From: Synechococcus sp.
GTDB taxonomy: Bacteria; Cyanobacteriota; Cyanobacteriia; PCC-6307; Cyanobiaceae
Length of the DNA stretch: 64,000 nt
Direction of reading: 5' to 3'
Assembly: GCA_047284725.1 (NCBI GenBank)
Contig: JBJBEO010000001.1
Coordinates: 704,001 to 768,000, forward strand
Position 1 is the stretch's first letter. Every line of letters starts with the position of its first letter. The notes below the pieces were generated by a model. It ran no database searches. It worked only from the letters and a program-made list of their open reading frames with translations, and was not told the DNA's origin. Shown here piece by piece: positions 1-64,000 of the stretch. A program made the translations under genes and the position numbers.

Positions 1-168
1 GAGCAACACGTGCTCAATCTGCGTTTTGGCCTGAATGGAAATGAACGGCACACTCTGGCGGAGATTGGGCGTCTGCTCGAGGTCTCGCGCGAGAGGGTGC
101 GTCAGGTGGAGCTCAAGGCACTACGCAAGTTGCGCAATCTCACACGACGCATTCCTCCCCAGTTCTGA
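1..168 (+). CDS. RNA polymerase sigma-70 factor (RpoD-like/group 2), 3' fragment
   Basis: Manual translation of frame 1: [45 protein letters not shown], the sigma region 4 HTH; TGA at 166-168; truncated by the window start. Confidence 0.9.
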
Positions 169-178
169 TCGGACCAAC

Positions 179-213
179 CAAGAAGCTCGGCTTGTCTCAA
201 GCCGAGCTTCTTG
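179..213. terminator. Perfect 16-bp stem hairpin between convergent genes; probable bidirectional terminator
   Basis: CAAGAAGCTCGGCTTG-tct-CAAGCCGAGCTTCTTG between the sigma factor and pdhA stop codons. Confidence 0.75.
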
Positions 214-246
214 AAGAAGGTAATTGAGTGAGGGCTGGCGACTGAA

Positions 247-1338
247 TCAGTCTTCGGCCCAGATGTAGCGCGTGAGTTCAGCGCTGTCGGGTTCAGGGGC
301 ACTGAGAGCGAATTCAACGCAGTCCTGGACCTCAGCATCGATTTCTTTTTCGATGGCACGCAGATCGTCGCTGCTCACCAGCCCCGCGGAGGTGAGATCA
401 CGTTCGAGCGCTTTGATCGGATCGCGTTGCGCCCAGAACTGTTTCTCCTCTTCAGCTCTGAGCTCGTCGGGGTCGGCCAGGGAGTGACCTCGGAACCGGT
501 AGGTGAGGCATTCGAGCAAGGTTGGACCTTCACCAGCCCGGGCTCGAGCAACGGCTCGCTCAGTGGCAGCGCGAACGGCCAGCACATCCATGCCGTCGAC
601 CTCTTCTCCGGCCATGCCGAAGGCAGCTGCTTTGCGCCAGATCTCCGGTTCACTCGTGGCGCGGTTGTGGTCCATGCCAATGGCCCACTTGTTGTTCTCC
701 ACCACAAAAATGATGGGCAGCTTCCAAAGCTGCGCCATGTTCAGGCATTCGTAAAACTGGCCGATGTTGCAGGTGCCATCGCCGAAGAAGGCTGCGGTCA
801 CCGCATCACTGCTCGCTTCTCCGAGTGCATCACGTTTGTAGCGGCTGGTGAAGGCAGCACCGAGGGCCACAGGAATGCCTTCCCCGATGAAGGCGTAACC
901 GCCAAGAAGATGATGATCCTTGGAGAAGAGGTGCATGGAACCGCCCCGGCCTTTGCTGCAACCGGTTTCTTTCCCGAACAGCTCGCTCATCACTTCCCTG
1001 GCGGGGACCCCTGCACTGAGAGCATGCACGTGATCGCGGTAGGTGCTGCAGAACCAGTCGTGCTGACGCTTCATGGCACCGATCACGCCGGTGCTCACCG
1101 CTTCCTGCCCGTTGTAGAGGTGCACGAAGCCAAACATCTTGCCTCGGTAATACATTTCGGCGCACTTGTCTTCGAAGCGTCGCCCCAGGGTCATGTCGCG
1201 ATAGAGGGCCAGACCGGTCTCGCGATCCACACTGGCGCGACTGACGGTGACCAGGCTGGAAAGTCGCTCAGCATGAGCACCGGTGAGGTTCGTGCCGGAC
1301 GGCTTCAGCTGGGTCTCCATTGCGATGTCCTGGCCCAT
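247..1338 (-). CDS. pdhA: Pyruvate dehydrogenase E1 alpha subunit
   Basis: [15 protein letters not shown]-binding GDG...NN motif, [12 protein letters not shown]. Confidence 0.97.
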
Positions 1339-1445
1339 GACACGCCACTCATTGAGGACTGACTGTAAGGGTCAGAGGAGGATCGTTGGGCAAAAACCCT
1401 GATTCTGCCTACAGTCTGCTGCCAAAGGTTGGAACCGCAGACCAG

Positions 1446-3539
1446 GTGGAATTGCCGATTGATCATTTCCGCCTTCTGGGCGTAAGCCCCTCGTCGGTAG
1501 ACGAGACCATGCTTCGCACGCTTCAACTGCGCATTGACCGTCCGCCCGGTCAGGGGTTCACCCATGAAGCATTGCAGCAGCGGGCTGAGTTATTGCGGCT
1601 TTCGGCCGATCTGCTCACCGATCATCAGCGCCGAGCCGACTATGAGGCGGCACTGCTGAATCTGGGCCGTGAACATCCTGGTGAAACGGCTGGTTTGGAG
1701 CTGTCCTCCAGTCGGGAGGTGGCGGGTCTGATGTTGCTCTGGGAAGCCAGTGCTCCCCATGAGGCGTTCCAGTTGGCCCGGCAGGCGCTGCAGCCCCCTC
1801 AGGCTCCTGCCCTCGGCAGCAATCGTGAAGCCGATCTCACCCTCCTCGCTGCATTGTCTTGCCGCGATGCATCGCGGCAAGACCAGGAGGCCCGTCGTTA
1901 CGAGTCCGCGGCCGGACTGCTGATGGAGGGCCTGCAATTGCTTCAAAGGGTGGGCAAATTGCCCGATCAACGGCAGGCGATCGAGCAGGAGTTGCTCGCG
2001 CTCACGCCCTACCGCATCCTTGATCTGCTCAGTCGCGATCTGGCTGAGGAGAGCGCGCGCCAGCAAGGCCTGCAGATGCTGGATCAGTTGGTGGGCGAGC
2101 GGGGTGGCCTTGAGGGAAGTGGTCGGGCCATCGATGCTGAGGGCCTGAGTCAGGGCGAGTTCGAACTGTTCTTCCAGCAGATTCGCCGCTTCCTCACCGT
2201 GCAGGAGCAACTTGATCTTTACCAGCGCTGGCAACGCATCGGCTCCGTCGATGCGGCTTTCCTGGCGGTGATGGCTCTGACGGCTTCAGGCTTTTCGCGT
2301 CGCAAACCGGAGCGGCTGGATGAAGCGCGTCAGCGTCTTGATGCCTTGTCTCTTGCCGAGCTGGATCTCATGCCATTGCAGGGATGCCTTGACCTGTTGC
2401 TCGGCGATGTGGATCGCGCCCAAAGCAGGGTGACGTCGTCGTCGGATCCAGAGCTGCAGCAGTGGTTGCTCAAACACCCTGGCGATGACCTCGCAGCGCT
2501 CTGTGATTACTGTCGTGCCTGGCTTCGTCGCGACGTGTTGCCAGGATTCCGCGACGTGGATGCGGAGGCAGTTGATCTCGAGGCCTGGTTTGCCGATCGC
2601 GATGTACAGGCTTTCGTGGAACGGCTCGAGCGAATCGAGCACCGTCAGCGCAGCCAGGCAGATGGGGCTGCATGGGTGCCCGGCGCAGGTGAAGAGCCGT
2701 TCTCGGCCTTCCCTCTTGATTCGGATGGAACTATTCCACTCCCTGTGTTGGAGGAGGACGTCCCCCTCGATCAGGAGCTGGATGAAGTCGAAGATCCTGT
2801 GTCGTGGCGTGAGCGTCTGCGTAAGAGACTGGCTTCGCTTGCTCGGCCTCGATGGTCGATGCCGGCCCTCTCGCTCCCTCGGCCAGCGGTTGATCTGCGG
2901 GCCCTGCCTCCAGTCAGTCGCCCTGTCCTGATCGGGTCTGCCGCGTTGGCGGGTGTGGCGGTGCTCGTGGGTGTTTTCGGCCTGGTTGGATTGCGGCGTG
3001 AGGCTGCCTCCACCGCCGAGGCTGAATCGCCAACACAGCAGATCTCGGCTCCCGCAGAGCAGTCGTCCCCAGCATCAACTCCCGAGGCTCCGTTGCCTCA
3101 TGCCAAGTTGCAGCCCGCAAGCGACAGAACTCCTGTGGCCATGGTGCTGGAGGCCGATGAGCCTTCCCTGGAGCAACTCCAGGACCTGTTGCAGGCCTGG
3201 CTCAACCGTAAGGCGATCGTTCTGGCTGGTGGCTCTCTGCAGGAGGCTCGCCTTGCCGATGTGGCCCGTAGAGGTCTGCTCGCTCAGGTGCAGGAGGAAC
3301 GGGCCCGGGATGCGGCTGCTGGAACAACGCAGGTGGTCAAGGCGAGCATCACATCTGCAGACCTGGTGAGCCTTGCTGCCAATCGCATTGAACTGAGGGC
3401 TCAGGTGGCCTACAGCGATCAACGCCTTGATGCCGCCGGCAACGTGATTGACACCACTGCAGCTGGAACGTTGCCAGTCACCTATGTGCTCGGCCGGGAC
3501 GGCAAACGCTGGCGTCTCCATGCCTATGTCCCCAGCTGA
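1446..3539 (+). CDS. ftn2: Cell division protein Ftn2/ARC6 family (J-like N-terminus, TM, C-terminal IMS/DUF4101 domain)
   Basis: ELPIDHFRLLGV N-terminus, one TM near aa 515-535, C-terminal VTYVLGRDGKRWRL; GTG start at 1446 chosen (ORF open from 1386). Confidence 0.85.
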   Translation: MELPIDHFRLLGVSPSSVDETMLRTLQLRIDRPPGQGFTHEALQQRAELLRLSADLLTDHQRRADYEAALLNLGREHPGETAGLELSSSREVAGLMLLWEASAPHEAFQLARQALQPPQAPALGSNREADLTLLAALSCRDASRQDQEARRYESAAGLLMEGLQLLQRVGKLPDQRQAIEQELLALTPYRILDLLSRDLAEESARQQGLQMLDQLVGERGGLEGSGRAIDAEGLSQGEFELFFQQIRRFLTVQEQLDLYQRWQRIGSVDAAFLAVMALTASGFSRRKPERLDEARQRLDALSLAELDLMPLQGCLDLLLGDVDRAQSRVTSSSDPELQQWLLKHPGDDLAALCDYCRAWLRRDVLPGFRDVDAEAVDLEAWFADRDVQAFVERLERIEHRQRSQADGAAWVPGAGEEPFSAFPLDSDGTIPLPVLEEDVPLDQELDEVEDPVSWRERLRKRLASLARPRWSMPALSLPRPAVDLRALPPVSRPVLIGSAALAGVAVLVGVFGLVGLRREAASTAEAESPTQQISAPAEQSSPASTPEAPLPHAKLQPASDRTPVAMVLEADEPSLEQLQDLLQAWLNRKAIVLAGGSLQEARLADVARRGLLAQVQEERARDAAAGTTQVVKASITSADLVSLAANRIELRAQVAYSDQRLDAAGNVIDTTAAGTLPVTYVLGRDGKRWRLHAYVPS

Positions 3540-3668
3540 CGTTCTCCGGTTGGTGGGTCGCCCTGGGACGGCTTCAACGGACTGCAAGCCAATGGCATTG
3601 CCGCTGATTCGCAGGCATGAGGATGGCGGCTTTTAGCATCAACGCTTCACCGTCTACGGATCACTTCC

Positions 3669-5147
3669 ATGTTCGATGAGCTGTCAGCCCGCTTGGAAGA
3701 TGCGGTCAAGGGGCTGAGGGGTCAGGACAAGATCTCCGAAACCAACGTGGAGGGAGCCCTCAAAGAGGTGCGCCGCGCCTTGCTTGAGGCCGACGTGAGC
3801 CTGCCGGTGGTCAAGGACTTCGTGGCGGAGGTGCGTGAGAAAGCCGTTGGTGCTGAGGTGGTGCGCGGGGTGAGCCCCGACCAGAAGTTCATCCAGGTGG
3901 TGCACGAGCAACTGGTGGATGTGATGGGCGGCGGGAATGCGCCCCTCGCCAAGGCCCACCAGGCCCCCACGGTGGTTCTGATGGCTGGTCTGCAGGGCGC
4001 CGGAAAGACGACGGCGACTGCCAAGCTCGGTCTTCACCTCAAAGATCAGGGCCGCCGGGCCCTGATGGTGGGGGCCGACGTGTATCGCCCTGCGGCGATT
4101 GAGCAGCTGCGCACCCTCGGTGAACAGATAGGTGTTGATGTCTTCAGCCTCGGCGCTGAGGCCAAACCCGAAGACATTGCCGCCGCCGGTTTGGCGAAGG
4201 CCAGAGAGGGGGGGTACGACACCCTGCTGGTGGATACAGCTGGTCGTCTCCAGATCGATACCTCGATGATGGAGGAGATGGTGCGGATCCGTTCCGCCGT
4301 GCAGCCCGATGAGGTGCTGCTCGTGGTGGATTCGATGATCGGCCAGGAGGCGGCCGAGCTCACCCGCGCCTTCCATGACCAGGTGGGCATCACTGGAGCG
4401 GTGCTCACCAAGCTCGACGGCGATTCCCGTGGTGGTGCAGCCCTTTCCATCCGCAAGGTGAGCGGTCAGCCGATCAAGTTCATCGGTACCGGCGAGAAAG
4501 TGGAGGCGTTGCAGCCGTTTCATCCCGAGCGGATGGCCAGCCGCATCCTTGGCATGGGTGATGTGCTCACCCTGGTCGAGAAAGCCCAGAAGGAGGTGGA
4601 GCTCGCCGACGTCGAAAAGATGCAGAAAAAGCTGCAGGAGGCGTCGTTTGATTTTTCCGACTTTCTTCAGCAGATGCGCCTGATCAAGCGCATGGGCTCC
4701 CTGGGCGGGTTGATGAAAATGATCCCAGGCATGAACAAGCTCGACGACGGCATGCTCAAGCAGGGCGAGCAGCAGCTCAAGAAGATCGAGGCGATGATCG
4801 GTTCCATGACAGCAGCCGAGCGCACGCAGCCGGAGCTTCTGGCGGCCCAGCCGTCCCGTCGTCGTCGCATCGCCGCCGGTTGTGGCTACCAGCCCGCAGA
4901 TGTCGACAAGGTGCTGGCTGATTTCCAGAAAATGCGTGGCTTCATGCAGCAGATGACCCAAGGCGGTGGGATGCCCGGAATGGCAGGAGGCATGCCTGGG
5001 ATGCCCGGCATGGGTGGCTTCCCTGGCATGGGTGGTGGCATGCCCGGGATGGGCATGCCTGGCATGGGTGGTGGTGGTCCCCGTGGTGGTGGGGCGCCAC
5101 GCCGCCAGCGTCCGGTCAAGAAGAAGAAGGGGTTCGGTGACCTCTGA
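3669..5147 (+). CDS. ffh: Signal recognition particle protein
   Basis: [20 protein letters not shown] GTPase motifs; Met-rich M domain. Confidence 0.98.
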
Positions 5148-5223
5148 TAGGCAGCAGGGTATTGTTGCTGTTTGGCACGCGATTTTTGATCCGGGCCGAG
5201 TTCCATTACCTAGCAGCGCCACA

Positions 5224-5622
5224 ATGATCAAGCTCCGCCTGAAGCGGTTCGGTAAGAAGCGGGAAGCGAGCTTCCGTCTTGTGGCCTGCAACAGCACGTC
5301 CCGTCGTGACGGTCGCCCCTTGGAAGAGCTGGGCTTCTATAACCCCCGCACTAAGGAGACCCGTCTTGATGCAGAGGGTCTGCGCAACCGCTTGAGCCAG
5401 GGTGCTCAGCCCACCGATGCGGTGCGTTCTCTGCTTGAGAAGGGTGGTCTGCTCGAGAAGACCGTTCGTCCCGCCGAAGTGGTTGGCAAGCTCAAGCAAG
5501 CTGCTGCCCGTGAGGCTGCTGCCAAGCAGGCGGCCAAAGAGGCGGCTGAGGCCAAGGCTGCCGCTGCAGCAGAAGCTGCTGCTTCCGAAGGGGAAGCTGC
5601 TGAAGCCGCTCCTGAGGCCTGA
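5224..5622 (+). CDS. rpsP: 30S ribosomal protein S16
   Basis: [41 protein letters not shown]; Ala/Glu-rich tail; follows ffh. Confidence 0.97.
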
Positions 5623-5630
5623 TCAGCCTG

Positions 5631-6647
5631 ATGGCCGAGGTTTCAGTTCCCGGCCGTTTCGTTTTTGATCTCCCCACTCCAGAAGCTGCTCTGGCCTTGG
5701 CCGGATCTTCTGAACAGACCCTGCGTCAGCTCGAAGCCCTTACAGGGGTTTCTTTGGTGATGCGGGGTCTTCAGCTTGAGATCACCGGTCGGCCGACTCA
5801 ACTGGAACGAGCCTCAGCGGTGGTTGAGTTGCTGCGTTCCCTCTGGGAGGGCGGTGAAACGGTTTCGCCCGTTGATCTGCAGGCAGCAATGCAGGCACTC
5901 GACACCGGCCGCAACCAGGACCACCAGGCGATGGGGCAACAGGTGCTGGCCCGCAGCCAGCGCGGCAACCTGTTGCGACCCCGCACCTTGCGCCAGAAGT
6001 CCTACGTCGAGGCGATGGAACGCCACGACCTCACCTTCGCTCTTGGCCCAGCTGGCACGGGTAAAACGTTTTTGGCCACAGTGCTGGCCGTGCGCATGCT
6101 CACCGAGCGCAAGGTGGAGCGGTTGATCCTCACGCGCCCAGCGGTGGAAGCCGGAGAGCGACTGGGCTTCCTACCCGGCGATCTCCAGCAGAAGGTGGAT
6201 CCTTATCTGCGCCCTCTTTATGACGCACTCCACTCCCTGCTTGGGCCAGAAAAAACCAGTGCCCTTCTAGAGAAAGGGGTGATTGAAGTGGCTCCTTTGG
6301 CTTACATGCGTGGCCGCACCTTGGCGGAAGCCTTCGTGATTCTCGACGAGGCACAAAACACCACCCCGGCCCAGATGCGCATGGTGCTCACCCGACTCGG
6401 TGAACGCTCTCGCATGGTGGTGACGGGAGATATCACCCAGGTGGATCTGCCGCCCGGCCAGCTCAGTGGTCTGGTGGAGGCATCGCAGGTGCTCGAAGGC
6501 GTTGAGGGGGTGGCGGTCTGCAAGCTCACCTCCGCCGATGTGGTGCGCCATCCCCTGGTGCAACGGGTGGTTGAGGCCTATGCGAAACGAGATAAGGCCA
6601 CCGGCGGCCCACCAGCTTCGATGCCAAGGCCGCGCCGGGCCTCTTGA
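5631..6647 (+). CDS. phoH: PhoH-family ATPase
   Basis: GPAGTGKT, RPAVEAGERLGFLPGDL, YMRGRTL, LDEAQN, GDITQVDL. Confidence 0.95.
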   Translation: MAEVSVPGRFVFDLPTPEAALALAGSSEQTLRQLEALTGVSLVMRGLQLEITGRPTQLERASAVVELLRSLWEGGETVSPVDLQAAMQALDTGRNQDHQAMGQQVLARSQRGNLLRPRTLRQKSYVEAMERHDLTFALGPAGTGKTFLATVLAVRMLTERKVERLILTRPAVEAGERLGFLPGDLQQKVDPYLRPLYDALHSLLGPEKTSALLEKGVIEVAPLAYMRGRTLAEAFVILDEAQNTTPAQMRMVLTRLGERSRMVVTGDITQVDLPPGQLSGLVEASQVLEGVEGVAVCKLTSADVVRHPLVQRVVEAYAKRDKATGGPPASMPRPRRAS

Positions 6648-6736
6648 TCCTGTCCCCTTGATGGGGAGATCCGCACCTGAGTTCTGTCCACAACCTTGTC
6701 AAGGCTGGCAAAGTGACCGTAGTGATCTGGGGCGAC

Positions 6737-7471
6737 ATGCCAGCCAGCAGCAATTTCCAGGAGGCCATCCGCGAGGCGCAGTCGAGCGCGCTTGTGGGGC
6801 CCAACGTAGTCAACAAGGCTCTCCCTTACGTCGGCGGAGGCATGGTGCTCACCGCCGGCGGCGTGCTGGGAGGCATGGCCACCATGGCTTCGATCGGTTA
6901 TTCAGCGTTCAACGGCCTGTCCCTGGTCGCGATCATTCCCTGGTTCATTCTTTTCTTCGTTGCCCAGAACGCAGCGAACAAGGCCAACAACGGCACGGCC
7001 CTGCCGTTGATGGCCACCTTCAGTCTGCTCACCGGTTTCACCATGACCGGTCTGGTGGTTCAGGCCATCGCCGTGGCGGGCGCTGCCTCGATCGGAATCG
7101 CCGCCCTTGCCACGGGCATCACATTTGCTGTGGCTTCCGTGTTCGGACGCCGCATGAGTGACAGCGTCGGCCAGGCACTCACCTCGGTGGTCAGACTCGG
7201 CTTGATCGGCTTGGTGATTGCGATGGTGTGCATCATGATTGCCGGTTTCTTCATCCCCGGCCTCTACGCAGCCACCAACCTCGCGATCGCTGGTTTCGGC
7301 ACGATCCTGTTTGTGGGTATGGCCTTCGTGGACTTCTACACGATGCCCCGAACGTATCGGGATGATCAGTATCTGTCGGGTGCCCTCGGCATGTACCTGA
7401 CCTACATCAACCTGTTCATCTTTGTGCTTCGTTTGATCATTGCCCTTCAGGGCGGCGGCCGCCGCGACTGA
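6737..7471 (+). CDS. Bax inhibitor-1/YccA family membrane protein
   Basis: About 7 TM segments; C-terminal GALGMYLTYINLFIFVLRL. Confidence 0.85.
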   Translation: MPASSNFQEAIREAQSSALVGPNVVNKALPYVGGGMVLTAGGVLGGMATMASIGYSAFNGLSLVAIIPWFILFFVAQNAANKANNGTALPLMATFSLLTGFTMTGLVVQAIAVAGAASIGIAALATGITFAVASVFGRRMSDSVGQALTSVVRLGLIGLVIAMVCIMIAGFFIPGLYAATNLAIAGFGTILFVGMAFVDFYTMPRTYRDDQYLSGALGMYLTYINLFIFVLRLIIALQGGGRRD

Positions 7472-7506
7472 TCAGCTCGCTGCAATCAAGCGTTGTCAAC
7501 TCATGC

Positions 7507-7531
7507 ACCCCGGCCGAGGCCGGGGTTTTTT
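7507..7531 (+). terminator. Rho-independent terminator
   Basis: ACCCCGGCC-GA-GGCCGGGG followed by TTTTTT, downstream of the ffh-rpsP-phoH-yccA run. Confidence 0.8.
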
Positions 7532-7541
7532 GTGCAGCTTG

Positions 7542-8060
7542 TCAGTCGGCCACCGCTTCAATCGCTGCATGGATCGCTGCTTTTTGCTCGGCGTTGTAGC
7601 CCCAGCGCTCCAGAAAACTCACGTCCTCTCCACGGTTATGGGCAGCCGCCTCCAACAAAGTCTCGAGGCGCTCCTTGACGTGCTGCGATTCGAGCTGGCG
7701 CAGCAGTTCCATGCAGCGTGTGTTGACCCGTTCGGAGCCAGCGGCTTGCGTGTCGTCACCACTGGCGCGGTGGTGCACAACCATGGCGGCACTCATGGCA
7801 AGGTTGCGTGCCATCAGGTCGACAACCCCATCTCCGGCCTCGCGCAATTTGTGAATCAGCGCCTCGGGTAAGCGATCCATCAAGGCACTGTCGCCGGCCA
7901 GGCTCACCACAAAAAAACCTCGGGCTCCATCGCGACTGGCCACCAATTCACCGACGCGGTCGGCCAGCACCTCATCACTGATCTCTTCGTCATCCCATTG
8001 CTTCAGCCATCCGGCGGCGAACTCCATCGCCTGCTGGAAACTGGGCTCAAGCATGGTCAT
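7542..8060 (-). CDS. Conserved hypothetical cyanobacterial protein
   Basis: 172-aa ORF fills the gap between genes; DGARGFFVV and NLAMSAAM look like conserved blocks. Confidence 0.75.
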   Translation of the reverse strand: MTMLEPSFQQAMEFAAGWLKQWDDEEISDEVLADRVGELVASRDGARGFFVVSLAGDSALMDRLPEALIHKLREAGDGVVDLMARNLAMSAAMVVHHRASGDDTQAAGSERVNTRCMELLRQLESQHVKERLETLLEAAAHNRGEDVSFLERWGYNAEQKAAIHAAIEAVAD

Positions 8061-8138
8061 TGGTGGGATCCGGTAAGACTGATCAAGCCTATGGGCTGGT
8101 GAGCTGAGAGGCTGGAGTGAAGCGCTGAGAGCGGTGGG

Positions 8139-9086
8139 ATGGGTGAAACGGCTCCTGATCAGCCGGAGGTGTTCCGTTCCGGCTTTGTGGCGTTGATCGG
8201 TCGGCCCAACGTGGGCAAATCAACCCTGGTCAACCAACTGGTGGGCGACAAGGTTGCGATCACCTCGCCCGTGGCCCAAACCACCCGCAATCGCCTGCGA
8301 GCCATCCTCACCACGACAACGGCCCAGTTGATCCTGGTGGATACCCCTGGGATCCACAAACCCCATCACTTGCTCGGGGAGCGCCTGGTGCAGAGCGCCC
8401 GGGCGGCGATCGGGGAGGTGGATCAAGTGTTGTTGTTGCTGGAGGGGTGTGAGCAGCCAGGCAAGGGTGACGCCTTCATCGTCAACCTGCTTCAGCAGCA
8501 GCGCCTGCCGGTGCAAGTCGTGCTGAACAAGTGGGATCGGGTGCCTGTGGAGACGCGACCCGAAGCGGATGCGGCTTACCGCGAACTGCTCAGCGCGACC
8601 AATTGGCCGCTGCACCACTGCAGCGCGCTGAGCGGCGAAGGCTGCCCAGATCTGGTGGAGGCCATCAGTGCCCAGATGCCCGAAGGGCCGCAGCTCTATC
8701 CACCCGACATGGTGAGCGATCAGCCGGAACGGTTGCTGATGGCGGAGCTGATTCGCGAGCAGGTGTTGACCCACACCCGAGAAGAGGTGCCCCACAGCGT
8801 GGCGGTGCAGATCGAGCGGGTGGAAGACATGCCGTCGAAGGGCAAAGGCGCCAAACCCCGCACCGCCGTTCTGGCCACGGTGCTTGTGGAGCGTAAGAGT
8901 CAGAAGGGCATTCTGATCGGGAAAGGGGGCGCCATGCTCAAAACCATCGGCCAGGGGGCAAGGCTTCAAATGCAGACCTTGATTGATGGTCCTGTGTATC
9001 TGGAGTTGTTCGTGAAGGTGGTGCCCAATTGGCGTACCAGTGCTGCCAAGCTCAATGAACTCGGTTACAGCGAAGAGCGGATTTAA
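8139..9086 (+). CDS. era: GTPase Era
   Basis: GRPNVGKSTL, DTPG, NKWD, KH-domain GILIGKGG. Confidence 0.97.
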   Translation: MGETAPDQPEVFRSGFVALIGRPNVGKSTLVNQLVGDKVAITSPVAQTTRNRLRAILTTTTAQLILVDTPGIHKPHHLLGERLVQSARAAIGEVDQVLLLLEGCEQPGKGDAFIVNLLQQQRLPVQVVLNKWDRVPVETRPEADAAYRELLSATNWPLHHCSALSGEGCPDLVEAISAQMPEGPQLYPPDMVSDQPERLLMAELIREQVLTHTREEVPHSVAVQIERVEDMPSKGKGAKPRTAVLATVLVERKSQKGILIGKGGAMLKTIGQGARLQMQTLIDGPVYLELFVKVVPNWRTSAAKLNELGYSEERI

Positions 9087-9262
9087 GGGCCGGTGAGTTT
9101 CCAGCGCACGGGCTGCCAGCGGCCAGCCGTGCAGGTGGCTGAGACCGTGCGTGATTGGACGACATGATTGGGTTTAGGCACCGCTGGCCACAGCTGTGAG
9201 CTGTTCTGCTGATGGTTCTGCCACCAGACAGGGTTAGAACTGAATCAAGAACGATTGTACTA

Positions 9263-9544
9263 ATGAGCGCAGGCTGCGAAGGGGGGCGAAGGTCACCCGA
9301 CAACATCATTCATGCAGAAGCCCGGTTTCTGGATGTCATGCCTGGGCAGTTTGTTTTGGTGCAGCAGTCGGCTGTGCAGAGCGATTGGTGGATGGGGCAG
9401 GTGGTGGGTTGCATGGGCAACGCCGACAAGGCGAGGGGAAGTGCGTGGTTTCAGATCGCCGATGTGGATGGTTGGGCAAAGCGTTGGGTGCAGGCCGACC
9501 AAGTGATCCACGTGGTGCATGGTTTGGATGGCTTGCTTGACTGA
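9263..9544 (+). CDS. DUF3104 family protein
   Basis: FLDVMPG..V.V...DWWMGQV...FQIADVD.....WVQAD.V.H pattern; start uncertain (9212 or 9263). Confidence 0.7.
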   Translation: MSAGCEGGRRSPDNIIHAEARFLDVMPGQFVLVQQSAVQSDWWMGQVVGCMGNADKARGSAWFQIADVDGWAKRWVQADQVIHVVHGLDGLLD

Positions 9545-9618
9545 CGCAGCATTGCCAGCCTTCGAGAATGCCGACCCCTTCGGGGCAGGCCTACCGTTGC
9601 AATAGCGGTGGATTGGTG

Positions 9619-10041
9619 ATGACAGAGACAAACGATCGCCATCGATTGCAGACGTTCATCCCTTGGCTTGAAGCCAGGTTGCCGGTTGATCGCCGTTTCT
9701 ATGTGGTGATCACGGTGCTGTTCGGTCTCGTCGGCTACGCCTCAGGCGTCACGTTGCTGAGCCGGATCTCGCGGCCACCGGTCAACCTGGAGGAAAAGGC
9801 CCTCCCGCCCGTGGAAGGGGGGGCCAATCCGGTGCTGCCCCGCCCCGCTCCAGTCCAGTCTGAGGTCACCGCCAAGCCCGCGCTCCCCCCGGAGATCAAA
9901 TCGCCTGCGCCGGCTCTCGAGTTGAAACCTGCTCCGGTCCCCGATCGCTCCGAGTTCACCGAAGAGCAGAATTGCCTGATCTGGAAACGCACCTTCCCTG
10001 AGGCGGCGGCCAAGCTCAAGCCGGGTGATGCCTGTTACTGA
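9619..10041 (+). CDS. Hypothetical single-TM protein with Pro-rich linker and C-terminal Cys pair
   Basis: TM FYVVITVLFGLVGYASGV, Pro-rich stalk, C-terminal NCLIW...DACY. Confidence 0.6.
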   Translation: MTETNDRHRLQTFIPWLEARLPVDRRFYVVITVLFGLVGYASGVTLLSRISRPPVNLEEKALPPVEGGANPVLPRPAPVQSEVTAKPALPPEIKSPAPALELKPAPVPDRSEFTEEQNCLIWKRTFPEAAAKLKPGDACY

Positions 10042-10046
10042 AGTCT

Positions 10047-10547
10047 TTATGTCACCGGCATGGTGGGCAGCTGCTGCAGGGCGTCGGTGAAGCAGAGCCC
10101 CAGGGTGCAGAGTCCGATGCTGTGGCACTGGCACCAACGAACCAGGGCATTTTTTGTCAACGACATGGCTTGATCTGTGCCTGTGTCGCCATGGGTGGAG
10201 ACCGTTTTCAGGTTCACTTTCAGTTCTGTTCCGGGCTCCATCGTGAGCATGTCCGCATGCTCCTTGTGATCCCCATGCAGGCGAAGGTCACTGTCGCTGA
10301 AATCGAACAAGACACAAGCACCACCGGTGCTGATATCGATCAGGTCACTTGGAATCCAATGCGATTCATCTCCCTCACCGGGCTTTCCTCTCAATCCCAA
10401 GGTCACGTTCACCAGGCCGAGGGGAGTGAAGCGTTGGGCTTGGCGCTTCTCACAGCGGGGAGACGAAGGTTGTCCACGAACGGCCCGGCGCATGGTCATG
10501 GCACCGGAGGGGGATGGGTGCGTGTGGCGTGCTGAGGTGTGTGCCAT
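10047..10547 (-). CDS. PilZ-domain protein (putative c-di-GMP receptor)
   Basis: RQAQR (RxxxR) and DISTGG (DxSxxG) motifs; C-terminal VRWC...LGLCF beta pattern. Confidence 0.65.
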   Translation of the reverse strand: MAHTSARHTHPSPSGAMTMRRAVRGQPSSPRCEKRQAQRFTPLGLVNVTLGLRGKPGEGDESHWIPSDLIDISTGGACVLFDFSDSDLRLHGDHKEHADMLTMEPGTELKVNLKTVSTHGDTGTDQAMSLTKNALVRWCQCHSIGLCTLGLCFTDALQQLPTMPVT

Positions 10548-10681
10548 GGCGGGACGATCCAGGGGACAAACAGAAATTGAGACAGCTTTTCCTTTATTCC
10601 TTGTTCCGGTTTCTCTAATCTCTTGCCTTCAATGCTTGCTTGACTGGCATAGCGGTGAGCAAGGACTGAGAGAATGCAGAG

Positions 10682-11182
10682 ATGACAAATGCTTCAGCCT
10701 CCGCTGCAACACCGCCGCCGCCCGAGATGCCGTTCCCTCCCGACGGCCTGGATGGTTTTCTCGCCTTGTGCGAGGGGCGGTGGATGAGCTTGCGCAGCAC
10801 CTTTGCGCTGGATGAATCCGAAGACTGGCATCACAGTGAGCGGGGCGAGGTGGACCTGACCCACATCCCTCAGGACAGGGATCAGCATCGTTTGACTGTG
10901 GCTGATGCGTCAGGGAAGACCCTGGCGGCCCTCGTGTTCATTGCCGATGGTTCCGTTCAGCGCGACCAAAACGGACATGCATCGGGACAGTGGCAGTTGC
11001 GGGATGACGGTTGCCTTGAGCTGGAATTCCCCGCTGAAGACGGTGCTGTCGTGCAGGAGCGCATTTGGTTCACAAAGCCCAATCTGCGCCTGCGCAGCAC
11101 GACCTTGATGGATGGGGCAGGCACGCCCCTGCAAGCCAGTTTCTGCTCAGAGATCCGTCGGGTCGCGGCCCCGAACAGATAA
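10682..11182 (+). CDS. Phycobiliprotein lyase, CpcS/CpeS family
   Basis: GRWMSLRS, ERIWFTKPNLRLRS, ASFCSEIRR motifs. Confidence 0.88.
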   Translation: MTNASASAATPPPPEMPFPPDGLDGFLALCEGRWMSLRSTFALDESEDWHHSERGEVDLTHIPQDRDQHRLTVADASGKTLAALVFIADGSVQRDQNGHASGQWQLRDDGCLELEFPAEDGAVVQERIWFTKPNLRLRSTTLMDGAGTPLQASFCSEIRRVAAPNR

Positions 11183-11187
11183 GCCCG

Positions 11188-11895
11188 ATGGCACCGTTTC
11201 GCCTCGATGTGCTCAGCCTGGCGCCTCAGGCATTTGCTCCTCTGCTGGAGCTCGGCGTGATTGGCAGGGCATTTGCCGCCGGCATTGCCGAGCTGCATCT
11301 GCACAACCCCCGTGACTACGCCACAGACAAGTACCGGAAGGTGGATGACATCCCCTACGGCGGTGGTGCCGGGATGGTGCTGAAGCCCGAGCCGGTGTAT
11401 GCCGCGTTTGAGGCGGTGCCCGTGCGTCCAAGGCGTCGGGTGTTGTTGATGAGCCCCCAGGGCCAACCGCTTCACCAAGCAGATCTGCAGCGCTGGGCTC
11501 AAAGCGTTGATCAATTGGTGTTCCTGTGCGGTCACTACGAAGGCTTCGATGAGCGCATTCGTCCCCTTGCGGATGAGGAAGTCTCGCTTGGCGATTTTGT
11601 TCTCACAGGCGGGGAGCTGCCAGCCATGACGATCATCAACGGTGTGGTGAGATTGCTGCCTGGCACGGTGGGCACTGCGGCCTCCCTTGTGGAGGAAAGC
11701 CACAGTGACCTGCTGCTGGAGCATCCCCACTACACCAGGCCTGCGGAATTTCGTGGCATGGCCGTGCCGCAGGTGCTGCGCAGTGGTGACCATGGCGCCA
11801 TTGATGGCTGGCGTCAGGGCCAGCGGGAACAGCGGACGGCTGAGCGCAGGCCTGATCTTTACGCCCGTTGGCAACAGCAGAAGATGCAGCCGTAG
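11188..11895 (+). CDS. trmD: tRNA (guanine-N1)-methyltransferase
   Basis: DDIPYGGGAGMVLK, CGHYEGFDER, SLGDFVLTGGE, EHPHYTRP. Confidence 0.97.
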   Translation: MAPFRLDVLSLAPQAFAPLLELGVIGRAFAAGIAELHLHNPRDYATDKYRKVDDIPYGGGAGMVLKPEPVYAAFEAVPVRPRRRVLLMSPQGQPLHQADLQRWAQSVDQLVFLCGHYEGFDERIRPLADEEVSLGDFVLTGGELPAMTIINGVVRLLPGTVGTAASLVEESHSDLLLEHPHYTRPAEFRGMAVPQVLRSGDHGAIDGWRQGQREQRTAERRPDLYARWQQQKMQP

Positions 11896-11982
11896 CCCTC
11901 AAGCTCAGGTCCTGCAGGGTGTGCTGGTCTGCACGCGTTGATGGCAGTCCCCGAGAATGGAGCCTGGTCCTGAAGGGATGGC

Positions 11983-12465
11983 ATGCAGCTCCGCATCGGC
12001 AACGGCTATGACATCCACCGACTCGTGCCAGGCAGGCCTTTGATTCTGGGCGGGCAGTTGCTGCAGCATCCCGATGGTCTTGGCCTCGATGGTCACAGTG
12101 ATGCAGACGTGCTGGTGCACGCGATCATGGATGCCCTGCTGGGTGCGTTGTCCCTGGGTGACATCGGCAAATATTTCCCCCCGGATGATCCTCGTTGGAA
12201 GGGGGCGGACAGCCTTGTGCTGCTGGAGCAGGTCGTGGCTCTGCTCGAGGATCGCGGTTGGCAGGTGGTGAATGTGGATTCCGTGGTGATCGCAGAGCGG
12301 CCCAAGCTCAAACCCCACATCGACGCGATGCGTGGCGCGATTGCGGCACGCATCGGCATCGCGCCGGAGCGGGTGGGTGTCAAGGCCACCACCAACGAAA
12401 AGCTCGGCCCCGAGGGGCATGAGGAAGGGATTTCCTGTCAGGCCGTGGCTTTGCTGCAATGTTGA
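11983..12465 (+). CDS. ispF: 2-C-methyl-D-erythritol 2,4-cyclodiphosphate synthase
   Basis: [31 protein letters not shown]. Confidence 0.97.
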
Positions 12466-12902
12466 GGGGTGTCGTGTCCGCTCTGGCTAGGGTCTTGGGC
12501 CTTGTGCTGATCGTGGCGATGCTGCTGGCTGGCCATCCCGATGGGGCGATTGCGTCGGTTGAGAGTGCTGATGGGCAACGCGACGTTGTGGTGGTGGAGC
12601 ACCTGCGCATCAAGGTGCATGCCGAAGGTCGCCAAGCCTGGCTCCAGGCGGAGCAGGGCAGTTGGGAGCCTTGGCTGGCACAGCAGGATGGGTTCGTTGG
12701 TCGTGATCTGCTCTGGGATGCTGAGCGTGAAGAAGGTACCTTGTTGATTCGTTGGGCCAGCCGCGATCAGTGGAAAGCCATTCCCGAGCAGGAGGTGGCA
12801 ATGGTGCAGGCTCGTTTTGAAGAATTGGCGCGGGAGGCGACGGGGCTTCGCCAAGGCAATCCCTTCCCACTGGTGTTTGAAGGTGAGTTGGTGCCGCAGT
12901 GA
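12459..12902 (+). CDS. Conserved cyanobacterial protein (TIGR03792-like, dimeric alpha-beta barrel)
   Basis: Signal-like N-terminus; VVEHLR..V, WEPWL..QDGF, IRWASR.QWKAIP. Confidence 0.7.
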
Positions 12903-13606
12903 GTGATCACGCTTCGGAACGTGATCCGGCGCAGGATGTGCGTTTTGACTGGGACCGTGCCGCACGGATTGGTTTCCGTGAGGCGATCTGGGGTGAACAC
13001 AAGTCAGCTGAGCAGATCGCTTCGATCCTGCGCAGTTGTGCCCAACGGCAACAACTGGCGTTGGCCACCCGGTTGAGTGAGAGCAAAGCTGCAGTGGTGC
13101 GAACGTTGCTGGCCAGTGATGGCTGTGATGCCCAACTGCAATGGCATCCCTCGGCGGCTTGCCTCACCTGGGGGATCTTGCCTGATCTCGATGCGGTTGC
13201 GCCTGAGGTTGCCGTTTTGGGCGGTGGTACCAGCGACCTCAAGGTGGCGTCTGAGGCACAGCTGGCCTTGCGTTGCCATGGAGTGGCTGCCGAGTTGATT
13301 CTTGATGTGGGCGTCGCCGGGCTGCATCGCTTGCTGGAGCAGTTGCCTCACCTGAAGCCTCGGCGGGTGTTGATCGCTTGCGCTGGGATGGAGGGTGCCC
13401 TGCCCACGGTGCTGGCAGGGTTGGTGCCCCAGCCGGTGATCGGGGTGCCGGTGGCGGTGGGCTATGGCGTGAGTGCTGGGGGACGCACGGCGCTGGAGGG
13501 CATGTTGGCGAGCTGTGCTCCGGGGCTCACTGTGGTGAATATCGACAATGGCTATGGCGCCGCCATGGCGGCGCTGCGCATCTTGGCTCCTGCACTCCAG
13601 CATTGA
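12899..13606 (+). CDS. larB: LarB/CpmA (PurE-like) protein
   Basis: EAIWGEHK, GTSD..VA.EA, DVGVAGLHRL, AGMEGAL, VVNIDNGYGAA. Confidence 0.9.
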   Translation: MSDHASERDPAQDVRFDWDRAARIGFREAIWGEHKSAEQIASILRSCAQRQQLALATRLSESKAAVVRTLLASDGCDAQLQWHPSAACLTWGILPDLDAVAPEVAVLGGGTSDLKVASEAQLALRCHGVAAELILDVGVAGLHRLLEQLPHLKPRRVLIACAGMEGALPTVLAGLVPQPVIGVPVAVGYGVSAGGRTALEGMLASCAPGLTVVNIDNGYGAAMAALRILAPALQH

Positions 13607-13735
13607 CCCCTTTTGGCTGGCCTTTGGCGATGGTGAGCGAAGAGCGTGAGACGAACGATCGATCGACCCCAAACCTGAGCCGTCTTGGCTCCATGGGATT
13701 GAAGCTTCAGGGCTGGCGATCGTTACTGATGATCT

Positions 13736-13845
13736 GGCTGGTGTGGCTGGGGTTGGGTGTTGATCGCAGCGTGGAGGAATGGATTGCAAGGGCGGATCAA
13801 GCCCTTTACTGCGCCAAGCGTAATGGTCGTAATTGCGTGGCATCG
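13736..13845 (+). pseudogene. Diguanylate cyclase (GGDEF) C-terminal remnant
   Basis: VEEWIARADQALYCAKRNGRNCV at 13771-13839 matches the terminal helix and strand of GGDEF domains; no GG(D/E)EF seen upstream; an AGVA-like strand lies just upstream in a different frame. Confidence 0.65.
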
Positions 13846-14195
13846 TGCCACGGGGTGTACGTGCCAAAGGGTGACGAGCCCACCAACGCAGATGGAGATG
13901 AATCTTCATCCCCCGAGCTTGAGCTCTTGCAGGGAGGCGTGGAGCCTTGAGCTGGCTTGTGGGGTTAGTGCTTGGCCAGGAGCTCGGCTGTGGTGTGGCC
14001 AGTGTCCTTGAGGTCGAGGAGCTCCTCGACCCATAGCCGCATCGAGCGCGGTAAGCGTCCTTCCTGGTAGCGCATCAATGCTTCCATAAGCACAGGGGAA
14101 TTGATCCACTGAAGAGAGCGCCGGGCCATGATTTCTGGCGGGTTGCGCGCACGATGGCCGGCTTCGCTTCGAGCCGCAACGGATCAACTCTGCAT

Positions 14196-14330
14196 TCAAT
14201 TGGTCGATTTCGAGCGGTTGCTCAGGCGCAGTAACTCCTGGCTGTGGTGAGGTTGCTCAACGGCTCGCAAGCGCACCACCAACTCCACGAGATCGCCCTC
14301 AGCCAATTCACCATTGGCTTTCCATTGCAT
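14196..14330 (-). CDS. Small hypothetical protein (44 aa)
   Basis: MQWKANGELAEGDLVELVVRLRAVE...; resembles small picocyanobacterial ORFs (recall, not verified). Confidence 0.5.
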   Translation of the reverse strand: MQWKANGELAEGDLVELVVRLRAVEQPHHSQELLRLSNRSKSTN

Positions 14331-14465
14331 CGATCGTGGATCGGGGCGACAGACAGCAGCCAAGATGAAAAAACGCAATCCTCATAAGCTAAAGAGTGCT
14401 TCCCATGGCAACTGCCTTCAAATCTTTAACTGATCCGAAGATTGCTTGATACCAGCAATCCCAAT

Positions 14466-15440
14466 TTAAAGGTGCTGAAGATTGGGGTAAGCCGTTACCA
14501 GCTCTTCTGCGCTGAGCACATCGCCAGCGCCATCAGGCTGCCAGATCACTTCCAGGGCCATGAGGTCTGTGGATGAGGTGGAGCCCAGGATGCGCAGTGA
14601 CTCGCGAAGGCCATCATTGGTGTCGATCGGTTTGATCGTCACCGGGCGGCGGCTGGCTACCAGCACCGTGACGGCGATGAACTCGTTGGTCGCATCGGCA
14701 TCACCAACGGCCTGCAGTTCATTGTCTGCGCTGGTTTGACGGCCTCCCACATTGGTGGTGAGTTCCTCGCGCAATTTGCTGCGCTCCGTCATCGACAGCC
14801 GATTGAAGGTGGATTCGGCTGCATTGAAGGGAACGCTGCCGTTTTCGAGATTGGCGTACACCCAAAGCTCAGGCTGACGCAGCAGAGCCAGGGTGGTTTC
14901 CTGCAGCACGCGTTGAAGACCACTTGAGGAGCTTGTATCGGCAGTGGACGCCAGTCGACGCAGGTCTTCCTGCAGTGCCTTGGCGCCCGCCAGCAGACCG
15001 ATTTGCAGTTGCACCAGCGTCACTGGGCCACTGCTCAACGGCGCCTTCTGTTCATATCCCCCCATCGCGTTGCCGCCACCGCCGTTGCCCCGGACTGCAT
15101 TCACCAGAACCCCGGCGATCGCCATCACAGCAAACAACCCCAGCAGTCCTCCCATGCCGCCGAAGCCGAAGAAGGGAATGATGAAGGGAAACCCCATGCC
15201 CCCGCCGCCATAGCCGCGGCTGTAACCACCGCCGTAACCACGGCTGTACCCACCGCTGCGGGGCATGGAGGGGGCCCTGAAGCTGCCACCGCCAATACGG
15301 CCACCCCGCGCCGCGTAACTGGGATCCGGATGGATCAGAACCAACCCGGCGACCAGCATGGGGAGGAGGAGAGCCGACAACCCACGCCGCAATCTGTGGT
15401 TCCATCGGGGCTGGGGGAGGGAGATCGACGAACGCGTCAA
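14466..15440 (-). CDS. DUF1517 domain-containing protein
   Basis: GGRIGGGSF, Gly-rich segment, TM, LQETTLALLR, FNRLSMTERSK, EVIWQP. Confidence 0.88.
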   Translation of the reverse strand: MTRSSISLPQPRWNHRLRRGLSALLLPMLVAGLVLIHPDPSYAARGGRIGGGSFRAPSMPRSGGYSRGYGGGYSRGYGGGGMGFPFIIPFFGFGGMGGLLGLFAVMAIAGVLVNAVRGNGGGGNAMGGYEQKAPLSSGPVTLVQLQIGLLAGAKALQEDLRRLASTADTSSSSGLQRVLQETTLALLRQPELWVYANLENGSVPFNAAESTFNRLSMTERSKLREELTTNVGGRQTSADNELQAVGDADATNEFIAVTVLVASRRPVTIKPIDTNDGLRESLRILGSTSSTDLMALEVIWQPDGAGDVLSAEELVTAYPNLQHL

Positions 15441-15464
15441 CAGGGCGTAGCGATTCAGTCGACT

Positions 15465-15680
15465 CTAGGAACCACCACCGACGATGGTGACAATTTCCAG
15501 GCTGTCGCCGTTTTGCACGGTTTGGTCCTCCCAGCGGTCGGGGGTGAGGATTAATCCGTTGAACTCCACCACCACCAATTTGGGGTGATGCCCGAGCTCC
15601 CTCACCACGGCGCCCAGGGAGTTGGTGTTGACATCGAGGTGCCGCTGCTCGCCGTTGACCTGAAGTGTGAGGTTGGCCAT
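15465..15680 (-). CDS. thiS: Sulfur carrier protein ThiS
   Basis: VNGE...VVVEFNG...LEIVTIVGGG(S); downstream of thiE. Confidence 0.92.
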   Translation of the reverse strand: MANLTLQVNGEQRHLDVNTNSLGAVVRELGHHPKLVVVEFNGLILTPDRWEDQTVQNGDSLEIVTIVGGGS

Positions 15681-15724
15681 AGAGCGATCGAAGCTTGGTG
15701 GAACAGAGAGCAGGTGGTTGTTGC

Positions 15725-16771
15725 CTAGACCAGTGCAGACAGCAGGGCGGTACTGGCGGCATGCGGATCATCCGCCGCCATGATCGCGCCCACCACCGCC
15801 ACCCGGGTCACCCCATGACTGCGGAGTTCAGGCACCTTTCCTGCGCTGATGCCGCCGATGGCGAACCAGGGAAGCTTGGCCTGATCAGCGGCCTGTCGAG
15901 CCCAGGCCAATCCCTGCGGTTGCTTGTCGGGTTTGGTGCCGGTGGCGTAGATCGGCCCCACACCGAGGTAGTCGCAGTCTTCCCGTTGGGCTTGAAGCAG
16001 TTGCTCCACAGTGTGGGTGCTGCGGCCCAGCAGGCGACCATCTCCGATCAGTTGGCGCGCTGCGTCTGTCGGCAGGTCGTCTTGACCCAGGTGCACGCCA
16101 TCGGCATCCACCAGCAGGGCCAGATCGATGCGGTCGTTGACGATGAACAGGGCCTGGTGGCGACGACAGAGATGGGCCAGTGCCTGGGCTTCCTTCAGGC
16201 GCTCGCGGTCGTGGCTTTGCTTGGCGCGGTATTGCACCAAGGTGACCCCGGCACGCAGGGCGGCTTCGACGCAATGGAGCGAGCCCTCGCCTGGGTCCGT
16301 GATCAGGCAGAGGCGCGCCTGGTCGAGGCGGCGGCATCGATCCTGGCGTTGCCCAGCCTGCAGGATCGTCACTTCCAGGTCGTAGAGCCCGTAGCGAATC
16401 GAGGCGGCGGTGGCCGCCAACTGGGGATCACGGTCGCGGCCAAATTCCTCCAGCACGCGCAATGCTTCCTGCACGCGGCCGCAATTGGCGGCCACCACCT
16501 GTTGGGGGTGGATGCGGTCCTGCTGGGCCGGATGGGCCATGCCGGCGGCGGTGTCGGTGGCGGTCGAGCGGGCCTGCTTGTAGTGATCGGCATGGCATCG
16601 GCCGAGTTGTTGGCGCCAATGCTTGAGCGATGCCACCAGATCGGCGTGATCGAGCCCGAATCGACACCAGTCTTCGACCACGCGCAGCCCTTCCCGCGCC
16701 CGATCGAGATTGGCATCGATCAGCCTGTCGACGCGTGCCTCGGCGTGGTGGGCGACAACCATCGGTTTCAT
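15725..16771 (-). CDS. thiE: Thiamine-phosphate synthase (cyanobacterial type with N-terminal extension)
   Basis: DANLDRAREGLRVVED N-domain; VQYR, IVNDR, DGVHLGQDD, AIGGI. Confidence 0.95.
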   Translation of the reverse strand: MKPMVVAHHAEARVDRLIDANLDRAREGLRVVEDWCRFGLDHADLVASLKHWRQQLGRCHADHYKQARSTATDTAAGMAHPAQQDRIHPQQVVAANCGRVQEALRVLEEFGRDRDPQLAATAASIRYGLYDLEVTILQAGQRQDRCRRLDQARLCLITDPGEGSLHCVEAALRAGVTLVQYRAKQSHDRERLKEAQALAHLCRRHQALFIVNDRIDLALLVDADGVHLGQDDLPTDAARQLIGDGRLLGRSTHTVEQLLQAQREDCDYLGVGPIYATGTKPDKQPQGLAWARQAADQAKLPWFAIGGISAGKVPELRSHGVTRVAVVGAIMAADDPHAASTALLSALV

Positions 16772-16807
16772 GGCAGTCTTGGCACAATCGCACGCACCTT
16801 TGCGGCC

Positions 16808-16930
16808 ATGGAGAACGGTGGATCCGACAGCCCGATGAAGGTGTTGGTCTGGGGAATTCTTCTGTTGGGGGGAATCGGTGTCTTCATCGTCTGGGGACTC
16901 ACGAACGCTTACCCGAGTTCAGTGCTCTGA
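16808..16930 (+). CDS. Small single-TM protein, NdhQ-like NDH-1 subunit (40 aa)
   Basis: MENGGSDSPMKVLVWGILLLGGIGVFIVWGLTNAYPSSVL; G.DSP-TM-W.L..AY pattern recalls NdhQ; present only as the tail of a longer shadow ORF in the track. Confidence 0.55.
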   Translation: MENGGSDSPMKVLVWGILLLGGIGVFIVWGLTNAYPSSVL

Positions 16931-17899
16931 GTTGCTCAGGATTGTGCGGGCTTTCTGAGCATCCAGGCCAATCTGGTGGCTGAGTTCGTCGAGGCCTGAG
17001 AAGCGTTGCTGCCCCCGCAGGCGCTCCACCGGCTCCACGGTGAGCACTTTGCCAACCAGATCCTGGCTTGTGTCGAGCAGATGCACCTCCACCGCTGAGG
17101 GCGAGAGGGGATCAACGGTGGGTTGAGGGCCCAGGTTCATGACCGCCGGCATGTGAGTGCTCTGGTCGCCCACTTGAGCCCAGGCGGCGTAGACCCCCAG
17201 ACCCGGCAGAAACTTGCGCCCATCCACTTCCAAATTGGCGGTGGGCCAACCGATGGTGTGCCCCAGTCCTCGCCCCTTCACCACCGTGCCACTGAAGCGA
17301 TAAGGCCGGCCCAGGAGTTGCTGTGCCGTTTCCAGATCACCTTCAGAGAGGGCCGCACGGATCCGGCTGCTGCTCATGGCTCCACTGGCATCCTCAAGAA
17401 TCGGCAACACCGTCACCTGCACGCCGGCCTGGCGGCAGAGGATTTGCAGGGTTTCTGTGGTACCCAGGCGACCTCGGCCAAAGCGAAAGTTGGCTCCCAC
17501 GGCAATGTGACGCGCCTGAAGGGTGTCGAGCAGCATCGTGCGCACGAACTGTTCCGCACTGAGCCGGGCCAGATCCTGATCAAAGGGCACCAGCACCAGC
17601 TGTTCAATGCCGAGCGGTTGGAGCAGAGAGAGCTTCTCCTCCGGCAGGTCTAGGCGCAGCCGGGCCTCACCGTGCAGCACCTCCCGAGGATGGGGCCAGA
17701 AACTCACCACCGTAGGCACACCTCCATGGGGCTCCTTGCACACCGCGTCGATCACGCGTCGGTGGCCGGCATGGAGGCCGTCAAAGCTGCCAAGGGCCAG
17801 CGCCGAGGGCGTGCGGGCCTGCTGTGGTGAGCAGAGAGGAATCAAGAGAGCCGTGCATCCGGCGGGTGTTGATGGCAAGTTTGGACGACTGCCGTTCAT
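16919..17899 (-). CDS. ribF: Bifunctional riboflavin kinase/FAD synthetase
   Basis: LGSFDGLHAGH, VGANFRFG, SSSRIR, GWPTAN, VEVHLLD; true start may be about 50 nt downstream. Confidence 0.95.
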   Translation of the reverse strand: MNGSRPNLPSTPAGCTALLIPLCSPQQARTPSALALGSFDGLHAGHRRVIDAVCKEPHGGVPTVVSFWPHPREVLHGEARLRLDLPEEKLSLLQPLGIEQLVLVPFDQDLARLSAEQFVRTMLLDTLQARHIAVGANFRFGRGRLGTTETLQILCRQAGVQVTVLPILEDASGAMSSSRIRAALSEGDLETAQQLLGRPYRFSGTVVKGRGLGHTIGWPTANLEVDGRKFLPGLGVYAAWAQVGDQSTHMPAVMNLGPQPTVDPLSPSAVEVHLLDTSQDLVGKVLTVEPVERLRGQQRFSGLDELSHQIGLDAQKARTILSNSEH

Positions 17900-17905
17900 T
17901 CGCGC

Positions 17906-18466
17906 ATGGCCGACCGTCTCGACCTCCAGTTGCTTTCCCTCGGGCTGAAGCGCATGGCCTGGATCCGCTTCTGGATTCAGACCGCCCTGGGCATCGTGGT
18001 GATGGGCGTGCTGGCTTTCAACAACGTCGGTGGCAGCCTCAGCCGCAATGCCGATCGGGCCCTGGGGCTGAGCCCAGGGCTCTCGCTCACCACCCTGTCA
18101 TTTCTGGTGCTGTTGTTCAGCCTCTGGCAAGGCTGGTTGGTTGTGCGTCTTGGGCGGGCTCTCGGCAGCAACGCAAAACCCAGTCGGGGAGAGGCCGCCC
18201 GCACGATCAAGCGGGGATTGATCGCGGATCTCCTGGGGCTGGTGTTTGCCGCAGTCGGCTACCAATCGTTAGCTGGAGCCCTGTTCGTGCAGGCCTCACA
18301 ACAGACGCCGGGCATCGCGATCGGCGGGTCAGGGATGCGGGAAAACCTGGCGATCACATCCCTGGAAATGCTCTCGGTGCTGAGCAACACCCAAGTGCTG
18401 TTTGCGCACCTGATCGGCCTGTTGTTCTCACTCTGGTTCTTGCAGAGGATCTACCGCGCGAAATGA
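17906..18466 (+). CDS. DUF3611 family membrane protein
   Basis: WIRFWIQ..LG, 4 TM, NTQVLFAHLIGL. Confidence 0.8.
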   Translation: MADRLDLQLLSLGLKRMAWIRFWIQTALGIVVMGVLAFNNVGGSLSRNADRALGLSPGLSLTTLSFLVLLFSLWQGWLVVRLGRALGSNAKPSRGEAARTIKRGLIADLLGLVFAAVGYQSLAGALFVQASQQTPGIAIGGSGMRENLAITSLEMLSVLSNTQVLFAHLIGLLFSLWFLQRIYRAK

Positions 18467-18903
18467 TTTGATGCGTTCAGCTTTAGTTGGTCGTCAACCA
18501 GTGCCCAAAATTCCAGTGCCATTCCCTCATTTTGGCCTGGGATTAGAGGCGTTATGCCGACCGACGATGATTGAGCTCGATCGGGGCCTATAAATCCGGC
18601 CACGAACAAAACGCTGGTCCCGCGAGAATCAAACGAATCTCGAGCTATTTCATCGAAGGATCAAGAGCCCTGCATACAAGACACCCAACGATCAATTCAA
18701 CCCATATAAACGCGGCGACAAGATTCGCCCGCCAACCTTCAGGAAACTAAATATATCTAATCATAGCGTAGTTAAATTTTTTTTACCTGGAAAAAAAATC
18801 GCAATTGTTCAACTAGCTTGAATACGCGCTACAAAGCAGTTGCGATTACAGCAAGATTTCCACTCGCAACTGTTTTCGAGCGTTTCTAGCAATCCCGCTT
18901 TAA

Positions 18904-19842
18904 ATGAACGCTTCTCTCTCCCCCAAGTTCAGATTCGGCGCTGAGTCCAAAGCAGTCGATGTCAGCTTTTCTTCGCCGCAGAATCCTGTTGGGAAGAGGC
19001 AAGCTGCTTTAACGAATGCGGAGTATCTGAGGCAATCCTGCTCCCAGATGCAAATACCCGTCGGGCCTCGAGAGCATACTGAATGTCCTCATCGAGTGAC
19101 GTTTGATCGCTTTGCGCCATCCGACAGTGAAGCCCTGCGTGAGTGCATCAATGCTGCATACCGACAGGTTCTAGGCAATGCGCATGTCATGGATCATGAG
19201 CGCCTTGATTCGCTTGAGGCAGAATTGACCGATGGGCGCCTTTGTACACGTGAATTTATTCGTGGCCTTGCCAAAAGCGAATTATACAAAGCTCGTTATT
19301 TCTTCAAAGTCTCGGCGTATCGCGGTATTGAGCTGAATTTCAAGCATTTGCTAGGCCGACCGCCGCTTGATCAGCAAGAAATTGCAAGTGCGGCTTCAAT
19401 CCAATCCTCAAAGGGCTTCGACGCATTAATCGACTCAATAATCGATTCGGCAGAATACGCTGAAGTTTTTGGGGATCATGGCGTTCCATATGTCCGCTCA
19501 TTCACATCAGCCAGCGGAATGTCCATGCTCAACTTTGTTCGGATCGCGGCACTTGAGCAAAATTTTGCTAGCAGTGACCGATCGAAAGGAAACGACAGTT
19601 TGCTCCGTGCGAACCTCGCCTCCGGCGCACCCATGGCAATTGATGTGCCAACGGCATACGACTATGCCGAAATGTCTATGGCATGGGCAGGAGGCAAGCC
19701 ACCCGCAAATTACGAGAAGCTATGGCGTGGTCTTGCCCTCGTGGGTGGCGCTCACCTCGCTGGAATGTTGGTCAATGTGACGGCGCAAATGCTTGGAATC
19801 CACGGATTGGACCGCATTCCTGCCATGTTCCTGGGCCTCTGA
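18904..19842 (+). CDS. Phycobilisome linker polypeptide (PF00427 domain; phycoerythrin-associated Mpe/Cpe-like N-terminus, hydrophobic C-terminus)
   Basis: INAAYRQVLGN, REFIRGLAKSELY, IELNFKHLLGRPP, IDSAEYAEVFGDHGVPY. Confidence 0.88.
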   Translation: MNASLSPKFRFGAESKAVDVSFSSPQNPVGKRQAALTNAEYLRQSCSQMQIPVGPREHTECPHRVTFDRFAPSDSEALRECINAAYRQVLGNAHVMDHERLDSLEAELTDGRLCTREFIRGLAKSELYKARYFFKVSAYRGIELNFKHLLGRPPLDQQEIASAASIQSSKGFDALIDSIIDSAEYAEVFGDHGVPYVRSFTSASGMSMLNFVRIAALEQNFASSDRSKGNDSLLRANLASGAPMAIDVPTAYDYAEMSMAWAGGKPPANYEKLWRGLALVGGAHLAGMLVNVTAQMLGIHGLDRIPAMFLGL

Positions 19843-19865
19843 CCTGGTCGATGTAGCGAATGTTC

Positions 19866-19893
19866 GGTACAAGCCATGCTGATGGCTTGTACC
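19866..19893 (+). terminator. Perfect 12-bp stem-loop 3' of the linker gene (terminator or mRNA-stabilising)
   Basis: GGTACAAGCCAT-gctg-ATGGCTTGTACC; no U-tract follows. Confidence 0.5.
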
Positions 19894-20087
19894 TAGGCAA
19901 ATTTAACGGCCAAGTCTATTCACTCCTTTTTGGCCACTACGGATGGATTTAAAGCGTTGAACTCCCCACCAGCTGCGGCTTTCAACGAATGCAAAGAGAC
20001 TCTCTGATGTGAATTTATTGAAGAACATCATTACTTTGAGGCGTCGTCAATCTCTCTTTTTCAAAGCATTAATTTCGACGGAGATGA

Positions 20088-20897
20088 TTAGCGCACCAGC
20101 TGATCGTTAAGTCTGAGTTGAGGGAGTCCGCTCAGTGGCCCCCGCCAGAACAATTCCGGCTGAATCGGCGTGAGCGACGGAGCATTGGTCTCGATCTGGG
20201 CCACATCGGTGGGCCAGTCCCGAGGTCCATCCCCTCCTGATTCCAAATCCACCACCGCCTCACCCGCGAGCCAGTAGTAGGTGCGGCCTCGGGGGTCCTG
20301 GCGGGGGCTGAACTGTTCGTCGTAGCGACGAACCGACAAGCGCGTCCAACGCAGCGGCCCCATGGTGTCGGGCCTGCAGGGCGGCAGGTTGAGATTGAGC
20401 AGCAGATTCTCCGGCCAACCGTCACGCAGCGCTGATTCGGCCACATCCAGGGCCAGCTCACCGGCGCCTTCGAACTGTCGCCACTGAAAACAGGCGCTAC
20501 TCACCGCCATGGCAGGGAGTCCCTCCAAGGTTCCCTCCATCGCCGCGGCCACCGTGCCCGAGCAGAACACATCCGTGCCGAGATTGGGACCGTGATTGAT
20601 GCCCGAGAGCACCAGATCAGGTGGAGTCTCCATCAGCTCGAACAGGGCCAGCTTCATGCAATCGGCTGGAGTGCCGCTGCAGGCCCAGGCCGTCACCCCC
20701 TGGCCAAACAACTGATCCGCCCGTTCAGCCCGAATCGGTTGCTGCAGGGTGAGGCCATGGCCGGTGGCGGAGCGTTCCTGATCCGGGCAGACAACGGACA
20801 CCTGATGGCCACGAGCAGCCGCTGCCAGGGCCAAAGCTTTGATGCCATCGGCAAACACGCCGTCGTCATTGCTAATCAGGATCCGCAGCGGGGCCAT
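20088..20897 (-). CDS. surE: 5'/3'-nucleotidase SurE
   Basis: [34 protein letters not shown]. Confidence 0.96.
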
Positions 20898-20970
20898 GGC
20901 ATGCCGGAGGGGTCTGCAGGGAACCTAAGCGTCACGGCTGCCTACAGTCAGTCGCTGTGATCCCGAAGCC

Positions 20971-21978
20971 GTGAGCGCCACCGTGTCACTCCAGCAGCTC
21001 ACCGAGCAGTTGGAGGCCCTGGAAACAGAGGCTGCAGCTGAAATTGCCGCTGCGGCCGATGCTGAAGCCCTTGAACAACTTCGGGTCAGCCTGCTGGGCA
21101 AAAAAGGGCGTTTGTCTGCTGTGCTCGGAGCCATGGGCAAACTGCCTGGCAATGAGCGCCCGGTGGTGGGTCAACGCGCCAACGTGCTCAAAACCCAGGT
21201 GCAGGCCCTGATGAGTGAGCGCCTGCAGGCGGTGAAAGCGGCGGCTCTCGACGCCAAGATTGCTCGCGAAACCCTCGATGTGACGGCGGCGGCGTCCGGA
21301 GTGCCGGTCGGTCACCGTCATCCGTTGATCACCACCACCGAAGAAATCGTCGATCTTTTCTGCGGCCTGGGTTATCGGGTGGTGGAAGGGCCTGAGGTGG
21401 AAACCGACCACTACAACTTCACGGCACTCAACATCCCGCCCGATCACCCGGCACGGGACATGCAGGACACCTTCTACCTGAAGGACAACCTGCTGCTGCG
21501 AACCCACACCTCACCGGTGCAGATCCGACAGCTGGAGCAAAACCCTCCGCCGGTGCGCATCGTGGCCCCAGGCCGCGTCTATCGCCGTGATGCCGTTGAT
21601 GCCACCCATTCGCCTGTGTTCCATCAGGTGGAAGTGCTGGCGATCGATGAAGGGCTGGATTTCAGTCACCTGCGCGGCACGGTGATGGCCTTCCTCAAAG
21701 CCTTTTTCGGGGATCTGCCGGTGCGGTTCCGTGCCAGTTATTTCCCCTTCACCGAACCCTCCGCTGAGGTGGATGTGCAGTGGCGTGGCCGCTGGCTGGA
21801 GGTGATGGGTTGCGGCATGGTCGACCCGGCGGTGCTGGAGGGATTGGGTTTGGATCCTGAGCGTTACAGCGGTTTTGCGGCTGGCCTGGGTGTGGAGCGT
21901 TTCTGCATGGTGCGCCATGGCATCGATGACATTCGCCGGCTTTACACCAGCGATCTGCGTTTCCTGGAGCAGTTCTGA
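20971..21978 (+). CDS. pheS: Phenylalanine-tRNA ligase alpha subunit
   Basis: [37 protein letters not shown]. Confidence 0.98.
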
Positions 21979-22058
21979 TCAGCGGTGCTCCGGCGGTGTC
22001 CTGGGCCCACCAGGCGCTGCCAAACCGGGGTTGGGGCTTCTCATAAACTGAAGCAGCA

Positions 22059-22991
22059 ATGATTCGGTCGCGATCGGTGCCCAAAGTTGGACTGATCGTC
22101 AATGACGGCAAGCCGCATGCGGTTGAGACGGCTCAGTTGATTCAGGCCCGCTTGGAGCGGGCGGGCCACGACGTGGTGAGGGCCAGCAGTGCCGGCGGCA
22201 TGGTGGGCTTCGCCAACCCTGACCAGCATCTGCGCATGCTGGGCTACAACGCCTGTGTGCCTGAGGGATTTGATTCCTCGATGGCGCTTGCCATCGTGCT
22301 GGGGGGTGACGGCACGGTGCTGTCGGCAGCGCGACAAACCTCGCCGGTGGGAGTGCCGATCCTCACGATCAACACCGGCCATCTCGGTTTTCTGGCGGAG
22401 GCCTATCTCGACAATCTTGATCAGGCTCTGGAGCAGGTTCTCACTGAGCAATGGACGATCGAAGAACGTGCCAACCTGGTGGTGAGTGTGATGCGTGGCG
22501 ATCAGCGTCGCTGGGAAGCCCTCTGTCTCAATGAGATGGCGCTGCATAGAGAACCGCTCACCAGCATGTGTCATTTCGAGATCGCCATCGGGCGCCATGC
22601 GCCGGTGGACATCTCTGCGGATGGGGTGATCCTGTCGACTCCGACGGGGTCCACGGCCTATGCCCTCAGTGCCGGCGGCCCTGTGATCACCCCCGATTGC
22701 CCCGTGCTGCAGCTCACGCCGATTGCCCCCCACTCACTGGCTTCAAGGGCTCTGGTGTTCAGCGATCAGGAGCCGGTGACCGTGTTTCCAGCTACCCCCG
22801 AGCGACTGATCATGGTGGTGGATGGCAGCGCCGGTTGTTACGTGTGGCCTGAAGATCGTGTGTTGATTCGCCGCAGTGATGACCCTGTCCGGTTTGTGCG
22901 TCTGGCTGACCATGAGTTTTTTCAGGTTCTGCGCAACAAGCTGGGATGGGGCCTGCCCCACGTGGCCAAGCCGGATGCCCCGAAAATCTGA
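22059..22991 (+). CDS. nadK: NAD(+) kinase
   Basis: [31 protein letters not shown]. Confidence 0.95.
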
Positions 22992-22997
22992 ACTGTC

Positions 22998-23681
22998 ATG
23001 TTGACGAATGCGGCGGTTTTGCTGGTGGGTGATCAGGCTGCCGCTCTGGCGCCGCGGTTGCAGTCGTCCGGTTACGCCACCCTGGATTGGAGTGCTGGTG
23101 CGGCAGCTCTTGCCCCCGATCCACAGTCACCCCCTCAGCTGGCGGTCGTGTCGACCGATCAGGCTGGATTGATTCCTCAGCTGCGCTCCCAGTTCGGGGC
23201 CATGCCGATCCTGCTGGATGTGGAGCACGACACCGTCGAAGGCCGGGAAGCCTGCCTCACTGCCGGTGCGAATGATTTCTGGTTGTCATCGCTGGGAATC
23301 AGTGACCTTCTTCAGCGCTTGCGCTTGCATCATTTGATCCATCAGAAAAGTCAGCACCGGAACCCCGAACTTCGGGTGGCGAATCTCTGTGTGGATCCCC
23401 GTTGCCGGCAGGTGCGTCGGGGCAGCCGCCCTGTGGAGCTGACGGCGCGGGAGTATGCCCTGTTGATGCTGCTGTTCAGTCGCGTCGGGCAGGTGGTGAG
23501 CCGCGAGCAGATTCTGGCGGATGTCTGGACTGGCGATCAGGCCACCTCCAGCAATGTGATTGAGGTCTACGTGCGTTACTTGCGGCAGAAGCTTGAGCAG
23601 GACGGAGAACCGCGCCTGATCCACACGATCCGCGGCCGCGGCTACAGCCTCAGCGACGGTCTTCCAGGAGGATTGCGCTGA
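22998..23681 (+). CDS. OmpR-family response regulator with degenerate receiver (NblR-like)
   Basis: wHTH motifs LTAREY, SNVIEVYVRYLRQKL, IHTIRGRGY; receiver lacks the canonical DD, D and KP. Confidence 0.8.
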   Translation: MLTNAAVLLVGDQAAALAPRLQSSGYATLDWSAGAAALAPDPQSPPQLAVVSTDQAGLIPQLRSQFGAMPILLDVEHDTVEGREACLTAGANDFWLSSLGISDLLQRLRLHHLIHQKSQHRNPELRVANLCVDPRCRQVRRGSRPVELTAREYALLMLLFSRVGQVVSREQILADVWTGDQATSSNVIEVYVRYLRQKLEQDGEPRLIHTIRGRGYSLSDGLPGGLR

Positions 23682-24199
23682 TGGTGCGCTGGCGGCGCGG
23701 GGGCAGACGCCGTTCTTGGTGGGTGCTGCTTGGTGGTTTCTCGACCTTGCTGGCGTCTGGCCCCCTGGCAGCGGCTCCGAACGGAGTTCCGCCTCAGTTG
23801 TTACCGATTGAAGCCCGCTGGTGCATCCGCAAGACGGTGTGCATTGATCTGGAGGTGGCGGATGAGCCTGAGGAGCAGCGTCTCGGGCTGATGCAGCGGC
23901 CGGTTTTGCCCCCCATGCGGGGCATGTGGTTCCCCTTCGCGCGACCTCAGCCGTTGACGTTCTGGATGCATCGCTGCCTTGCCCCGCTTGACATGCTGTT
24001 TATCCGGGATCGGAAGTTGATTGCCATCCACGCGGATGTGCCGATCTGTCCGTCATTGCCATGTCCCAGTTATGGGGCCGATCCTGATGGAGACGGTCGG
24101 ATCGACCTGGCCGATGGTGTGATTGAACTCCGGGCTGGCGAGGCCATGCGCCTGGGATTGCAGGTGGGGGATGTGGTGACGATTGAGCCCACCTCTTAG
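23681..24199 (+). CDS. DUF192 family protein
   Basis: LEVA...RLGLM.R...GMWF...FWM...PLDMLF...VIEL.AG. Confidence 0.88.
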   Translation: MVRWRRGGRRRSWWVLLGGFSTLLASGPLAAAPNGVPPQLLPIEARWCIRKTVCIDLEVADEPEEQRLGLMQRPVLPPMRGMWFPFARPQPLTFWMHRCLAPLDMLFIRDRKLIAIHADVPICPSLPCPSYGADPDGDGRIDLADGVIELRAGEAMRLGLQVGDVVTIEPTS

Positions 24200-24202
24200 T
24201 GC

Positions 24203-26398
24203 TTAGTGCTGATCAAATTGGTACCAGGCTTCAAGCAACTGATAGGCCGCCTGAAGGTGCATCCAGACCTGTGGATCACCGCCTTGGTCAGGATGCCATC
24301 GTTTGACATTGCGTCGCCAGGTTTCTCTCACCACAGGCCAGGGGCTGCCAGGGGGAATGGCAAGGGCCTGGCAGGCCAGGTGGTATTGCTGACCCTGCTG
24401 ACGTCCTGGCTGGGTGGTCTCAGGCCACAGTGAGAGGTCAGAGCCCTGTCGCAGGGTCTTGAGGTTGGCGTTGGTCTTCTCCAGGCTGGTGCGCAGGCTG
24501 TCAATGCTGCGCTGGCACTGTCGTTGAAAGGTGTCGAGCTTGTGTTGGCTAGAGGCGAGCTGCTGGTTGATCGCCTTGGCGTTGCCCTCCAGTTTCGCCA
24601 GTGAGGCGTTGGTGCGTTGCGTCTGGGCTTGGCGTTGATCGTTGTGCTGGCTGAACTGGTCTGCCGCCTCCTTCAGCTGCCGTTGCAGGCCAGTCAAGGT
24701 CCGTTGTTGATCGTTGAGACCGGTTTTGGACTGCTGAGCCATGGTCTGAACGTCACGATCGAGCTTGTTCACTTCGGCGTTGCAGTTGGCCGTTGTCTGA
24801 TCACACAGCGCTTCCGCGCCGGTCATGACCTGCGTGAGATCCCGTTGGAACTGCTCGAGATCCAAGGCGATGACCTGAGCGGCATCTCGATCGGTGTTCG
24901 CGATCGTCACTGCTTTCGCCGAGTGCTCCGTGAAATTGGCTTGCAACTGGTTGAAGCGCAGGGTGGCACCTTCGATCTCGCTTTGGAGCCGGTCAACCTT
25001 TTGGGATAGATCGTTGGCAGTCTGCTGCCGCAGAGCATCGTGGGCTGCAATCGCTTGGGCATGGTCGCTGTTGCCTTGTTTGATGCGTTGTGCCAACACC
25101 TCGAGATGGTGTTGCTGATCGAGCTCTGCCTGTTGCAGTTGGCTCTGCAGCTCCTGGAGCCGTGCCTCGGCCCGCTCGGCGTCGATGAGGAGCTGGTGTT
25201 GCGAGGCCTGGGCCTTCTGCAGCGCATGCAGGTGGTCCTGTTGTTGTTGCTGCTGCGTGGTTTGCAGGCGTTCCAGCTCTTGGTCGAGCTGACGTTCCAG
25301 CTGCTGCAGAAGTTCTGTTTTGAGGGCGGATAACTGCTGGTGCTGATCCTTGGGCAGGGAGGCCTGCTGGCTGAGCAGGCTGTTGGTGGCGTGTTGAAGC
25401 TGTCTGGCTTGGTCTTGCAGCCGGGTGATCTCCCCATGGCTCTGCAGCATGTGGCGCTCAAGGGGCGAGGGCCTCGTCTCCCCATCGGCGTCGAGGCGAC
25501 GCTCTTCCAGCTCCTCGCGGAGAGTTGACTGGAGACTGTCGGCGGTCTGCTGCAGGGCCTCAGCAGCAGCCGGTGAACTGGCGCTGATCGCTTCGAGGGC
25601 TTGCTGCAGCTCCGCCTGCTTCTGTTGGTGTTGGTTGATGCTTTGTTTCAGCTCGCCAAGGCTCGCCTGTTGTTGTTGCGCCTGGTGCTGCCTTTGTTGC
25701 TGGGCTTGTCGCTGCTGCTCCAGCAAGACCTTGAGGTTTTTCTGGGCGGCTGCAAGCTGATCGACCTTGCTCTGCTGTTGGCGTTTCTGCTCCAGCCGGA
25801 GGTGGTTCGCCGTCTTGCGGGCATCGTCCTGCAGCGCTTGGAGTCGCTGGTGGATCTGGGCGCTGTGCTTCAGGGTCGTGGCTTCAAGCTGCTGATGGTC
25901 AGCCAATGCCTTCGCCAGGGCTTGCCTGAAATGTTCAAGCCCGTCGCCGTCGGCATTGAATGCCTCGGGTTGTTGGCTTTGTTGTTGTTGCAGGGCGTTG
26001 ATCTGCTGGATCAGCGTGTTGTTCTCGAGTTGACCACTGCTTAATTCGCTGTGGGCTCGTTCAAGAATCTCCGCTGTTTTTGCCTGCAACTGTGCGATTT
26101 TGCTCTGGCTTTGACGAACACTCTCATCGGAAGCAGTGAACGTTGCTCTCTGACTGACGACCCTGTTGTTGCGCTGCGTTTCTGGGCTTGTTTGCAGCAG
26201 CTTGGCGCCGATGCCGAAGAAGACAACAGGTGAGAGAAGGGCGAGGTAGGAGTCATTACGCAGTTGTTCATTGCCTTCGCGTTCCGCCTTATGCGCGTTG
26301 AAGACAATCACCACCAGCAGGATCAAGCCTGTGCCCAGGCTGAAAAGGGCAATTTTTCGCCTGCCATCAAGGCTGGGTTGGGGCTGCGGCGTGTCCAT
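24203..26398 (-). CDS. Membrane-anchored coiled-coil protein with C-terminal DnaJ (J) domain
   Basis: Two N-terminal hydrophobic segments, about 590 aa Gln/Leu-rich heptad region, C-terminal WRRNVKRWHPDQGGDP...AYQLL. Confidence 0.75.
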   Translation of the reverse strand: MDTPQPQPSLDGRRKIALFSLGTGLILLVVIVFNAHKAEREGNEQLRNDSYLALLSPVVFFGIGAKLLQTSPETQRNNRVVSQRATFTASDESVRQSQSKIAQLQAKTAEILERAHSELSSGQLENNTLIQQINALQQQQSQQPEAFNADGDGLEHFRQALAKALADHQQLEATTLKHSAQIHQRLQALQDDARKTANHLRLEQKRQQQSKVDQLAAAQKNLKVLLEQQRQAQQQRQHQAQQQQASLGELKQSINQHQQKQAELQQALEAISASSPAAAEALQQTADSLQSTLREELEERRLDADGETRPSPLERHMLQSHGEITRLQDQARQLQHATNSLLSQQASLPKDQHQQLSALKTELLQQLERQLDQELERLQTTQQQQQQDHLHALQKAQASQHQLLIDAERAEARLQELQSQLQQAELDQQHHLEVLAQRIKQGNSDHAQAIAAHDALRQQTANDLSQKVDRLQSEIEGATLRFNQLQANFTEHSAKAVTIANTDRDAAQVIALDLEQFQRDLTQVMTGAEALCDQTTANCNAEVNKLDRDVQTMAQQSKTGLNDQQRTLTGLQRQLKEAADQFSQHNDQRQAQTQRTNASLAKLEGNAKAINQQLASSQHKLDTFQRQCQRSIDSLRTSLEKTNANLKTLRQGSDLSLWPETTQPGRQQGQQYHLACQALAIPPGSPWPVVRETWRRNVKRWHPDQGGDPQVWMHLQAAYQLLEAWYQFDQH

Positions 26399-26513
26399 GG
26401 CCTGCAGGGGGTGGGAGTTGCCAGACCTTAGAAGTTGAGAAGCCGCTGAGTTGATATGTGTCGTTGTGCTGCGCCATCAGCGACCGAGAGGCCGCAGTTC
26501 GCTGAAGAGTCAG

Positions 26514-26639
26514 TCAGCTGAAAAATCCCTTGGATTGGAGAAACAGACCGATGGCGAGCAGGGGCCCAAAGCCTGCAATCAACAGGGTGATTTTGAGGCG
26601 CAGGGGAGACACCTGTTGTTCACTCTGTTTGAGGGGCAT
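26514..26639 (-). CDS. Small membrane protein (41 aa), not in the ORF track
   Basis: Manual translation: MPLKQSEQQVSPLRLKITLLIAGFGPLLAIGLFLQSKGFFS*; ATG 7 nt after the cbiET stop, same strand. Confidence 0.65.
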   Translation of the reverse strand: MPLKQSEQQVSPLRLKITLLIAGFGPLLAIGLFLQSKGFFS

Positions 26640-26645
26640 CGCGAC

Positions 26646-27980
26646 TTAAGACAAGGGTTTGTCTGAGTCTGACGGGTCGTTGTCGGATGCGGTGCCCTTC
26701 AACAGCAGCACCGGATTCATCGGTGCAAGGCGGGTGCCATCGCTGAGGGGTTGTCCTCGCCAGGCCTGGTGCTGGCTGACCTGCACCTTCAGCCCCGCCT
26801 GCTCCAGCAATGGACGAAGTTCGGACAAGGCTTCAACGGTGGCCAAGGGAATCACCACCACCCCTCCGGGGTTGAGCCGTTGCAGCACTGCATTGAGCAG
26901 GGCAGCGCGCTGTTTGCCGCCACCACCGATCAGCACCCGGTCGGCCCGCGCAAGAGCGGCTGGAAAGGAATGGTCATCCGTTGGATAGTCATCGGTTGGA
27001 TGGGCATTGGCCTCAAGCAGCCTGAGCACATCGCCCTCCAGCACGGCGGCAGGTTGCACCCCCAGGCGTTGAGCATTGGCTGCGATCAAGCGGGCACCTC
27101 CCCCCCGCTTTTCAACCGCGAGCAGTTGCAGTTCTGGTCTCAGGCGCAGGGCTTCCAGCCCAACGCTGCCGGTGCCGGCCCCCAGATCCCATAAAACGCC
27201 ACGGGCCGGCAGGTTCAGTTCGGCCAGGAGCTGGATGCGCATCTCCCGTTTGGTCATCAGGCCGGGCCGGTCGTCGTGTTGCAGAAAGAGGCCATCGTCG
27301 AGGCCAAACAGGGGCAAAGCGGCGGGTGTGGGATCAGGCGCGGGTTGCTCCAGCAGCACCACCAAATGCAGGGCGTTGAGATCGCTTGGCGTGGGGTCAG
27401 TGGGTTGCAGTTGCTGCACCCGCTCATCCGTGTGGCCGAGGGCTTCGCAAAGCCATAGGGCGTAGGCGGCTTCCAATCCGCTGGAGCGCAGGATCTGACG
27501 CACCTCATCCACCCCTCCCCGGCTGGGGTCGGTGAGCACCGCCAGCGATCGGGGGCGTTTCTGCAGGCAGCGGTGAAGGATGAGGGGGTCGCGGCCGTGC
27601 AGGCTGATCCACTCAGCGTTCTGCCAGGGCTGGCCCAGGCGTGCGAAGGCCAGCTGTAGGGAACTGGGCCCTGGATGGAAGCGCAGGTTGCTGCGACCGA
27701 CGCGTTCGATCAGGATCCTGCCGATGCCAAACCACAGCGGATCACCGCTGGCCAAGACCACTGCTGGCTGATCGGGCTCCAGTGCCAGCAGTGCCTCGCT
27801 GAGGGCAATCGGGTCGTCGCTGGCGATCAGGCGCAGATTGGCTGGGACTCCAGGCCACTGCTGCAGCGCACTGAGCATCCGTTTGGGTGCAGCCACAAGC
27901 TGGGCCTGCTGCACCAGCAGCTGACCCGATGGTGGAAGCGTGCCAGGGGCGCCAGCGTCGGTGCCGATCACGTCGATCAT
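26646..27980 (-). CDS. cbiE: Precorrin-6Y C5,15-methyltransferase (decarboxylating), fused CbiE/CbiT
   Basis: LASGDPLWFGIG, PGPSSLQLAFARLG, SLHGR, MTKREMR, WDLGAGTGSVG. Confidence 0.93.
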   Translation of the reverse strand: MIDVIGTDAGAPGTLPPSGQLLVQQAQLVAAPKRMLSALQQWPGVPANLRLIASDDPIALSEALLALEPDQPAVVLASGDPLWFGIGRILIERVGRSNLRFHPGPSSLQLAFARLGQPWQNAEWISLHGRDPLILHRCLQKRPRSLAVLTDPSRGGVDEVRQILRSSGLEAAYALWLCEALGHTDERVQQLQPTDPTPSDLNALHLVVLLEQPAPDPTPAALPLFGLDDGLFLQHDDRPGLMTKREMRIQLLAELNLPARGVLWDLGAGTGSVGLEALRLRPELQLLAVEKRGGGARLIAANAQRLGVQPAAVLEGDVLRLLEANAHPTDDYPTDDHSFPAALARADRVLIGGGGKQRAALLNAVLQRLNPGGVVVIPLATVEALSELRPLLEQAGLKVQVSQHQAWRGQPLSDGTRLAPMNPVLLLKGTASDNDPSDSDKPLS

Positions 27981-28106
27981 CAGGCCATTGTGCTGGCCTG
28001 GCGATCCAAGGCATTGCTGCCTTGGATGATCCCGATGGTGCGAAGTCCGGCTGAACATCGTCCTGTCGCCTGACGGCTCAGATCGTCGTGGCTAAGACCT
28101 CGATAC

Positions 28107-29234
28107 ATGCTTGTTTCGGCCATGACTGCGCCTCGTCGTTCGTTGCGTCATGTCTTTGTGCTGTTGGCGTCTGCCCTTGGAGCAGGGGGACTCTTGGCTT
28201 CCGCATCGCCCATGGCGATGGCCCAAGCCTCAGGAGCTGCATGCCCGAAGCCTGGTGTGGTGCAAACAGCAACATCGGTGACTCCGATCATCAAGGCGAA
28301 TTACGCGAGTGCTGAAACGGAAGTGATCCTTGCTGATTATGTGCGCAAGATTGCCAAGGGAACGTGCAGTGAGGGGGTCGGCGTCTTCCTGCACCAGCGC
28401 GCAGCGATGGATCCCAACGAGCGCACGATTCTGCGCCCCAATTTCGACACGCTGTACTCCTTTGCGGTTCTCGACCTCGAGAGTCCCGCCACAGTGGTTC
28501 TTCCTGAGACGGATCGCTACCAGATCCTCGAAGTGATCGATGAAGACCACTGGATTCCCTTGATCAGCGACAAACCAGGTCGTTACACCCTCACCAAGGA
28601 GTCGGTGGGCAGTCGCTACGCCTTTGCCTTTGTGCGCACCCAGGTGAATGTGCAGGATCCCGCTGACGTGAAAGCTGCAGGGGCTGTGCAGGATCAGATC
28701 CTGCTGAAGCAAGCCGAAAAGGGCAGCTTTGTGTCACCCAATCGCTATGAGATGCAGGAAATTCTCGATTTGCGTGCTGATTACAACGCGCGCCGGGAGC
28801 CTGAAGGTGTGACGTCAGAAATGGCCTTTGGCAAGAAAGGCGAACTCAGTGAGGAATTGCGCAATTTTGGCGTTGCTGTGGGCTGGGGTGGCCTGCCCAA
28901 GCAGGGAGCCGTTTATCCCTTCCCCAAGGTGGTGAACTCCACCGAGCCTCAGGTGTTGGTGCTGAAAGATGTGCCCATTGACCCTCGAGCGTTCTGGTCG
29001 GTGACGGTCTACGACAAGGAAGGGTTTGCTGTTGGTACGAGCTACAACGTCAACAGTGCTTTTGCGAAAGCGAATGATCAAGGTGAGTATGTAATTCACC
29101 TGGGTGGTGATCCAAGTCAAGACAATTACATGGATATCTACCCTGGGTGGAATGCTGCGGTGCGCATTTATTCACCGACTGAGGCCTATTTCAATGGCAG
29201 TTGGACTCCCCCTCAGTTTGAGTCTGCACAGTGA
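28107..29234 (+). CDS. Secreted DUF1254/DUF1214 protein (short type, copy 1)
   Basis: Signal peptide; RPNFDTLYS, VGWGGLP, FWSVTVYD, GWNAAVRIYSP. Confidence 0.82.
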   Translation: MLVSAMTAPRRSLRHVFVLLASALGAGGLLASASPMAMAQASGAACPKPGVVQTATSVTPIIKANYASAETEVILADYVRKIAKGTCSEGVGVFLHQRAAMDPNERTILRPNFDTLYSFAVLDLESPATVVLPETDRYQILEVIDEDHWIPLISDKPGRYTLTKESVGSRYAFAFVRTQVNVQDPADVKAAGAVQDQILLKQAEKGSFVSPNRYEMQEILDLRADYNARREPEGVTSEMAFGKKGELSEELRNFGVAVGWGGLPKQGAVYPFPKVVNSTEPQVLVLKDVPIDPRAFWSVTVYDKEGFAVGTSYNVNSAFAKANDQGEYVIHLGGDPSQDNYMDIYPGWNAAVRIYSPTEAYFNGSWTPPQFESAQ

Positions 29235-29316
29235 GCTTGGGCTGGGCCTGCGGAATGCGGGCCCTTCGCATGAATGGCCTTGATTGTTCTGTGTTGTTTG
29301 TCTGCTTAATGAGCTG

Positions 29317-30453
29317 ATGTTGCGTTCTTCGTTCTCTGCTGCTGCAAAAACATGCATGGCTGGTGGTTTGGCAGCCATAGGCTTTTTGCCATTGACTGTG
29401 CTCTCAGCCCCCTCAGCCCCCTCAGCCCCCTCAGCCCCCTCAGCCCCCTCAGCCCTGGCGACGGAATGCCCCAAGCCTGCGGTGGTGATTGAAAGTGATG
29501 CGGTCGTGCCGGTCACCAAGGCCAACTTTGCGGCTGCAGAAATGCAGACGGTGTTTGCCAAGTATGTCGCCAAAGTCGCGGCTGAAACCTGTACCGAGGG
29601 CATGGGCGTCATCTGGAATGATGGACAAACGGCGGACCCCAAAGACCGCACGGTGATTCGTATCAACTTCGACACTCTGTATTCCTGGTTGATTCTCGAT
29701 CTCACGACACCAGCGACATTCACACTTCCAGAAACCAATGGCCGCTATCAGAGTGCCATGGTGGTGAATGGTGAGGGGTATGTGTATGTGGAGAAGGAGC
29801 CTGGTGAGTACACCCTGACCCAAGATGAGGTTGGGAGCCGGACTGCTCTGGTGGCATTCCGTACCGGTGTCAATATTCAGGATCCAGATGATGTTGCCAA
29901 GGCACAGGCTCTGCAGGCCAAGTTGTCGGTGATGCAGGCAAAGACGGGTGAGTTTGTGCAAGCCAACCAATGGAACTTGGAGCAGACGCTGGCGCTCCGT
30001 GCTGATTACAACCAGGAGCGGAATGAGAAGGGTGTGAAGTCGGAATCACTCTTTGGTCGACCCGACAAAATTACCCCAGAGCAAAACAACATGGGCGTTG
30101 CTGTTGGGATTGGTGGCTTACCCAAGGAGGGTGCTGTGTATCTCTTCTATACACCCACCGCAACGGAACCTCAGACACTCACATTGAAAGATGTGCCCAA
30201 TGGTGATAATGCTTTCTGGTCGTTGACGGTCTACGACAAGGATGGCTTCCCCAGCGGAGATGCATTCAATCTCAACAGCGCTTTTGCCAAAAAGAATGCA
30301 AACGGTGAAGTGGTGATCAATTTGGGTGGCGAAGCCGGCCAGGAGAACCATCTCGATATTTACCCAGGCTGGAATGCCACGTTGAGGATTTATAACCCTA
30401 AGCCTGCCTACTTTGATGGCTCATGGGTGCGGCCTGAGCTTCAGTTGAACTAA
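29317..30453 (+). CDS. Secreted DUF1254/DUF1214 protein (short type, copy 2)
   Basis: RINFDTLYS, VGIGGLP, FWSLTVYD, GWNATLRIYNP; paralogue of the upstream gene. Confidence 0.82.
   Translation: MLRSSFSAAAKTCMAGGLAAIGFLPLTVLSAPSAPSAPSAPSAPSALATECPKPAVVIESDAVVPVTKANFAAAEMQTVFAKYVAKVAAETCTEGMGVIWNDGQTADPKDRTVIRINFDTLYSWLILDLTTPATFTLPETNGRYQSAMVVNGEGYVYVEKEPGEYTLTQDEVGSRTALVAFRTGVNIQDPDDVAKAQALQAKLSVMQAKTGEFVQANQWNLEQTLALRADYNQERNEKGVKSESLFGRPDKITPEQNNMGVAVGIGGLPKEGAVYLFYTPTATEPQTLTLKDVPNGDNAFWSLTVYDKDGFPSGDAFNLNSAFAKKNANGEVVINLGGEAGQENHLDIYPGWNATLRIYNPKPAYFDGSWVRPELQLN
29403..29455 (+). repeat. 9-bp tandem repeat (CTCAGCCCC) x about 5.9, in frame
   Basis: Five perfect units plus 8/9 of a sixth; encodes (SAP)n. 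Confidence 0.95.
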
Positions 30454-30646
30454 ACGCAGGCTGCTTTTGAGTTCATCGGCTTCGTCGATGCTATGGAGCT
30501 TTGGTTCGCAGCGACACAACATCGTTGCGAGCTTTTGATGTGTGTTCATGCTTGATGTTGCTTCTGAGTTTTGCCCTTTTGGGATCATTGCGCATGGCCA
30601 TACTTTTGATGCATGTCTAGCTTTTAAATAACAGCGATTCTGGTGA

Positions 30647-32212
30647 ATGGTGACCACAGCATGGGTGAAGGGAGCGTCTAAGGGATTGTCTCTCTTGGCT
30701 CTTTCCGGGGTTTTGTTGGGGCTGCCATTACGGGCGCAAACGGCCGGGGGTGCTGTTCCCCGGGGGTACACCACGCCGATCCCGGAAGAGCTGTTAACGC
30801 CCGACCAGGTGAACACCAGTGTGGGAACGTTCCGTTTTTTCGATGGGATGCCGGATGCGGCCACGGTTGACACCAGCTTTGACAATCTCAAGTTCATCCG
30901 TGCTTATGAAACCTTCCTCACGTTGATGCCTGCTGCCAGCATTGAAATGCTGCGTGCTGGTCATGCCCGGATGGGGGCCGATGCCTACAACAAAGTGATG
31001 TTGCTGGCACCACTGAATTCCAATCCGTTGTTTCTCACCGGTAATACTGACACGGTGTATGGCTCGACCTTCTTCAATCTGAAGGAGACCGGTCCGATGG
31101 TGATCGAAATCCCGGCCGGGCTTGGTCCTGGAACCATCAACGATGCCTTTTTCAGGTTTGTGGCTGATACAGGTGCGCCTGGTCCAGACCGTGGCAAGGG
31201 CGGCAAATACCTGATTCTGGGCCCTGATGATGTGGAGCCGGTGAACACCGATGGCTACTTTATGTTCCGCTCTCCAAGTTACTCCAATTGGTTGATTCTG
31301 AGAGCCTTCCTTGATGATGAGGGCCAGCCTGACCAGGCTGTTGCGAATTACGAAGAAGGCCTCAAGCTCTACCCGCTTTCCTTAAAGGACAACCCTCCGC
31401 CAATGACGTTTATTCAGGGAGGGGAGGCAGTTTTTAATACGGTGCATGCCAATAACTTCCATTTTTTTGAAGAGTTAAATATCATGATTCAGAGGGAGCC
31501 GCTCAGCCTACTGGATCCCGAATTGCGAGGGCTTGCCTCGTCAATTGGTCTGGAAAAAGGAAAGCCTTTTGACCCAAGTGCCGAGGATCGCGCACTGCTG
31601 GAGGAGGCCGTGCAGGTGGGTGTTGCTTATGTGCGTTCCGACATGGGCAAACCTCGCAATTCTGATGTTTATTTCTATGAGGGCAAGCAATGGTTCACGC
31701 CGTTTGGTGGTGGCAGCCACGAATGGCTGATTGATGGCGGCAAAGGTGGTCGCAATCTCGACGCCCGCAACAATTTCTTCTGGGGTTACACCGTCAATAC
31801 GCCGGCCATGGTGCTGAAGATGGTCGGCGTTGGCTCCCAATATGGGGTGGTGGCCACGGATGCCAATGGTGCCTATCTCGATGGCAGCAAGACCTACAAA
31901 TTCACGGTTGATGCAGACGTCCCGGCCAAGGATTTCTGGTCGATGGTGGTCTATGACCCACAGACCCGTTCTGAGCTGCAGACGGATCAGCTGCTTCCCA
32001 GTAAGAACAGCAAGCGTAATCAAGACATGGTTGTGAATGCAGACGGCACCATTGATCTGTATTTCGGACCCACAGTCCCGGCCGGTCAGGAAGCGAATTG
32101 GATACAGACAGTTCCAGGTAAGGGCTGGTTCGCAATCTTCCGCCTCTATGGCCCGCTGCAGCCCTGGTTCGACAAAACCTGGCAGCTCAACGACATTCAG
32201 CCTCTTGGTTGA
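30647..32212 (+). CDS. Secreted DUF1254/DUF1214 protein (long type, copy 1)
   Basis: LTGNTDTVY, GPDRGKGGKYL, GSQY, FWSMVVYD, GWFAIFRLYGP. Confidence 0.85.
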   Translation: MVTTAWVKGASKGLSLLALSGVLLGLPLRAQTAGGAVPRGYTTPIPEELLTPDQVNTSVGTFRFFDGMPDAATVDTSFDNLKFIRAYETFLTLMPAASIEMLRAGHARMGADAYNKVMLLAPLNSNPLFLTGNTDTVYGSTFFNLKETGPMVIEIPAGLGPGTINDAFFRFVADTGAPGPDRGKGGKYLILGPDDVEPVNTDGYFMFRSPSYSNWLILRAFLDDEGQPDQAVANYEEGLKLYPLSLKDNPPPMTFIQGGEAVFNTVHANNFHFFEELNIMIQREPLSLLDPELRGLASSIGLEKGKPFDPSAEDRALLEEAVQVGVAYVRSDMGKPRNSDVYFYEGKQWFTPFGGGSHEWLIDGGKGGRNLDARNNFFWGYTVNTPAMVLKMVGVGSQYGVVATDANGAYLDGSKTYKFTVDADVPAKDFWSMVVYDPQTRSELQTDQLLPSKNSKRNQDMVVNADGTIDLYFGPTVPAGQEANWIQTVPGKGWFAIFRLYGPLQPWFDKTWQLNDIQPLG

Positions 32213-32249
32213 GATTTAAATCGCCACTTCCCACTTTTTACGCTCAACT

Positions 32250-33803
32250 ATGACTGTTCTCAAGCACCTCCCCTCGACTGCCCTTTCCGCTTTGTTTTTG
32301 GCATGTAGCGCAACTGCCCTTCATGCTGCCGATGGGAAGCCCAAGGGCTACAACACGCCAATTCCCGTTGATGTGTTGACCCCCGATACTGTTAAAACCC
32401 GAATCGGCACGTTTAAGTATTTCGATGGTTTCCCCGATGATCAAACCATGCGCAAGGCCCGCCGTCAGGTGGATCTTGGGCGTGGTGTGCAGACGTTCCT
32501 GAACTTCATGCCGGCAGCATCCATCGAGATGCTCTACGTCGGCCACCGTGATGGGTACGGCTTGAAGTCGAATCGCGATATCGGCTTGTTTGAGGGGCTG
32601 ATGAGCTCCGAATCGCTTTGGCTCACCGGCAACACCGATACGGTGTATGCCTCAGCGTTTCTCGATCTCAGCGACGGCCCTGTCGTCGTCGAAGTGCCGG
32701 AGGGCACCGGGCCAGGTACTGTCAACGACGCCTTCTTCCGCTTTGTGGTCGACATGGGCGGCCCTGGTCCAGACAAAGGTAAAGGTGGCAAGTATCTGAT
32801 CCTTGGGCCCGGGCACCAAGCACCCGCCAACACCGACGGTTATTTCGTAGCGACCACCCCCAGCAAGATCAACTGGTTGATTCTTCGCGGCTTTCTTAAT
32901 GAGCAAGGCAAGCCCGATACGGCGAAGTCGGCCTTCAAGACTGGTCTCAAGGTGTATCCCTTTGCGCAAAGGGCCAATCCCCCTGCCAACACGTTCACCA
33001 ACCTCACCGGTTCAGACGTGAACACGATCCACGCCAATGACTTCAAGTTCTACGAAGAACTCAATGACGTGATTCAGCGTGAGCCTTCCGCGATGTTCTC
33101 CCCTGAACTCCTCGGTATGGCTTCGGCCATTGGCATTCAAAAAGGCAAGCCTTTCAACCCTTCAAGCGACCAAAAAGCTTTGCTGACCGAGGCCGTTGCC
33201 ATTGGTAATGCCACGGCGCGCTCGATTCTGTTTGCCCCGCAAGATCCCAAGGCGTACATTTATCAGGGCAAAGCGGGCTACTGGCAAACCGGATTCCCCG
33301 GTGGCAATCACGACTATGTCGTCAATGGCGGTCAGGGTGGGCGTGACATGGATGGCCGCACCCTGTTCTTCTACCTCGCCACGGTGAACACGCCGGCGAT
33401 GGTGCTGGAACTGCCTGGCGTGGGTTCCCAGTACGCCTTCACTTCTCGGGACAGTGGCGGTGCCTATCTGGATGGGTCGAAAACCTACAAACTCAACATT
33501 CCCGCCAATCCTCCCGCCCAGCGTTTCTGGTCGTTTGTGGTCTACGACCCGCAAACCCGCTCAATGCTGCAGAGCAAGGAGATGCCTTACCCCAGCAAGA
33601 ACAACAAACGCAATCCGGAGATGGCCAAGAACGCCGACGGCAGCATTGATCTGTACTTCGGTCCGGAACCCCCTGCAGGCAAAAAAGCCAACTGGGTGAA
33701 GACGGTTCCAGGGAAGGGCTGGTTCGGCATCTTCCGTCTTTACGGCCCAGGCCAGGAGTGGTTTGACCGCACCTGGAAGTTGGGATCGATTGAACAACTT
33801 TGA
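32250..33803 (+). CDS. Secreted DUF1254/DUF1214 protein (long type, copy 2)
   Basis: LTGNTDTVY, GPDKGKGGKYL, GSQY, FWSFVVYD, GWFGIFRLYGP. Confidence 0.85.
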   Translation: MTVLKHLPSTALSALFLACSATALHAADGKPKGYNTPIPVDVLTPDTVKTRIGTFKYFDGFPDDQTMRKARRQVDLGRGVQTFLNFMPAASIEMLYVGHRDGYGLKSNRDIGLFEGLMSSESLWLTGNTDTVYASAFLDLSDGPVVVEVPEGTGPGTVNDAFFRFVVDMGGPGPDKGKGGKYLILGPGHQAPANTDGYFVATTPSKINWLILRGFLNEQGKPDTAKSAFKTGLKVYPFAQRANPPANTFTNLTGSDVNTIHANDFKFYEELNDVIQREPSAMFSPELLGMASAIGIQKGKPFNPSSDQKALLTEAVAIGNATARSILFAPQDPKAYIYQGKAGYWQTGFPGGNHDYVVNGGQGGRDMDGRTLFFYLATVNTPAMVLELPGVGSQYAFTSRDSGGAYLDGSKTYKLNIPANPPAQRFWSFVVYDPQTRSMLQSKEMPYPSKNNKRNPEMAKNADGSIDLYFGPEPPAGKKANWVKTVPGKGWFGIFRLYGPGQEWFDRTWKLGSIEQL

Positions 33804-33880
33804 GTCACGGGTTGAGATGGCTCTGCTCTGACGCCATACCCATGACCTGACTCTTTCGTCCTTTTTGCACTGAACTTCTG

Positions 33881-35230
33881 ATGGCTCGATCTGTTGATGT
33901 GGTTGTGATTGGTGGTGGTTTTGCCGGCATCACAGCAGCCCGTGACCTGCAAAAGCGTGGCTACGACGTGCTTGTTCTCGAAGCCCGTGATCGGCTAGGT
34001 GGGCGCACCTGGAGTGAGCATCGCAACGGCTTTCATGTGGAGTTGGGAGGCACCTGGGTGCATTGGACCCAGCCCTTCGTGTGGGCCGAGAAGGAGCGTT
34101 ACGGCCTCGAGGTTCAGGAGACACCAGGCTGTGTCGCCGAGCGGGTGGCGATCAAAATCGACGGTCAGGTTCAGGAGTTGCGGGAATCGCAGCTTGGTGA
34201 ATTTGTGGAGGGTTTTGAGCACTTTTTTGCCGAGTCAAAGGGCGTCTGGGAGCGTCCCTATGACGTGCACCACTGCTGGGATGCGGTGTGTGAACGCGAC
34301 GGCCTGACCGTCGCTGATCGTCTCAACGCCCTCGAGCTCACGCCCTTGCAGCGCACCAGCATCGGTGGATTTCTCGAGATCCTCAGCATGAACCAACCGC
34401 AGAACGCCTCCTACGTGGAGATGATGCGCTGTTGGTCGCTCACCGGTTGGAATTATGAGCTGTTCAATGACACCGCAGCCCGGTACAAGTTCACCCAAGG
34501 CACCGGTGCCTTGGTGGAGGCGATGACCAGCGACGGTGGTTTTGAGGTTTCGCTGAACACATCGGTGCGCGCTGTTCAGCAATCCAGCGATGGCGTCTGC
34601 GTCACCACGGAGTCAGGTGAGCTGGTGATTGCCAAACGTGCGGTGGTGACCGTTCCATTGAACGTGCTGCATAGCGTCGACTTTGATCCGCCCCTCTCCG
34701 AGGTGAAGTTGGAAGCCTCCCGCCTCAAACATGTCGGCGGTGGCTACAAAGTGTTTTTTGAAGTGGAGGGGGACCCCGGCGCGGTGATGACCTTGTCGCG
34801 ATCCACCGATTCACCGCTGATCGGCAGCTTCACCTACAAACGTGGTGAACAGCACTCCGTGCTGGCCGGTTTCAGTCTGGAACCCGGAGCTCTGGACAAG
34901 TCGGTGGAGGAGTGGCAAGTGGTGCTGGGGGAATTCATTCCCGGCGTGAAGTTGCTGTCCACCTTCGGACATGACTGGGGTGCAGACGATCTCTCCCGGG
35001 GGAGCTGGGCCACCTATCGGCCTGGAACCGTGGCTTGCTTCAGCGATGAACTGCCGCGTCAGGAAGGCCATGTTTTCTTTGCATCCGGAGACCATGCCCA
35101 GGGCTGGCGCGGATTCATCGAAGGAGCCATTGCCAGTGGCTCCCGCACGGCTGTAACTGTGGCCGACAGCCTGATCTCTCAGACTGCCAGCACACCGGTG
35201 GCGTCAGTCAAACAGCCAGCGCAGGCCTAA
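33881..35230 (+). CDS. Flavin monoamine oxidase family protein
   Basis: DVVVIGGGFAG, LEARDRLGGR, ELGGTW, GWRGFIEGAIASG. Confidence 0.9.
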   Translation: MARSVDVVVIGGGFAGITAARDLQKRGYDVLVLEARDRLGGRTWSEHRNGFHVELGGTWVHWTQPFVWAEKERYGLEVQETPGCVAERVAIKIDGQVQELRESQLGEFVEGFEHFFAESKGVWERPYDVHHCWDAVCERDGLTVADRLNALELTPLQRTSIGGFLEILSMNQPQNASYVEMMRCWSLTGWNYELFNDTAARYKFTQGTGALVEAMTSDGGFEVSLNTSVRAVQQSSDGVCVTTESGELVIAKRAVVTVPLNVLHSVDFDPPLSEVKLEASRLKHVGGGYKVFFEVEGDPGAVMTLSRSTDSPLIGSFTYKRGEQHSVLAGFSLEPGALDKSVEEWQVVLGEFIPGVKLLSTFGHDWGADDLSRGSWATYRPGTVACFSDELPRQEGHVFFASGDHAQGWRGFIEGAIASGSRTAVTVADSLISQTASTPVASVKQPAQA

Positions 35231-36235
35231 GTTCACGCCGCTTTGATCCACGCTGTAGGAGTTCCCACCTCCGCCGGCGTAATCAAGGCCGAAATACTTA
35301 TAGGAGAGGGAGAGCTGAGCCGAGTTGCCCAGGGCGTAGGCAATGCCTGCCTGGGCGGTTCCACTCAGATCCCGCTCTCCGCTCAGACCGAATCCGCCTG
35401 CATCGAGGTAGGCAAAGGCTTGCCAGTCTTCGCTGATGGCGTAGGTGCCAAAGACACCAATCAGTGGTTGAACCCAGGTATTGCCGTAGCTTTCCCCCGA
35501 CGCTCTCTCCAGCTCGCGGGTGAATTCCCTGCTGACGCGTCTCCCGTCAACGGACACCGTGGTATTGCTTTTCACCGTCCAGTTGGTGTGGATGTTGGCA
35601 TCGATGACGCGTGCTCCCATGAGGCCAACGAAGCTGCTGCTTCCCTTCTCCATCCGTGGTTTCTGAATCGCTCCCCCCCGGTAACGGAAGGCCAGATCGA
35701 CGATGGTTTGATTGGCTTCAACATCGAGATCAAGATCACCCTTCACGCGAATGGTGCGCTCACGCAGACCTGCCGGAAGACCGAGTCGATTGCGTAGCGG
35801 GTTGCTGGTTTCCTTGTAAACAGATGCGGACTGGCTGTCGGAAAGACTGCCGTGATAGACCCCGGCCATAAAACCAAGGCGACCGTATTCCACCTGGGCT
35901 TTAAAGGTGAGCGCCTCATCCAGTGTCTCGATCACATCGGAGAGAGGAAGACTTGTCCTTGATGTGTTGCCGTTGATGCTTGTCGTCGTGTAAGTCGTCG
36001 GCACCAGGAACGCATAGAGATCGAGGTACACGCGCCAGGCGTCTTCTTCGTCTGGTGTGGGCTCCAGTTCGATGTCGATCTCTTCGGCCTGACTGAGTAC
36101 GAGTGGAGTCGTGAAATCAGCTTCGCTTCCAACTCCAGATGAAGTGCCGACCTTTGGCTTTGCTGCGACTTCCACACTCAGGCTGCTCAGGCTTGCCAGA
36201 AGTGCCAGGGATAAAGTTCGCATCGCAGCAGACAT
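35204..36235 (-). CDS. Putative outer-membrane beta-barrel protein
   Basis: Signal peptide, alternating amphipathic strands, C-terminal GVNLGLRWLFD aromatic signature; start 36235 or 36223. Confidence 0.65.
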   Translation of the reverse strand: MSAAMRTLSLALLASLSSLSVEVAAKPKVGTSSGVGSEADFTTPLVLSQAEEIDIELEPTPDEEDAWRVYLDLYAFLVPTTYTTTSINGNTSRTSLPLSDVIETLDEALTFKAQVEYGRLGFMAGVYHGSLSDSQSASVYKETSNPLRNRLGLPAGLRERTIRVKGDLDLDVEANQTIVDLAFRYRGGAIQKPRMEKGSSSFVGLMGARVIDANIHTNWTVKSNTTVSVDGRRVSREFTRELERASGESYGNTWVQPLIGVFGTYAISEDWQAFAYLDAGGFGLSGERDLSGTAQAGIAYALGNSAQLSLSYKYFGLDYAGGGGNSYSVDQSGVNLGLRWLFD

Positions 36236-36563
36236 TGAAGTGTCATCACGGTAGGGATAGCTTTGAACTTCTGCATTGGCGTTTGGTCCCATCCGTGCGA
36301 AGTTGTCGTTGACAGAACTTGTTCACTTGGCAGCCATTCGACAGCCAATCCCTGCGTCGTTCGTGTGTTTGACGTTTGTGCAACGACTGGTGTTCTCTGT
36401 TGTGATATTGCAGCGTGGATCGCTCGCTTTTGTTTCTTGATGTTTTGTTTCTGGTCTTGAGTGTTCAGATTTGCCGGGTTGGTGGTTTTTTGTGTTTCAA
36501 GCTTGTGGTGATGAATCAATTTTTGAACCATCAGCGTAAGCTTGTTCGGCTGAAGTTTTTGTA

Positions 36564-37412
36564 ATGACTGATCGGCAAGGGCGCATGGTGCTCGTCCCTG
36601 GAGGTGAGTATCGCGTTGGCTCCGACTCTTTTTATCCAGAGGAGACGCCCGTCCGCTCCATTCAGGTGGATCCTTTTTTGCTTGATGTGGCACCGGTCAC
36701 AAATGCCGATTTTGCTCGCTTTGTTGCTGAGACTGGTTATCTCACAGTGTCTGAAAAGCTTCCGGATCCTGATCTATATCCCAACCTGCCACAGGAGGAG
36801 CAATGCCCGGAATCCGCGGTGTTCATTCCTCCTCCGATCAGTGTGGATCGCAGTCAACCTCTTTCTTGGTGGGCATTGGTTGAAGGTGCGGATTGGCGTC
36901 ACCCGCAGGGGCCTGCGACTGATATCAAGAACCTCCAGGACCACCCCGTGGTGCATCTTGCCTACGAGGATGCCGTGGCCTATGCCCAGTGGGCGGGGAA
37001 ACGCCTGCCAACCGCGGATGAATGGGAAGTGGCGGCACGTGGTGGTTTGGTCGAGCAGGACTATGCCTGGGGCTCTGAAATGACCCCAGGTGGCCAGTGG
37101 TTGGCCAATGTCTGGCAAGGGCCCTTCCCCTGGATCAATGAGCAGAGCGATGGCTGGTTCTGGACGTCGCCTGTCGGCAGCTTCCCGGCCAATGGCTACG
37201 GCTTGGTCGACATGTGTGGCAACGTCTGGGAATGGACGTCGACGTTGTTTCCAGTCCCCAAAGGTGAACAGGAACGACGGATCATCAAGGGTGGGTCGTT
37301 TCTGTGTGCGGAAAATTACTGCCACCGGTTCCGCCCGGCTGCACTGATGGGCCAGACGACGGACACTGCCACCTGTCACATGGGCTTTCGCTGCGCATCG
37401 GATTCATTGTGA
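36564..37412 (+). CDS. Formylglycine-generating enzyme (SUMF1/FGE)
   Basis: RLPTADEWE.AARGG, DMCGNVWEW, KGGSFLCAENYC.RFRPAA, GFRC. Confidence 0.92.
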   Translation: MTDRQGRMVLVPGGEYRVGSDSFYPEETPVRSIQVDPFLLDVAPVTNADFARFVAETGYLTVSEKLPDPDLYPNLPQEEQCPESAVFIPPPISVDRSQPLSWWALVEGADWRHPQGPATDIKNLQDHPVVHLAYEDAVAYAQWAGKRLPTADEWEVAARGGLVEQDYAWGSEMTPGGQWLANVWQGPFPWINEQSDGWFWTSPVGSFPANGYGLVDMCGNVWEWTSTLFPVPKGEQERRIIKGGSFLCAENYCHRFRPAALMGQTTDTATCHMGFRCASDSL

Positions 37413-37772
37413 GCGCTGTTGCCGTTGATCGATGATCATCAACACGCCCAGAACAAGGTGGAGGCAAGCGGCCGCCCACACCACCAGGCCCCCAGAGATC
37501 GCCTTGGTGATCAGAGCGAACAGGAGCACAGACGCAAAACTGTTGTAGATCGCCAGTCCTCGTTGCGCGGATCGCGGGCAGGGTTTGCTTGTGCAAGACA
37601 CCCCGAGTCCAAGGAGGGCCAGCCCATAGAGCTGAGCCAAGGGACGCTCTGCTCCACTGACATCAGTTTGAAACAGCAGTTGGATCATCAGCCCCGGTAA
37701 GCACAGCAGCGTGATGCCGGTGATCAGCTCAACAGCAGCGGCGATGCGATATAGACGGCGTCGAGGGAGCAT
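37404..37772 (-). CDS. Hypothetical 4-TM membrane protein
   Basis: Four hydrophobic segments; fills the gap between FGE and the sulfatase. Confidence 0.6.
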   Translation of the reverse strand: MLPRRRLYRIAAAVELITGITLLCLPGLMIQLLFQTDVSGAERPLAQLYGLALLGLGVSCTSKPCPRSAQRGLAIYNSFASVLLFALITKAISGGLVVWAAACLHLVLGVLMIIDQRQQRSQ

Positions 37773-37931
37773 GGCTGGTCGACCTGTTGTGGTTGCTCGT
37801 TGTTTAGCGACAGAAAAACGTTTGGATTGATCCCAATGGTGCACGGTTGGTTGATGTTGTCACTCATAACGTCAACCCCTGGCTAACGAAGAGGAAGTTC
37901 CAAGGCCTCGTTGCCTCATCAAGGTCACGCC

Positions 37932-40352
37932 ATGTCTGATCCGATTAAGTTGCCTCGCTTGCTTCGCCGCCTGGCCGTGGGTAGCGGTTTGTTGCTGGCG
38001 ACCAGTGTGTCGATTGCCGGCGTGACCCAAGGCCAAGCACAGGCGCGTGAATTTGATCGGACGAAACTCCCGATTGCGGAACCAAGGCCTGAAAAGGTCA
38101 CCAAGGTGCTTCCTTCCGAGGTTCCGTTGCCCCCACAGTGGGAGGTGACGGCACCAGCCGGTGCCCCCAACGTGGTGATCATCCTTCTCGACGATGTCGG
38201 TTATGCAGCACCCTCCGCCTTTGGTGGGGTGGTGAACATGCCGACGGCGGAAAAGCTCGCCCAGAATGGCCTTCGCTACAACCGGTTTCACACCACTGCT
38301 CTGTGTGCGCCGACACGTGCGGCGTTGAAGTCCGGACGCAACCACCACAAGGTCAACACAGGTTCGATTCCGGAGATTGCCACGGGCTATGCGGGCAACT
38401 CCACGGTGGTTCCGGATTATGCCGTCCCGGTTGCAGAAATCCTCAGACTCAACGGCTACAACACAGCGGCTTTCGGCAAATGGCATGAAACCCCGGGCCG
38501 TGAGACCACGGCAGCTGGTCCCCAGACCCGCTGGCCAACGCGGCAGGGATTCGAGAAGTTCTATGGCTTCGTGGGTGCCGAAGACAACATGTGGGAACCC
38601 ACCATTCACGATGGTGTCACCGTTGTCGATGCACCGCAGAAAGATCGGTATCACTTCACCGAAGATATGACCGACCAGGCGATCGGCTGGGTGCGCCAGC
38701 AGAAGGCCATCAAGCCAGACAAGCCATTTTTCATCTATTACTCCTCAGCCGGTGCACACTCCCCGCATCATGTGGGTCAGGAATGGATTGCCAAATACAG
38801 AGGCAAGTTTGATGAAGGCTGGGATGTTCTGCGGGCACGTAATCTTGAGAATCAGATCAAGGCAGGTGTTGTTCCTCCAGGCACGCAGATGGCGAAGGCA
38901 CCAGATAGTGTGCCGAAATGGGATAGTCTCACGCCTCAACAGCAGCGAATCTATGCCCGTCAGGCAGAAGTTTTTGCTGCTTTTACTGAGCACTCTGATC
39001 ACGAAGCAGGACGTTTGATTCAAGCCATCGATGACCTTGGTGAGCTTGACAACACGTTGGTGATTTATGTCACGGGTGACAATGGTGCCAGTGTTGAAGG
39101 GGATATGAGCGGTCATTGGAACTGGAATCATTTCCTCAACGGTGTTGAAGAAACCCCGGATGAGCAGGAAGCGAAACTGGATGAATGGGGTGGACCGACC
39201 ACTTATCCCATGTATCACCTCGGCTGGGCGATCGCCTTCAATTCACCCTTTGCTCTCTCCAAGCAGGTGGCCGGTGATTTCGGTGGAACGCGCAATGGCA
39301 CGGTGATCCACTGGCCTGAGCGCATCCGGCAGGGTGGTGGCATTCGCACGCAATTTTCGCATGTGAATGATGTGGCTCCCACGATTCTCGAGGCGGCCAG
39401 GCTGCCGATGCCCTCCATGATCAATGGCATCCCGCAGATTCCAATGCAAGGCACCAGCCTTCTCTATACATTCGATAATCCAGGTGCAAAAGAAAGGCAT
39501 AATACGCAGTATTTTGAGATCATTGGCAACCGCGGTATCTATCACAATGGTTGGATGGCGCGGACAACAATCATGTATCCCTGGATGGCGCCGAATCGAA
39601 TGAACTCGGTTGCGGCCGATGATGGTTGGCAGCTCTATGACACGACGGTTGATTTCAGTCTTTCCAATGACCTTGCGGAACAATATCCTGATCGACTTGA
39701 AGCGATGAAGGCGAAGTTCATGGAGGAGGCGATTGAGAATCAGGTGTTGCCCCTGGACGACCGTCTGCTTGAGCGTCTGGTGCCGTCTGTCGCTGGTCGA
39801 CCGACACTGTTAGGTGACCGGACGTCCATGGACTTGTATCCCTATGCCTGGAACATGGTTGAAGACTCGATCATCAATGTGAAGAACGTGTCGAATAGTG
39901 TGACGGCCTATGTTGATGTGAAAGGGGGTGATGAAGATGGTGTGATCTTCTCCCAGGGTGGTCGATTTGGGGGTTGGTCCCTTTACGTTGAAAACAACAA
40001 GCCCTCTTACACTTACAACTACATGGGAGAGCTGTTTACGTTCACGAGTTCTAAGTCATTGCCTGCAGGTCAGTCCGAAATTCGCTTTGAGCTCGACTAT
40101 GACGGCGGTGGTGTTGGAAAGGGTGCTGATGTTCGGATGAAACTGAATGGGGAGGTGGTCGCTGAGGGTCGCTTGGAGAAGACGATTGCCTCACGTTTCT
40201 CCATTGATGAAGGCGCCGATGTCGGTCTTGATCGAGGCTCGGCTGTCACTGTTAAAACCATTGGCCCTCGGCGTTACAGCGCCTATGGAGGTCAGATCAA
40301 CAAGGTGACGATTCAGATCTACCCCAAAGACACGGATGTTGCGCTGAAGTGA
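37932..40352 (+). CDS. Arylsulfatase (Cys-type S1 sulfatase, exported, C-terminal beta-sandwich)
   Basis: PNVVIILLDDVG, CAPTRAALKSGR (CxPxR), GKWH, GDNG; signal peptide. Confidence 0.93.
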   Translation: MSDPIKLPRLLRRLAVGSGLLLATSVSIAGVTQGQAQAREFDRTKLPIAEPRPEKVTKVLPSEVPLPPQWEVTAPAGAPNVVIILLDDVGYAAPSAFGGVVNMPTAEKLAQNGLRYNRFHTTALCAPTRAALKSGRNHHKVNTGSIPEIATGYAGNSTVVPDYAVPVAEILRLNGYNTAAFGKWHETPGRETTAAGPQTRWPTRQGFEKFYGFVGAEDNMWEPTIHDGVTVVDAPQKDRYHFTEDMTDQAIGWVRQQKAIKPDKPFFIYYSSAGAHSPHHVGQEWIAKYRGKFDEGWDVLRARNLENQIKAGVVPPGTQMAKAPDSVPKWDSLTPQQQRIYARQAEVFAAFTEHSDHEAGRLIQAIDDLGELDNTLVIYVTGDNGASVEGDMSGHWNWNHFLNGVEETPDEQEAKLDEWGGPTTYPMYHLGWAIAFNSPFALSKQVAGDFGGTRNGTVIHWPERIRQGGGIRTQFSHVNDVAPTILEAARLPMPSMINGIPQIPMQGTSLLYTFDNPGAKERHNTQYFEIIGNRGIYHNGWMARTTIMYPWMAPNRMNSVAADDGWQLYDTTVDFSLSNDLAEQYPDRLEAMKAKFMEEAIENQVLPLDDRLLERLVPSVAGRPTLLGDRTSMDLYPYAWNMVEDSIINVKNVSNSVTAYVDVKGGDEDGVIFSQGGRFGGWSLYVENNKPSYTYNYMGELFTFTSSKSLPAGQSEIRFELDYDGGGVGKGADVRMKLNGEVVAEGRLEKTIASRFSIDEGADVGLDRGSAVTVKTIGPRRYSAYGGQINKVTIQIYPKDTDVALK

Positions 40353-40379
40353 TCTGACCGATTCCCGCACCAAGCATTC

Positions 40380-40409
40380 AGGTGGCTGCAAGTTGTAGCC
40401 ACCTTTTTT
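40380..40409 (+). terminator. Rho-independent terminator after the arylsulfatase
   Basis: AGGTGGCTGCA-agt-TGTAGCCACCT followed by TTTTT. Confidence 0.75.
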
Positions 40410-40603
40410 GTTGGCGAAGGGAAAGCCCTCATCCGCTGATCACCGTCGCAGCTTCTGCCGTTGGAGAGCTTGTCCAAGAACGGTCTGGCTGGTCTCAGTC
40501 TTGAGTTCTGACTGCAAACCTGTACAGCCGGAAGGTTCTGGTGCTGGGCTTCTCGGGGATTCGAGGACTTGTTTTCCGCTCTAGTTTTGTTTCTTCAACG
40601 GAG

Positions 40604-41638
40604 TTAAGTCAGCGAGTTTATCAGTGTTGCACGGGGTGTTTCGTCGAAATGAGTCCTGTAGGCCCTTGCGAAGTGCCCGCGGCTGCGGAATCCGCAGTGT
40701 TCGGAGATATCGGAAACGGTGTAAAGCGCATGTTGCTGCCTGGCCTCAGGAGATCGCAGCAGGGTGTGAACTTGTTGCAGGCGAATGGTGCGTAGCAGTT
40801 CCATGGGTCCACAAGCGAAATTGTCTTTCGTGCCGAGGATCAGGGTGCGTCTTGACGTGTAGAGCTGCTCACAGATTTGATCGAGGCTTGCATGGGACCC
40901 AAGGTTAAGGGTGCTCCATCGCACCAATTCACGGACTAATTCATTGCGTTTGGATAGGACAAAAGGGGTAAAATAATTGCTGCGACTCTGGAGACTTTCG
41001 ATGATTGCGGTGAAAAGAGTTTGAGCACTCAAGACATTGTTCCGTAGGGTGAGAGGAGGGTTTTCTATCAGTGCTTGAATGTGTTGGCATAGGTTTTTGT
41101 GTCTGTCCGGATCGAGGCTGAGGCTGTTGCTGGCCAGCAGAGGCTCGATCAAATGTTCATGGCCAGTCTTGGTGAGGAGGTTGTTGAAGCGTCTGGCGCT
41201 GCTGATGGCGATCAGGCTTACAGATCCAGCGCTTAGTTGGAAGTGTGATTCCCTCAGATTTTGGTTGAAGCCGTACAGCCCGAATGGGTCAAAAGACTGA
41301 CATTGCACGCGGTGATCTTTGCTATTTCCAGTGCATTCCAGGCAAAAACTGATGCAGTCTTCTCCTCGATTGCCATTCAGCAACAGCACTTGATTGGTGC
41401 TGATCTTCAGCAGGCTGATCCCCTCAAGATGCAGAACACTGAAGTGACCCTGTAGTGGCCCTGAGCTCAGCTGCACCACATAAAAGTCTTTGCCCAGACC
41501 TTTCAGGCATTGGGCCAATTCACAGGCGCTAACAAATGATGTGTTGGTCTTCGTGACGACGGCCCTTGGGCCTGCCGTTGAAGTCTGGGAAGCTGTGTCA
41601 AGAGCAGTTTGCGCTGAAGAGAGATGGTGATGCATCAC
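40604..41638 (-). CDS. AraC-family transcriptional regulator (EutR-like)
   Basis: C-terminal double HTH: SRRTL...GPMELLRTIRL...CGFRSRGHFARAYRTHFDETP. Confidence 0.85.
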   Translation of the reverse strand: MMHHHLSSAQTALDTASQTSTAGPRAVVTKTNTSFVSACELAQCLKGLGKDFYVVQLSSGPLQGHFSVLHLEGISLLKISTNQVLLLNGNRGEDCISFCLECTGNSKDHRVQCQSFDPFGLYGFNQNLRESHFQLSAGSVSLIAISSARRFNNLLTKTGHEHLIEPLLASNSLSLDPDRHKNLCQHIQALIENPPLTLRNNVLSAQTLFTAIIESLQSRSNYFTPFVLSKRNELVRELVRWSTLNLGSHASLDQICEQLYTSRRTLILGTKDNFACGPMELLRTIRLQQVHTLLRSPEARQQHALYTVSDISEHCGFRSRGHFARAYRTHFDETPRATLINSLT

Positions 41639-41716
41639 TGGCCTTGCACTCCATCCCTCTAAACACTGACTTGCAAGCTAGGCATAAACTCACTGCTGTA
41701 ATCGTTCGGTTTTATT

Positions 41717-42862
41717 TTGAAGTCAAAAGGTGGTCGGTTGGATCGAGGATCATCCTCTCGCCTGATCGATCGTCTCGTGGCTGGGTCTTGTCTCAGACCG
41801 TCCGTGGTGTTCACGGCAATGGGTGATGGACCTGTCTCGTGGCGCCGCTTGGTTGTGGCGGCTCAATTGGTGTTGCCCGGACTGTTTCTGGAGCCGTTGG
41901 CCTGGTGTCAGGATTTGCTTCTCTACCGCAAGCTGCGGTCTCTTCAGGTACCCGATGACCCTGTGGTGATCGTGGGGCACTGGCGCAGTGGTACGACGTT
42001 GTTGCACCAACTGTTGGCGGCCGATCCGGCGATGGCCACAGCGCGCAACAGTTTGACGATCGCGCCTCAGGTTGCGGTGCTGCTCAAGCCCCTGCTGGTG
42101 CCGCTGTTGCAGCGGTTGATGACGCCCATTCGCCCCATCGACGCTGTGGCCTGGGGTGCCATGGATCCTCAGGAAGATGAAATCGGCCTGGCCAGGCTCA
42201 CCTGCGACACGAACATGGCCGGTGTGGCGTTCCCGCATCAATATCGACGGAATTTCCGCTGTCGGGTATTGCAGTCGACCCCGAGCTTGGAGCGGCAGCT
42301 GCATCATTTCAGCCAGCTCACCTGGCTCCACGATGGGGCAGGGAAACGACGTCTGCTCATCAAGAATCCCGCTCACACGGCCCGCATGCCGCTTTTGTTG
42401 ACACTGTTCCCCCGGGCCAAGGTTGTGTTGTTGAAGCGAGATCCGATGGATTCGGTTCGCTCCTTGGTGCAGGTCAAGCAGTGTTTGGCTGATCTGGTCG
42501 CTCTTCAAGCCCCGCTGGATGAGGTCACTCAGGTGGAGGAAACAGCAGAAGCGCACCGATTGTTGATGAGAGCCTTCAATGCCTCACGCCATTTGATTCC
42601 GCCTGGTCAGCTGGTGGAGGTTGATTACAAGGATCTGTTGGCGAATCCGTTGAGAACAGTCGAGAACATTTATCAACGTCTGGAACTGGGTGGTTGGTCG
42701 CAAGCTCATGCATCCGTGGCCCGTTGCGCTGCATCGGCAGCTCATTACCGTCCACGACCTGTGCATCTCAGTGATGAGGCGGAAGCACGCCTGCAGGAGC
42801 TGATGCAACCTGCAGGCGCAGGAGCGGTTACTCGCCGAAGGCCACCTGGCAGGCGGCATTGA
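41717..42862 (+). CDS. PAPS-dependent sulfotransferase family protein
   Basis: IVGHWRSGTTLLH (5'-PSB loop), KNPAHTAR, LKRDP...S (3'-PB); start uncertain (41717 or 41819). Confidence 0.85.
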   Translation: MKSKGGRLDRGSSSRLIDRLVAGSCLRPSVVFTAMGDGPVSWRRLVVAAQLVLPGLFLEPLAWCQDLLLYRKLRSLQVPDDPVVIVGHWRSGTTLLHQLLAADPAMATARNSLTIAPQVAVLLKPLLVPLLQRLMTPIRPIDAVAWGAMDPQEDEIGLARLTCDTNMAGVAFPHQYRRNFRCRVLQSTPSLERQLHHFSQLTWLHDGAGKRRLLIKNPAHTARMPLLLTLFPRAKVVLLKRDPMDSVRSLVQVKQCLADLVALQAPLDEVTQVEETAEAHRLLMRAFNASRHLIPPGQLVEVDYKDLLANPLRTVENIYQRLELGGWSQAHASVARCAASAAHYRPRPVHLSDEAEARLQELMQPAGAGAVTRRRPPGRRH

Positions 42863-43880
42863 GCAGCTGCGCTTCATTGCTGTCGCGCGGTGTGTCTCCA
42901 TTGATGGTGCCTTGGCGGCAGTTGGCTGAGAAGCGCACGCTTTCGTAGCCGTTGTCGGCTTCGAAGGTGATCACGTCGCCACTCGCGGTCACGCTCGGGT
43001 AGTAGAGCGAGTAATCCGAGCTAGGCACGACGATATAGCTCACCTGGTTGGACTGCGCTGAGTTCACCAGGCTGTTGATGACCCCGAAGGTGGCCATGCC
43101 AGCCAGACCCCAGGCTGCTGCCTTTCCGGGATACCAGCCCCAGTTGTTCCAGTAGGAACCGCCATACCAGCCATAGTTCCAGGGGCGATTGTTGTACCAA
43201 CCGCTGTTGCTGTACCAGCCCCTGCCATAGCGGTCCCAGTTGTTAACGGCCTTCCGGTAGGTGTCGTTGCGGTTGTTGACTCGGTTGTTACGTCCGTCCT
43301 GGCGGATGTCGGTGCGGTTGGTGCGATCGTTCTGGCGAGTGCTCTGACGCGAATCACGGCTGCCTTGCCGATTGGTCTGGTTGGTTTGGCGGTTGGACTG
43401 GCGTGACCCCTGATTGCTCTGGCGAGTGCTTTGACGCGAATCTCGGCTGCCCTGCCGATTGGTCTGGTTGGTTTGGCGGCTGGTTTGCCGCGATCCTTGA
43501 TTGGATTGGCGTGTACTGCTGCGAGACCCGCTGTTCCGGGAACTGCCACTCCGTGACCCGCTGCTGCGGGAGCCACTGCCGCTGTGGGAGCTGAAGCCGG
43601 TTCGTCCACCACTGGAGCCTCCGCGGGAGCTGCTGCGAGACCCGCTGCTGCGAGACCCCGAACTCCTTGATCCACTGCTACGTGATCCACCACCCCGGGA
43701 ACCACCACCCCGGGAACCACCACCTCGGGAACCACCTCCCCGCTGGGCCAATTCGATTTCGGTGTTGGCGGCTGTGGGAGTGACTGCGCTGGTGGCCATC
43801 GCTGCCAACCCCGCTGTTGGTTGCAGGCTCAGCAGCAGGCTGATGAAGCCGGCAACAGGTTTTGCATGGTTCTTGTTCAT
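42828..43880 (-). CDS. Secreted low-complexity G/S/R/Q/N-rich protein with Trp/Tyr/Gly-rich segment and small C-terminal Cys-pair domain
   Basis: ATG at 43880 overlaps the upstream stop; signal peptide; (GGSRG)n repeats, Q/N repeats, WY..GW segment. Confidence 0.7.
   Translation of the reverse strand: MNKNHAKPVAGFISLLLSLQPTAGLAAMATSAVTPTAANTEIELAQRGGGSRGGGSRGGGSRGGGSRSSGSRSSGSRSSGSRSSSRGGSSGGRTGFSSHSGSGSRSSGSRSGSSRNSGSRSSTRQSNQGSRQTSRQTNQTNRQGSRDSRQSTRQSNQGSRQSNRQTNQTNRQGSRDSRQSTRQNDRTNRTDIRQDGRNNRVNNRNDTYRKAVNNWDRYGRGWYSNSGWYNNRPWNYGWYGGSYWNNWGWYPGKAAAWGLAGMATFGVINSLVNSAQSNQVSYIVVPSSDYSLYYPSVTASGDVITFEADNGYESVRFSANCRQGTINGDTPRDSNEAQLLNAACQVAFGE
43332..43511 (-). repeat. 87-bp imperfect tandem duplication (29-aa unit RQSNQGSRQ..RQTNQTNRQGSRDSRQST)
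   Basis: CTGGCGAGTGCT occurs at 43332 and 43419 (period 87) with matching downstream sequence. Confidence 0.85.
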
Positions 43881-44377
43881 CGCTTGAGTGCCTCCATCAG
43901 TCGCTTGCAACCGTTGTCGAAGCAGGCCACCTCCACGCGGCCATTGCTCCCGAAGGCCATCCCGGCCTTGGTGCGCCCTTGCATGGCATCCCCACTGTTC
44001 ACCAGTACGTCGGCCAGGAAGGTGGGATTGTTGACACAGAACGCTCGGTTGTTGAAGCAGAGCTCCTGGTCTTGAAAATCGATCGTCGCGTTTTTCACGG
44101 AGGCCCAAGCTGCTCCTGCTGCCTTTTGGCCTTCGATGCGCACGTAGGGCGAGTCAATCACGCGATAGGACACGGTGCGTCCGCCGAAGCTGTGGCGGTA
44201 TTCAGTGGTGTCGTCAACATTCACTGCTGTGACTGTGCAGGCGAAGGGTTCGGCCGTGCCAGTGCTGCAGGTGGTATCGAGCCTGTAGAGCTCTTCGGCC
44301 TGAAGGGAAGGAGCGTGAACGATTCCGCCGATCAAGAGCAGACCCAACAGCAACCTGCACCGTTGTGGTGTGGTCAT
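43877..44377 (-). CDS. Secreted hypothetical protein with 3 putative Cys pairs
   Basis: Signal peptide; 6 Cys in the mature part; translationally coupled to the downstream gene. Confidence 0.7.
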   Translation of the reverse strand: MTTPQRCRLLLGLLLIGGIVHAPSLQAEELYRLDTTCSTGTAEPFACTVTAVNVDDTTEYRHSFGGRTVSYRVIDSPYVRIEGQKAAGAAWASVKNATIDFQDQELCFNNRAFCVNNPTFLADVLVNSGDAMQGRTKAGMAFGSNGRVEVACFDNGCKRLMEALKR

Positions 44378-44459
44378 AGGGATGAGGATTGATGCAGAGA
44401 TGGAGGGTGGAATGCCTCCGTTCTTGCAAGATGGCCAGAGGCTGAAACATCGTCAGTAG

Positions 44460-44738
44460 ATGTGCACAGATGGGATCAAGCATCGGCGTGAACGGTTGCA
44501 TGAGCTGCTGCTCGCCTTGATCGAGCAGCAGGCTGATCTCGAATTGATGGATGCCGATGGCCCCACCGGATTCACCGTCAGTGGGGCCAGTGATGCTGCT
44601 GCCGATGCAGCCCGCTGGATGGAGCGCAACCGCAGGGTGTTGCAGCGTTATCAGTCGTTGGTGCGTACAGCCGTCACCCTGGATGCGTTGCTCGATGCTG
44701 AGACCACAGCAGGACCTGAGGTCAATGAGTCGTTCTGA
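44460..44738 (+). CDS. Hypothetical protein
   Basis: 92-aa helical-looking ORF (LHELLLALI...RYQSLVRTAVTLDALL). Confidence 0.6.
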   Translation: MCTDGIKHRRERLHELLLALIEQQADLELMDADGPTGFTVSGASDAAADAARWMERNRRVLQRYQSLVRTAVTLDALLDAETTAGPEVNESF

Positions 44739-44843
44739 TCGTTCTGGCATGGGTTGATCAACACCGGCGGTTCGCTCACCTTCACCAGCACCAAAAGCTG
44801 CGGCGAGTCTGTGAAGGCCGACCTCCCTGCCCAGGGGTCGGCC

Positions 44844-46418
44844 TCAGTCCTCTTCCTGATGCAGCAGTTGTTGTTCACGGCCAATGATCAGCAACAGCAG
44901 GCTGAGGGCCAGCAGTAATCCGGTGAGGCTTGCCATCAGAAGCATCGTGCCGGCGAGGCCCTGGCTGTAGGCCCCTCGCAACACCGTCAGCATCGGCTCG
45001 ACATCCGAGGCCGGTAACGCGATCGGACTGTTGCGCAGAAATAAATGCACCATCTGGTCGAGTTGGGGACTCGTCTCAGCGCCAAGTCCTGCCAGTTGCA
45101 GTCGGGTCTGCAGGTCGTTGAAGCCCAGGCCGCGGATCATCGTGCCGCTGATGGCCAGCCCGAAGGCAAACCCCAGCTGGCCGCTGGTGGTGCGGAAGGC
45201 CAGCACTGAGCCAAAGCAATCGTCTGGTGCCTCCTGCACGAACAGGGACGACTGGGGTACAGCCACAAAGGCCAGCCCGACTCCCGACAGAACGAGCGCT
45301 GGCAACAGGTGCCAATAGGGGGTGTGGACCTGCACGATCGCGACCAGCGCCAGCCCGATGGTGAGAGTCAGGCTGCCCCAGGCCATCAGCACCAGAGTGC
45401 GTCGCCCCGGTGCCATCCAGCGGCCTGCCAGGATCCCGGCCAGGCCGAAGCAGAGCAGAAACGGCAGCTGGCCCAAGGCCACGGAGCTGGTGCTGTATCC
45501 CTGCACCAGTTGCCAGAAGTTGCTGGTCTGCAGCTGCAGCACGGCTTGGGCCACGTTCCAGCCGAGGCCGTTCACCACCGCGGCGGCGAAAAAGCCCCTC
45601 AGGTAAAGCCTGGGGGGGAAGATCGGGGTGGTGCAGCCTCGCTCCCAGGCGATGTGGAGGCCGTACAGCAGAAGCCCGAGGACGCTTGGCAGCCAGAAGG
45701 CCGGGCTGCGCAATCCCGTTGCGGCATGGTTGATGCCATAGAGAAACAGCACCACCGCAGAGGCGATCGTGAGTAGCCCCAGTCCATCGGGCCGCAGACG
45801 GCGATTGGCCGGAATCGAGGGCAGCAGCACAGGTAGGAGCGGCAGGCTGATCACGCAGATCAGGGGCACCAGGCCCATGGCCAGGCGCCAGTGCAGGGTG
45901 GCCATCCAGCCGCCGAGCAGGGAACCGATGATGAAGGCCACCACGATCAGCAGATTCCAGAGCCCAAGAGCGGCATTGAGTTGATGGGGGCGGCTCACGG
46001 CTCGCACGCTCGCAAAGGTGCTGGTGAGTACCGAGCCCAGAGCGATCCCCGTGAGCGCCCTGCCCAGTAGGAAGACATTCGCTGCAGGGGCCAGCATGGA
46101 GAGCAGGTTGCCCGCAAGGGCCAGTAGCAGTGAGGCAGCGAGGATTCTGCGCCTGCCGTAGCGATCCCCGAGAAAGCCCATCACCAGCACCGTGGCGGCC
46201 TGAGCCAGGGTGGAGACGCTGGCCGCCAGCGCCAGCGTTGCCCCTTCCATGTGCAGGTTGGCGCTGGCATTCACCAGGGCGATGTTCGCCACGCTGGGAT
46301 CGATCAGCTGCAGGCCTGCCAGGAGTCCCAGATAGGGCACCGCCAGGGGCGAGATGCCGTTGGGATTGGAACAGGTGTGGCCCATCTCAATGCATCGCCC
46401 GTTTCCATCCAACGTCAT
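44844..46418 (-). CDS. MFS transporter (DHA2-like, about 14 TM)
   Basis: MFS motif A GFLGDRYGRRR, GRALTG, many TM segments. Confidence 0.88.
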   Translation of the reverse strand: MTLDGNGRCIEMGHTCSNPNGISPLAVPYLGLLAGLQLIDPSVANIALVNASANLHMEGATLALAASVSTLAQAATVLVMGFLGDRYGRRRILAASLLLALAGNLLSMLAPAANVFLLGRALTGIALGSVLTSTFASVRAVSRPHQLNAALGLWNLLIVVAFIIGSLLGGWMATLHWRLAMGLVPLICVISLPLLPVLLPSIPANRRLRPDGLGLLTIASAVVLFLYGINHAATGLRSPAFWLPSVLGLLLYGLHIAWERGCTTPIFPPRLYLRGFFAAAVVNGLGWNVAQAVLQLQTSNFWQLVQGYSTSSVALGQLPFLLCFGLAGILAGRWMAPGRRTLVLMAWGSLTLTIGLALVAIVQVHTPYWHLLPALVLSGVGLAFVAVPQSSLFVQEAPDDCFGSVLAFRTTSGQLGFAFGLAISGTMIRGLGFNDLQTRLQLAGLGAETSPQLDQMVHLFLRNSPIALPASDVEPMLTVLRGAYSQGLAGTMLLMASLTGLLLALSLLLLIIGREQQLLHQEED

Positions 46419-46647
46419 GGCTGGGAGCCTTGAGTGCCGTACTGCCTCAGATCATGGAGAGGGTTGCGACAGGACATGACTCTGCTGAGGAGTGGAAAGA
46501 TTCCGTCATCGGTTGATCATTTTTGAGGTGCATTCGTGCTGTTGCTTTTGCCAATAATGAGGTGCGTGTTGATTGTTGATGGATGGTCAACTGCAATCTC
46601 CAGAATGGCTTGATTTTGCAGATTGATTGTTCAATCAGAACAGTGCT

Positions 46648-49600
46648 ATGACTGACTTTATTGGTGGCGGAACCATTGTTTCCGTCAATCCTGCTGATGC
46701 TGATATCAGTGGATTTGACCCGCTCCGTGATGTGCTGGATTTCGGCGACATCTCAGTGCATGGCCTGATTCTTGGCTCACTTCCTGATGGCACGGCGGCC
46801 ATCGTTAATCCCTGGGGTGATCCTCCCCAATATCAGGCCCTCACTGGGGTGAGCTGGGCGGATCTCTCGCTGGATAATTTCGGCATCGTGGGGAACGAGC
46901 ACCTACGGCAAGACATTGGTGCCGTGTTGTCGTGGGAGCAGGGGATTGGTGATCGTGATCCCAACACGATTTATGTGCGCTCCCATGAATATGGGGTGCA
47001 TGAGGTGATTGAAAACTTCGATCCCACCACCCAGAAACTGAGTTTTCTGTATGTGGGCACCCGAGAGCGCCTGTCGGTCACCGATACGGCCGAGGGGCTG
47101 TTGATTCAATTCGAGCCCTCAGGCCAGAGCCTCTTGCTGGTGGGCATCCAGCGCAGCGATTTGATTGGTGCCAATCTCGAGTTTCACCACGATCAGGTGG
47201 TGGAAGACAGCCTCGAGGTGCCGTTTGGGTTCACCGCCGATCAAGTGACCCTGGTGAGCCGCGAGGGGTTGGTGACACCCGCGGCACCGTTGGGTGAGAG
47301 CACCGACGGTTTCCAGGAAAGGGCCGGCGAATGGGTGCATCCTGATGCGGTGGTGGCTGACGGTGCCAGCAGCGATGACTCCACGCACGACCACTCCACC
47401 CATGACCATGCCATGCACGATCACGGCATGGCAGATGGCGACACGGGCACTGAGTCTGCTGCTGAAACGCCTGCGGCACCGTCTACGGGTGCGATTCAGC
47501 TGAGCGTGAGCGGCAGCCTCTACTGGGGTGGCATGAGTGGCGTGCTCACCCTGAAGAACACCTCGGCGAATGCCATCGATGGCTGGCAGGTGAGTTTTCT
47601 GACCAGTCAGAGCAATGTGCGCTTCTGGTCGGCCAACGCCAGCGCAGTGGATCAGGGCGATGGCACGGTGCTGGTGACGCTTCAACCTGTCGATTGGAAT
47701 GCGTCGATTGCCGCCGGCGGCAGCATCAGCCTTGATTTCAACGCCGACAGCGTGGGCCTGCCCAACAGCGGCAGCCTCACGGATGCACTGTTTTTTGCCG
47801 GCAGCAGCCTTGTTGAACCAGAGCTTGCTCCGGAACCCGAACCCACACCTGCACCTGAACTAGAGACCGAGCCCGAGCCGCAACCGGCAGCTGTGCTGGT
47901 GGAAGCCACGGTCACCGACCACTGGAATGGCACCTTCGCTGGCAATCTCACCGTCACCAACGCGGGCTCGCAGGCACTGGATGCAGGGTGGTCGGTGAGC
48001 TTCCTGAGTGATTACGCCCTCAAGCAGGTCAGCAATTTCAGCCTTCGTCAGGAGCAACAAAGCGACGGCCGCTATCGCGTCACCCTCTCGGCGCCGAGCT
48101 GGTCTGCGGGTCAGGCCTTGGCGTCCGGCAGCAGCCTCAGTTCCTATTACCAGGGCAGCGGCGATCTCAGTGGCGCAACATCACTGAGCTTCGACACGGG
48201 CGATGCGACGGCTCCTGCAGAGCCGGCATTTCCCACAGACCCTGGTGAGATCACCGATCCCGGGGAAACAACCGAGCCGGTTGAGCCGAAAGAGCCCGAA
48301 AGCTCAACAGATCCTGCTGAACCAACGGATTCAACGGATCCGACGGGTCCCAGTGATCCCATTGATCCAATCGACCCATCGCCCTCACCCGATCCATCCC
48401 CCTCCAGCGATGGCCTGCGGGTGGTGGGTTACTTCGAAGAGTGGGGCATTTATGGCCGCGACTTCCGCGTCGCCGATGTGGATGCCAGCAAGCTCACCCA
48501 CCTCAACTACAGCTTCTTCGGGGTGGATGACAGCGGCGACCTGTTCATCCATGACGCCTGGGCGGCCACCGACAAACGCTTCACCGCTGATCAGCAGGTG
48601 AGCCGCACCTTCTCTGCCAGCGAATGGAGTGGTCTCGATGCGGCCTATCGCGACGGTCTCGTGAATGGGGGTGATTTCGCGCGCACTACAGCAGCTGATG
48701 GGTCCGTCACCCTCACCGGCCTTCCGGTGGGGTGGGATGCCCCCAATGCCGAGGCGGGCAACCTGCGCCAGCTGGATCTGCTCAAGCAACTCAATCCTCA
48801 CCTCAACATCGGCTTTGCCCTGGGGGGCTGGACGCTCTCCGGTGCGTTCAGCCTGGCCTTCGATGATGCCGCTGGCCGGGAGGCGTTCGCCAACAGCGTG
48901 ATCGATACCCTCAGCCGGTATGACGTTTTCAACACCGTCGATTTCGACTGGGAGTACCCGGGTGGTGGTGGACTGGGCAGCAATGCGGTGAGCGATCAGG
49001 ACGGTGCCAATTTCGCCCTCACCCTGCAACTGCTCGACCAGAAGCTGGACACCTTCCAGCGGCAGACCGGCCGCGAGGTGGAGATCTCCATCGCCACCGC
49101 CGGTGGCGCCGACAAGCTGGCCAACCTCAACCTTGAGGGGATCGACCCCTACGTCGACTTCTACAACGTGATGACCTACGACTTCCACGGCGGGTGGGAG
49201 TCGCAGACCGGCCACCAGGCCGCCATGACCGGCGATGCGGGGGGCTACGACGTGCTCACCGCCATCGATCAGTTCCGCCAGGCGGATGTGGATCTCAGCA
49301 AGGTGGTGCTTGGTGCTCCGGCTTACACCCGCGCCTGGGGTGGCGTGCAAGACGGGGGCACCTACGGCTACCAGCAGGCGGGGGATTCCTCGCAGGCCGC
49401 CGGGTCATTTGAAGCCGGCAGCTACGACGTGAAGGATCTACTCACCGGCGTGGAGAACGCCGACCTGCAGCTGTTCTGGGATGACACCGCCAAAGCGGCG
49501 TTTGTCTACGACTCCGTCAGTGGTCTTTGGAGCTCGATTGAAACCGCAGCCACCGTGGCCGGTAAAGCGGCCTATGTGCAGGAGGCGGGGCTGGGCGGTT

Positions 49601-49779
49601 TGATGTTCTGGGCCTTGTCCAACGACGCCGAGGGGGATCAGAGCCTGGTGGATGCCGCCTTTGATGGCCTGTTGGGCGGTGAATCCCTGGAGGCGATCGT
49701 GGCGCGAGCCAACTCCTTTGATCAGGTGATCGGTGGTGATGGTCAGTTCACCCTGAGCGATTTCACCAATCTGGCCTGA
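46648..49779 (+). CDS. Multidomain GH18 chitinase with two CBM2-like modules
   Basis: Catalytic VDFDWEYP, VVGYFEEWGIYGR, LTHLNYSF, ALGGWT, NVMTYDFHG, GLGGLMFW; two W-G..G.L...N...GW.VSF...P.WN modules; Pro/Thr/Glu linkers. Confidence 0.9.
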   Translation: MTDFIGGGTIVSVNPADADISGFDPLRDVLDFGDISVHGLILGSLPDGTAAIVNPWGDPPQYQALTGVSWADLSLDNFGIVGNEHLRQDIGAVLSWEQGIGDRDPNTIYVRSHEYGVHEVIENFDPTTQKLSFLYVGTRERLSVTDTAEGLLIQFEPSGQSLLLVGIQRSDLIGANLEFHHDQVVEDSLEVPFGFTADQVTLVSREGLVTPAAPLGESTDGFQERAGEWVHPDAVVADGASSDDSTHDHSTHDHAMHDHGMADGDTGTESAAETPAAPSTGAIQLSVSGSLYWGGMSGVLTLKNTSANAIDGWQVSFLTSQSNVRFWSANASAVDQGDGTVLVTLQPVDWNASIAAGGSISLDFNADSVGLPNSGSLTDALFFAGSSLVEPELAPEPEPTPAPELETEPEPQPAAVLVEATVTDHWNGTFAGNLTVTNAGSQALDAGWSVSFLSDYALKQVSNFSLRQEQQSDGRYRVTLSAPSWSAGQALASGSSLSSYYQGSGDLSGATSLSFDTGDATAPAEPAFPTDPGEITDPGETTEPVEPKEPESSTDPAEPTDSTDPTGPSDPIDPIDPSPSPDPSPSSDGLRVVGYFEEWGIYGRDFRVADVDASKLTHLNYSFFGVDDSGDLFIHDAWAATDKRFTADQQVSRTFSASEWSGLDAAYRDGLVNGGDFARTTAADGSVTLTGLPVGWDAPNAEAGNLRQLDLLKQLNPHLNIGFALGGWTLSGAFSLAFDDAAGREAFANSVIDTLSRYDVFNTVDFDWEYPGGGGLGSNAVSDQDGANFALTLQLLDQKLDTFQRQTGREVEISIATAGGADKLANLNLEGIDPYVDFYNVMTYDFHGGWESQTGHQAAMTGDAGGYDVLTAIDQFRQADVDLSKVVLGAPAYTRAWGGVQDGGTYGYQQAGDSSQAAGSFEAGSYDVKDLLTGVENADLQLFWDDTAKAAFVYDSVSGLWSSIETAATVAGKAAYVQEAGLGGLMFWALSNDAEGDQSLVDAAFDGLLGGESLEAIVARANSFDQVIGGDGQFTLSDFTNLA

Positions 49780-49854
49780 GCGGCGATTGTCGATGGTGGC
49801 CCCTCTGGTGCTTCCGCTCAGCTCTGGCAATCTGGGCGGACTCTCGGCCCCTGC

Positions 49855-52353
49855 ATGGCTCCGCTCGGTCTTTCGCGTTTGAAATCCCTGCTGGGCCGCA
49901 GCAACAGTGCCAAGCGTTGGCGACTGCCGGAGGCGTGCTGGAGCCGGCCTTTCGGCCTGGGCTGGGACAAGCCCTACACGGTGCGCTACGCCAGCAACCT
50001 TGATGATGGCCCCAACCACGGCATGCCCCTGGGGGGCTTTGGGGCCGGATGCATCGGCCGGGCGCCCGACGGCAACATCAACCTCTGGCACCTCGATGGT
50101 GGGGAGCACTGGTTTGGCGTGCTGCCCGATTGCCAGTTCGCTTTGTTTGAAAGCAATGGCAGCAGGTCCCGGGCCCATGCCCTGGCGGTGAATCCCGGTG
50201 CCGATGCCTCTCGCCCTGACTCCGGCGAACCGCTCACGGCCTGGGAGTGGTACCCAGCCAGCACTCCCGAGCGCAGCACTGGCACCTATGCCGCCCGCTA
50301 TCCCCTCAGCTGGACGAACTATGAAGGCGTCTATGACTCCGAGGTGCGTTGTGAGGCCTTCAGTCCGATCCTCCCTGGCGATTACCAGCGCACCAGCTAC
50401 CCGGTGGCGGTGTTCGTGTGGACTCTGCGCAATCCCACCAACCAGCCCCTGGATCTGTCGCTGCTGCTCAGCTGGCGCAACACCATCGGCTGGTTCACCA
50501 ACACCGACGCATCAGCTGAGGTGCATTTCCGTGACGACGGCAGCCCGGAGCACAACTACGCCCCGGCGATCGGCCAAACCACTGGCCAATGGAACCGCTG
50601 GATCGATGACGGCGACCTCAAAGGTGTGGTGCTCGCAGGCAACGTCTCCAACCCCGTTGCCGAAGGCGAGGGCCAGTGGTGCATCGCCACCACCGAGCAG
50701 CCGGGGGTGAAAATCCAGCGCTGCAGCCGCTGGAATCCCAGTGGCGATGGCAGTGAGTTGTGGAACAGCTTCAGCGCCGATGGCTCCATCCCCGAGAGCA
50801 ACAACGACCGCAAGAGCGGAGCCAATGATCCGCTCAGTGCTGCTCTGGCGGTGCAATGTCAGTTGGCGCCGGGCCAGAGCGTGGAGATTCCCGTGGTGAT
50901 CAGCTGGGATCTTCCGGTGACGGCGTTTGCCACCGGTAGTCAGGCCCTGCGCCGCTATACGGATTTCTTTGGCACAGGAGGGGATCAGGCCGTGGCGATT
51001 GCTGCGGAAGCCCTGCGTGATTGGACGAGCTGGAAGGAGCAGATCGAGGCCTGGCAGCAGCCCGTGCTGGCGCGCACCGAGTGGCCCGAGTCGCTGCGCA
51101 TGGCGCTGTTCAACGAGCTCTACGACCTCTGCAGTGGTGGCAGCCTCTGGAGTGCGGCAACACCGGAGGATCCCCACGGTCGCTTCGGGGTGTTGGAGTG
51201 CCTCGACTACGCCTGGTATGAAAGCCTCGATGTGCGCCTCTATGGCTCCTTTGCCCTGCTGCAGTTGTGGCCGGAGCTCGACAAGGCCGTGCTGCGCAGC
51301 TTTGCCCGGGCGATTCCGGCAGCTGATTCCACCCAGCGGCCGATCGGTTGGTATTTCACCCAGGGGAAGGGCCGTGTTGAAGCTGACCGCAAGGTGAAAG
51401 GGGCCACTCCTCATGATCTGGGGGCCCCTAACGAAATCCCCTGGGATGCCACCAATTACACGGCCTATCAGGATTGCAACCTCTGGAAAGACCTGGGCAG
51501 CGATTACGTGTTGCAGGTCTGGCGCACCTTCAAGCTGGCGCCCAGTGGGGAAGACGTGCGTTTTCTGGCCGATTGCTGGCCATCAGCAGTGGAAGCGCTC
51601 CGCTATCTGAAGACGTTTGATGTGAACGACGACGGCCTGCCGGACAACGGCGGTGCTCCAGATCAAACCTTTGATGACTGGCCGCTGAAAGGGGTGAGTG
51701 CCTACTGCGGTGCGCTTTGGATTGCCGCATTGGAGGCGGCTTTGGCGATCGGACAGACCCTCCAGTTGAAAACCGGCCTGGATACGTCGACGGAGCAGCG
51801 CGAGTTCAGCGGTTGGCTCGAGCAGTCGCGTCGCCATTTCGATCGGTTGCTCTGGAACGGCGAGTACTACGACATCGATGCAGAGAGCGGCACACCGGTG
51901 GTGATGGCTGACCAACTTTGTGGCGATTTCTATGCCCGCTTGCTGGGGCTGGAGCCGGTGGTGAGTGAGGCCAACAGTCGCAGCACCCTGAAGGCTGTGA
52001 AGGAAGCCTGCTTTGAGCGGTTTGAAGGCGGCAGGCTGGGTGTCGCCAATGGTCTACGACGCGACGGCACGCCACTGGATCCCAAGGGCACCCATCCTCT
52101 CGAAGTGTGGACGGGGATCAACTTCGGCATCGCCAGCTATTACCGCCTCATGGGTGAGGACCAAACAGCCGAGGCCATCTGTTCTGCTGTGGTGAATCAG
52201 GTGTACGACGGTGGTTTGCAGTTCCGCACGCCGGAGGCGATCACGGCGGTGACGACCTTCAGGGCCTGCCATTACCTGAGGGCGATGGCGATCTGGGGGT
52301 TGTGGGCGACCCATACCGATTGGCAGAGGATCCCGGGGGCCGAGCGGGCCTGA
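49855..52353 (+). CDS. GH116 glycoside hydrolase (GBA2-like)
   Basis: GMPLGGFGAG, LECLDY..YESLDV, HDLG, DQTFDDW, ADQL.G, EVWTGINF, HYLR.MAIW. Confidence 0.9.
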   Translation: MAPLGLSRLKSLLGRSNSAKRWRLPEACWSRPFGLGWDKPYTVRYASNLDDGPNHGMPLGGFGAGCIGRAPDGNINLWHLDGGEHWFGVLPDCQFALFESNGSRSRAHALAVNPGADASRPDSGEPLTAWEWYPASTPERSTGTYAARYPLSWTNYEGVYDSEVRCEAFSPILPGDYQRTSYPVAVFVWTLRNPTNQPLDLSLLLSWRNTIGWFTNTDASAEVHFRDDGSPEHNYAPAIGQTTGQWNRWIDDGDLKGVVLAGNVSNPVAEGEGQWCIATTEQPGVKIQRCSRWNPSGDGSELWNSFSADGSIPESNNDRKSGANDPLSAALAVQCQLAPGQSVEIPVVISWDLPVTAFATGSQALRRYTDFFGTGGDQAVAIAAEALRDWTSWKEQIEAWQQPVLARTEWPESLRMALFNELYDLCSGGSLWSAATPEDPHGRFGVLECLDYAWYESLDVRLYGSFALLQLWPELDKAVLRSFARAIPAADSTQRPIGWYFTQGKGRVEADRKVKGATPHDLGAPNEIPWDATNYTAYQDCNLWKDLGSDYVLQVWRTFKLAPSGEDVRFLADCWPSAVEALRYLKTFDVNDDGLPDNGGAPDQTFDDWPLKGVSAYCGALWIAALEAALAIGQTLQLKTGLDTSTEQREFSGWLEQSRRHFDRLLWNGEYYDIDAESGTPVVMADQLCGDFYARLLGLEPVVSEANSRSTLKAVKEACFERFEGGRLGVANGLRRDGTPLDPKGTHPLEVWTGINFGIASYYRLMGEDQTAEAICSAVVNQVYDGGLQFRTPEAITAVTTFRACHYLRAMAIWGLWATHTDWQRIPGAERA

Positions 52354-52432
52354 CCGTCCAGGCCTGATTCACGGAGCTCTCGCTTCAGGGAGCCGCAGCA
52401 CCGATGATGGGAGCACTTCTTGGTTGTGCTGG

Positions 52433-52930
52433 ATGGGTCTTCTGCCTCGCCTGCTGTTGTCTGCTCTGGCGGCCGTGTTGCTGCTGCTGGTGACCCCCGG
52501 CGTTGCCGTCGCCCAGTTGCACGAGCATCAAGATGACACTGGTGCGCCGATGGTGCGCAGCCTTGAGAGCCTGCGTGACCTCGACTACCAGAGTTGGCAG
52601 GCGGTGGCCTATCGAACCGGGGAACCTGGTAATCCTGTGGTGCTGCGCATTGTTGGCTATCCAGGCAAGGTGCGCCTCGATCACCCCACGGATTTGGTGG
52701 TGCAAGCCGGTGTGAAGGAATGGATCCTGCCGGACATCACACTGGAGAACAAGGCTCTGGCCCGCGACAGTCGCGATGCGGCGGCTGAATTCTCCCTGGA
52801 TCCGCTGCTCAACGACCTTCACAACAAGCGCCCCCTGCGCCTGTTCCTCCCAGGGGTGCTGAATGAGTTGCCTGTGCCCCCGTTTGTGGTGGGTGAATGG
52901 CGGCAGGTGCAGACGGAGCCCCTGGGGTGA
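52433..52930 (+). CDS. DUF3122 family protein
   Basis: Signal peptide; RSLESLRD...WQAVAY, LRIVGYPG, VP.FVVGEW. Confidence 0.8.
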   Translation: MGLLPRLLLSALAAVLLLLVTPGVAVAQLHEHQDDTGAPMVRSLESLRDLDYQSWQAVAYRTGEPGNPVVLRIVGYPGKVRLDHPTDLVVQAGVKEWILPDITLENKALARDSRDAAAEFSLDPLLNDLHNKRPLRLFLPGVLNELPVPPFVVGEWRQVQTEPLG

Positions 52931-54066
52931 TGGCCGCTGCCGCTGAACAGCGCTGGATTCCATGGATGCGCCGGGCCCTTCAACTGGCGGCCCTGGCTGA
53001 AGGCCGCACCAGCCCCAACCCCCTGGTGGGTGCTGTGGTTGTCGATGCCTCTGGACGTCTCGTTGGCGAGGGGTTCCATGCCCGCGCCGGTCAGCCCCAT
53101 GCCGAGGTGGGGGCTCTGGCACAGGCCGGCGAAGCCGCCCGCGGCGGCACGATCGTGGTCACCCTGGAGCCCTGTTGCCACCACGGCCGCACCCCCCCTT
53201 GCACCGAGGCGGTGATCAACGCAGGCATCCGGAGGGTCGTGGTGGCGCTCACGGATCCCGATCCCCGGGTGGCTGGCGGGGGGATGCAACGTCTCCGCGA
53301 CGCCGGCCTTGAGGTGATCACCGGTGTGCTCGAAGCGGAAGCTGGCCATCAGAACCGCGCCTTTGTGCATCGGGTGCAGACCGGTCGGCCCTGGGGCGTG
53401 CTCAAGTGGGCGATGAGTCTGGATGGCCGCACAGCGTTGGCCAATGGGGCCAGCCAATGGATCAGTGGTCCGCTGGCACGGAGTTGGGTGCACGCGCTTC
53501 GAGCCGGATGTGACGCGGTGATCGTGGGGGGAGGCACCGTGCGTGCCGATAACCCTTTGCTCACCAGTCGCGGGCAGCGGGATCCGGAGCCGCTGCGGGT
53601 GGTGCTCAGCCGCAGCCTCGTTCTGCCTGAGCTGGCCCAGCTCTGGGACCAAACGCTCGCCCCCACCCTGGTGGCCCATGGTCCGGTCGTGGAGAGTCCA
53701 GCAGTGGATGCTTCAGCGGCGTCTGCTCGGCTGACGGCGTTGCAGCAACGCGGTGTCGGTGTGCAGCAGCTCGCGCGCAGTGAGCCAGATGCCCTGCTCA
53801 TGGATCTGGCCGGCCGTGGTTGCAATCGGGTGCTGTGGGAGTGTGGGCCGTCGCTGGCGGCCGCGGCGCTGCAGCAGGGCTGCGTGCAGGAGCTGGCGGT
53901 GGTGATCGCCCCCAAATTGATGGGCGGCACCCTGGCCCGTACACCCCTTGGCGATCTGGGTCTGACCGCGATGGATCAGCTGACGACGCTGTCTTTTGCT
54001 GCGGCGCAGCAGTTGGGGGATGACCTGTTGCTGCGGACCCTGCTCGGGTCCGAACGCATCGGTTGA
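52930..54066 (+). CDS. ribD: Bifunctional riboflavin deaminase/reductase
   Basis: TSPNPLVG, HAE, TLEPCCHHGRTPPC, KWAMSLDG, TVRADNP, WECG. Confidence 0.96.
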   Translation: MAAAAEQRWIPWMRRALQLAALAEGRTSPNPLVGAVVVDASGRLVGEGFHARAGQPHAEVGALAQAGEAARGGTIVVTLEPCCHHGRTPPCTEAVINAGIRRVVVALTDPDPRVAGGGMQRLRDAGLEVITGVLEAEAGHQNRAFVHRVQTGRPWGVLKWAMSLDGRTALANGASQWISGPLARSWVHALRAGCDAVIVGGGTVRADNPLLTSRGQRDPEPLRVVLSRSLVLPELAQLWDQTLAPTLVAHGPVVESPAVDASAASARLTALQQRGVGVQQLARSEPDALLMDLAGRGCNRVLWECGPSLAAAALQQGCVQELAVVIAPKLMGGTLARTPLGDLGLTAMDQLTTLSFAAAQQLGDDLLLRTLLGSERIG

Positions 54067-54129
54067 GGGTCTGACCGCTGGCCGGTCTGAGCCGTGGCGC
54101 TGATGATGAGGTTCAGCAGCATGACGGCG

Positions 54130-54657
54130 ATGACGTGGACCTATCTCTTCTGCCTGATCGCCGGTGGCGTGTTGATCACCCTCTCGATCGCCGGGGAAGT
54201 CGATGGCGATCTGGATGCGGCTGCCGGCATCGCTGAAGGGGGCCATGCCGCGGTGTTGTTCAGCACCTCGTTCTGGTCGTTCGGCCTTGCTGGTTTCGGC
54301 TTGTGTGGTTTGTTGCTGCAGTTGTTCCAGGGTTCGACTTCATCCCTCTTCACCTTGCCGTTGGCTCTGTTGCTGGGGGTTGGTCTGGGCTGGGCCGCCG
54401 CCGCCACGTTGCGTGTTCTCGCTCGGCGTGATGCCAATACGGTGGTGCAGGCCAACGATGTCATTGGATTGGAAGCGGCGGTGACGCTGCCGCTTACCGC
54501 AACACAGCGCGGCTTCGTCGAATTCTCCGTGCGCGGCAGCCTGCTGCGCCGCGCGGCCCGCAGTGCATCACGGCCTTTGGCCCGCGGCGAACGGGTGGTG
54601 ATCCTCCGCCTTGAGGGCAACACCTTGATCGTGGATCCCCTCGAGATGGCCGACTGA
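54130..54657 (+). CDS. NfeD-family (short) membrane protein
   Basis: 3 TM plus a C-terminal OB-like segment (GERVVI....NTLIV); upstream of the SPFH genes. Confidence 0.75.
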   Translation: MTWTYLFCLIAGGVLITLSIAGEVDGDLDAAAGIAEGGHAAVLFSTSFWSFGLAGFGLCGLLLQLFQGSTSSLFTLPLALLLGVGLGWAAAATLRVLARRDANTVVQANDVIGLEAAVTLPLTATQRGFVEFSVRGSLLRRAARSASRPLARGERVVILRLEGNTLIVDPLEMAD

Positions 54658-54697
54658 CTGCAGCCTTGCTAGGGGAAGACAAGTCGCAGCGATACGC

Positions 54698-56020
54698 ATG
54701 CAGCGCAGCTTGGCAACGGAGCCGACGCCGCTCCTGGCCCAGCGAACTTCCAACAATGACGCCGCTGGTGTGGTGGTGTCGATCGGCGCCACCGTGTTTG
54801 TGGTGATCGTGGCGCTCACCCTGATCAGCCGTTGGATGATTCGCATCTGCCGGCCCAATGAAATGTTGGTGGTGACCGGGTCCAAATCCAATCAAGGCGG
54901 CCAGGGTGTGAAGGGCTACCGGGTTGTTGCGAATGGCGGCTGCACCTTCGTGAAGCCGATTCTGGAAACAGCACGGCGCATGGATGTGACCTTGCTGCCG
55001 GTGTTGGTGGAGGTGACGAATGCCTATTCCAAAGGCGGAACGCCACTCAATATCCAGGCGATCGCCAATGTGAAGGTCAGTACGGATCCATCGGTGCGCA
55101 ACAACGCCATTGAACGCTTCCTCGGGCGCGACACCAAGGAAATCGTGCAGGTCGCCAAGGAAAACCTTGAGGGCAACCTGCGCAGCGTGCTCGCTCAGCT
55201 CACCCCCGAGCAGGTGAATGAAGACCGCCTGCGTTTCGCGGAACAGATCGCCGATGAAGTGGGGGAAGATCTGCGACGCCTTGGCTTGCAGCTCGACACC
55301 CTCAAAATCCAGAGCGTCTTCGACGACGTTGACTATCTCAATTCGATCAGTCGCCGGCGCGTCGCCCAGATCGTTCGCGATGCGGAGATCGCTGAGGCTG
55401 AGGCGATCGGCCAGGCCGAACGGATTGAGGCGGAAATGGAAGAGGTGGCTGAGGTGGTGCGCACGGAAGCCGAAACCGTGGTGCTGGAGAAAGACAACGA
55501 CGTGCGCACCAAGGTGGCGCAAATGGAGAAGGAGGCCCGATCAGAGGAGGAACGCACCGAAGCGGCCGAACTGGAGGCCCGTGCCAAGGCTGAACAGCAA
55601 TTGCAGAAGGTTCGGGCTGAGCTCGAACGCCTCCGCCTCAAAGCAGAAGCCGTGCTGCCCTCCCAGGCGCAGCAGAAAGCACAGGAGTTGCGGGCCCGTG
55701 GCCGTGCGGCAGCCACCGCCGAAGACGTGAAGGCCAGCGCTCTGGTGAATGATCTGCTCACCCAGGTGTGGGAAGACGCCGGCAGCACAGCTGAGCTGGT
55801 GTTTCTGCTGCAGCAGATCGAAATGGTGTTGCAGCAGGCCACGCGTTTGCCAGGTCAGCTGCAGCTCAAGCGCATCACGGCTCTGGATGGGAACGATGCG
55901 TCCAGCCTGGCCAGCCTCGTGGCCGTGAACCACAAGGTGGTGCGCCAGTTCTTTGAGCAGGTCAAGGAGATCCTTGGCGTCGATCTGCTCGGCACCTTGT
56001 CGTCTACCGGAGTGAACTGA
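54698..56020 (+). CDS. Flotillin/SPFH domain protein
   Basis: AYSKGGTPL, ANVK, LEGNLR, LDTLKIQ, AEA-rich coiled coil. Confidence 0.88.
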   Translation: MQRSLATEPTPLLAQRTSNNDAAGVVVSIGATVFVVIVALTLISRWMIRICRPNEMLVVTGSKSNQGGQGVKGYRVVANGGCTFVKPILETARRMDVTLLPVLVEVTNAYSKGGTPLNIQAIANVKVSTDPSVRNNAIERFLGRDTKEIVQVAKENLEGNLRSVLAQLTPEQVNEDRLRFAEQIADEVGEDLRRLGLQLDTLKIQSVFDDVDYLNSISRRRVAQIVRDAEIAEAEAIGQAERIEAEMEEVAEVVRTEAETVVLEKDNDVRTKVAQMEKEARSEEERTEAAELEARAKAEQQLQKVRAELERLRLKAEAVLPSQAQQKAQELRARGRAAATAEDVKASALVNDLLTQVWEDAGSTAELVFLLQQIEMVLQQATRLPGQLQLKRITALDGNDASSLASLVAVNHKVVRQFFEQVKEILGVDLLGTLSSTGVN

Positions 56021-57303
56021 TGTTTTTTGCGGTTGGAATCACCGGCGCTGCCGGTCTCTGGGCCTTTGTGGTGCTGCTCAGGCAGCTGTACTTCATCTGC
56101 CAGCCCAGTGAAGTGCTGATCTTTGCGGGCCTCAGCCGCACCACCGGCGATGGTCGCAAGGTGGGCTACCGGACCGTGCGCGGTGGCAGCGCCCTGCGCA
56201 TTCCTGTGCTGGAGGACGTGATGCGTCTCGATCTCAGCAACATGATCATCGAGCTCCGGGTGGAGAACGCCTACTCCAAGGGAGGCATCCCGCTCAATGT
56301 GGCCGGGGTGGCCAACATCAAGATTTCCGGCGATGAGCCCGGGATCCACAACGCGATCGAACGGCTGATCGGCAAGACCCAGGACGAGATCCGTCACATC
56401 GCCAAGGAAACGCTTGAGGGCAACCTGCGCGGCGTGATGGCCAGCCTCACCCCTGAGCAGCTCAATGAAGACAAGGTCACCTTTGCTCGCACCCTGCTGG
56501 AGGAGGCGGAAGACGATCTGCAGAAGCTTGGGCTGGTGCTCGACACCCTGCAGATTCAGAACATCTCCGATGACGTGCGCTATCTGGACTCGATCGGACG
56601 CAAGCAGCTGGTGGAACTGAAGCGCGATTCACGCATCGCCGAAGCGGAGGCCACGTCCCAGTCGGCGGTGAAACAGGCTGAAAACGCGAGGATCACCAGC
56701 CTGCGGCGGCTCGACAAGGAGCTGGCGGTGGCCACGGCGAATGCCCAGAAACGGATCAAGGATGCCCTCACACGCCGCGATGCCCTCGTGGCCGAGGTGG
56801 AGGCGAAAGTGGGCGCCGAACTGGCCCGGGCGGAAGCCGAACTGCCGGTGCAGCAGGAACGGATCAAACAGGTGACTCAACAACTCGAGGCCGATGTGAT
56901 CGCTCCGGCGGAATCGGAATGCCAGACGATGATGGCGGAGGCCAAAGGTGCGGCCGCCTCGATCGTGGAACAGGGTCGTTCCCAGGCCGAAGGCCTTCAG
57001 GATCTGGTGACCTCGCTCAAACGCAGCGGCTCCGATGCCAAGCGGCTCTTCCTGCTCCAGAAACTGGAGCCTCTGCTCACGATGCTCAGCGACACCGTGC
57101 AGCCGATTGAAGTGGAAGAGGTGGCGCTGATCGGTGAGCGGGACGGGCAGATGAACCTGTCCATTGCCACCTTGCTGCGTCAGCTGCAGGACAGCACCGG
57201 GTTGCGTTTCAACGGTGCCTCAGGAGCATCGGCGCAGGGGCGATCAGCCGCGTCCTCTGAGGTGATCCCCATGGATCCCGGCACCGACATCGATCCCGGT
57301 TGA
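56020..57303 (+). CDS. Flotillin/SPFH domain protein (paralogue)
   Basis: AYSKGGIPL, ANIK, LEGNLR, LDTLQIQ; coupled TGA/ATG overlap at 56020. Confidence 0.88.
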   Translation: MFFAVGITGAAGLWAFVVLLRQLYFICQPSEVLIFAGLSRTTGDGRKVGYRTVRGGSALRIPVLEDVMRLDLSNMIIELRVENAYSKGGIPLNVAGVANIKISGDEPGIHNAIERLIGKTQDEIRHIAKETLEGNLRGVMASLTPEQLNEDKVTFARTLLEEAEDDLQKLGLVLDTLQIQNISDDVRYLDSIGRKQLVELKRDSRIAEAEATSQSAVKQAENARITSLRRLDKELAVATANAQKRIKDALTRRDALVAEVEAKVGAELARAEAELPVQQERIKQVTQQLEADVIAPAESECQTMMAEAKGAAASIVEQGRSQAEGLQDLVTSLKRSGSDAKRLFLLQKLEPLLTMLSDTVQPIEVEEVALIGERDGQMNLSIATLLRQLQDSTGLRFNGASGASAQGRSAASSEVIPMDPGTDIDPG

Positions 57304-57324
57304 GCTGTCGGGGAGGGAGATGTC

Positions 57325-58086
57325 TCACCAGTCGTGGCTGCCGTCGTCGACGCGTTCTTCCTGGTGCTGCTTTTCCTCCACATCGCCGGTGTAGCGGCTG
57401 ATCAGCACCCCCATCACCACCGCCAGGTACAAAGGGCCAATGATGCTGGTGGTCACGGCCAGCATCCGCGAGAGGGGCAACATCGGGTTGATGTCGCCAA
57501 AGCCGACGGTGGTGAGGCAGACGAAAGCGAAGTAGTTGAGGCGGGCAAACACGGGCGCCGACTCCAGCACGCTGGTGTCGCCGCCCGTGAGGGACTGGAG
57601 AGGGACGTCGAGAGGTTCAAAGCTGTTGGGTTGGATGGTTTCGACGGCACTCATCACCAGGCCAGCCGTGAGCCCCAGCAGCAGATAACCAGCGGCTGCG
57701 CCCATCAGCATCGACCGGCTGACGCGCCGCTCGCTCGCCAGGCTTTCCACCAGGCGCAGCACACTCCAGCCCACCAGCACACTCCAGCTCAGTACCAGTG
57801 GCATGCCGGTGCTGGTCCATTTGACGGGTGTCATCACCCAGATCAACTGGCTGGTCAGGGCGACCACGGCCAGCAACTGGTAAAGCTTGTCGCGCCAGGT
57901 GGGTCGGCCCGTGTGCACGCGCACCAGCTGGGTGAGCACCAGGGCAATCAGGGAATAGCCCAGAGACCCCAGCCACCCCATCGAGGGGAACGCGAAACTC
58001 GTGAGCATCAAAATGCAGAGAGCCAGCAGCAGCTCATACACGCCCTCTCGGGTGGTTGATGCTCTTTGCGGGAACAACCGCCTCAT
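57325..58086 (-). CDS. Potassium channel family protein (Ion_trans_2)
   Basis: Selectivity filter TTVGFGD, several TM; start 58086 or 58119. Confidence 0.85.
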   Translation of the reverse strand: MRRLFPQRASTTREGVYELLLALCILMLTSFAFPSMGWLGSLGYSLIALVLTQLVRVHTGRPTWRDKLYQLLAVVALTSQLIWVMTPVKWTSTGMPLVLSWSVLVGWSVLRLVESLASERRVSRSMLMGAAAGYLLLGLTAGLVMSAVETIQPNSFEPLDVPLQSLTGGDTSVLESAPVFARLNYFAFVCLTTVGFGDINPMLPLSRMLAVTTSIIGPLYLAVVMGVLISRYTGDVEEKQHQEERVDDGSHDW

Positions 58087-58277
58087 CCTTGTTGCCTGCA
58101 GCCACGCTGAGGATGCCAACGATGACCGGCATCAGCGACCCTTCCTCGACCGATTGTCGTTTCCGCGGAGCTCCTTGGCAGTGACTCCCAGCGGCAGGCG
58201 TTCGGTTCTCCCCCCCGCCCCAGCAAACGCCAGCCAGACGCTCGCCTTAGCTTGGTTGTTCAATCGGACCAGCTGCC

Positions 58278-60143
58278 ATGCCGATTCGCGAGGACGACAA
58301 TCAGCCGAACAGGCGGTTCGGAATCATCAACGTGGTGTTGATCGGTTTCGGAGTGTTGCTGCTGCTCAGCAGCTTCCTGCCCAACCAGGGAATGCAGCAG
58401 GTTCCTCGGGTTCCTTATTCCCTGTTCATTGATCAGGTGAACGATGGCGCGGTGAAGCGGGCCTTCATCACGCAGGATCAGATTCGCTACGAGCTCAGCG
58501 CTCCTGAGGAAGGAGCGCCGGCGGTGCTGGCGACAACGCCGATCTTCGATATGGATCTGCCTCAGCGCCTGGAGAACAAGGGCGTTGAGTTCGCTGCTGC
58601 GCCGCCGAAGAAGCCCAATATCTTCACCACCATTCTCAGCTGGGTGGTGCCTCCCCTGATCTTCATCCTGGTCCTCCAGTTCTTTGCTCGTCGCTCCATG
58701 GGTGCTGGTGGTGCTCAGGGTGCGCTCAACTTCACCAAGAGCAAAGCCAAGGTGTATGTGCCCGACGAGCAGTCGCGCATCACCTTTGCGGATGTGGCCG
58801 GTGTGGATGAGGCCAAAGATGAGCTCACCGAAATCGTCGATTTCCTCAAGTCATCGGAGCGTTACACCGAGATCGGTGCTCGCATCCCGAAGGGTGTTCT
58901 GCTTGTTGGACCTCCCGGCACGGGCAAAACCCTGCTGTCCAAGGCTGTGGCAGGTGAAGCAGGCGTTCCCTTCTTCATCATCAGCGGCTCTGAATTCGTG
59001 GAGCTGTTCGTTGGCGCCGGTGCTGCCCGTGTTCGCGATCTGTTCGAGCAGGCCAAGAAAAACGCGCCCTGCATCATTTTCATTGACGAACTCGACGCGA
59101 TCGGCAAGAGCCGTTCGGGGTCGATGGGTGTGGTCGGCGGCAACGACGAACGCGAGCAGACCCTCAATCAGCTGCTCACCGAAATGGACGGCTTCGCCTC
59201 CAAAGACAAACCAGTGATCGTGCTGGCAGCCACCAACCAGCCCGAGGTGCTGGATGCGGCGTTGCTACGTCCTGGCCGCTTCGACCGTCAGGTGCTGGTG
59301 GACCGTCCGGATCTGTCCGGCCGTAAAACCATCCTGGAGATCTACGCCAACAAGGTGAAGCTGGCTGAGGGTGTTGACCTTGATGGCATCGCCCAGGCCA
59401 CCAGTGGCTTTGCTGGTGCTGATCTAGCCAACCTCGTCAATGAAGCAGCCCTGCTTGCCGCCCGTGCCAAGCGCACCAAGGTGGAACAGCAGGACCTCAG
59501 CGAAGCGATCGAGCGTGTGGTCGCTGGTCTTGAGAAGAAGAGTCGCGTGTTGCAAGACGATGAGAAGAAGGTGGTGGCGTATCACGAGGTCGGTCACGCC
59601 ATCGTTGGTCACCTGATGCCCGGCGGCAGCAAGGTGGCGAAGATCTCGATCGTGCCCCGGGGCATGAGTGCCCTTGGCTACACACTGCAGCTGCCGACCG
59701 AAGAGCGCTTCCTCAATTCCCGCGAAGATCTACAAGGTCAGATCGCCACCCTGCTGGGCGGACGCTCCGCTGAGGAAATCGTCTTCGGCAAGATCACAAC
59801 GGGAGCCGCCAATGATCTGCAGCGTGCCACCGACATTGCTGAACAGATGGTGGGTACCTATGGCATGAGTGACACGCTCGGTCCACTTGCTTACGACAAG
59901 CAGGGTGGTGGTCGTTTCCTCGGCGGTGGCAACAACCCTCGCCGCACCGTCAGTGACGCCACGGCTCAGGCGATCGATAAGGAAGTGCGTGGACTGGTGG
60001 ACAGTGCCCACGATCAGGCCCTCAACATCCTTCGCCACAACATGGCTTTGCTGGAAACCATCTCCCAGAAAATCCTTGAGAAGGAGGTGATTGAGGGCGA
60101 CGAGCTCAAGGACATGCTGGCCGCCAGCGTGATGCCCGGCTGA
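58278..60143 (+). CDS. ftsH: ATP-dependent zinc metalloprotease FtsH
   Basis: [32 protein letters not shown]. Confidence 0.97.
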
Positions 60144-60218
60144 TTCGTCCCTGATTGACGCAGGCCCCCTTGACGGAATGGGGGCCGATCCTCGATAAAA
60201 CTCCTTTGAAAGCCATTC

Positions 60219-61175
60219 ATGGTTTCCCTCGCTCAGGGTGTTGCTGCCGTTCTTTCTCCTCTGAGCGGCAAGAATTATCTGTCGTCTGAAGACGCGAGCG
60301 CTGACCAGACCGCCGCGTTGCTCGATCTGGCCCGGCAGCTGAAAAGCGGTGAGCGTCGGATCGATCTCGGCAATCGGGTGTTGGGTCTGATCTTCACCAA
60401 GGCCTCCACGCGTACGCGTGTCAGCTTCCAGGTGGCGATGGCCCGTCTTGGCGGACAGACCGTGGATCTCAATCCCCAGGTCACGCAACTGGGGCGTGGT
60501 GAGCCTTTGGAAGACACCGCACGGGTGCTGAGCCGTTTCTGTGATGCCCTGGCAATTCGCACCTTCGCCCAGCAGGAACTGGTGGATTACGCCCACTGGG
60601 CGACGATCCCGGTGATCAATGCGCTCACCGATCTGGAACATCCCTGCCAAGCCCTCGCTGACTTCCTCACCATGCAGGAGGCCTTCGGTGATCTGCAGGG
60701 ACAAACCCTGGCGTATGTGGGTGATGGCAACAACGTCGCCCACTCCTTGATGATCTGTGGCGCCCTTCTGGGGGTGAATGTGCGCATCGGCTGTCCGGAT
60801 GGGTTTGAGCCTCTTCCCGGCGTGCTCGAGCAGGCCCAGCGTCTTGCCGTCGGTGGTGCCCAGATCTCCGTGACCAGCGACCCTGTGGCCGCCGTGCGCG
60901 GTGCTCAGGCGCTCTACACAGATGTATGGGCGTCGATGGGACAGGAGCAGGAGCAGGCGGAGCGGGAGAAGGCGTTCCAAGGCTTCTGCCTGGATGAAGC
61001 CTTGCTGGCGGAAGCTGATTCCCGCGCCATCGTGTTGCACTGTCTGCCTGCCCATCGCGGTGAGGAGATCAGCCCAGGGGTGATGGAAGGGCCCTCCAGC
61101 CGTATCTTTGATCAGGCTGAAAACCGTCTGCATGCCCAGCAGGCCTTGTTGGCAGCCTTGATGGGCGGTCTTTGA
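60219..61175 (+). CDS. argF: Ornithine carbamoyltransferase
   Basis: STRTRVSF, HPCQALAD, TDVWASMG, LHCLP, QAENRLH. Confidence 0.97.
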   Translation: MVSLAQGVAAVLSPLSGKNYLSSEDASADQTAALLDLARQLKSGERRIDLGNRVLGLIFTKASTRTRVSFQVAMARLGGQTVDLNPQVTQLGRGEPLEDTARVLSRFCDALAIRTFAQQELVDYAHWATIPVINALTDLEHPCQALADFLTMQEAFGDLQGQTLAYVGDGNNVAHSLMICGALLGVNVRIGCPDGFEPLPGVLEQAQRLAVGGAQISVTSDPVAAVRGAQALYTDVWASMGQEQEQAEREKAFQGFCLDEALLAEADSRAIVLHCLPAHRGEEISPGVMEGPSSRIFDQAENRLHAQQALLAALMGGL

Positions 61176-61187
61176 GGCTCGCTGGGC

Positions 61188-61946
61188 GTGGACGTCGGTT
61201 GCCTGGCGAGCCCTTTGCCGATCTCCTTCAGCGGGGGGCCGGTCACGGTGGTCCTAGTGCATGGCTTCACAGGCTCTCCCGCCGAACTGCGGCTTCTGGC
61301 TGAGGCTTGCCATCAGCAGGGCTTTGCCGTGGAGGTGCCACTGCTTGATGGCCATGGCACGGTGCTTGACGATCTGGTGCCGATGAAGCCACAGCGCTGG
61401 ATCGATCAGCTCGATGCGGTGATTCGCACTCAACTTCAGAGAGGGCAGCAGGTGGTGCTTGGGGGGCTGTCGATGGGCTCGATCCTGGCCTTGCAGGCAT
61501 CGATGCGCTGGCCTGAGATTCAAGGCCTGATGCTCTATGCCCCACCCATCGGCAGTCGAGACCTGCGGCGTTTTTTGGCACCACTGCTCACGCGACTGGT
61601 CACCTCTGTGGCCAAGCCCCCCAGTGATTACGTGGATCCCAGCACGGCTGACCGCCTCTGGGCGTACGACCGTTATCCCGTGATCTGCAGCAGTCTGGTG
61701 TTGCAGATGATTGCCAGGGTGAGAAGAGAACTGCGCAGTGTGACCTCGCCGATGCTGGTGATTGCCAGTCACCGCGACAACGTGGTGAGCGCCAGAGGCG
61801 TGGACTTGTTGCTGCAGCGGGTGTCATCTCCCGTGAAGCAGGTGCTGTGGTTGGAGCGCAGCAGCCATGCCGTCACGGCGGATGGGGAGTGGAGGTTGGT
61901 GTGCGAGCGCAGCCTGTCGTTTCTTGACTCCCTCCAGTTGGGTTGA
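61188..61946 (+). CDS. Alpha/beta-hydrolase (carboxylesterase-like)
   Basis: HGFTG, GLSMG nucleophile elbow, D(NVV) and H(AV) triad candidates. Confidence 0.85.
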   Translation: MDVGCLASPLPISFSGGPVTVVLVHGFTGSPAELRLLAEACHQQGFAVEVPLLDGHGTVLDDLVPMKPQRWIDQLDAVIRTQLQRGQQVVLGGLSMGSILALQASMRWPEIQGLMLYAPPIGSRDLRRFLAPLLTRLVTSVAKPPSDYVDPSTADRLWAYDRYPVICSSLVLQMIARVRRELRSVTSPMLVIASHRDNVVSARGVDLLLQRVSSPVKQVLWLERSSHAVTADGEWRLVCERSLSFLDSLQLG

Positions 61947-62020
61947 TCACGACTGCACGGGGTCTGCCGCTGCTGTTGCTTCATTCCGCTGAGGGGGTCT
62001 TGCAAAGGCGTCGACCCACA

Positions 62021-62034
62021 GGTACATATGTATT
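62021..62034. promoter_or_regulatory. Putative cyanobacterial LexA (SOS) box
   Basis: GGTACATATGTATT, one mismatch from the RGTACnnnDGTWCB-type consensus, 21 nt upstream of lexA. Confidence 0.7.
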
Positions 62035-62054
62035 GACTGACGCGTTCAACGCCG

Positions 62055-62672
62055 GTGCCTGCTGGAACTCCCGAGCCCCTCACCCCTGCGCAGCAGGAGC
62101 TATATGACTGGTTGGCTGATTTCATCGGCGCCAATCAACACAGTCCTTCGATTCGCCAGATGATGCAGGCCATGGGCCTGCGTTCCCCGGCCCCGGTGCA
62201 GAGCCGCTTGCGTCATCTTCAGCAGAAGGGTTGGATCACCTGGCAGGAGGGGCAGGCCCGTACCCTTCAGTTGCTTGGAGGTTTGGCCTCTGGCATCCCA
62301 GTGCTGGGGGCTGTTGCCGCTGGTGGTTTGGTGGAAACCTTCGATGATGTGCAGGAGCGGCTGGATTTGGCTCCGGTGCTGGAGACCCAGGGCCTGTTCG
62401 CGCTCACGGTGAATGGTGACTCCATGGTGGATGCCCATATCGCTGATGGAGACGTGGTGTTAATGGAACCGGTGCTGGAAGCATCGCGACTTCGGGAAGG
62501 CACGATTGTGAGTGCCCTGGTGCCTGGCAGTGGCACCACGCTCAAGCACTTCCACCGCGGCAAGGGATTGATCCGCCTTGAAGCGGCGAATCCTGCCTAT
62601 GAACCGCTTGAGTTGCCGGCCGATCAGGTGCAGGTGCAGGGCAAGCTGGTGGCGGTGTGGCGTCAGGTGTAA
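62055..62672 (+). CDS. lexA: SOS repressor LexA
   Basis: PSIRQMM...GLRSPAPVQ HTH, cleavage site VAAG, catalytic GDSM and TLK. Confidence 0.95.
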   Translation: MPAGTPEPLTPAQQELYDWLADFIGANQHSPSIRQMMQAMGLRSPAPVQSRLRHLQQKGWITWQEGQARTLQLLGGLASGIPVLGAVAAGGLVETFDDVQERLDLAPVLETQGLFALTVNGDSMVDAHIADGDVVLMEPVLEASRLREGTIVSALVPGSGTTLKHFHRGKGLIRLEAANPAYEPLELPADQVQVQGKLVAVWRQV

Positions 62673-62751
62673 CAGCCTCCCGGGGAAGCGCACCCGCCGG
62701 TGTAAGGTATTCAGGTCGAAGGCCAAGCCTGAGGGTGTTGCCGACGATCAT

Positions 62752-62824
62752 GGGGCCATAGCTCAGCTGGTAGAGCACCTGCATGGCATGCAGGGGGTCA
62801 GGAGTTCGAGTCTCCTTGGCTCCA
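62752..62824 (+). tRNA. tRNA-Ala (anticodon GGC)
   Basis: Cloverleaf: GGGGCCA/TGGCTCC acceptor stem with G3:U70, CCTGC-ATGGCAT-GCAGG anticodon arm, TTCGA T-loop; CCA not encoded. Confidence 0.97.
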
Positions 62825-62835
62825 TTCTTAAAAGC

Positions 62836-62856
62836 CCAGTTAACCACTGGTTTTTT
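62836..62856 (+). terminator. Short hairpin plus T-tract after the tRNA
   Basis: CCAGT-taacc-ACTGG followed by TTTTTT. Confidence 0.5.
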
Positions 62857-62966
62857 GGCGGCTTCAAGACCGCTTTTTTGTTGTCCGACTACGGCTGGCT
62901 ATGGCCTGTTAGGGCTGTTCTGCTCTAAATCCTGCTCTAAAACTGCTTCAGAGCACGACGCCTGAA

Positions 62967-64000
62967 ATGCCTGCCCAGAAGTGGGAAAAGACCCTTCGTC
63001 AGCAGATCAGGGACAACCACGGCAATGGTTGGAACGTCATTGCTCAGAGCGGCAAGACCAAGCTCACTCGCCGGTATGAAGACGGCAGCAAAAGCGCCAA
63101 GGTGCTTCCAATCGAATGGAAAGCAACCAACAGCGTCGAGATCCTCAATGCCGTCACAAGGTGCCGTGAGCTTTGTGAAAGCAGGAACATCAGCCTTGCT
63201 GAGGCAGTCCGTTTGGACACAGAGACGCTTTCTGTCCCTGATGACCACAACGGCACTGCCAACCAAGGTTGGCCAGCTGTTGTTGAGGAGTACCTAGCCA
63301 CCAAGCAAGGTCGCCGCAGCACGACGCTTGCTGACCTCAGAACACGTCTGAAGCGTGTTTTGAGGTGTATGGAAAGCAGACCAAAGCCACGCGATTCAAG
63401 GGCGCTTCTTAAGCGGTTTGCGGAACTGCACTTCACCGACATGGCACCAGGTGGCCAGGGTCGAAAACGGAACCTTGGTGATGCCTGCGCCTTTTTGACT
63501 TACGCAGTCAACAAAGCTGGTGCGCCACAGCGTTGGTTGCCGCCAGAAAAGGCGTTCATCAATGAGCTGATCGGTGTTGCCGCTACATCTACAGAGGAAC
63601 GCTTAACGCCTCCCGTAAAACCTGCAGACCTTGCTGCGTTGCTTGATCAAATGGAAGCCGATGGTCGTCATGACCTTCGACTTGCTGTTGGTCTTGTCGC
63701 GCTGTTTGGTCTTCGACCAGCTGAGCTGGCCGTGTTGAAAGTCAAGGGCGACAAGCTCTATTGCGGCCACGTCAAACGCAATGCAGCAACGCTGGCGCAG
63801 AAAGCAAAGCCACCTAGACGTTGCTTGCCATTGGACATCGCTGGCCGTGAAGGCGAAGGCAAGCGTCTACTGCAGCTGTATTCATCCGGGTTGGTGAAGT
63901 TGCCTGCAGCTGTGTTGAACGAAATCAGCAAGGTCGACTCCAAAGGGACTTTTCAGGAAGTCGGCCATGCGTTTGGTCAGCTGCTGAAGCGTTATGAGCC
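62967..64000 (+). CDS. Tyrosine recombinase/phage-type integrase, truncated by the window end; not in the ORF track
   Basis: Manual translation from ATG 62967: MPAQKWEKTLRQQIRDNHGNGWNV... with box-I motif LAVGLVALFGLRPAEL near 63680-63730; no stop seen before the window end; directly after a tRNA. Confidence 0.85.
   Translation, partial: MPAQKWEKTLRQQIRDNHGNGWNVIAQSGKTKLTRRYEDGSKSAKVLPIEWKATNSVEILNAVTRCRELCESRNISLAEAVRLDTETLSVPDDHNGTANQGWPAVVEEYLATKQGRRSTTLADLRTRLKRVLRCMESRPKPRDSRALLKRFAELHFTDMAPGGQGRKRNLGDACAFLTYAVNKAGAPQRWLPPEKAFINELIGVAATSTEERLTPPVKPADLAALLDQMEADGRHDLRLAVGLVALFGLRPAELAVLKVKGDKLYCGHVKRNAATLAQKAKPPRRCLPLDIAGREGEGKRLLQLYSSGLVKLPAAVLNEISKVDSKGTFQEVGHAFGQLLKRYE

Follow-up and report, generated by a model that had tools for sequence, protein, structure and literature searches.

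The DUF1254/DUF1214 proteins VPA0735 (PDB 3vb9/2p3y) and VPA0106 of Vibrio parahaemolyticus and 6ANS of Burkholderia cenocepacia are available for comparison as structural-genomics entries, and we know of no biochemical activity for any member of this protein family. The conversion of cysteine into formylglycine is established for the family of formylglycine-generating enzymes (FGE), known examples of which occur in Mycobacterium tuberculosis and Streptomyces coelicolor. In Klebsiella, arylsulfatase synthesis is tied to monoamine metabolism (atsBA with tyramine oxidase); the oxidase of this system is a copper amine oxidase and the maturase a radical-SAM enzyme. Among solved sulfatases, PDB entry 1HDH, which we take to be the Pseudomonas aeruginosa arylsulfatase PAS/AtsA, combines a PF00884 domain with a CxPxR motif, and 7ALL is described as BT4683, an S1_4 galactose-3-sulfatase of Bacteroides thetaiotaomicron (PMC10154620). 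Moreover, 7U6L is described as the pseudooxynicotine amine oxidase Pnao (PMC9396064), and a PF06742 orthologue of Chlamydomonas is reported to be strongly induced upon sulfur depletion (PMC4634964).

The window, which is the whole stretch of 64,000 nucleotides of Synechococcus DNA that was analyzed, contains relatives of these proteins in a block flanked by cbiET on one side and by GH18 and GH116 genes on the other. The block comprises the following features:

28107..29234, + strand: short DUF1254/DUF1214 protein 1, 375 aa (PF06863 E 1e-13, PF06742 E 5e-8)
29284..30453, + strand: short DUF1254/DUF1214 protein 2, 389-aa ORF (Pfam)
30647..32212, + strand: long DUF1254/DUF1214 protein L1, 521 aa (Pfam E 5e-28 and 2e-23)
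32250..33803, + strand: long DUF1254/DUF1214 protein L2, 517 aa (Pfam)
33881..35230, + strand: flavin amine oxidase-family enzyme, 449 aa (Amino_oxidase PF01593 E 4e-53)
35204..36292, - strand: outer-membrane beta-barrel protein, 362-aa ORF (AlphaFold2 model and Foldseek)
36564..37412, + strand: FGE, 282 aa (FGE-sulfatase PF03781 E 2e-75)
37404..37844, - strand: small membrane-protein ORF, conserved, newly listed (ORF list and tblastn)
37911..40352, + strand: Cys-type S1 sulfatase, 813-aa ORF (PF00884 E 2e-55)
40604..41638, - strand: AraC-family regulator (HTH_18 E 8e-13)
41717..42862, + strand: Sulfotransfer_3 sulfotransferase, 381-aa ORF (PF13469 E 3e-34)
42828..44108, - strand: secreted low-complexity protein, newly listed (ORF list)
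44214..44750, - strand: ORF, newly listed, initial ~90 codons conserved in 13/13 genomes (tblastn)
44844..46418, - strand: MFS transporter, 524 aa (MFS_1 E 3e-36)

Each gene named in the preceding sequence-only reading was found in its place by means of the ORF list and Pfam, but the inventory was incomplete in that three conserved genes, marked above as newly listed, were absent from it. The sole PF00884 gene, the sole full-length FGE gene and all four DUF1254 matches of the 2.58-Mb genome are located within 12.3 kb, and this clustering exceeds chance. A crude hydropathy scan was non-discriminating for export signals and the N-termini were judged by eye, yielding signal-like sequences in the DUF proteins, the barrel and the sulfatase, with the amine oxidase and the FGE devoid of a signal peptide.

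The sulfatase probably starts at ATG 37932 and carries the motif C-A-P-T-R, which is of the CxPxR type. Its best solved match is BT4683 (7ALL, E 2e-55), although the match covers residues 75-401 and is thus restricted to the N-terminal half of the protein, and SusC/SusD-type polysaccharide-utilisation genes are absent from its neighbourhood. The second of the nearest solved structures, 1hdh, matches over residues 85-599 (E 2e-48), whereas the window sulfatase is about 270 residues longer, with a signal-like N-terminus and a C-terminal extension of ~200 aa that is kept throughout the subfamily. The FGE matches human SUMF1 (2aii) with an E-value of 6e-69, both active-site cysteines being aligned, and 2q17 with an E-value of about 1e-68, which places the predicted enzyme in the formylglycine-generating family. 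By their sequences, the sulfatase and the FGE are therefore to be regarded as bona fide members of their families and as the sole such pair of the genome. In contrast to classical sulfatase and FGE systems, the pair is flanked by DUF1254/DUF1214 and barrel genes. The small ORF between the FGE and sulfatase genes is antisense to them, occupies the same place in 8 of 13 genomes according to tblastn and gave no match in Pfam and NCBIfam searches. A terminator-like hairpin follows the sulfatase gene at 40380-40404.

The long DUF proteins L1 and L2 are sisters in the DUF family tree, the L2 gene beginning 37 bp past L1. L2 matches VPA0735 in sequence with an E-value of 1e-72, and its AlphaFold2 model (pLDDT 93.5) resembles 2p3y with a Z score of 45 and an rmsd of 2.4 over 457 residues. 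A Foldseek search with this model (E 1e-47) returned solely uncharacterised structural-genomics entries. Unlike L2, the short paralogues of the window resemble the solved DUF1254/DUF1214 structures weakly (E 0.0016); short protein 2 probably starts downstream of the annotated ORF start, and its gene is followed by a terminator-like hairpin at 30503-30533. The designation of the 35204-36292 product as a beta-barrel drew no support from Pfam, where it remained below every cut-off (OMP_b-brl E 0.38), but was borne out by its predicted fold. The AlphaFold2 model, of moderate quality with a mean pLDDT of 64, contains long antiparallel strands in residues 86-361, the top Foldseek matches were all outer-membrane barrels (E down to 7e-8, TM 0.38-0.60), and its Atlas features are similar to DUF481/OMP_b-brl clusters. 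The barrel ORF probably starts at Met20 or Met24.

A comparison with 13 complete genomes of the same genus indicated conservation of the block as a locus, as opposed to a set of independent insertions, since the gene order between cbiET and GH116 is kept in all 13. This order comprises cbiET, the DUF genes, the oxidase where present, the barrel, the FGE, one or more sulfatases, AraC, the sulfotransferase, the low-complexity protein and GH116, the latter being located beside the block in 13/13 genomes. L1 and L2 were present in 13/13 genomes, the barrel within the block, any sulfatase and at least one short DUF gene in 12/13 each, the FGE in 11/13, the oxidase in 10/13, the AraC, sulfotransferase and low-complexity protein genes in 12/13 each and the paralogue of short protein 2 as well as the MFS gene in 5/13. 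With respect to these distributions, the block consists of three separable modules rather than one system. The first includes the DUF1254/DUF1214 genes, joined by the amine oxidase in the 10 genomes carrying it. The second comprises the barrel, FGE and sulfatase genes, which were relocated as a trio in G015 and G011, where a 37%-identical paralogous sulfatase remains within 5-7 kb of the DUF genes. The third consists of the AraC, sulfotransferase and secreted low-complexity protein genes, all of which were lost from G005 with retention of the DUF, barrel, FGE and sulfatase genes. In G001 (92% complete) the DUF genes are present, and a search for FGE or sulfatase genes found none.

Among the associations of the block, the link between DUF and sulfatase genes alone extends past the Synechococcus lineage, as revealed by a survey of 79 DUF loci distributed over many phyla, with L052 as the sole Synechococcus locus, by cyanobacterial genomes and by other phyla. 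The proposed neighbourhood of DUF1254/DUF1214 with sulfatase, FGE and amine oxidase genes accordingly held for the sulfatase, whereas homologues of the FGE and the amine oxidase were absent from all 78 non-Synechococcus loci. A PF00884 sulfatase is encoded at 11 of the 79 loci, at 72-131 bp from the nearest DUF gene in L063, L071, L080 and L084, and the proteins of L071, L080, L084, L094, L111 and L114 are members of the ~800-aa subfamily of the window sulfatase (36-51% identity). In an unbiased sample of 301 Cyanobacteriota genomes, this subfamily occurred in 39, DUF1214 in 21 and both in 16, as compared with about 2.7 expected under independence. The two genes are at most 20 kb apart in 12 of these 16 genomes, representing five families and nine genera, with ~0.3 such genomes expected by chance from arithmetic on genome sizes and copy numbers; these counts are to be read with the caveat that related genomes are non-independent samples. 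In a second unbiased sample of 200 genomes from the class of G043, the subfamily was present in four, of which three carry DUF1214 and two the pair within 10 kb. The pairing also occurs in Desulfobacterota, Vulcanimicrobiota, Pseudomonadota and Planctomycetota. In five genomes picked for showing adjacency, DUF1214 adjoins a subfamily sulfatase in all five, with 2, 5, 1, 1 and 1 copies of the sulfatase and 1, 4, 4, 6 and 1 copies of DUF1214. The link is facultative, because no sulfatase is located near 68 of the 79 DUF loci and because, among the cyanobacteria, 5 of 21 genomes with DUF1214 are without the sulfatase subfamily and 23 of 39 with the subfamily are without DUF1214. DUF proteins are also associated with small outer-membrane barrels, which neighbour 18/79 loci.

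These data lead us to lean towards a conserved, modular envelope locus for sulfate-ester scavenging, in which the DUF proteins are unexplained accessory parts, and away from one pathway. The small outer-membrane barrel would admit an organic sulfate ester to the periplasm, where the exported DUF proteins may bind, present or trim the substrate, as suggested by gene association and matching compartment. The exported sulfatase, whose nearest solved relatives fall into subfamily S1_4, would then strip the sulfate after activation by the neighbouring, putatively cytoplasmic FGE, which would convert the cysteine of its motif into formylglycine. The AraC, sulfotransferase and low-complexity genes form a distinct module next to it, and the MFS gene is variably present. 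Candidate substrates are aryl sulfates, sulfated sugars or sulfated lipids, and the benefit might be carbon, nitrogen or sulfur. Because seawater is rich in sulfate, a marine cell would have little obvious reason to scavenge sulfur. The recurrence of the DUF-sulfatase adjacency across phyla gives the large unstudied DUF1254/DUF1214 family a testable role.

It is unlikely that the DUF and sulfatase genes are functionally unrelated accessory envelope genes that merely collect in variable regions. The GC content of 0.53-0.56 across 28-42 kb of the window versus about 0.61 in the flanks, the gene content varying from strain to strain, the greater similarity of the long DUF pair to marine heterotroph proteins than to other cyanobacterial ones and the majority of DUF loci lacking a sulfatase are consistent with such a juxtaposition. 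However, the adjacency recurs in at least five phyla with differing spacings and orders, and the sulfatase concerned comes from one subfamily, of which several of those genomes have a single copy. Moreover, signal peptides are jointly present (L084, L094, L111 and the window) or jointly absent (L080 and G039) in each pair, and in G039, L080 and L084 the two genes point in the same direction with a gap of under 150 bp. In G039, a distant cyanobacterium, the DUF, sulfatase, SulP, SBF and FGE genes are all located on the same strand.

To be regarded as similarly improbable is the view that the DUF proteins are enzymes, for instance glycoside hydrolases, or lectin-like modules, and that the locus together with GH18 and GH116 scavenges sulfated glycoconjugates. 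A glycosyl-hydrolase function has been proposed on the basis of homology modelling (PMC4634964), the galactose-3-sulfatase BT4683 is the nearest solved sulfatase and GH116 constantly accompanies the block. The C-terminal domain of L2 (residues about 330-517) is a beta-sandwich weakly resembling carbohydrate-binding modules, galectins and the RetS sensor domain, but with Z scores of up to 5.7, Z <8 being the chance range of that search. The residues invariant across 82 family members (N128, Y133, P150, R213, Y395, P422, Y432, P475, W482, R496, Y498 and P500) include no acidic one. Furthermore, no glycoside hydrolase family was detected among the 24 annotated neighbour clusters, which represent every cluster present in at least three DUF loci, and the commonest barrels at these loci are similar to Phenol_MetA_deg-type channels.

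Besides sulfate-ester scavenging by separable modules, a single pathway encoded by 28107-46418 had been suggested, which would bring in and bind a sulfated amine or amino sugar, remove its sulfate and amino groups and transport it. The contiguity and genus-wide order of the genes speak for this proposal, as does the position of the oxidase gene, which begins 77 bp past L2 in the same orientation; the gap is free of terminator-like hairpins and is bridged by contigs from RNA libraries of relatives, which is not proof of a single transcript. The Klebsiella atsBA system likewise links a sulfatase and an amine-oxidising enzyme within one organism, but the window encodes a flavoenzyme and an aerobic FGE, and its type of linkage is confined to two sister genera. 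The oxidase, present in 4 of 151 family genomes, is a late, lineage-specific addition in this genus and a sister genus only, and it occurs independently of the sulfatase: G007 contains DUF and oxidase genes without any FGE or sulfatase, and G002, G005 and G009 contain sulfatases and no oxidase. Its nearest solved structures are 7u6l and 7e7h (E 5e-96 to Pnao, about 1e-73 to entries of NicA2 from Pseudomonas putida S16), from which it differs in lacking an N-terminal signal sequence and nearby nicotine-pathway genes. It is thus predicted to be cytoplasmic and the DUF proteins to be exported, and no importer gene is encoded in the window. A search for a common upstream sequence motif found none. 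Since homologues of the oxidase, the FGE and the sulfotransferase are likewise missing from all 78 DUF loci outside Synechococcus, the FGE and sulfatase genes are separated by an antisense gene, the oxidase is uncoupled from the sulfatase and the sulfotransferase from the DUF genes, and the MFS gene is variable, the single pathway is unsupported and very improbable.

The sulfotransferase, with 2zq5 and 2z6v as nearest solved structures, was detected in 10/151 family genomes, including three of the sister genus in which DUF was not found with the query used. In the 12 of 13 genus genomes that carry them, the divergent AraC gene and the gene of the low-complexity protein always adjoin the sulfotransferase gene. 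The latter, without match in Pfam and NCBIfam searches, probably starts at Met78 (about position 43877) and contains GGSR and S/N/Q/R repeats. The MFS protein is efflux-pump-like, as its best NCBIfam matches, all below cut-off, are efflux pumps, led by the DHA2 efflux subfamily (93 bits versus a cut-off of 230).

The block at 28107-46418 is bounded by cbiET on one side and by GH18/GH116 genes on the other. ORF listing and Pfam searches, together with a structural model in the case of the barrel, located every gene that the sequence-only reading had named where that reading had placed it, and additionally revealed three conserved genes that it had overlooked (37404-37844, 42828-44108 and 44214-44750).

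Gene content of the block (identified by ORF listing and Pfam unless specified otherwise)
28107-29234 and 29284-30453: two short DUF1254+DUF1214 proteins
30647-32212 and 32250-33803: two long DUF1254+DUF1214 proteins, L1 and L2
33881-35230: flavin amine oxidase
35204-36292 (-): putative beta-barrel gene, below all Pfam cut-offs, suggested by model and Foldseek
36564-37412: FGE
37404-37844 (-): small membrane-protein ORF between the FGE and sulfatase genes, on the opposite strand
37911-40352: sulfatase with CAPTR motif
40604-41638 (-): AraC regulator
41717-42862: Sulfotransfer_3 enzyme
42828-44108 (-): secreted low-complexity protein
44214-44750 (-): ORF of unsettled frame, first ~90 codons conserved
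44844-46418 (-): MFS transporter

The genome is represented by a single contig of 2.58 Mb, and its sole PF00884 match, its sole full-length FGE match and all four of its DUF1254 matches fall within 12.3 kb. The flanks have a GC content of about 0.61, which drops to 0.53-0.56 between 28 and 42 kb. The ORF at 37404-37844 encodes several hydrophobic segments without a family match and was detected by tblastn in the same place in eight of 13 complete genomes of the genus. The first ~90 codons of 44214-44750, which gave no Pfam match, are kept in all 13 genomes according to tblastn, and the true reading frame is unsettled because ORFs in other frames overlap it.

The sulfatase contains an S1 sulfatase domain (PF00884, 188 bits against a cut-off of 25), and its C-A-P-T-R motif conforms to the formylglycine pattern C/S-x-P-x-R, with the C, P and R invariant among 11 members of its subfamily. 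It is established for these families that FGE turns the motif cysteine into formylglycine, which is required by the sulfatase. The FGE of the block (254 bits to the FGE-sulfatase domain) matches human SUMF1 with E 6e-69 and 2q17 with E 1e-68, lacks a signal peptide and, in an alignment that pairs LCAENYC with the MCHRSYC of SUMF1, shows both active-site cysteines in register, as is typical of the aerobic enzyme with its domain and two catalytic cysteines. Judged by these sequence features, the genome encodes a Cys-type sulfatase and a predicted cytoplasmic FGE able to activate it; such pairs are well known, and this one is ordinary. The best solved matches of the sulfatase were 7all (E 2e-55) and 1hdh (E 2e-48), the latter the arylsulfatase of Pseudomonas aeruginosa and a member of S1_4. 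A placement in S1_4 of SulfAtlas is suggested by the best solved match, 7all, and would be tentative. The 7ALL entry represents BT4683, an S1_4 galactose-3-sulfatase according to the available part of PMC10154620.

The sulfatase has a signal-like N-terminus and a C-terminal extension of ~200 residues that is common to the whole subfamily. Co-folding of this extension (residues 600-807) with mature L2 (residues 28-517) gave a score of 0.00, which speaks neither for nor against binding. The twin arginine of the leader varies among the orthologues (RR, RH, RR, KQ), and for this reason Tat export is not firmly claimed. A second, partial FGE-sulfatase match (profile positions 4-124) lies in a 582-aa frame elsewhere in the genome, at 2352181-2352600 of the contig. 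A literature search on marine Synechococcus sulfatases yielded nothing on this locus; a different S1 sulfatase cluster is said to be freshwater-strain-specific in the accessible text of PMC9361551.

All four DUF proteins exceed both Pfam cut-offs with both domains in one chain and are hence members of the DUF1254/DUF1214 family. Of 1.84 billion cluster representatives, 10,009 belong to this family at E up to 0.001, and three of its members have solved structures. L2 matches VPA0735 with E 1e-72. Structure prediction, which the sequence-only reading had proposed for these proteins, recovered the VPA0735 fold for L2, the only modelled copy (pLDDT 93.5, Z 45 to 2p3y), but the fold search did not point to a function. 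The only other clear structural matches, 3u07 and 6ans, are uncharacterised structural-genomics entries like 2p3y, and Foldseek likewise returned uncharacterised family members only, followed by Cry-toxin matches with TM 0.14 or less that were disregarded. In a wide VIA search, the C-terminal beta-sandwich of L2 resembled carbohydrate-binding modules, galectins and the sensor domain of RetS only weakly (Z up to 5.7).

An alignment of 82 family members revealed twelve invariant residues (N128, Y133, P150, R213, Y395, P422, Y432, P475, W482, R496, Y498 and P500) and no invariant acidic residue. The core common to the long and short forms consists of NxDTxY (128-133), R213, FWSxxVY (426-432), N481, RxYxP (RxY at 496-498) and W509. 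Invariant aromatic, arginine and asparagine residues without an invariant acid would fit a binding site better than a hydrolase; a glycosyl hydrolase function has been proposed from modelling (available part of PMC4634964). The accessible portions of the literature on DUF1254/DUF1214, VPA0735 and VPA0106, PMC4634964, PMC2744874 and PMC11840546 among it, assign no biochemical function. According to the same portion of PMC4634964, sulfur depletion strongly induces an orthologue of PF06742 in Chlamydomonas, which fits a sulfate-ester role for the DUF family.

In a midpoint-rooted FastTree phylogeny of the 82 members, whose supports were not inspected, L1 is the sister of L2, and their neighbours are sequences of marine Gammaproteobacteria and Planctomycetota, not of other cyanobacteria. 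This topology suggests that an old transfer preceded the duplication and is to be taken as a lead only. Of nine long proteins taken from the best 150 family representatives, four are DUF-DUF tandem fusions. Another of the nine (P0065, 577 aa) joins a LolA-like DUF2092 domain to DUF1254, a single and possibly truncated case that provides a lead towards a hydrophobic ligand.

The product of 35204-36292 is a probable outer-membrane barrel. Its OMP_b-brl match (E 0.38) remains under the Pfam cut-off, and the AlphaFold2 model is of moderate quality (mean pLDDT 64) with long antiparallel strands over residues 86-361; the top Foldseek matches of this model are all outer-membrane barrels, namely omptins, Legionella porins, TodX/FadL and OpcA (E down to 7e-8, TM 0.38-0.60). 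The oxidase is a flavin amine oxidoreductase (PF01593, 181.6 bits over residues 14-427; N-terminal dinucleotide-binding motif GGGFAG at 11-16), and its nearest structures are 7u6l/7e7h (E 5e-96) as well as NicA2-type entries. The available part of PMC9396064 identifies the 7U6L entry as pseudooxynicotine amine oxidase from Pseudomonas putida S16 and reports that this enzyme is a dehydrogenase. Since the oxidase ORF begins right at the FAD-binding motif and is not extendable upstream, the enzyme is placed in the cytoplasm.

The AraC regulator belongs to the AraC/XylS family (C-terminal HTH_18, 49 bits against 33.6) and the sulfotransferase, putatively PAPS-dependent, to Sulfotransfer_3 (PF13469, 119.6 bits against 27; nearest solved structures 2zq5 and 2z6v). 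The AraC and sulfotransferase genes are divergently transcribed, and AraC never occurs without the sulfotransferase and the low-complexity protein, so that the three were treated as a neighbouring module. The low-complexity protein, which combines GGSR repeats with long repeats rich in S/N/Q/R and a C-terminal part rich in W/Y/G, always adjoins the sulfotransferase (12/13 genomes) and might be its acceptor. The transporter is a general MFS_1 member; with 93 bits to TIGR00711 (DHA2 efflux) it stays below the cut-off of 230.

Within the genus, the long DUF gene occurs in 21 and a sulfatase orthologue (84-95% identity) in 13 of 24 other same-genus genomes. Additionally, 40 kb around the DUF pair were taken from 12 complete genomes and the proteins of the window were mapped onto them. 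The gene order is kept in all 13 genomes, the window's own (G000) included, and the block is in this sense a conserved locus.

Presence of the genes in the block of 13 complete genomes (G numbers denote genomes)
L1 and L2: 13/13; missing from none
At least one short DUF: 12/13; missing from G005
Amine oxidase: 10/13; missing from G002, G005, G009
Barrel: 12/13; missing from G015
FGE: 11/13; missing from G007, G015
Orthologous sulfatase: 9/13; missing from G007, G009, G015, G016
Paralogous sulfatase, 35-37% identical: 9/13; missing from G000, G005, G007, G018
Any sulfatase: 12/13; missing from G007
AraC, sulfotransferase and low-complexity protein: 12/13 each; missing from G005
MFS: 5/13; missing from the other 8
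GH18: 3/13; missing from the other 10
GH116 (right-hand neighbour): 13/13; missing from none

This variation between genomes divides the block into modules. Genome G005 retains the DUF, barrel, FGE and sulfatase genes and lacks AraC, the sulfotransferase and the low-complexity protein; G007 contains the DUF, oxidase and barrel genes along with the AraC-sulfotransferase module, and these queries detected neither FGE nor sulfatase in its whole genome. Two genomes, G015 and G011, have the barrel, FGE and orthologous sulfatase genes together at another site, and their DUF genes remain at the cbiET locus, within 5-7 kb of the paralogous sulfatase. In a family draw of 151 genomes, the long DUF was detected in 39, which represent 18 of the 64 genera, and not in the small-genome genera of the draw. 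The sulfotransferase was present in 10 genomes of this draw, including three sister-genus genomes in which the DUF was not found, and the oxidase in only four genomes of two genera. The oxidase gene lies within 100 bp of L2 in one genome (G049) and within 80-590 bp in three others (G000, G016, G018); this cytoplasmic enzyme most likely joined the locus late.

Seven further genes are present in most relatives and missing from the window: a second barrel gene between barrel and FGE, genes for a phosphatase (PAP2), a lipid kinase of DAGK type and a metallophosphoesterase (Metallophos), and, beside the paralogous sulfatase, genes for an SBF-family transporter with DUF202 and DUF1622. A tblastn search of the window (E up to 0.001) revealed no remnants of any of the seven. 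PAP2, the DAGK/YegS-type kinase and the metallophosphoesterase follow FGE in G016 and G009 (loci L035:18014-18868, L030:309-1619 and L036:199-1758) and also in G018, and constitute a lipid-flavoured set. The paralogous sulfatase is devoid of a signal peptide and stands with SBF (bile acid/Na+ symporter family), DUF202 and DUF1622 at L036:2119-6287 of G016 and likewise in G002, G009 and G015. A further same-genus locus, L045 (G008:C1:950000-969999), contains another tandem DUF pair, which is divergent (32-43% identity) and adjoins a 43-44%-identical sulfatase, with an 856-aa FG-GAP/SWM_repeat protein upstream.

An Rfam search over 20000-56000 (E up to 0.1) gave no match, and neither promoter-like sites (3 against 6.9 expected from shuffles) nor terminator-like sites (15 against 18.4) were in excess. 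Two terminator-like hairpins stand directly past stop codons, after the second short DUF gene and after the sulfatase gene; together with the antisense gene between FGE and sulfatase they suggest several transcription units. No exact 7-mer or 8-mer was shared by at least three of 14 gene classes in the 300 bp upstream of the genes in the 13 genomes, a crude search for a common operator by which degenerate sites would be missed. Three metatranscriptome runs of one study contain small shares of the window (0.07-0.10), represented by contigs from relatives (90-99% alike) that cover 26-27 of 30 bins, with none over the AraC and sulfotransferase genes (40944-42271); such contigs cannot reveal expression level, strand or operons.

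Beyond the genus, a four-sequence DUF alignment was used to scan one genome per species, resulting in 79 loci that include flanking sequence of at most 10 kb; only L052 is from Synechococcus. Their 1,089 ORFs were clustered by all-against-all blastp, and 24 cluster representatives were annotated with Pfam. Neighbours of the DUF gene included a PF00884 sulfatase and a ~270-aa signal-peptide protein without a Pfam family, each in 11 of the 79 loci, as well as AraC (6), an Omp85-like barrel (5), a ~260-aa barrel weakly like that of the window (5), a Phenol_MetA_deg barrel (3) and a Type I phosphodiesterase (3). In language-model features, the ~270-aa family resembles putative-transporter clusters in which 13% of the members carry Phenol_MetA_deg. 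Altogether, a sulfatase or phosphodiesterase occurs in 14/79 loci, a barrel-type neighbour in 18/79 (16/51 among loci of 15 kb or more), and two or more long DUF genes in 23/79. The 78 non-Synechococcus loci contain no homologue of the window's oxidase, FGE or sulfotransferase, which speaks against the earlier idea of one co-inherited system, whose parts should all be co-conserved outside the lineage; the modules were lost or moved independently.

The ~800-aa sulfatase subfamily of the window recurs in six DUF loci with 36-51% identity. Five genomes that were picked for showing adjacency contain 2, 5, 1, 1 and 1 subfamily copies along with 1, 4, 4, 6 and 1 DUF1214 copies, respectively, and each of the five has them side by side; Desulfosarcina variabilis shows a tandem pair of DUF genes immediately upstream of the sulfatase gene. 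Two unbiased samples were analysed as well. Among 301 Cyanobacteriota genomes, 39 encode the sulfatase subfamily (E up to 1e-80) and 21 DUF1214, and both occur in 16 against 2.7 expected under independence. In 12 of these 16 genomes, from five families and nine genera, DUF1214 and sulfatase lie within 20 kb on one contig (11 within 12 kb), where about 0.3 such close-pair genomes are expected by chance (arithmetic from copy numbers and genome sizes). The other four have them on separate contigs (three genomes) or 128 kb apart (one). Among 200 genomes of the class of G043, four encode the subfamily; three of the four also encode DUF1214, and in two the genes are within 10 kb.

Moreover, the predicted compartments match. 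Neither the DUF protein nor the sulfatase has a signal peptide in G039, a distant cyanobacterium, or at locus L080, and both have one at L084, L094, L111 and in the window. The DUF, sulfatase, SulP sulfate permease, SBF transporter and FGE genes of G039 are located on one strand; SBF in this run and beside the signal-less sulfatase of the genus hints that sulfate esters may be imported and then processed in the cytoplasm. The sequence-only reading, which had taken the whole block as one pathway for a sulfated amine or amino sugar, is supported in its DUF-sulfatase link and not in its single co-inherited system. The unusual part of the locus is this recurrent partnership of a sulfatase with DUF1254/DUF1214 proteins and small barrels; the locus is otherwise ordinary in kind, with a sulfatase and its FGE, a channel and a regulator.

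In the window, predicted exported DUF proteins and the probable outer-membrane barrel are encoded beside sulfatase and FGE. A sulfate ester would pass the outer membrane via the barrel, might be handled in the periplasm by the DUF proteins, as their association and matching compartment suggest, and would be desulfated there. Seawater is rich in sulfate, and the cell would more probably profit from the skeleton as a source of carbon or nitrogen. It is conceivable, if rather doubtful, that the DUF clade including L1 and L2 would be a dedicated accessory of the ~800-aa S1_4-like sulfatases, binding or presenting aromatic or amphipathic sulfate esters like the activator proteins of lysosomal sulfatases, with a periplasmic form acting along with Phenol_MetA_deg-like or DUF481-like channels and a cytoplasmic form with SBF-type importers. 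If this were true, the family, which amounts to about 10,000 sequence clusters, would gain its first testable biochemical role. The repeated link to one sulfatase subfamily and to small channels, with matching compartments, offers a concrete hypothesis for a DUF family without an assigned function, for which marine Synechococcus provides a good testing ground due to the single sulfatase in the genome, and the locus adds to the evidence that marine picocyanobacteria are equipped for using dissolved organic matter.

Two neighbouring regions of the window deserve mention. The gene at 24203-26398 (-) encodes a 731-aa protein without a Pfam match that was not found in the 40-kb regions taken from the 12 relatives; a hydrophobic segment at its N-terminus precedes a very long, coiled-coil-like stretch rich in glutamine and an HPD-containing C-terminal stretch that appears J-domain-like by eye, and the AT skew of the gene is extreme (-0.34). 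On the other side of the block, positions 46627-52353 encode a GH18 chitinase with CBM_2 and a GH116 enzyme.
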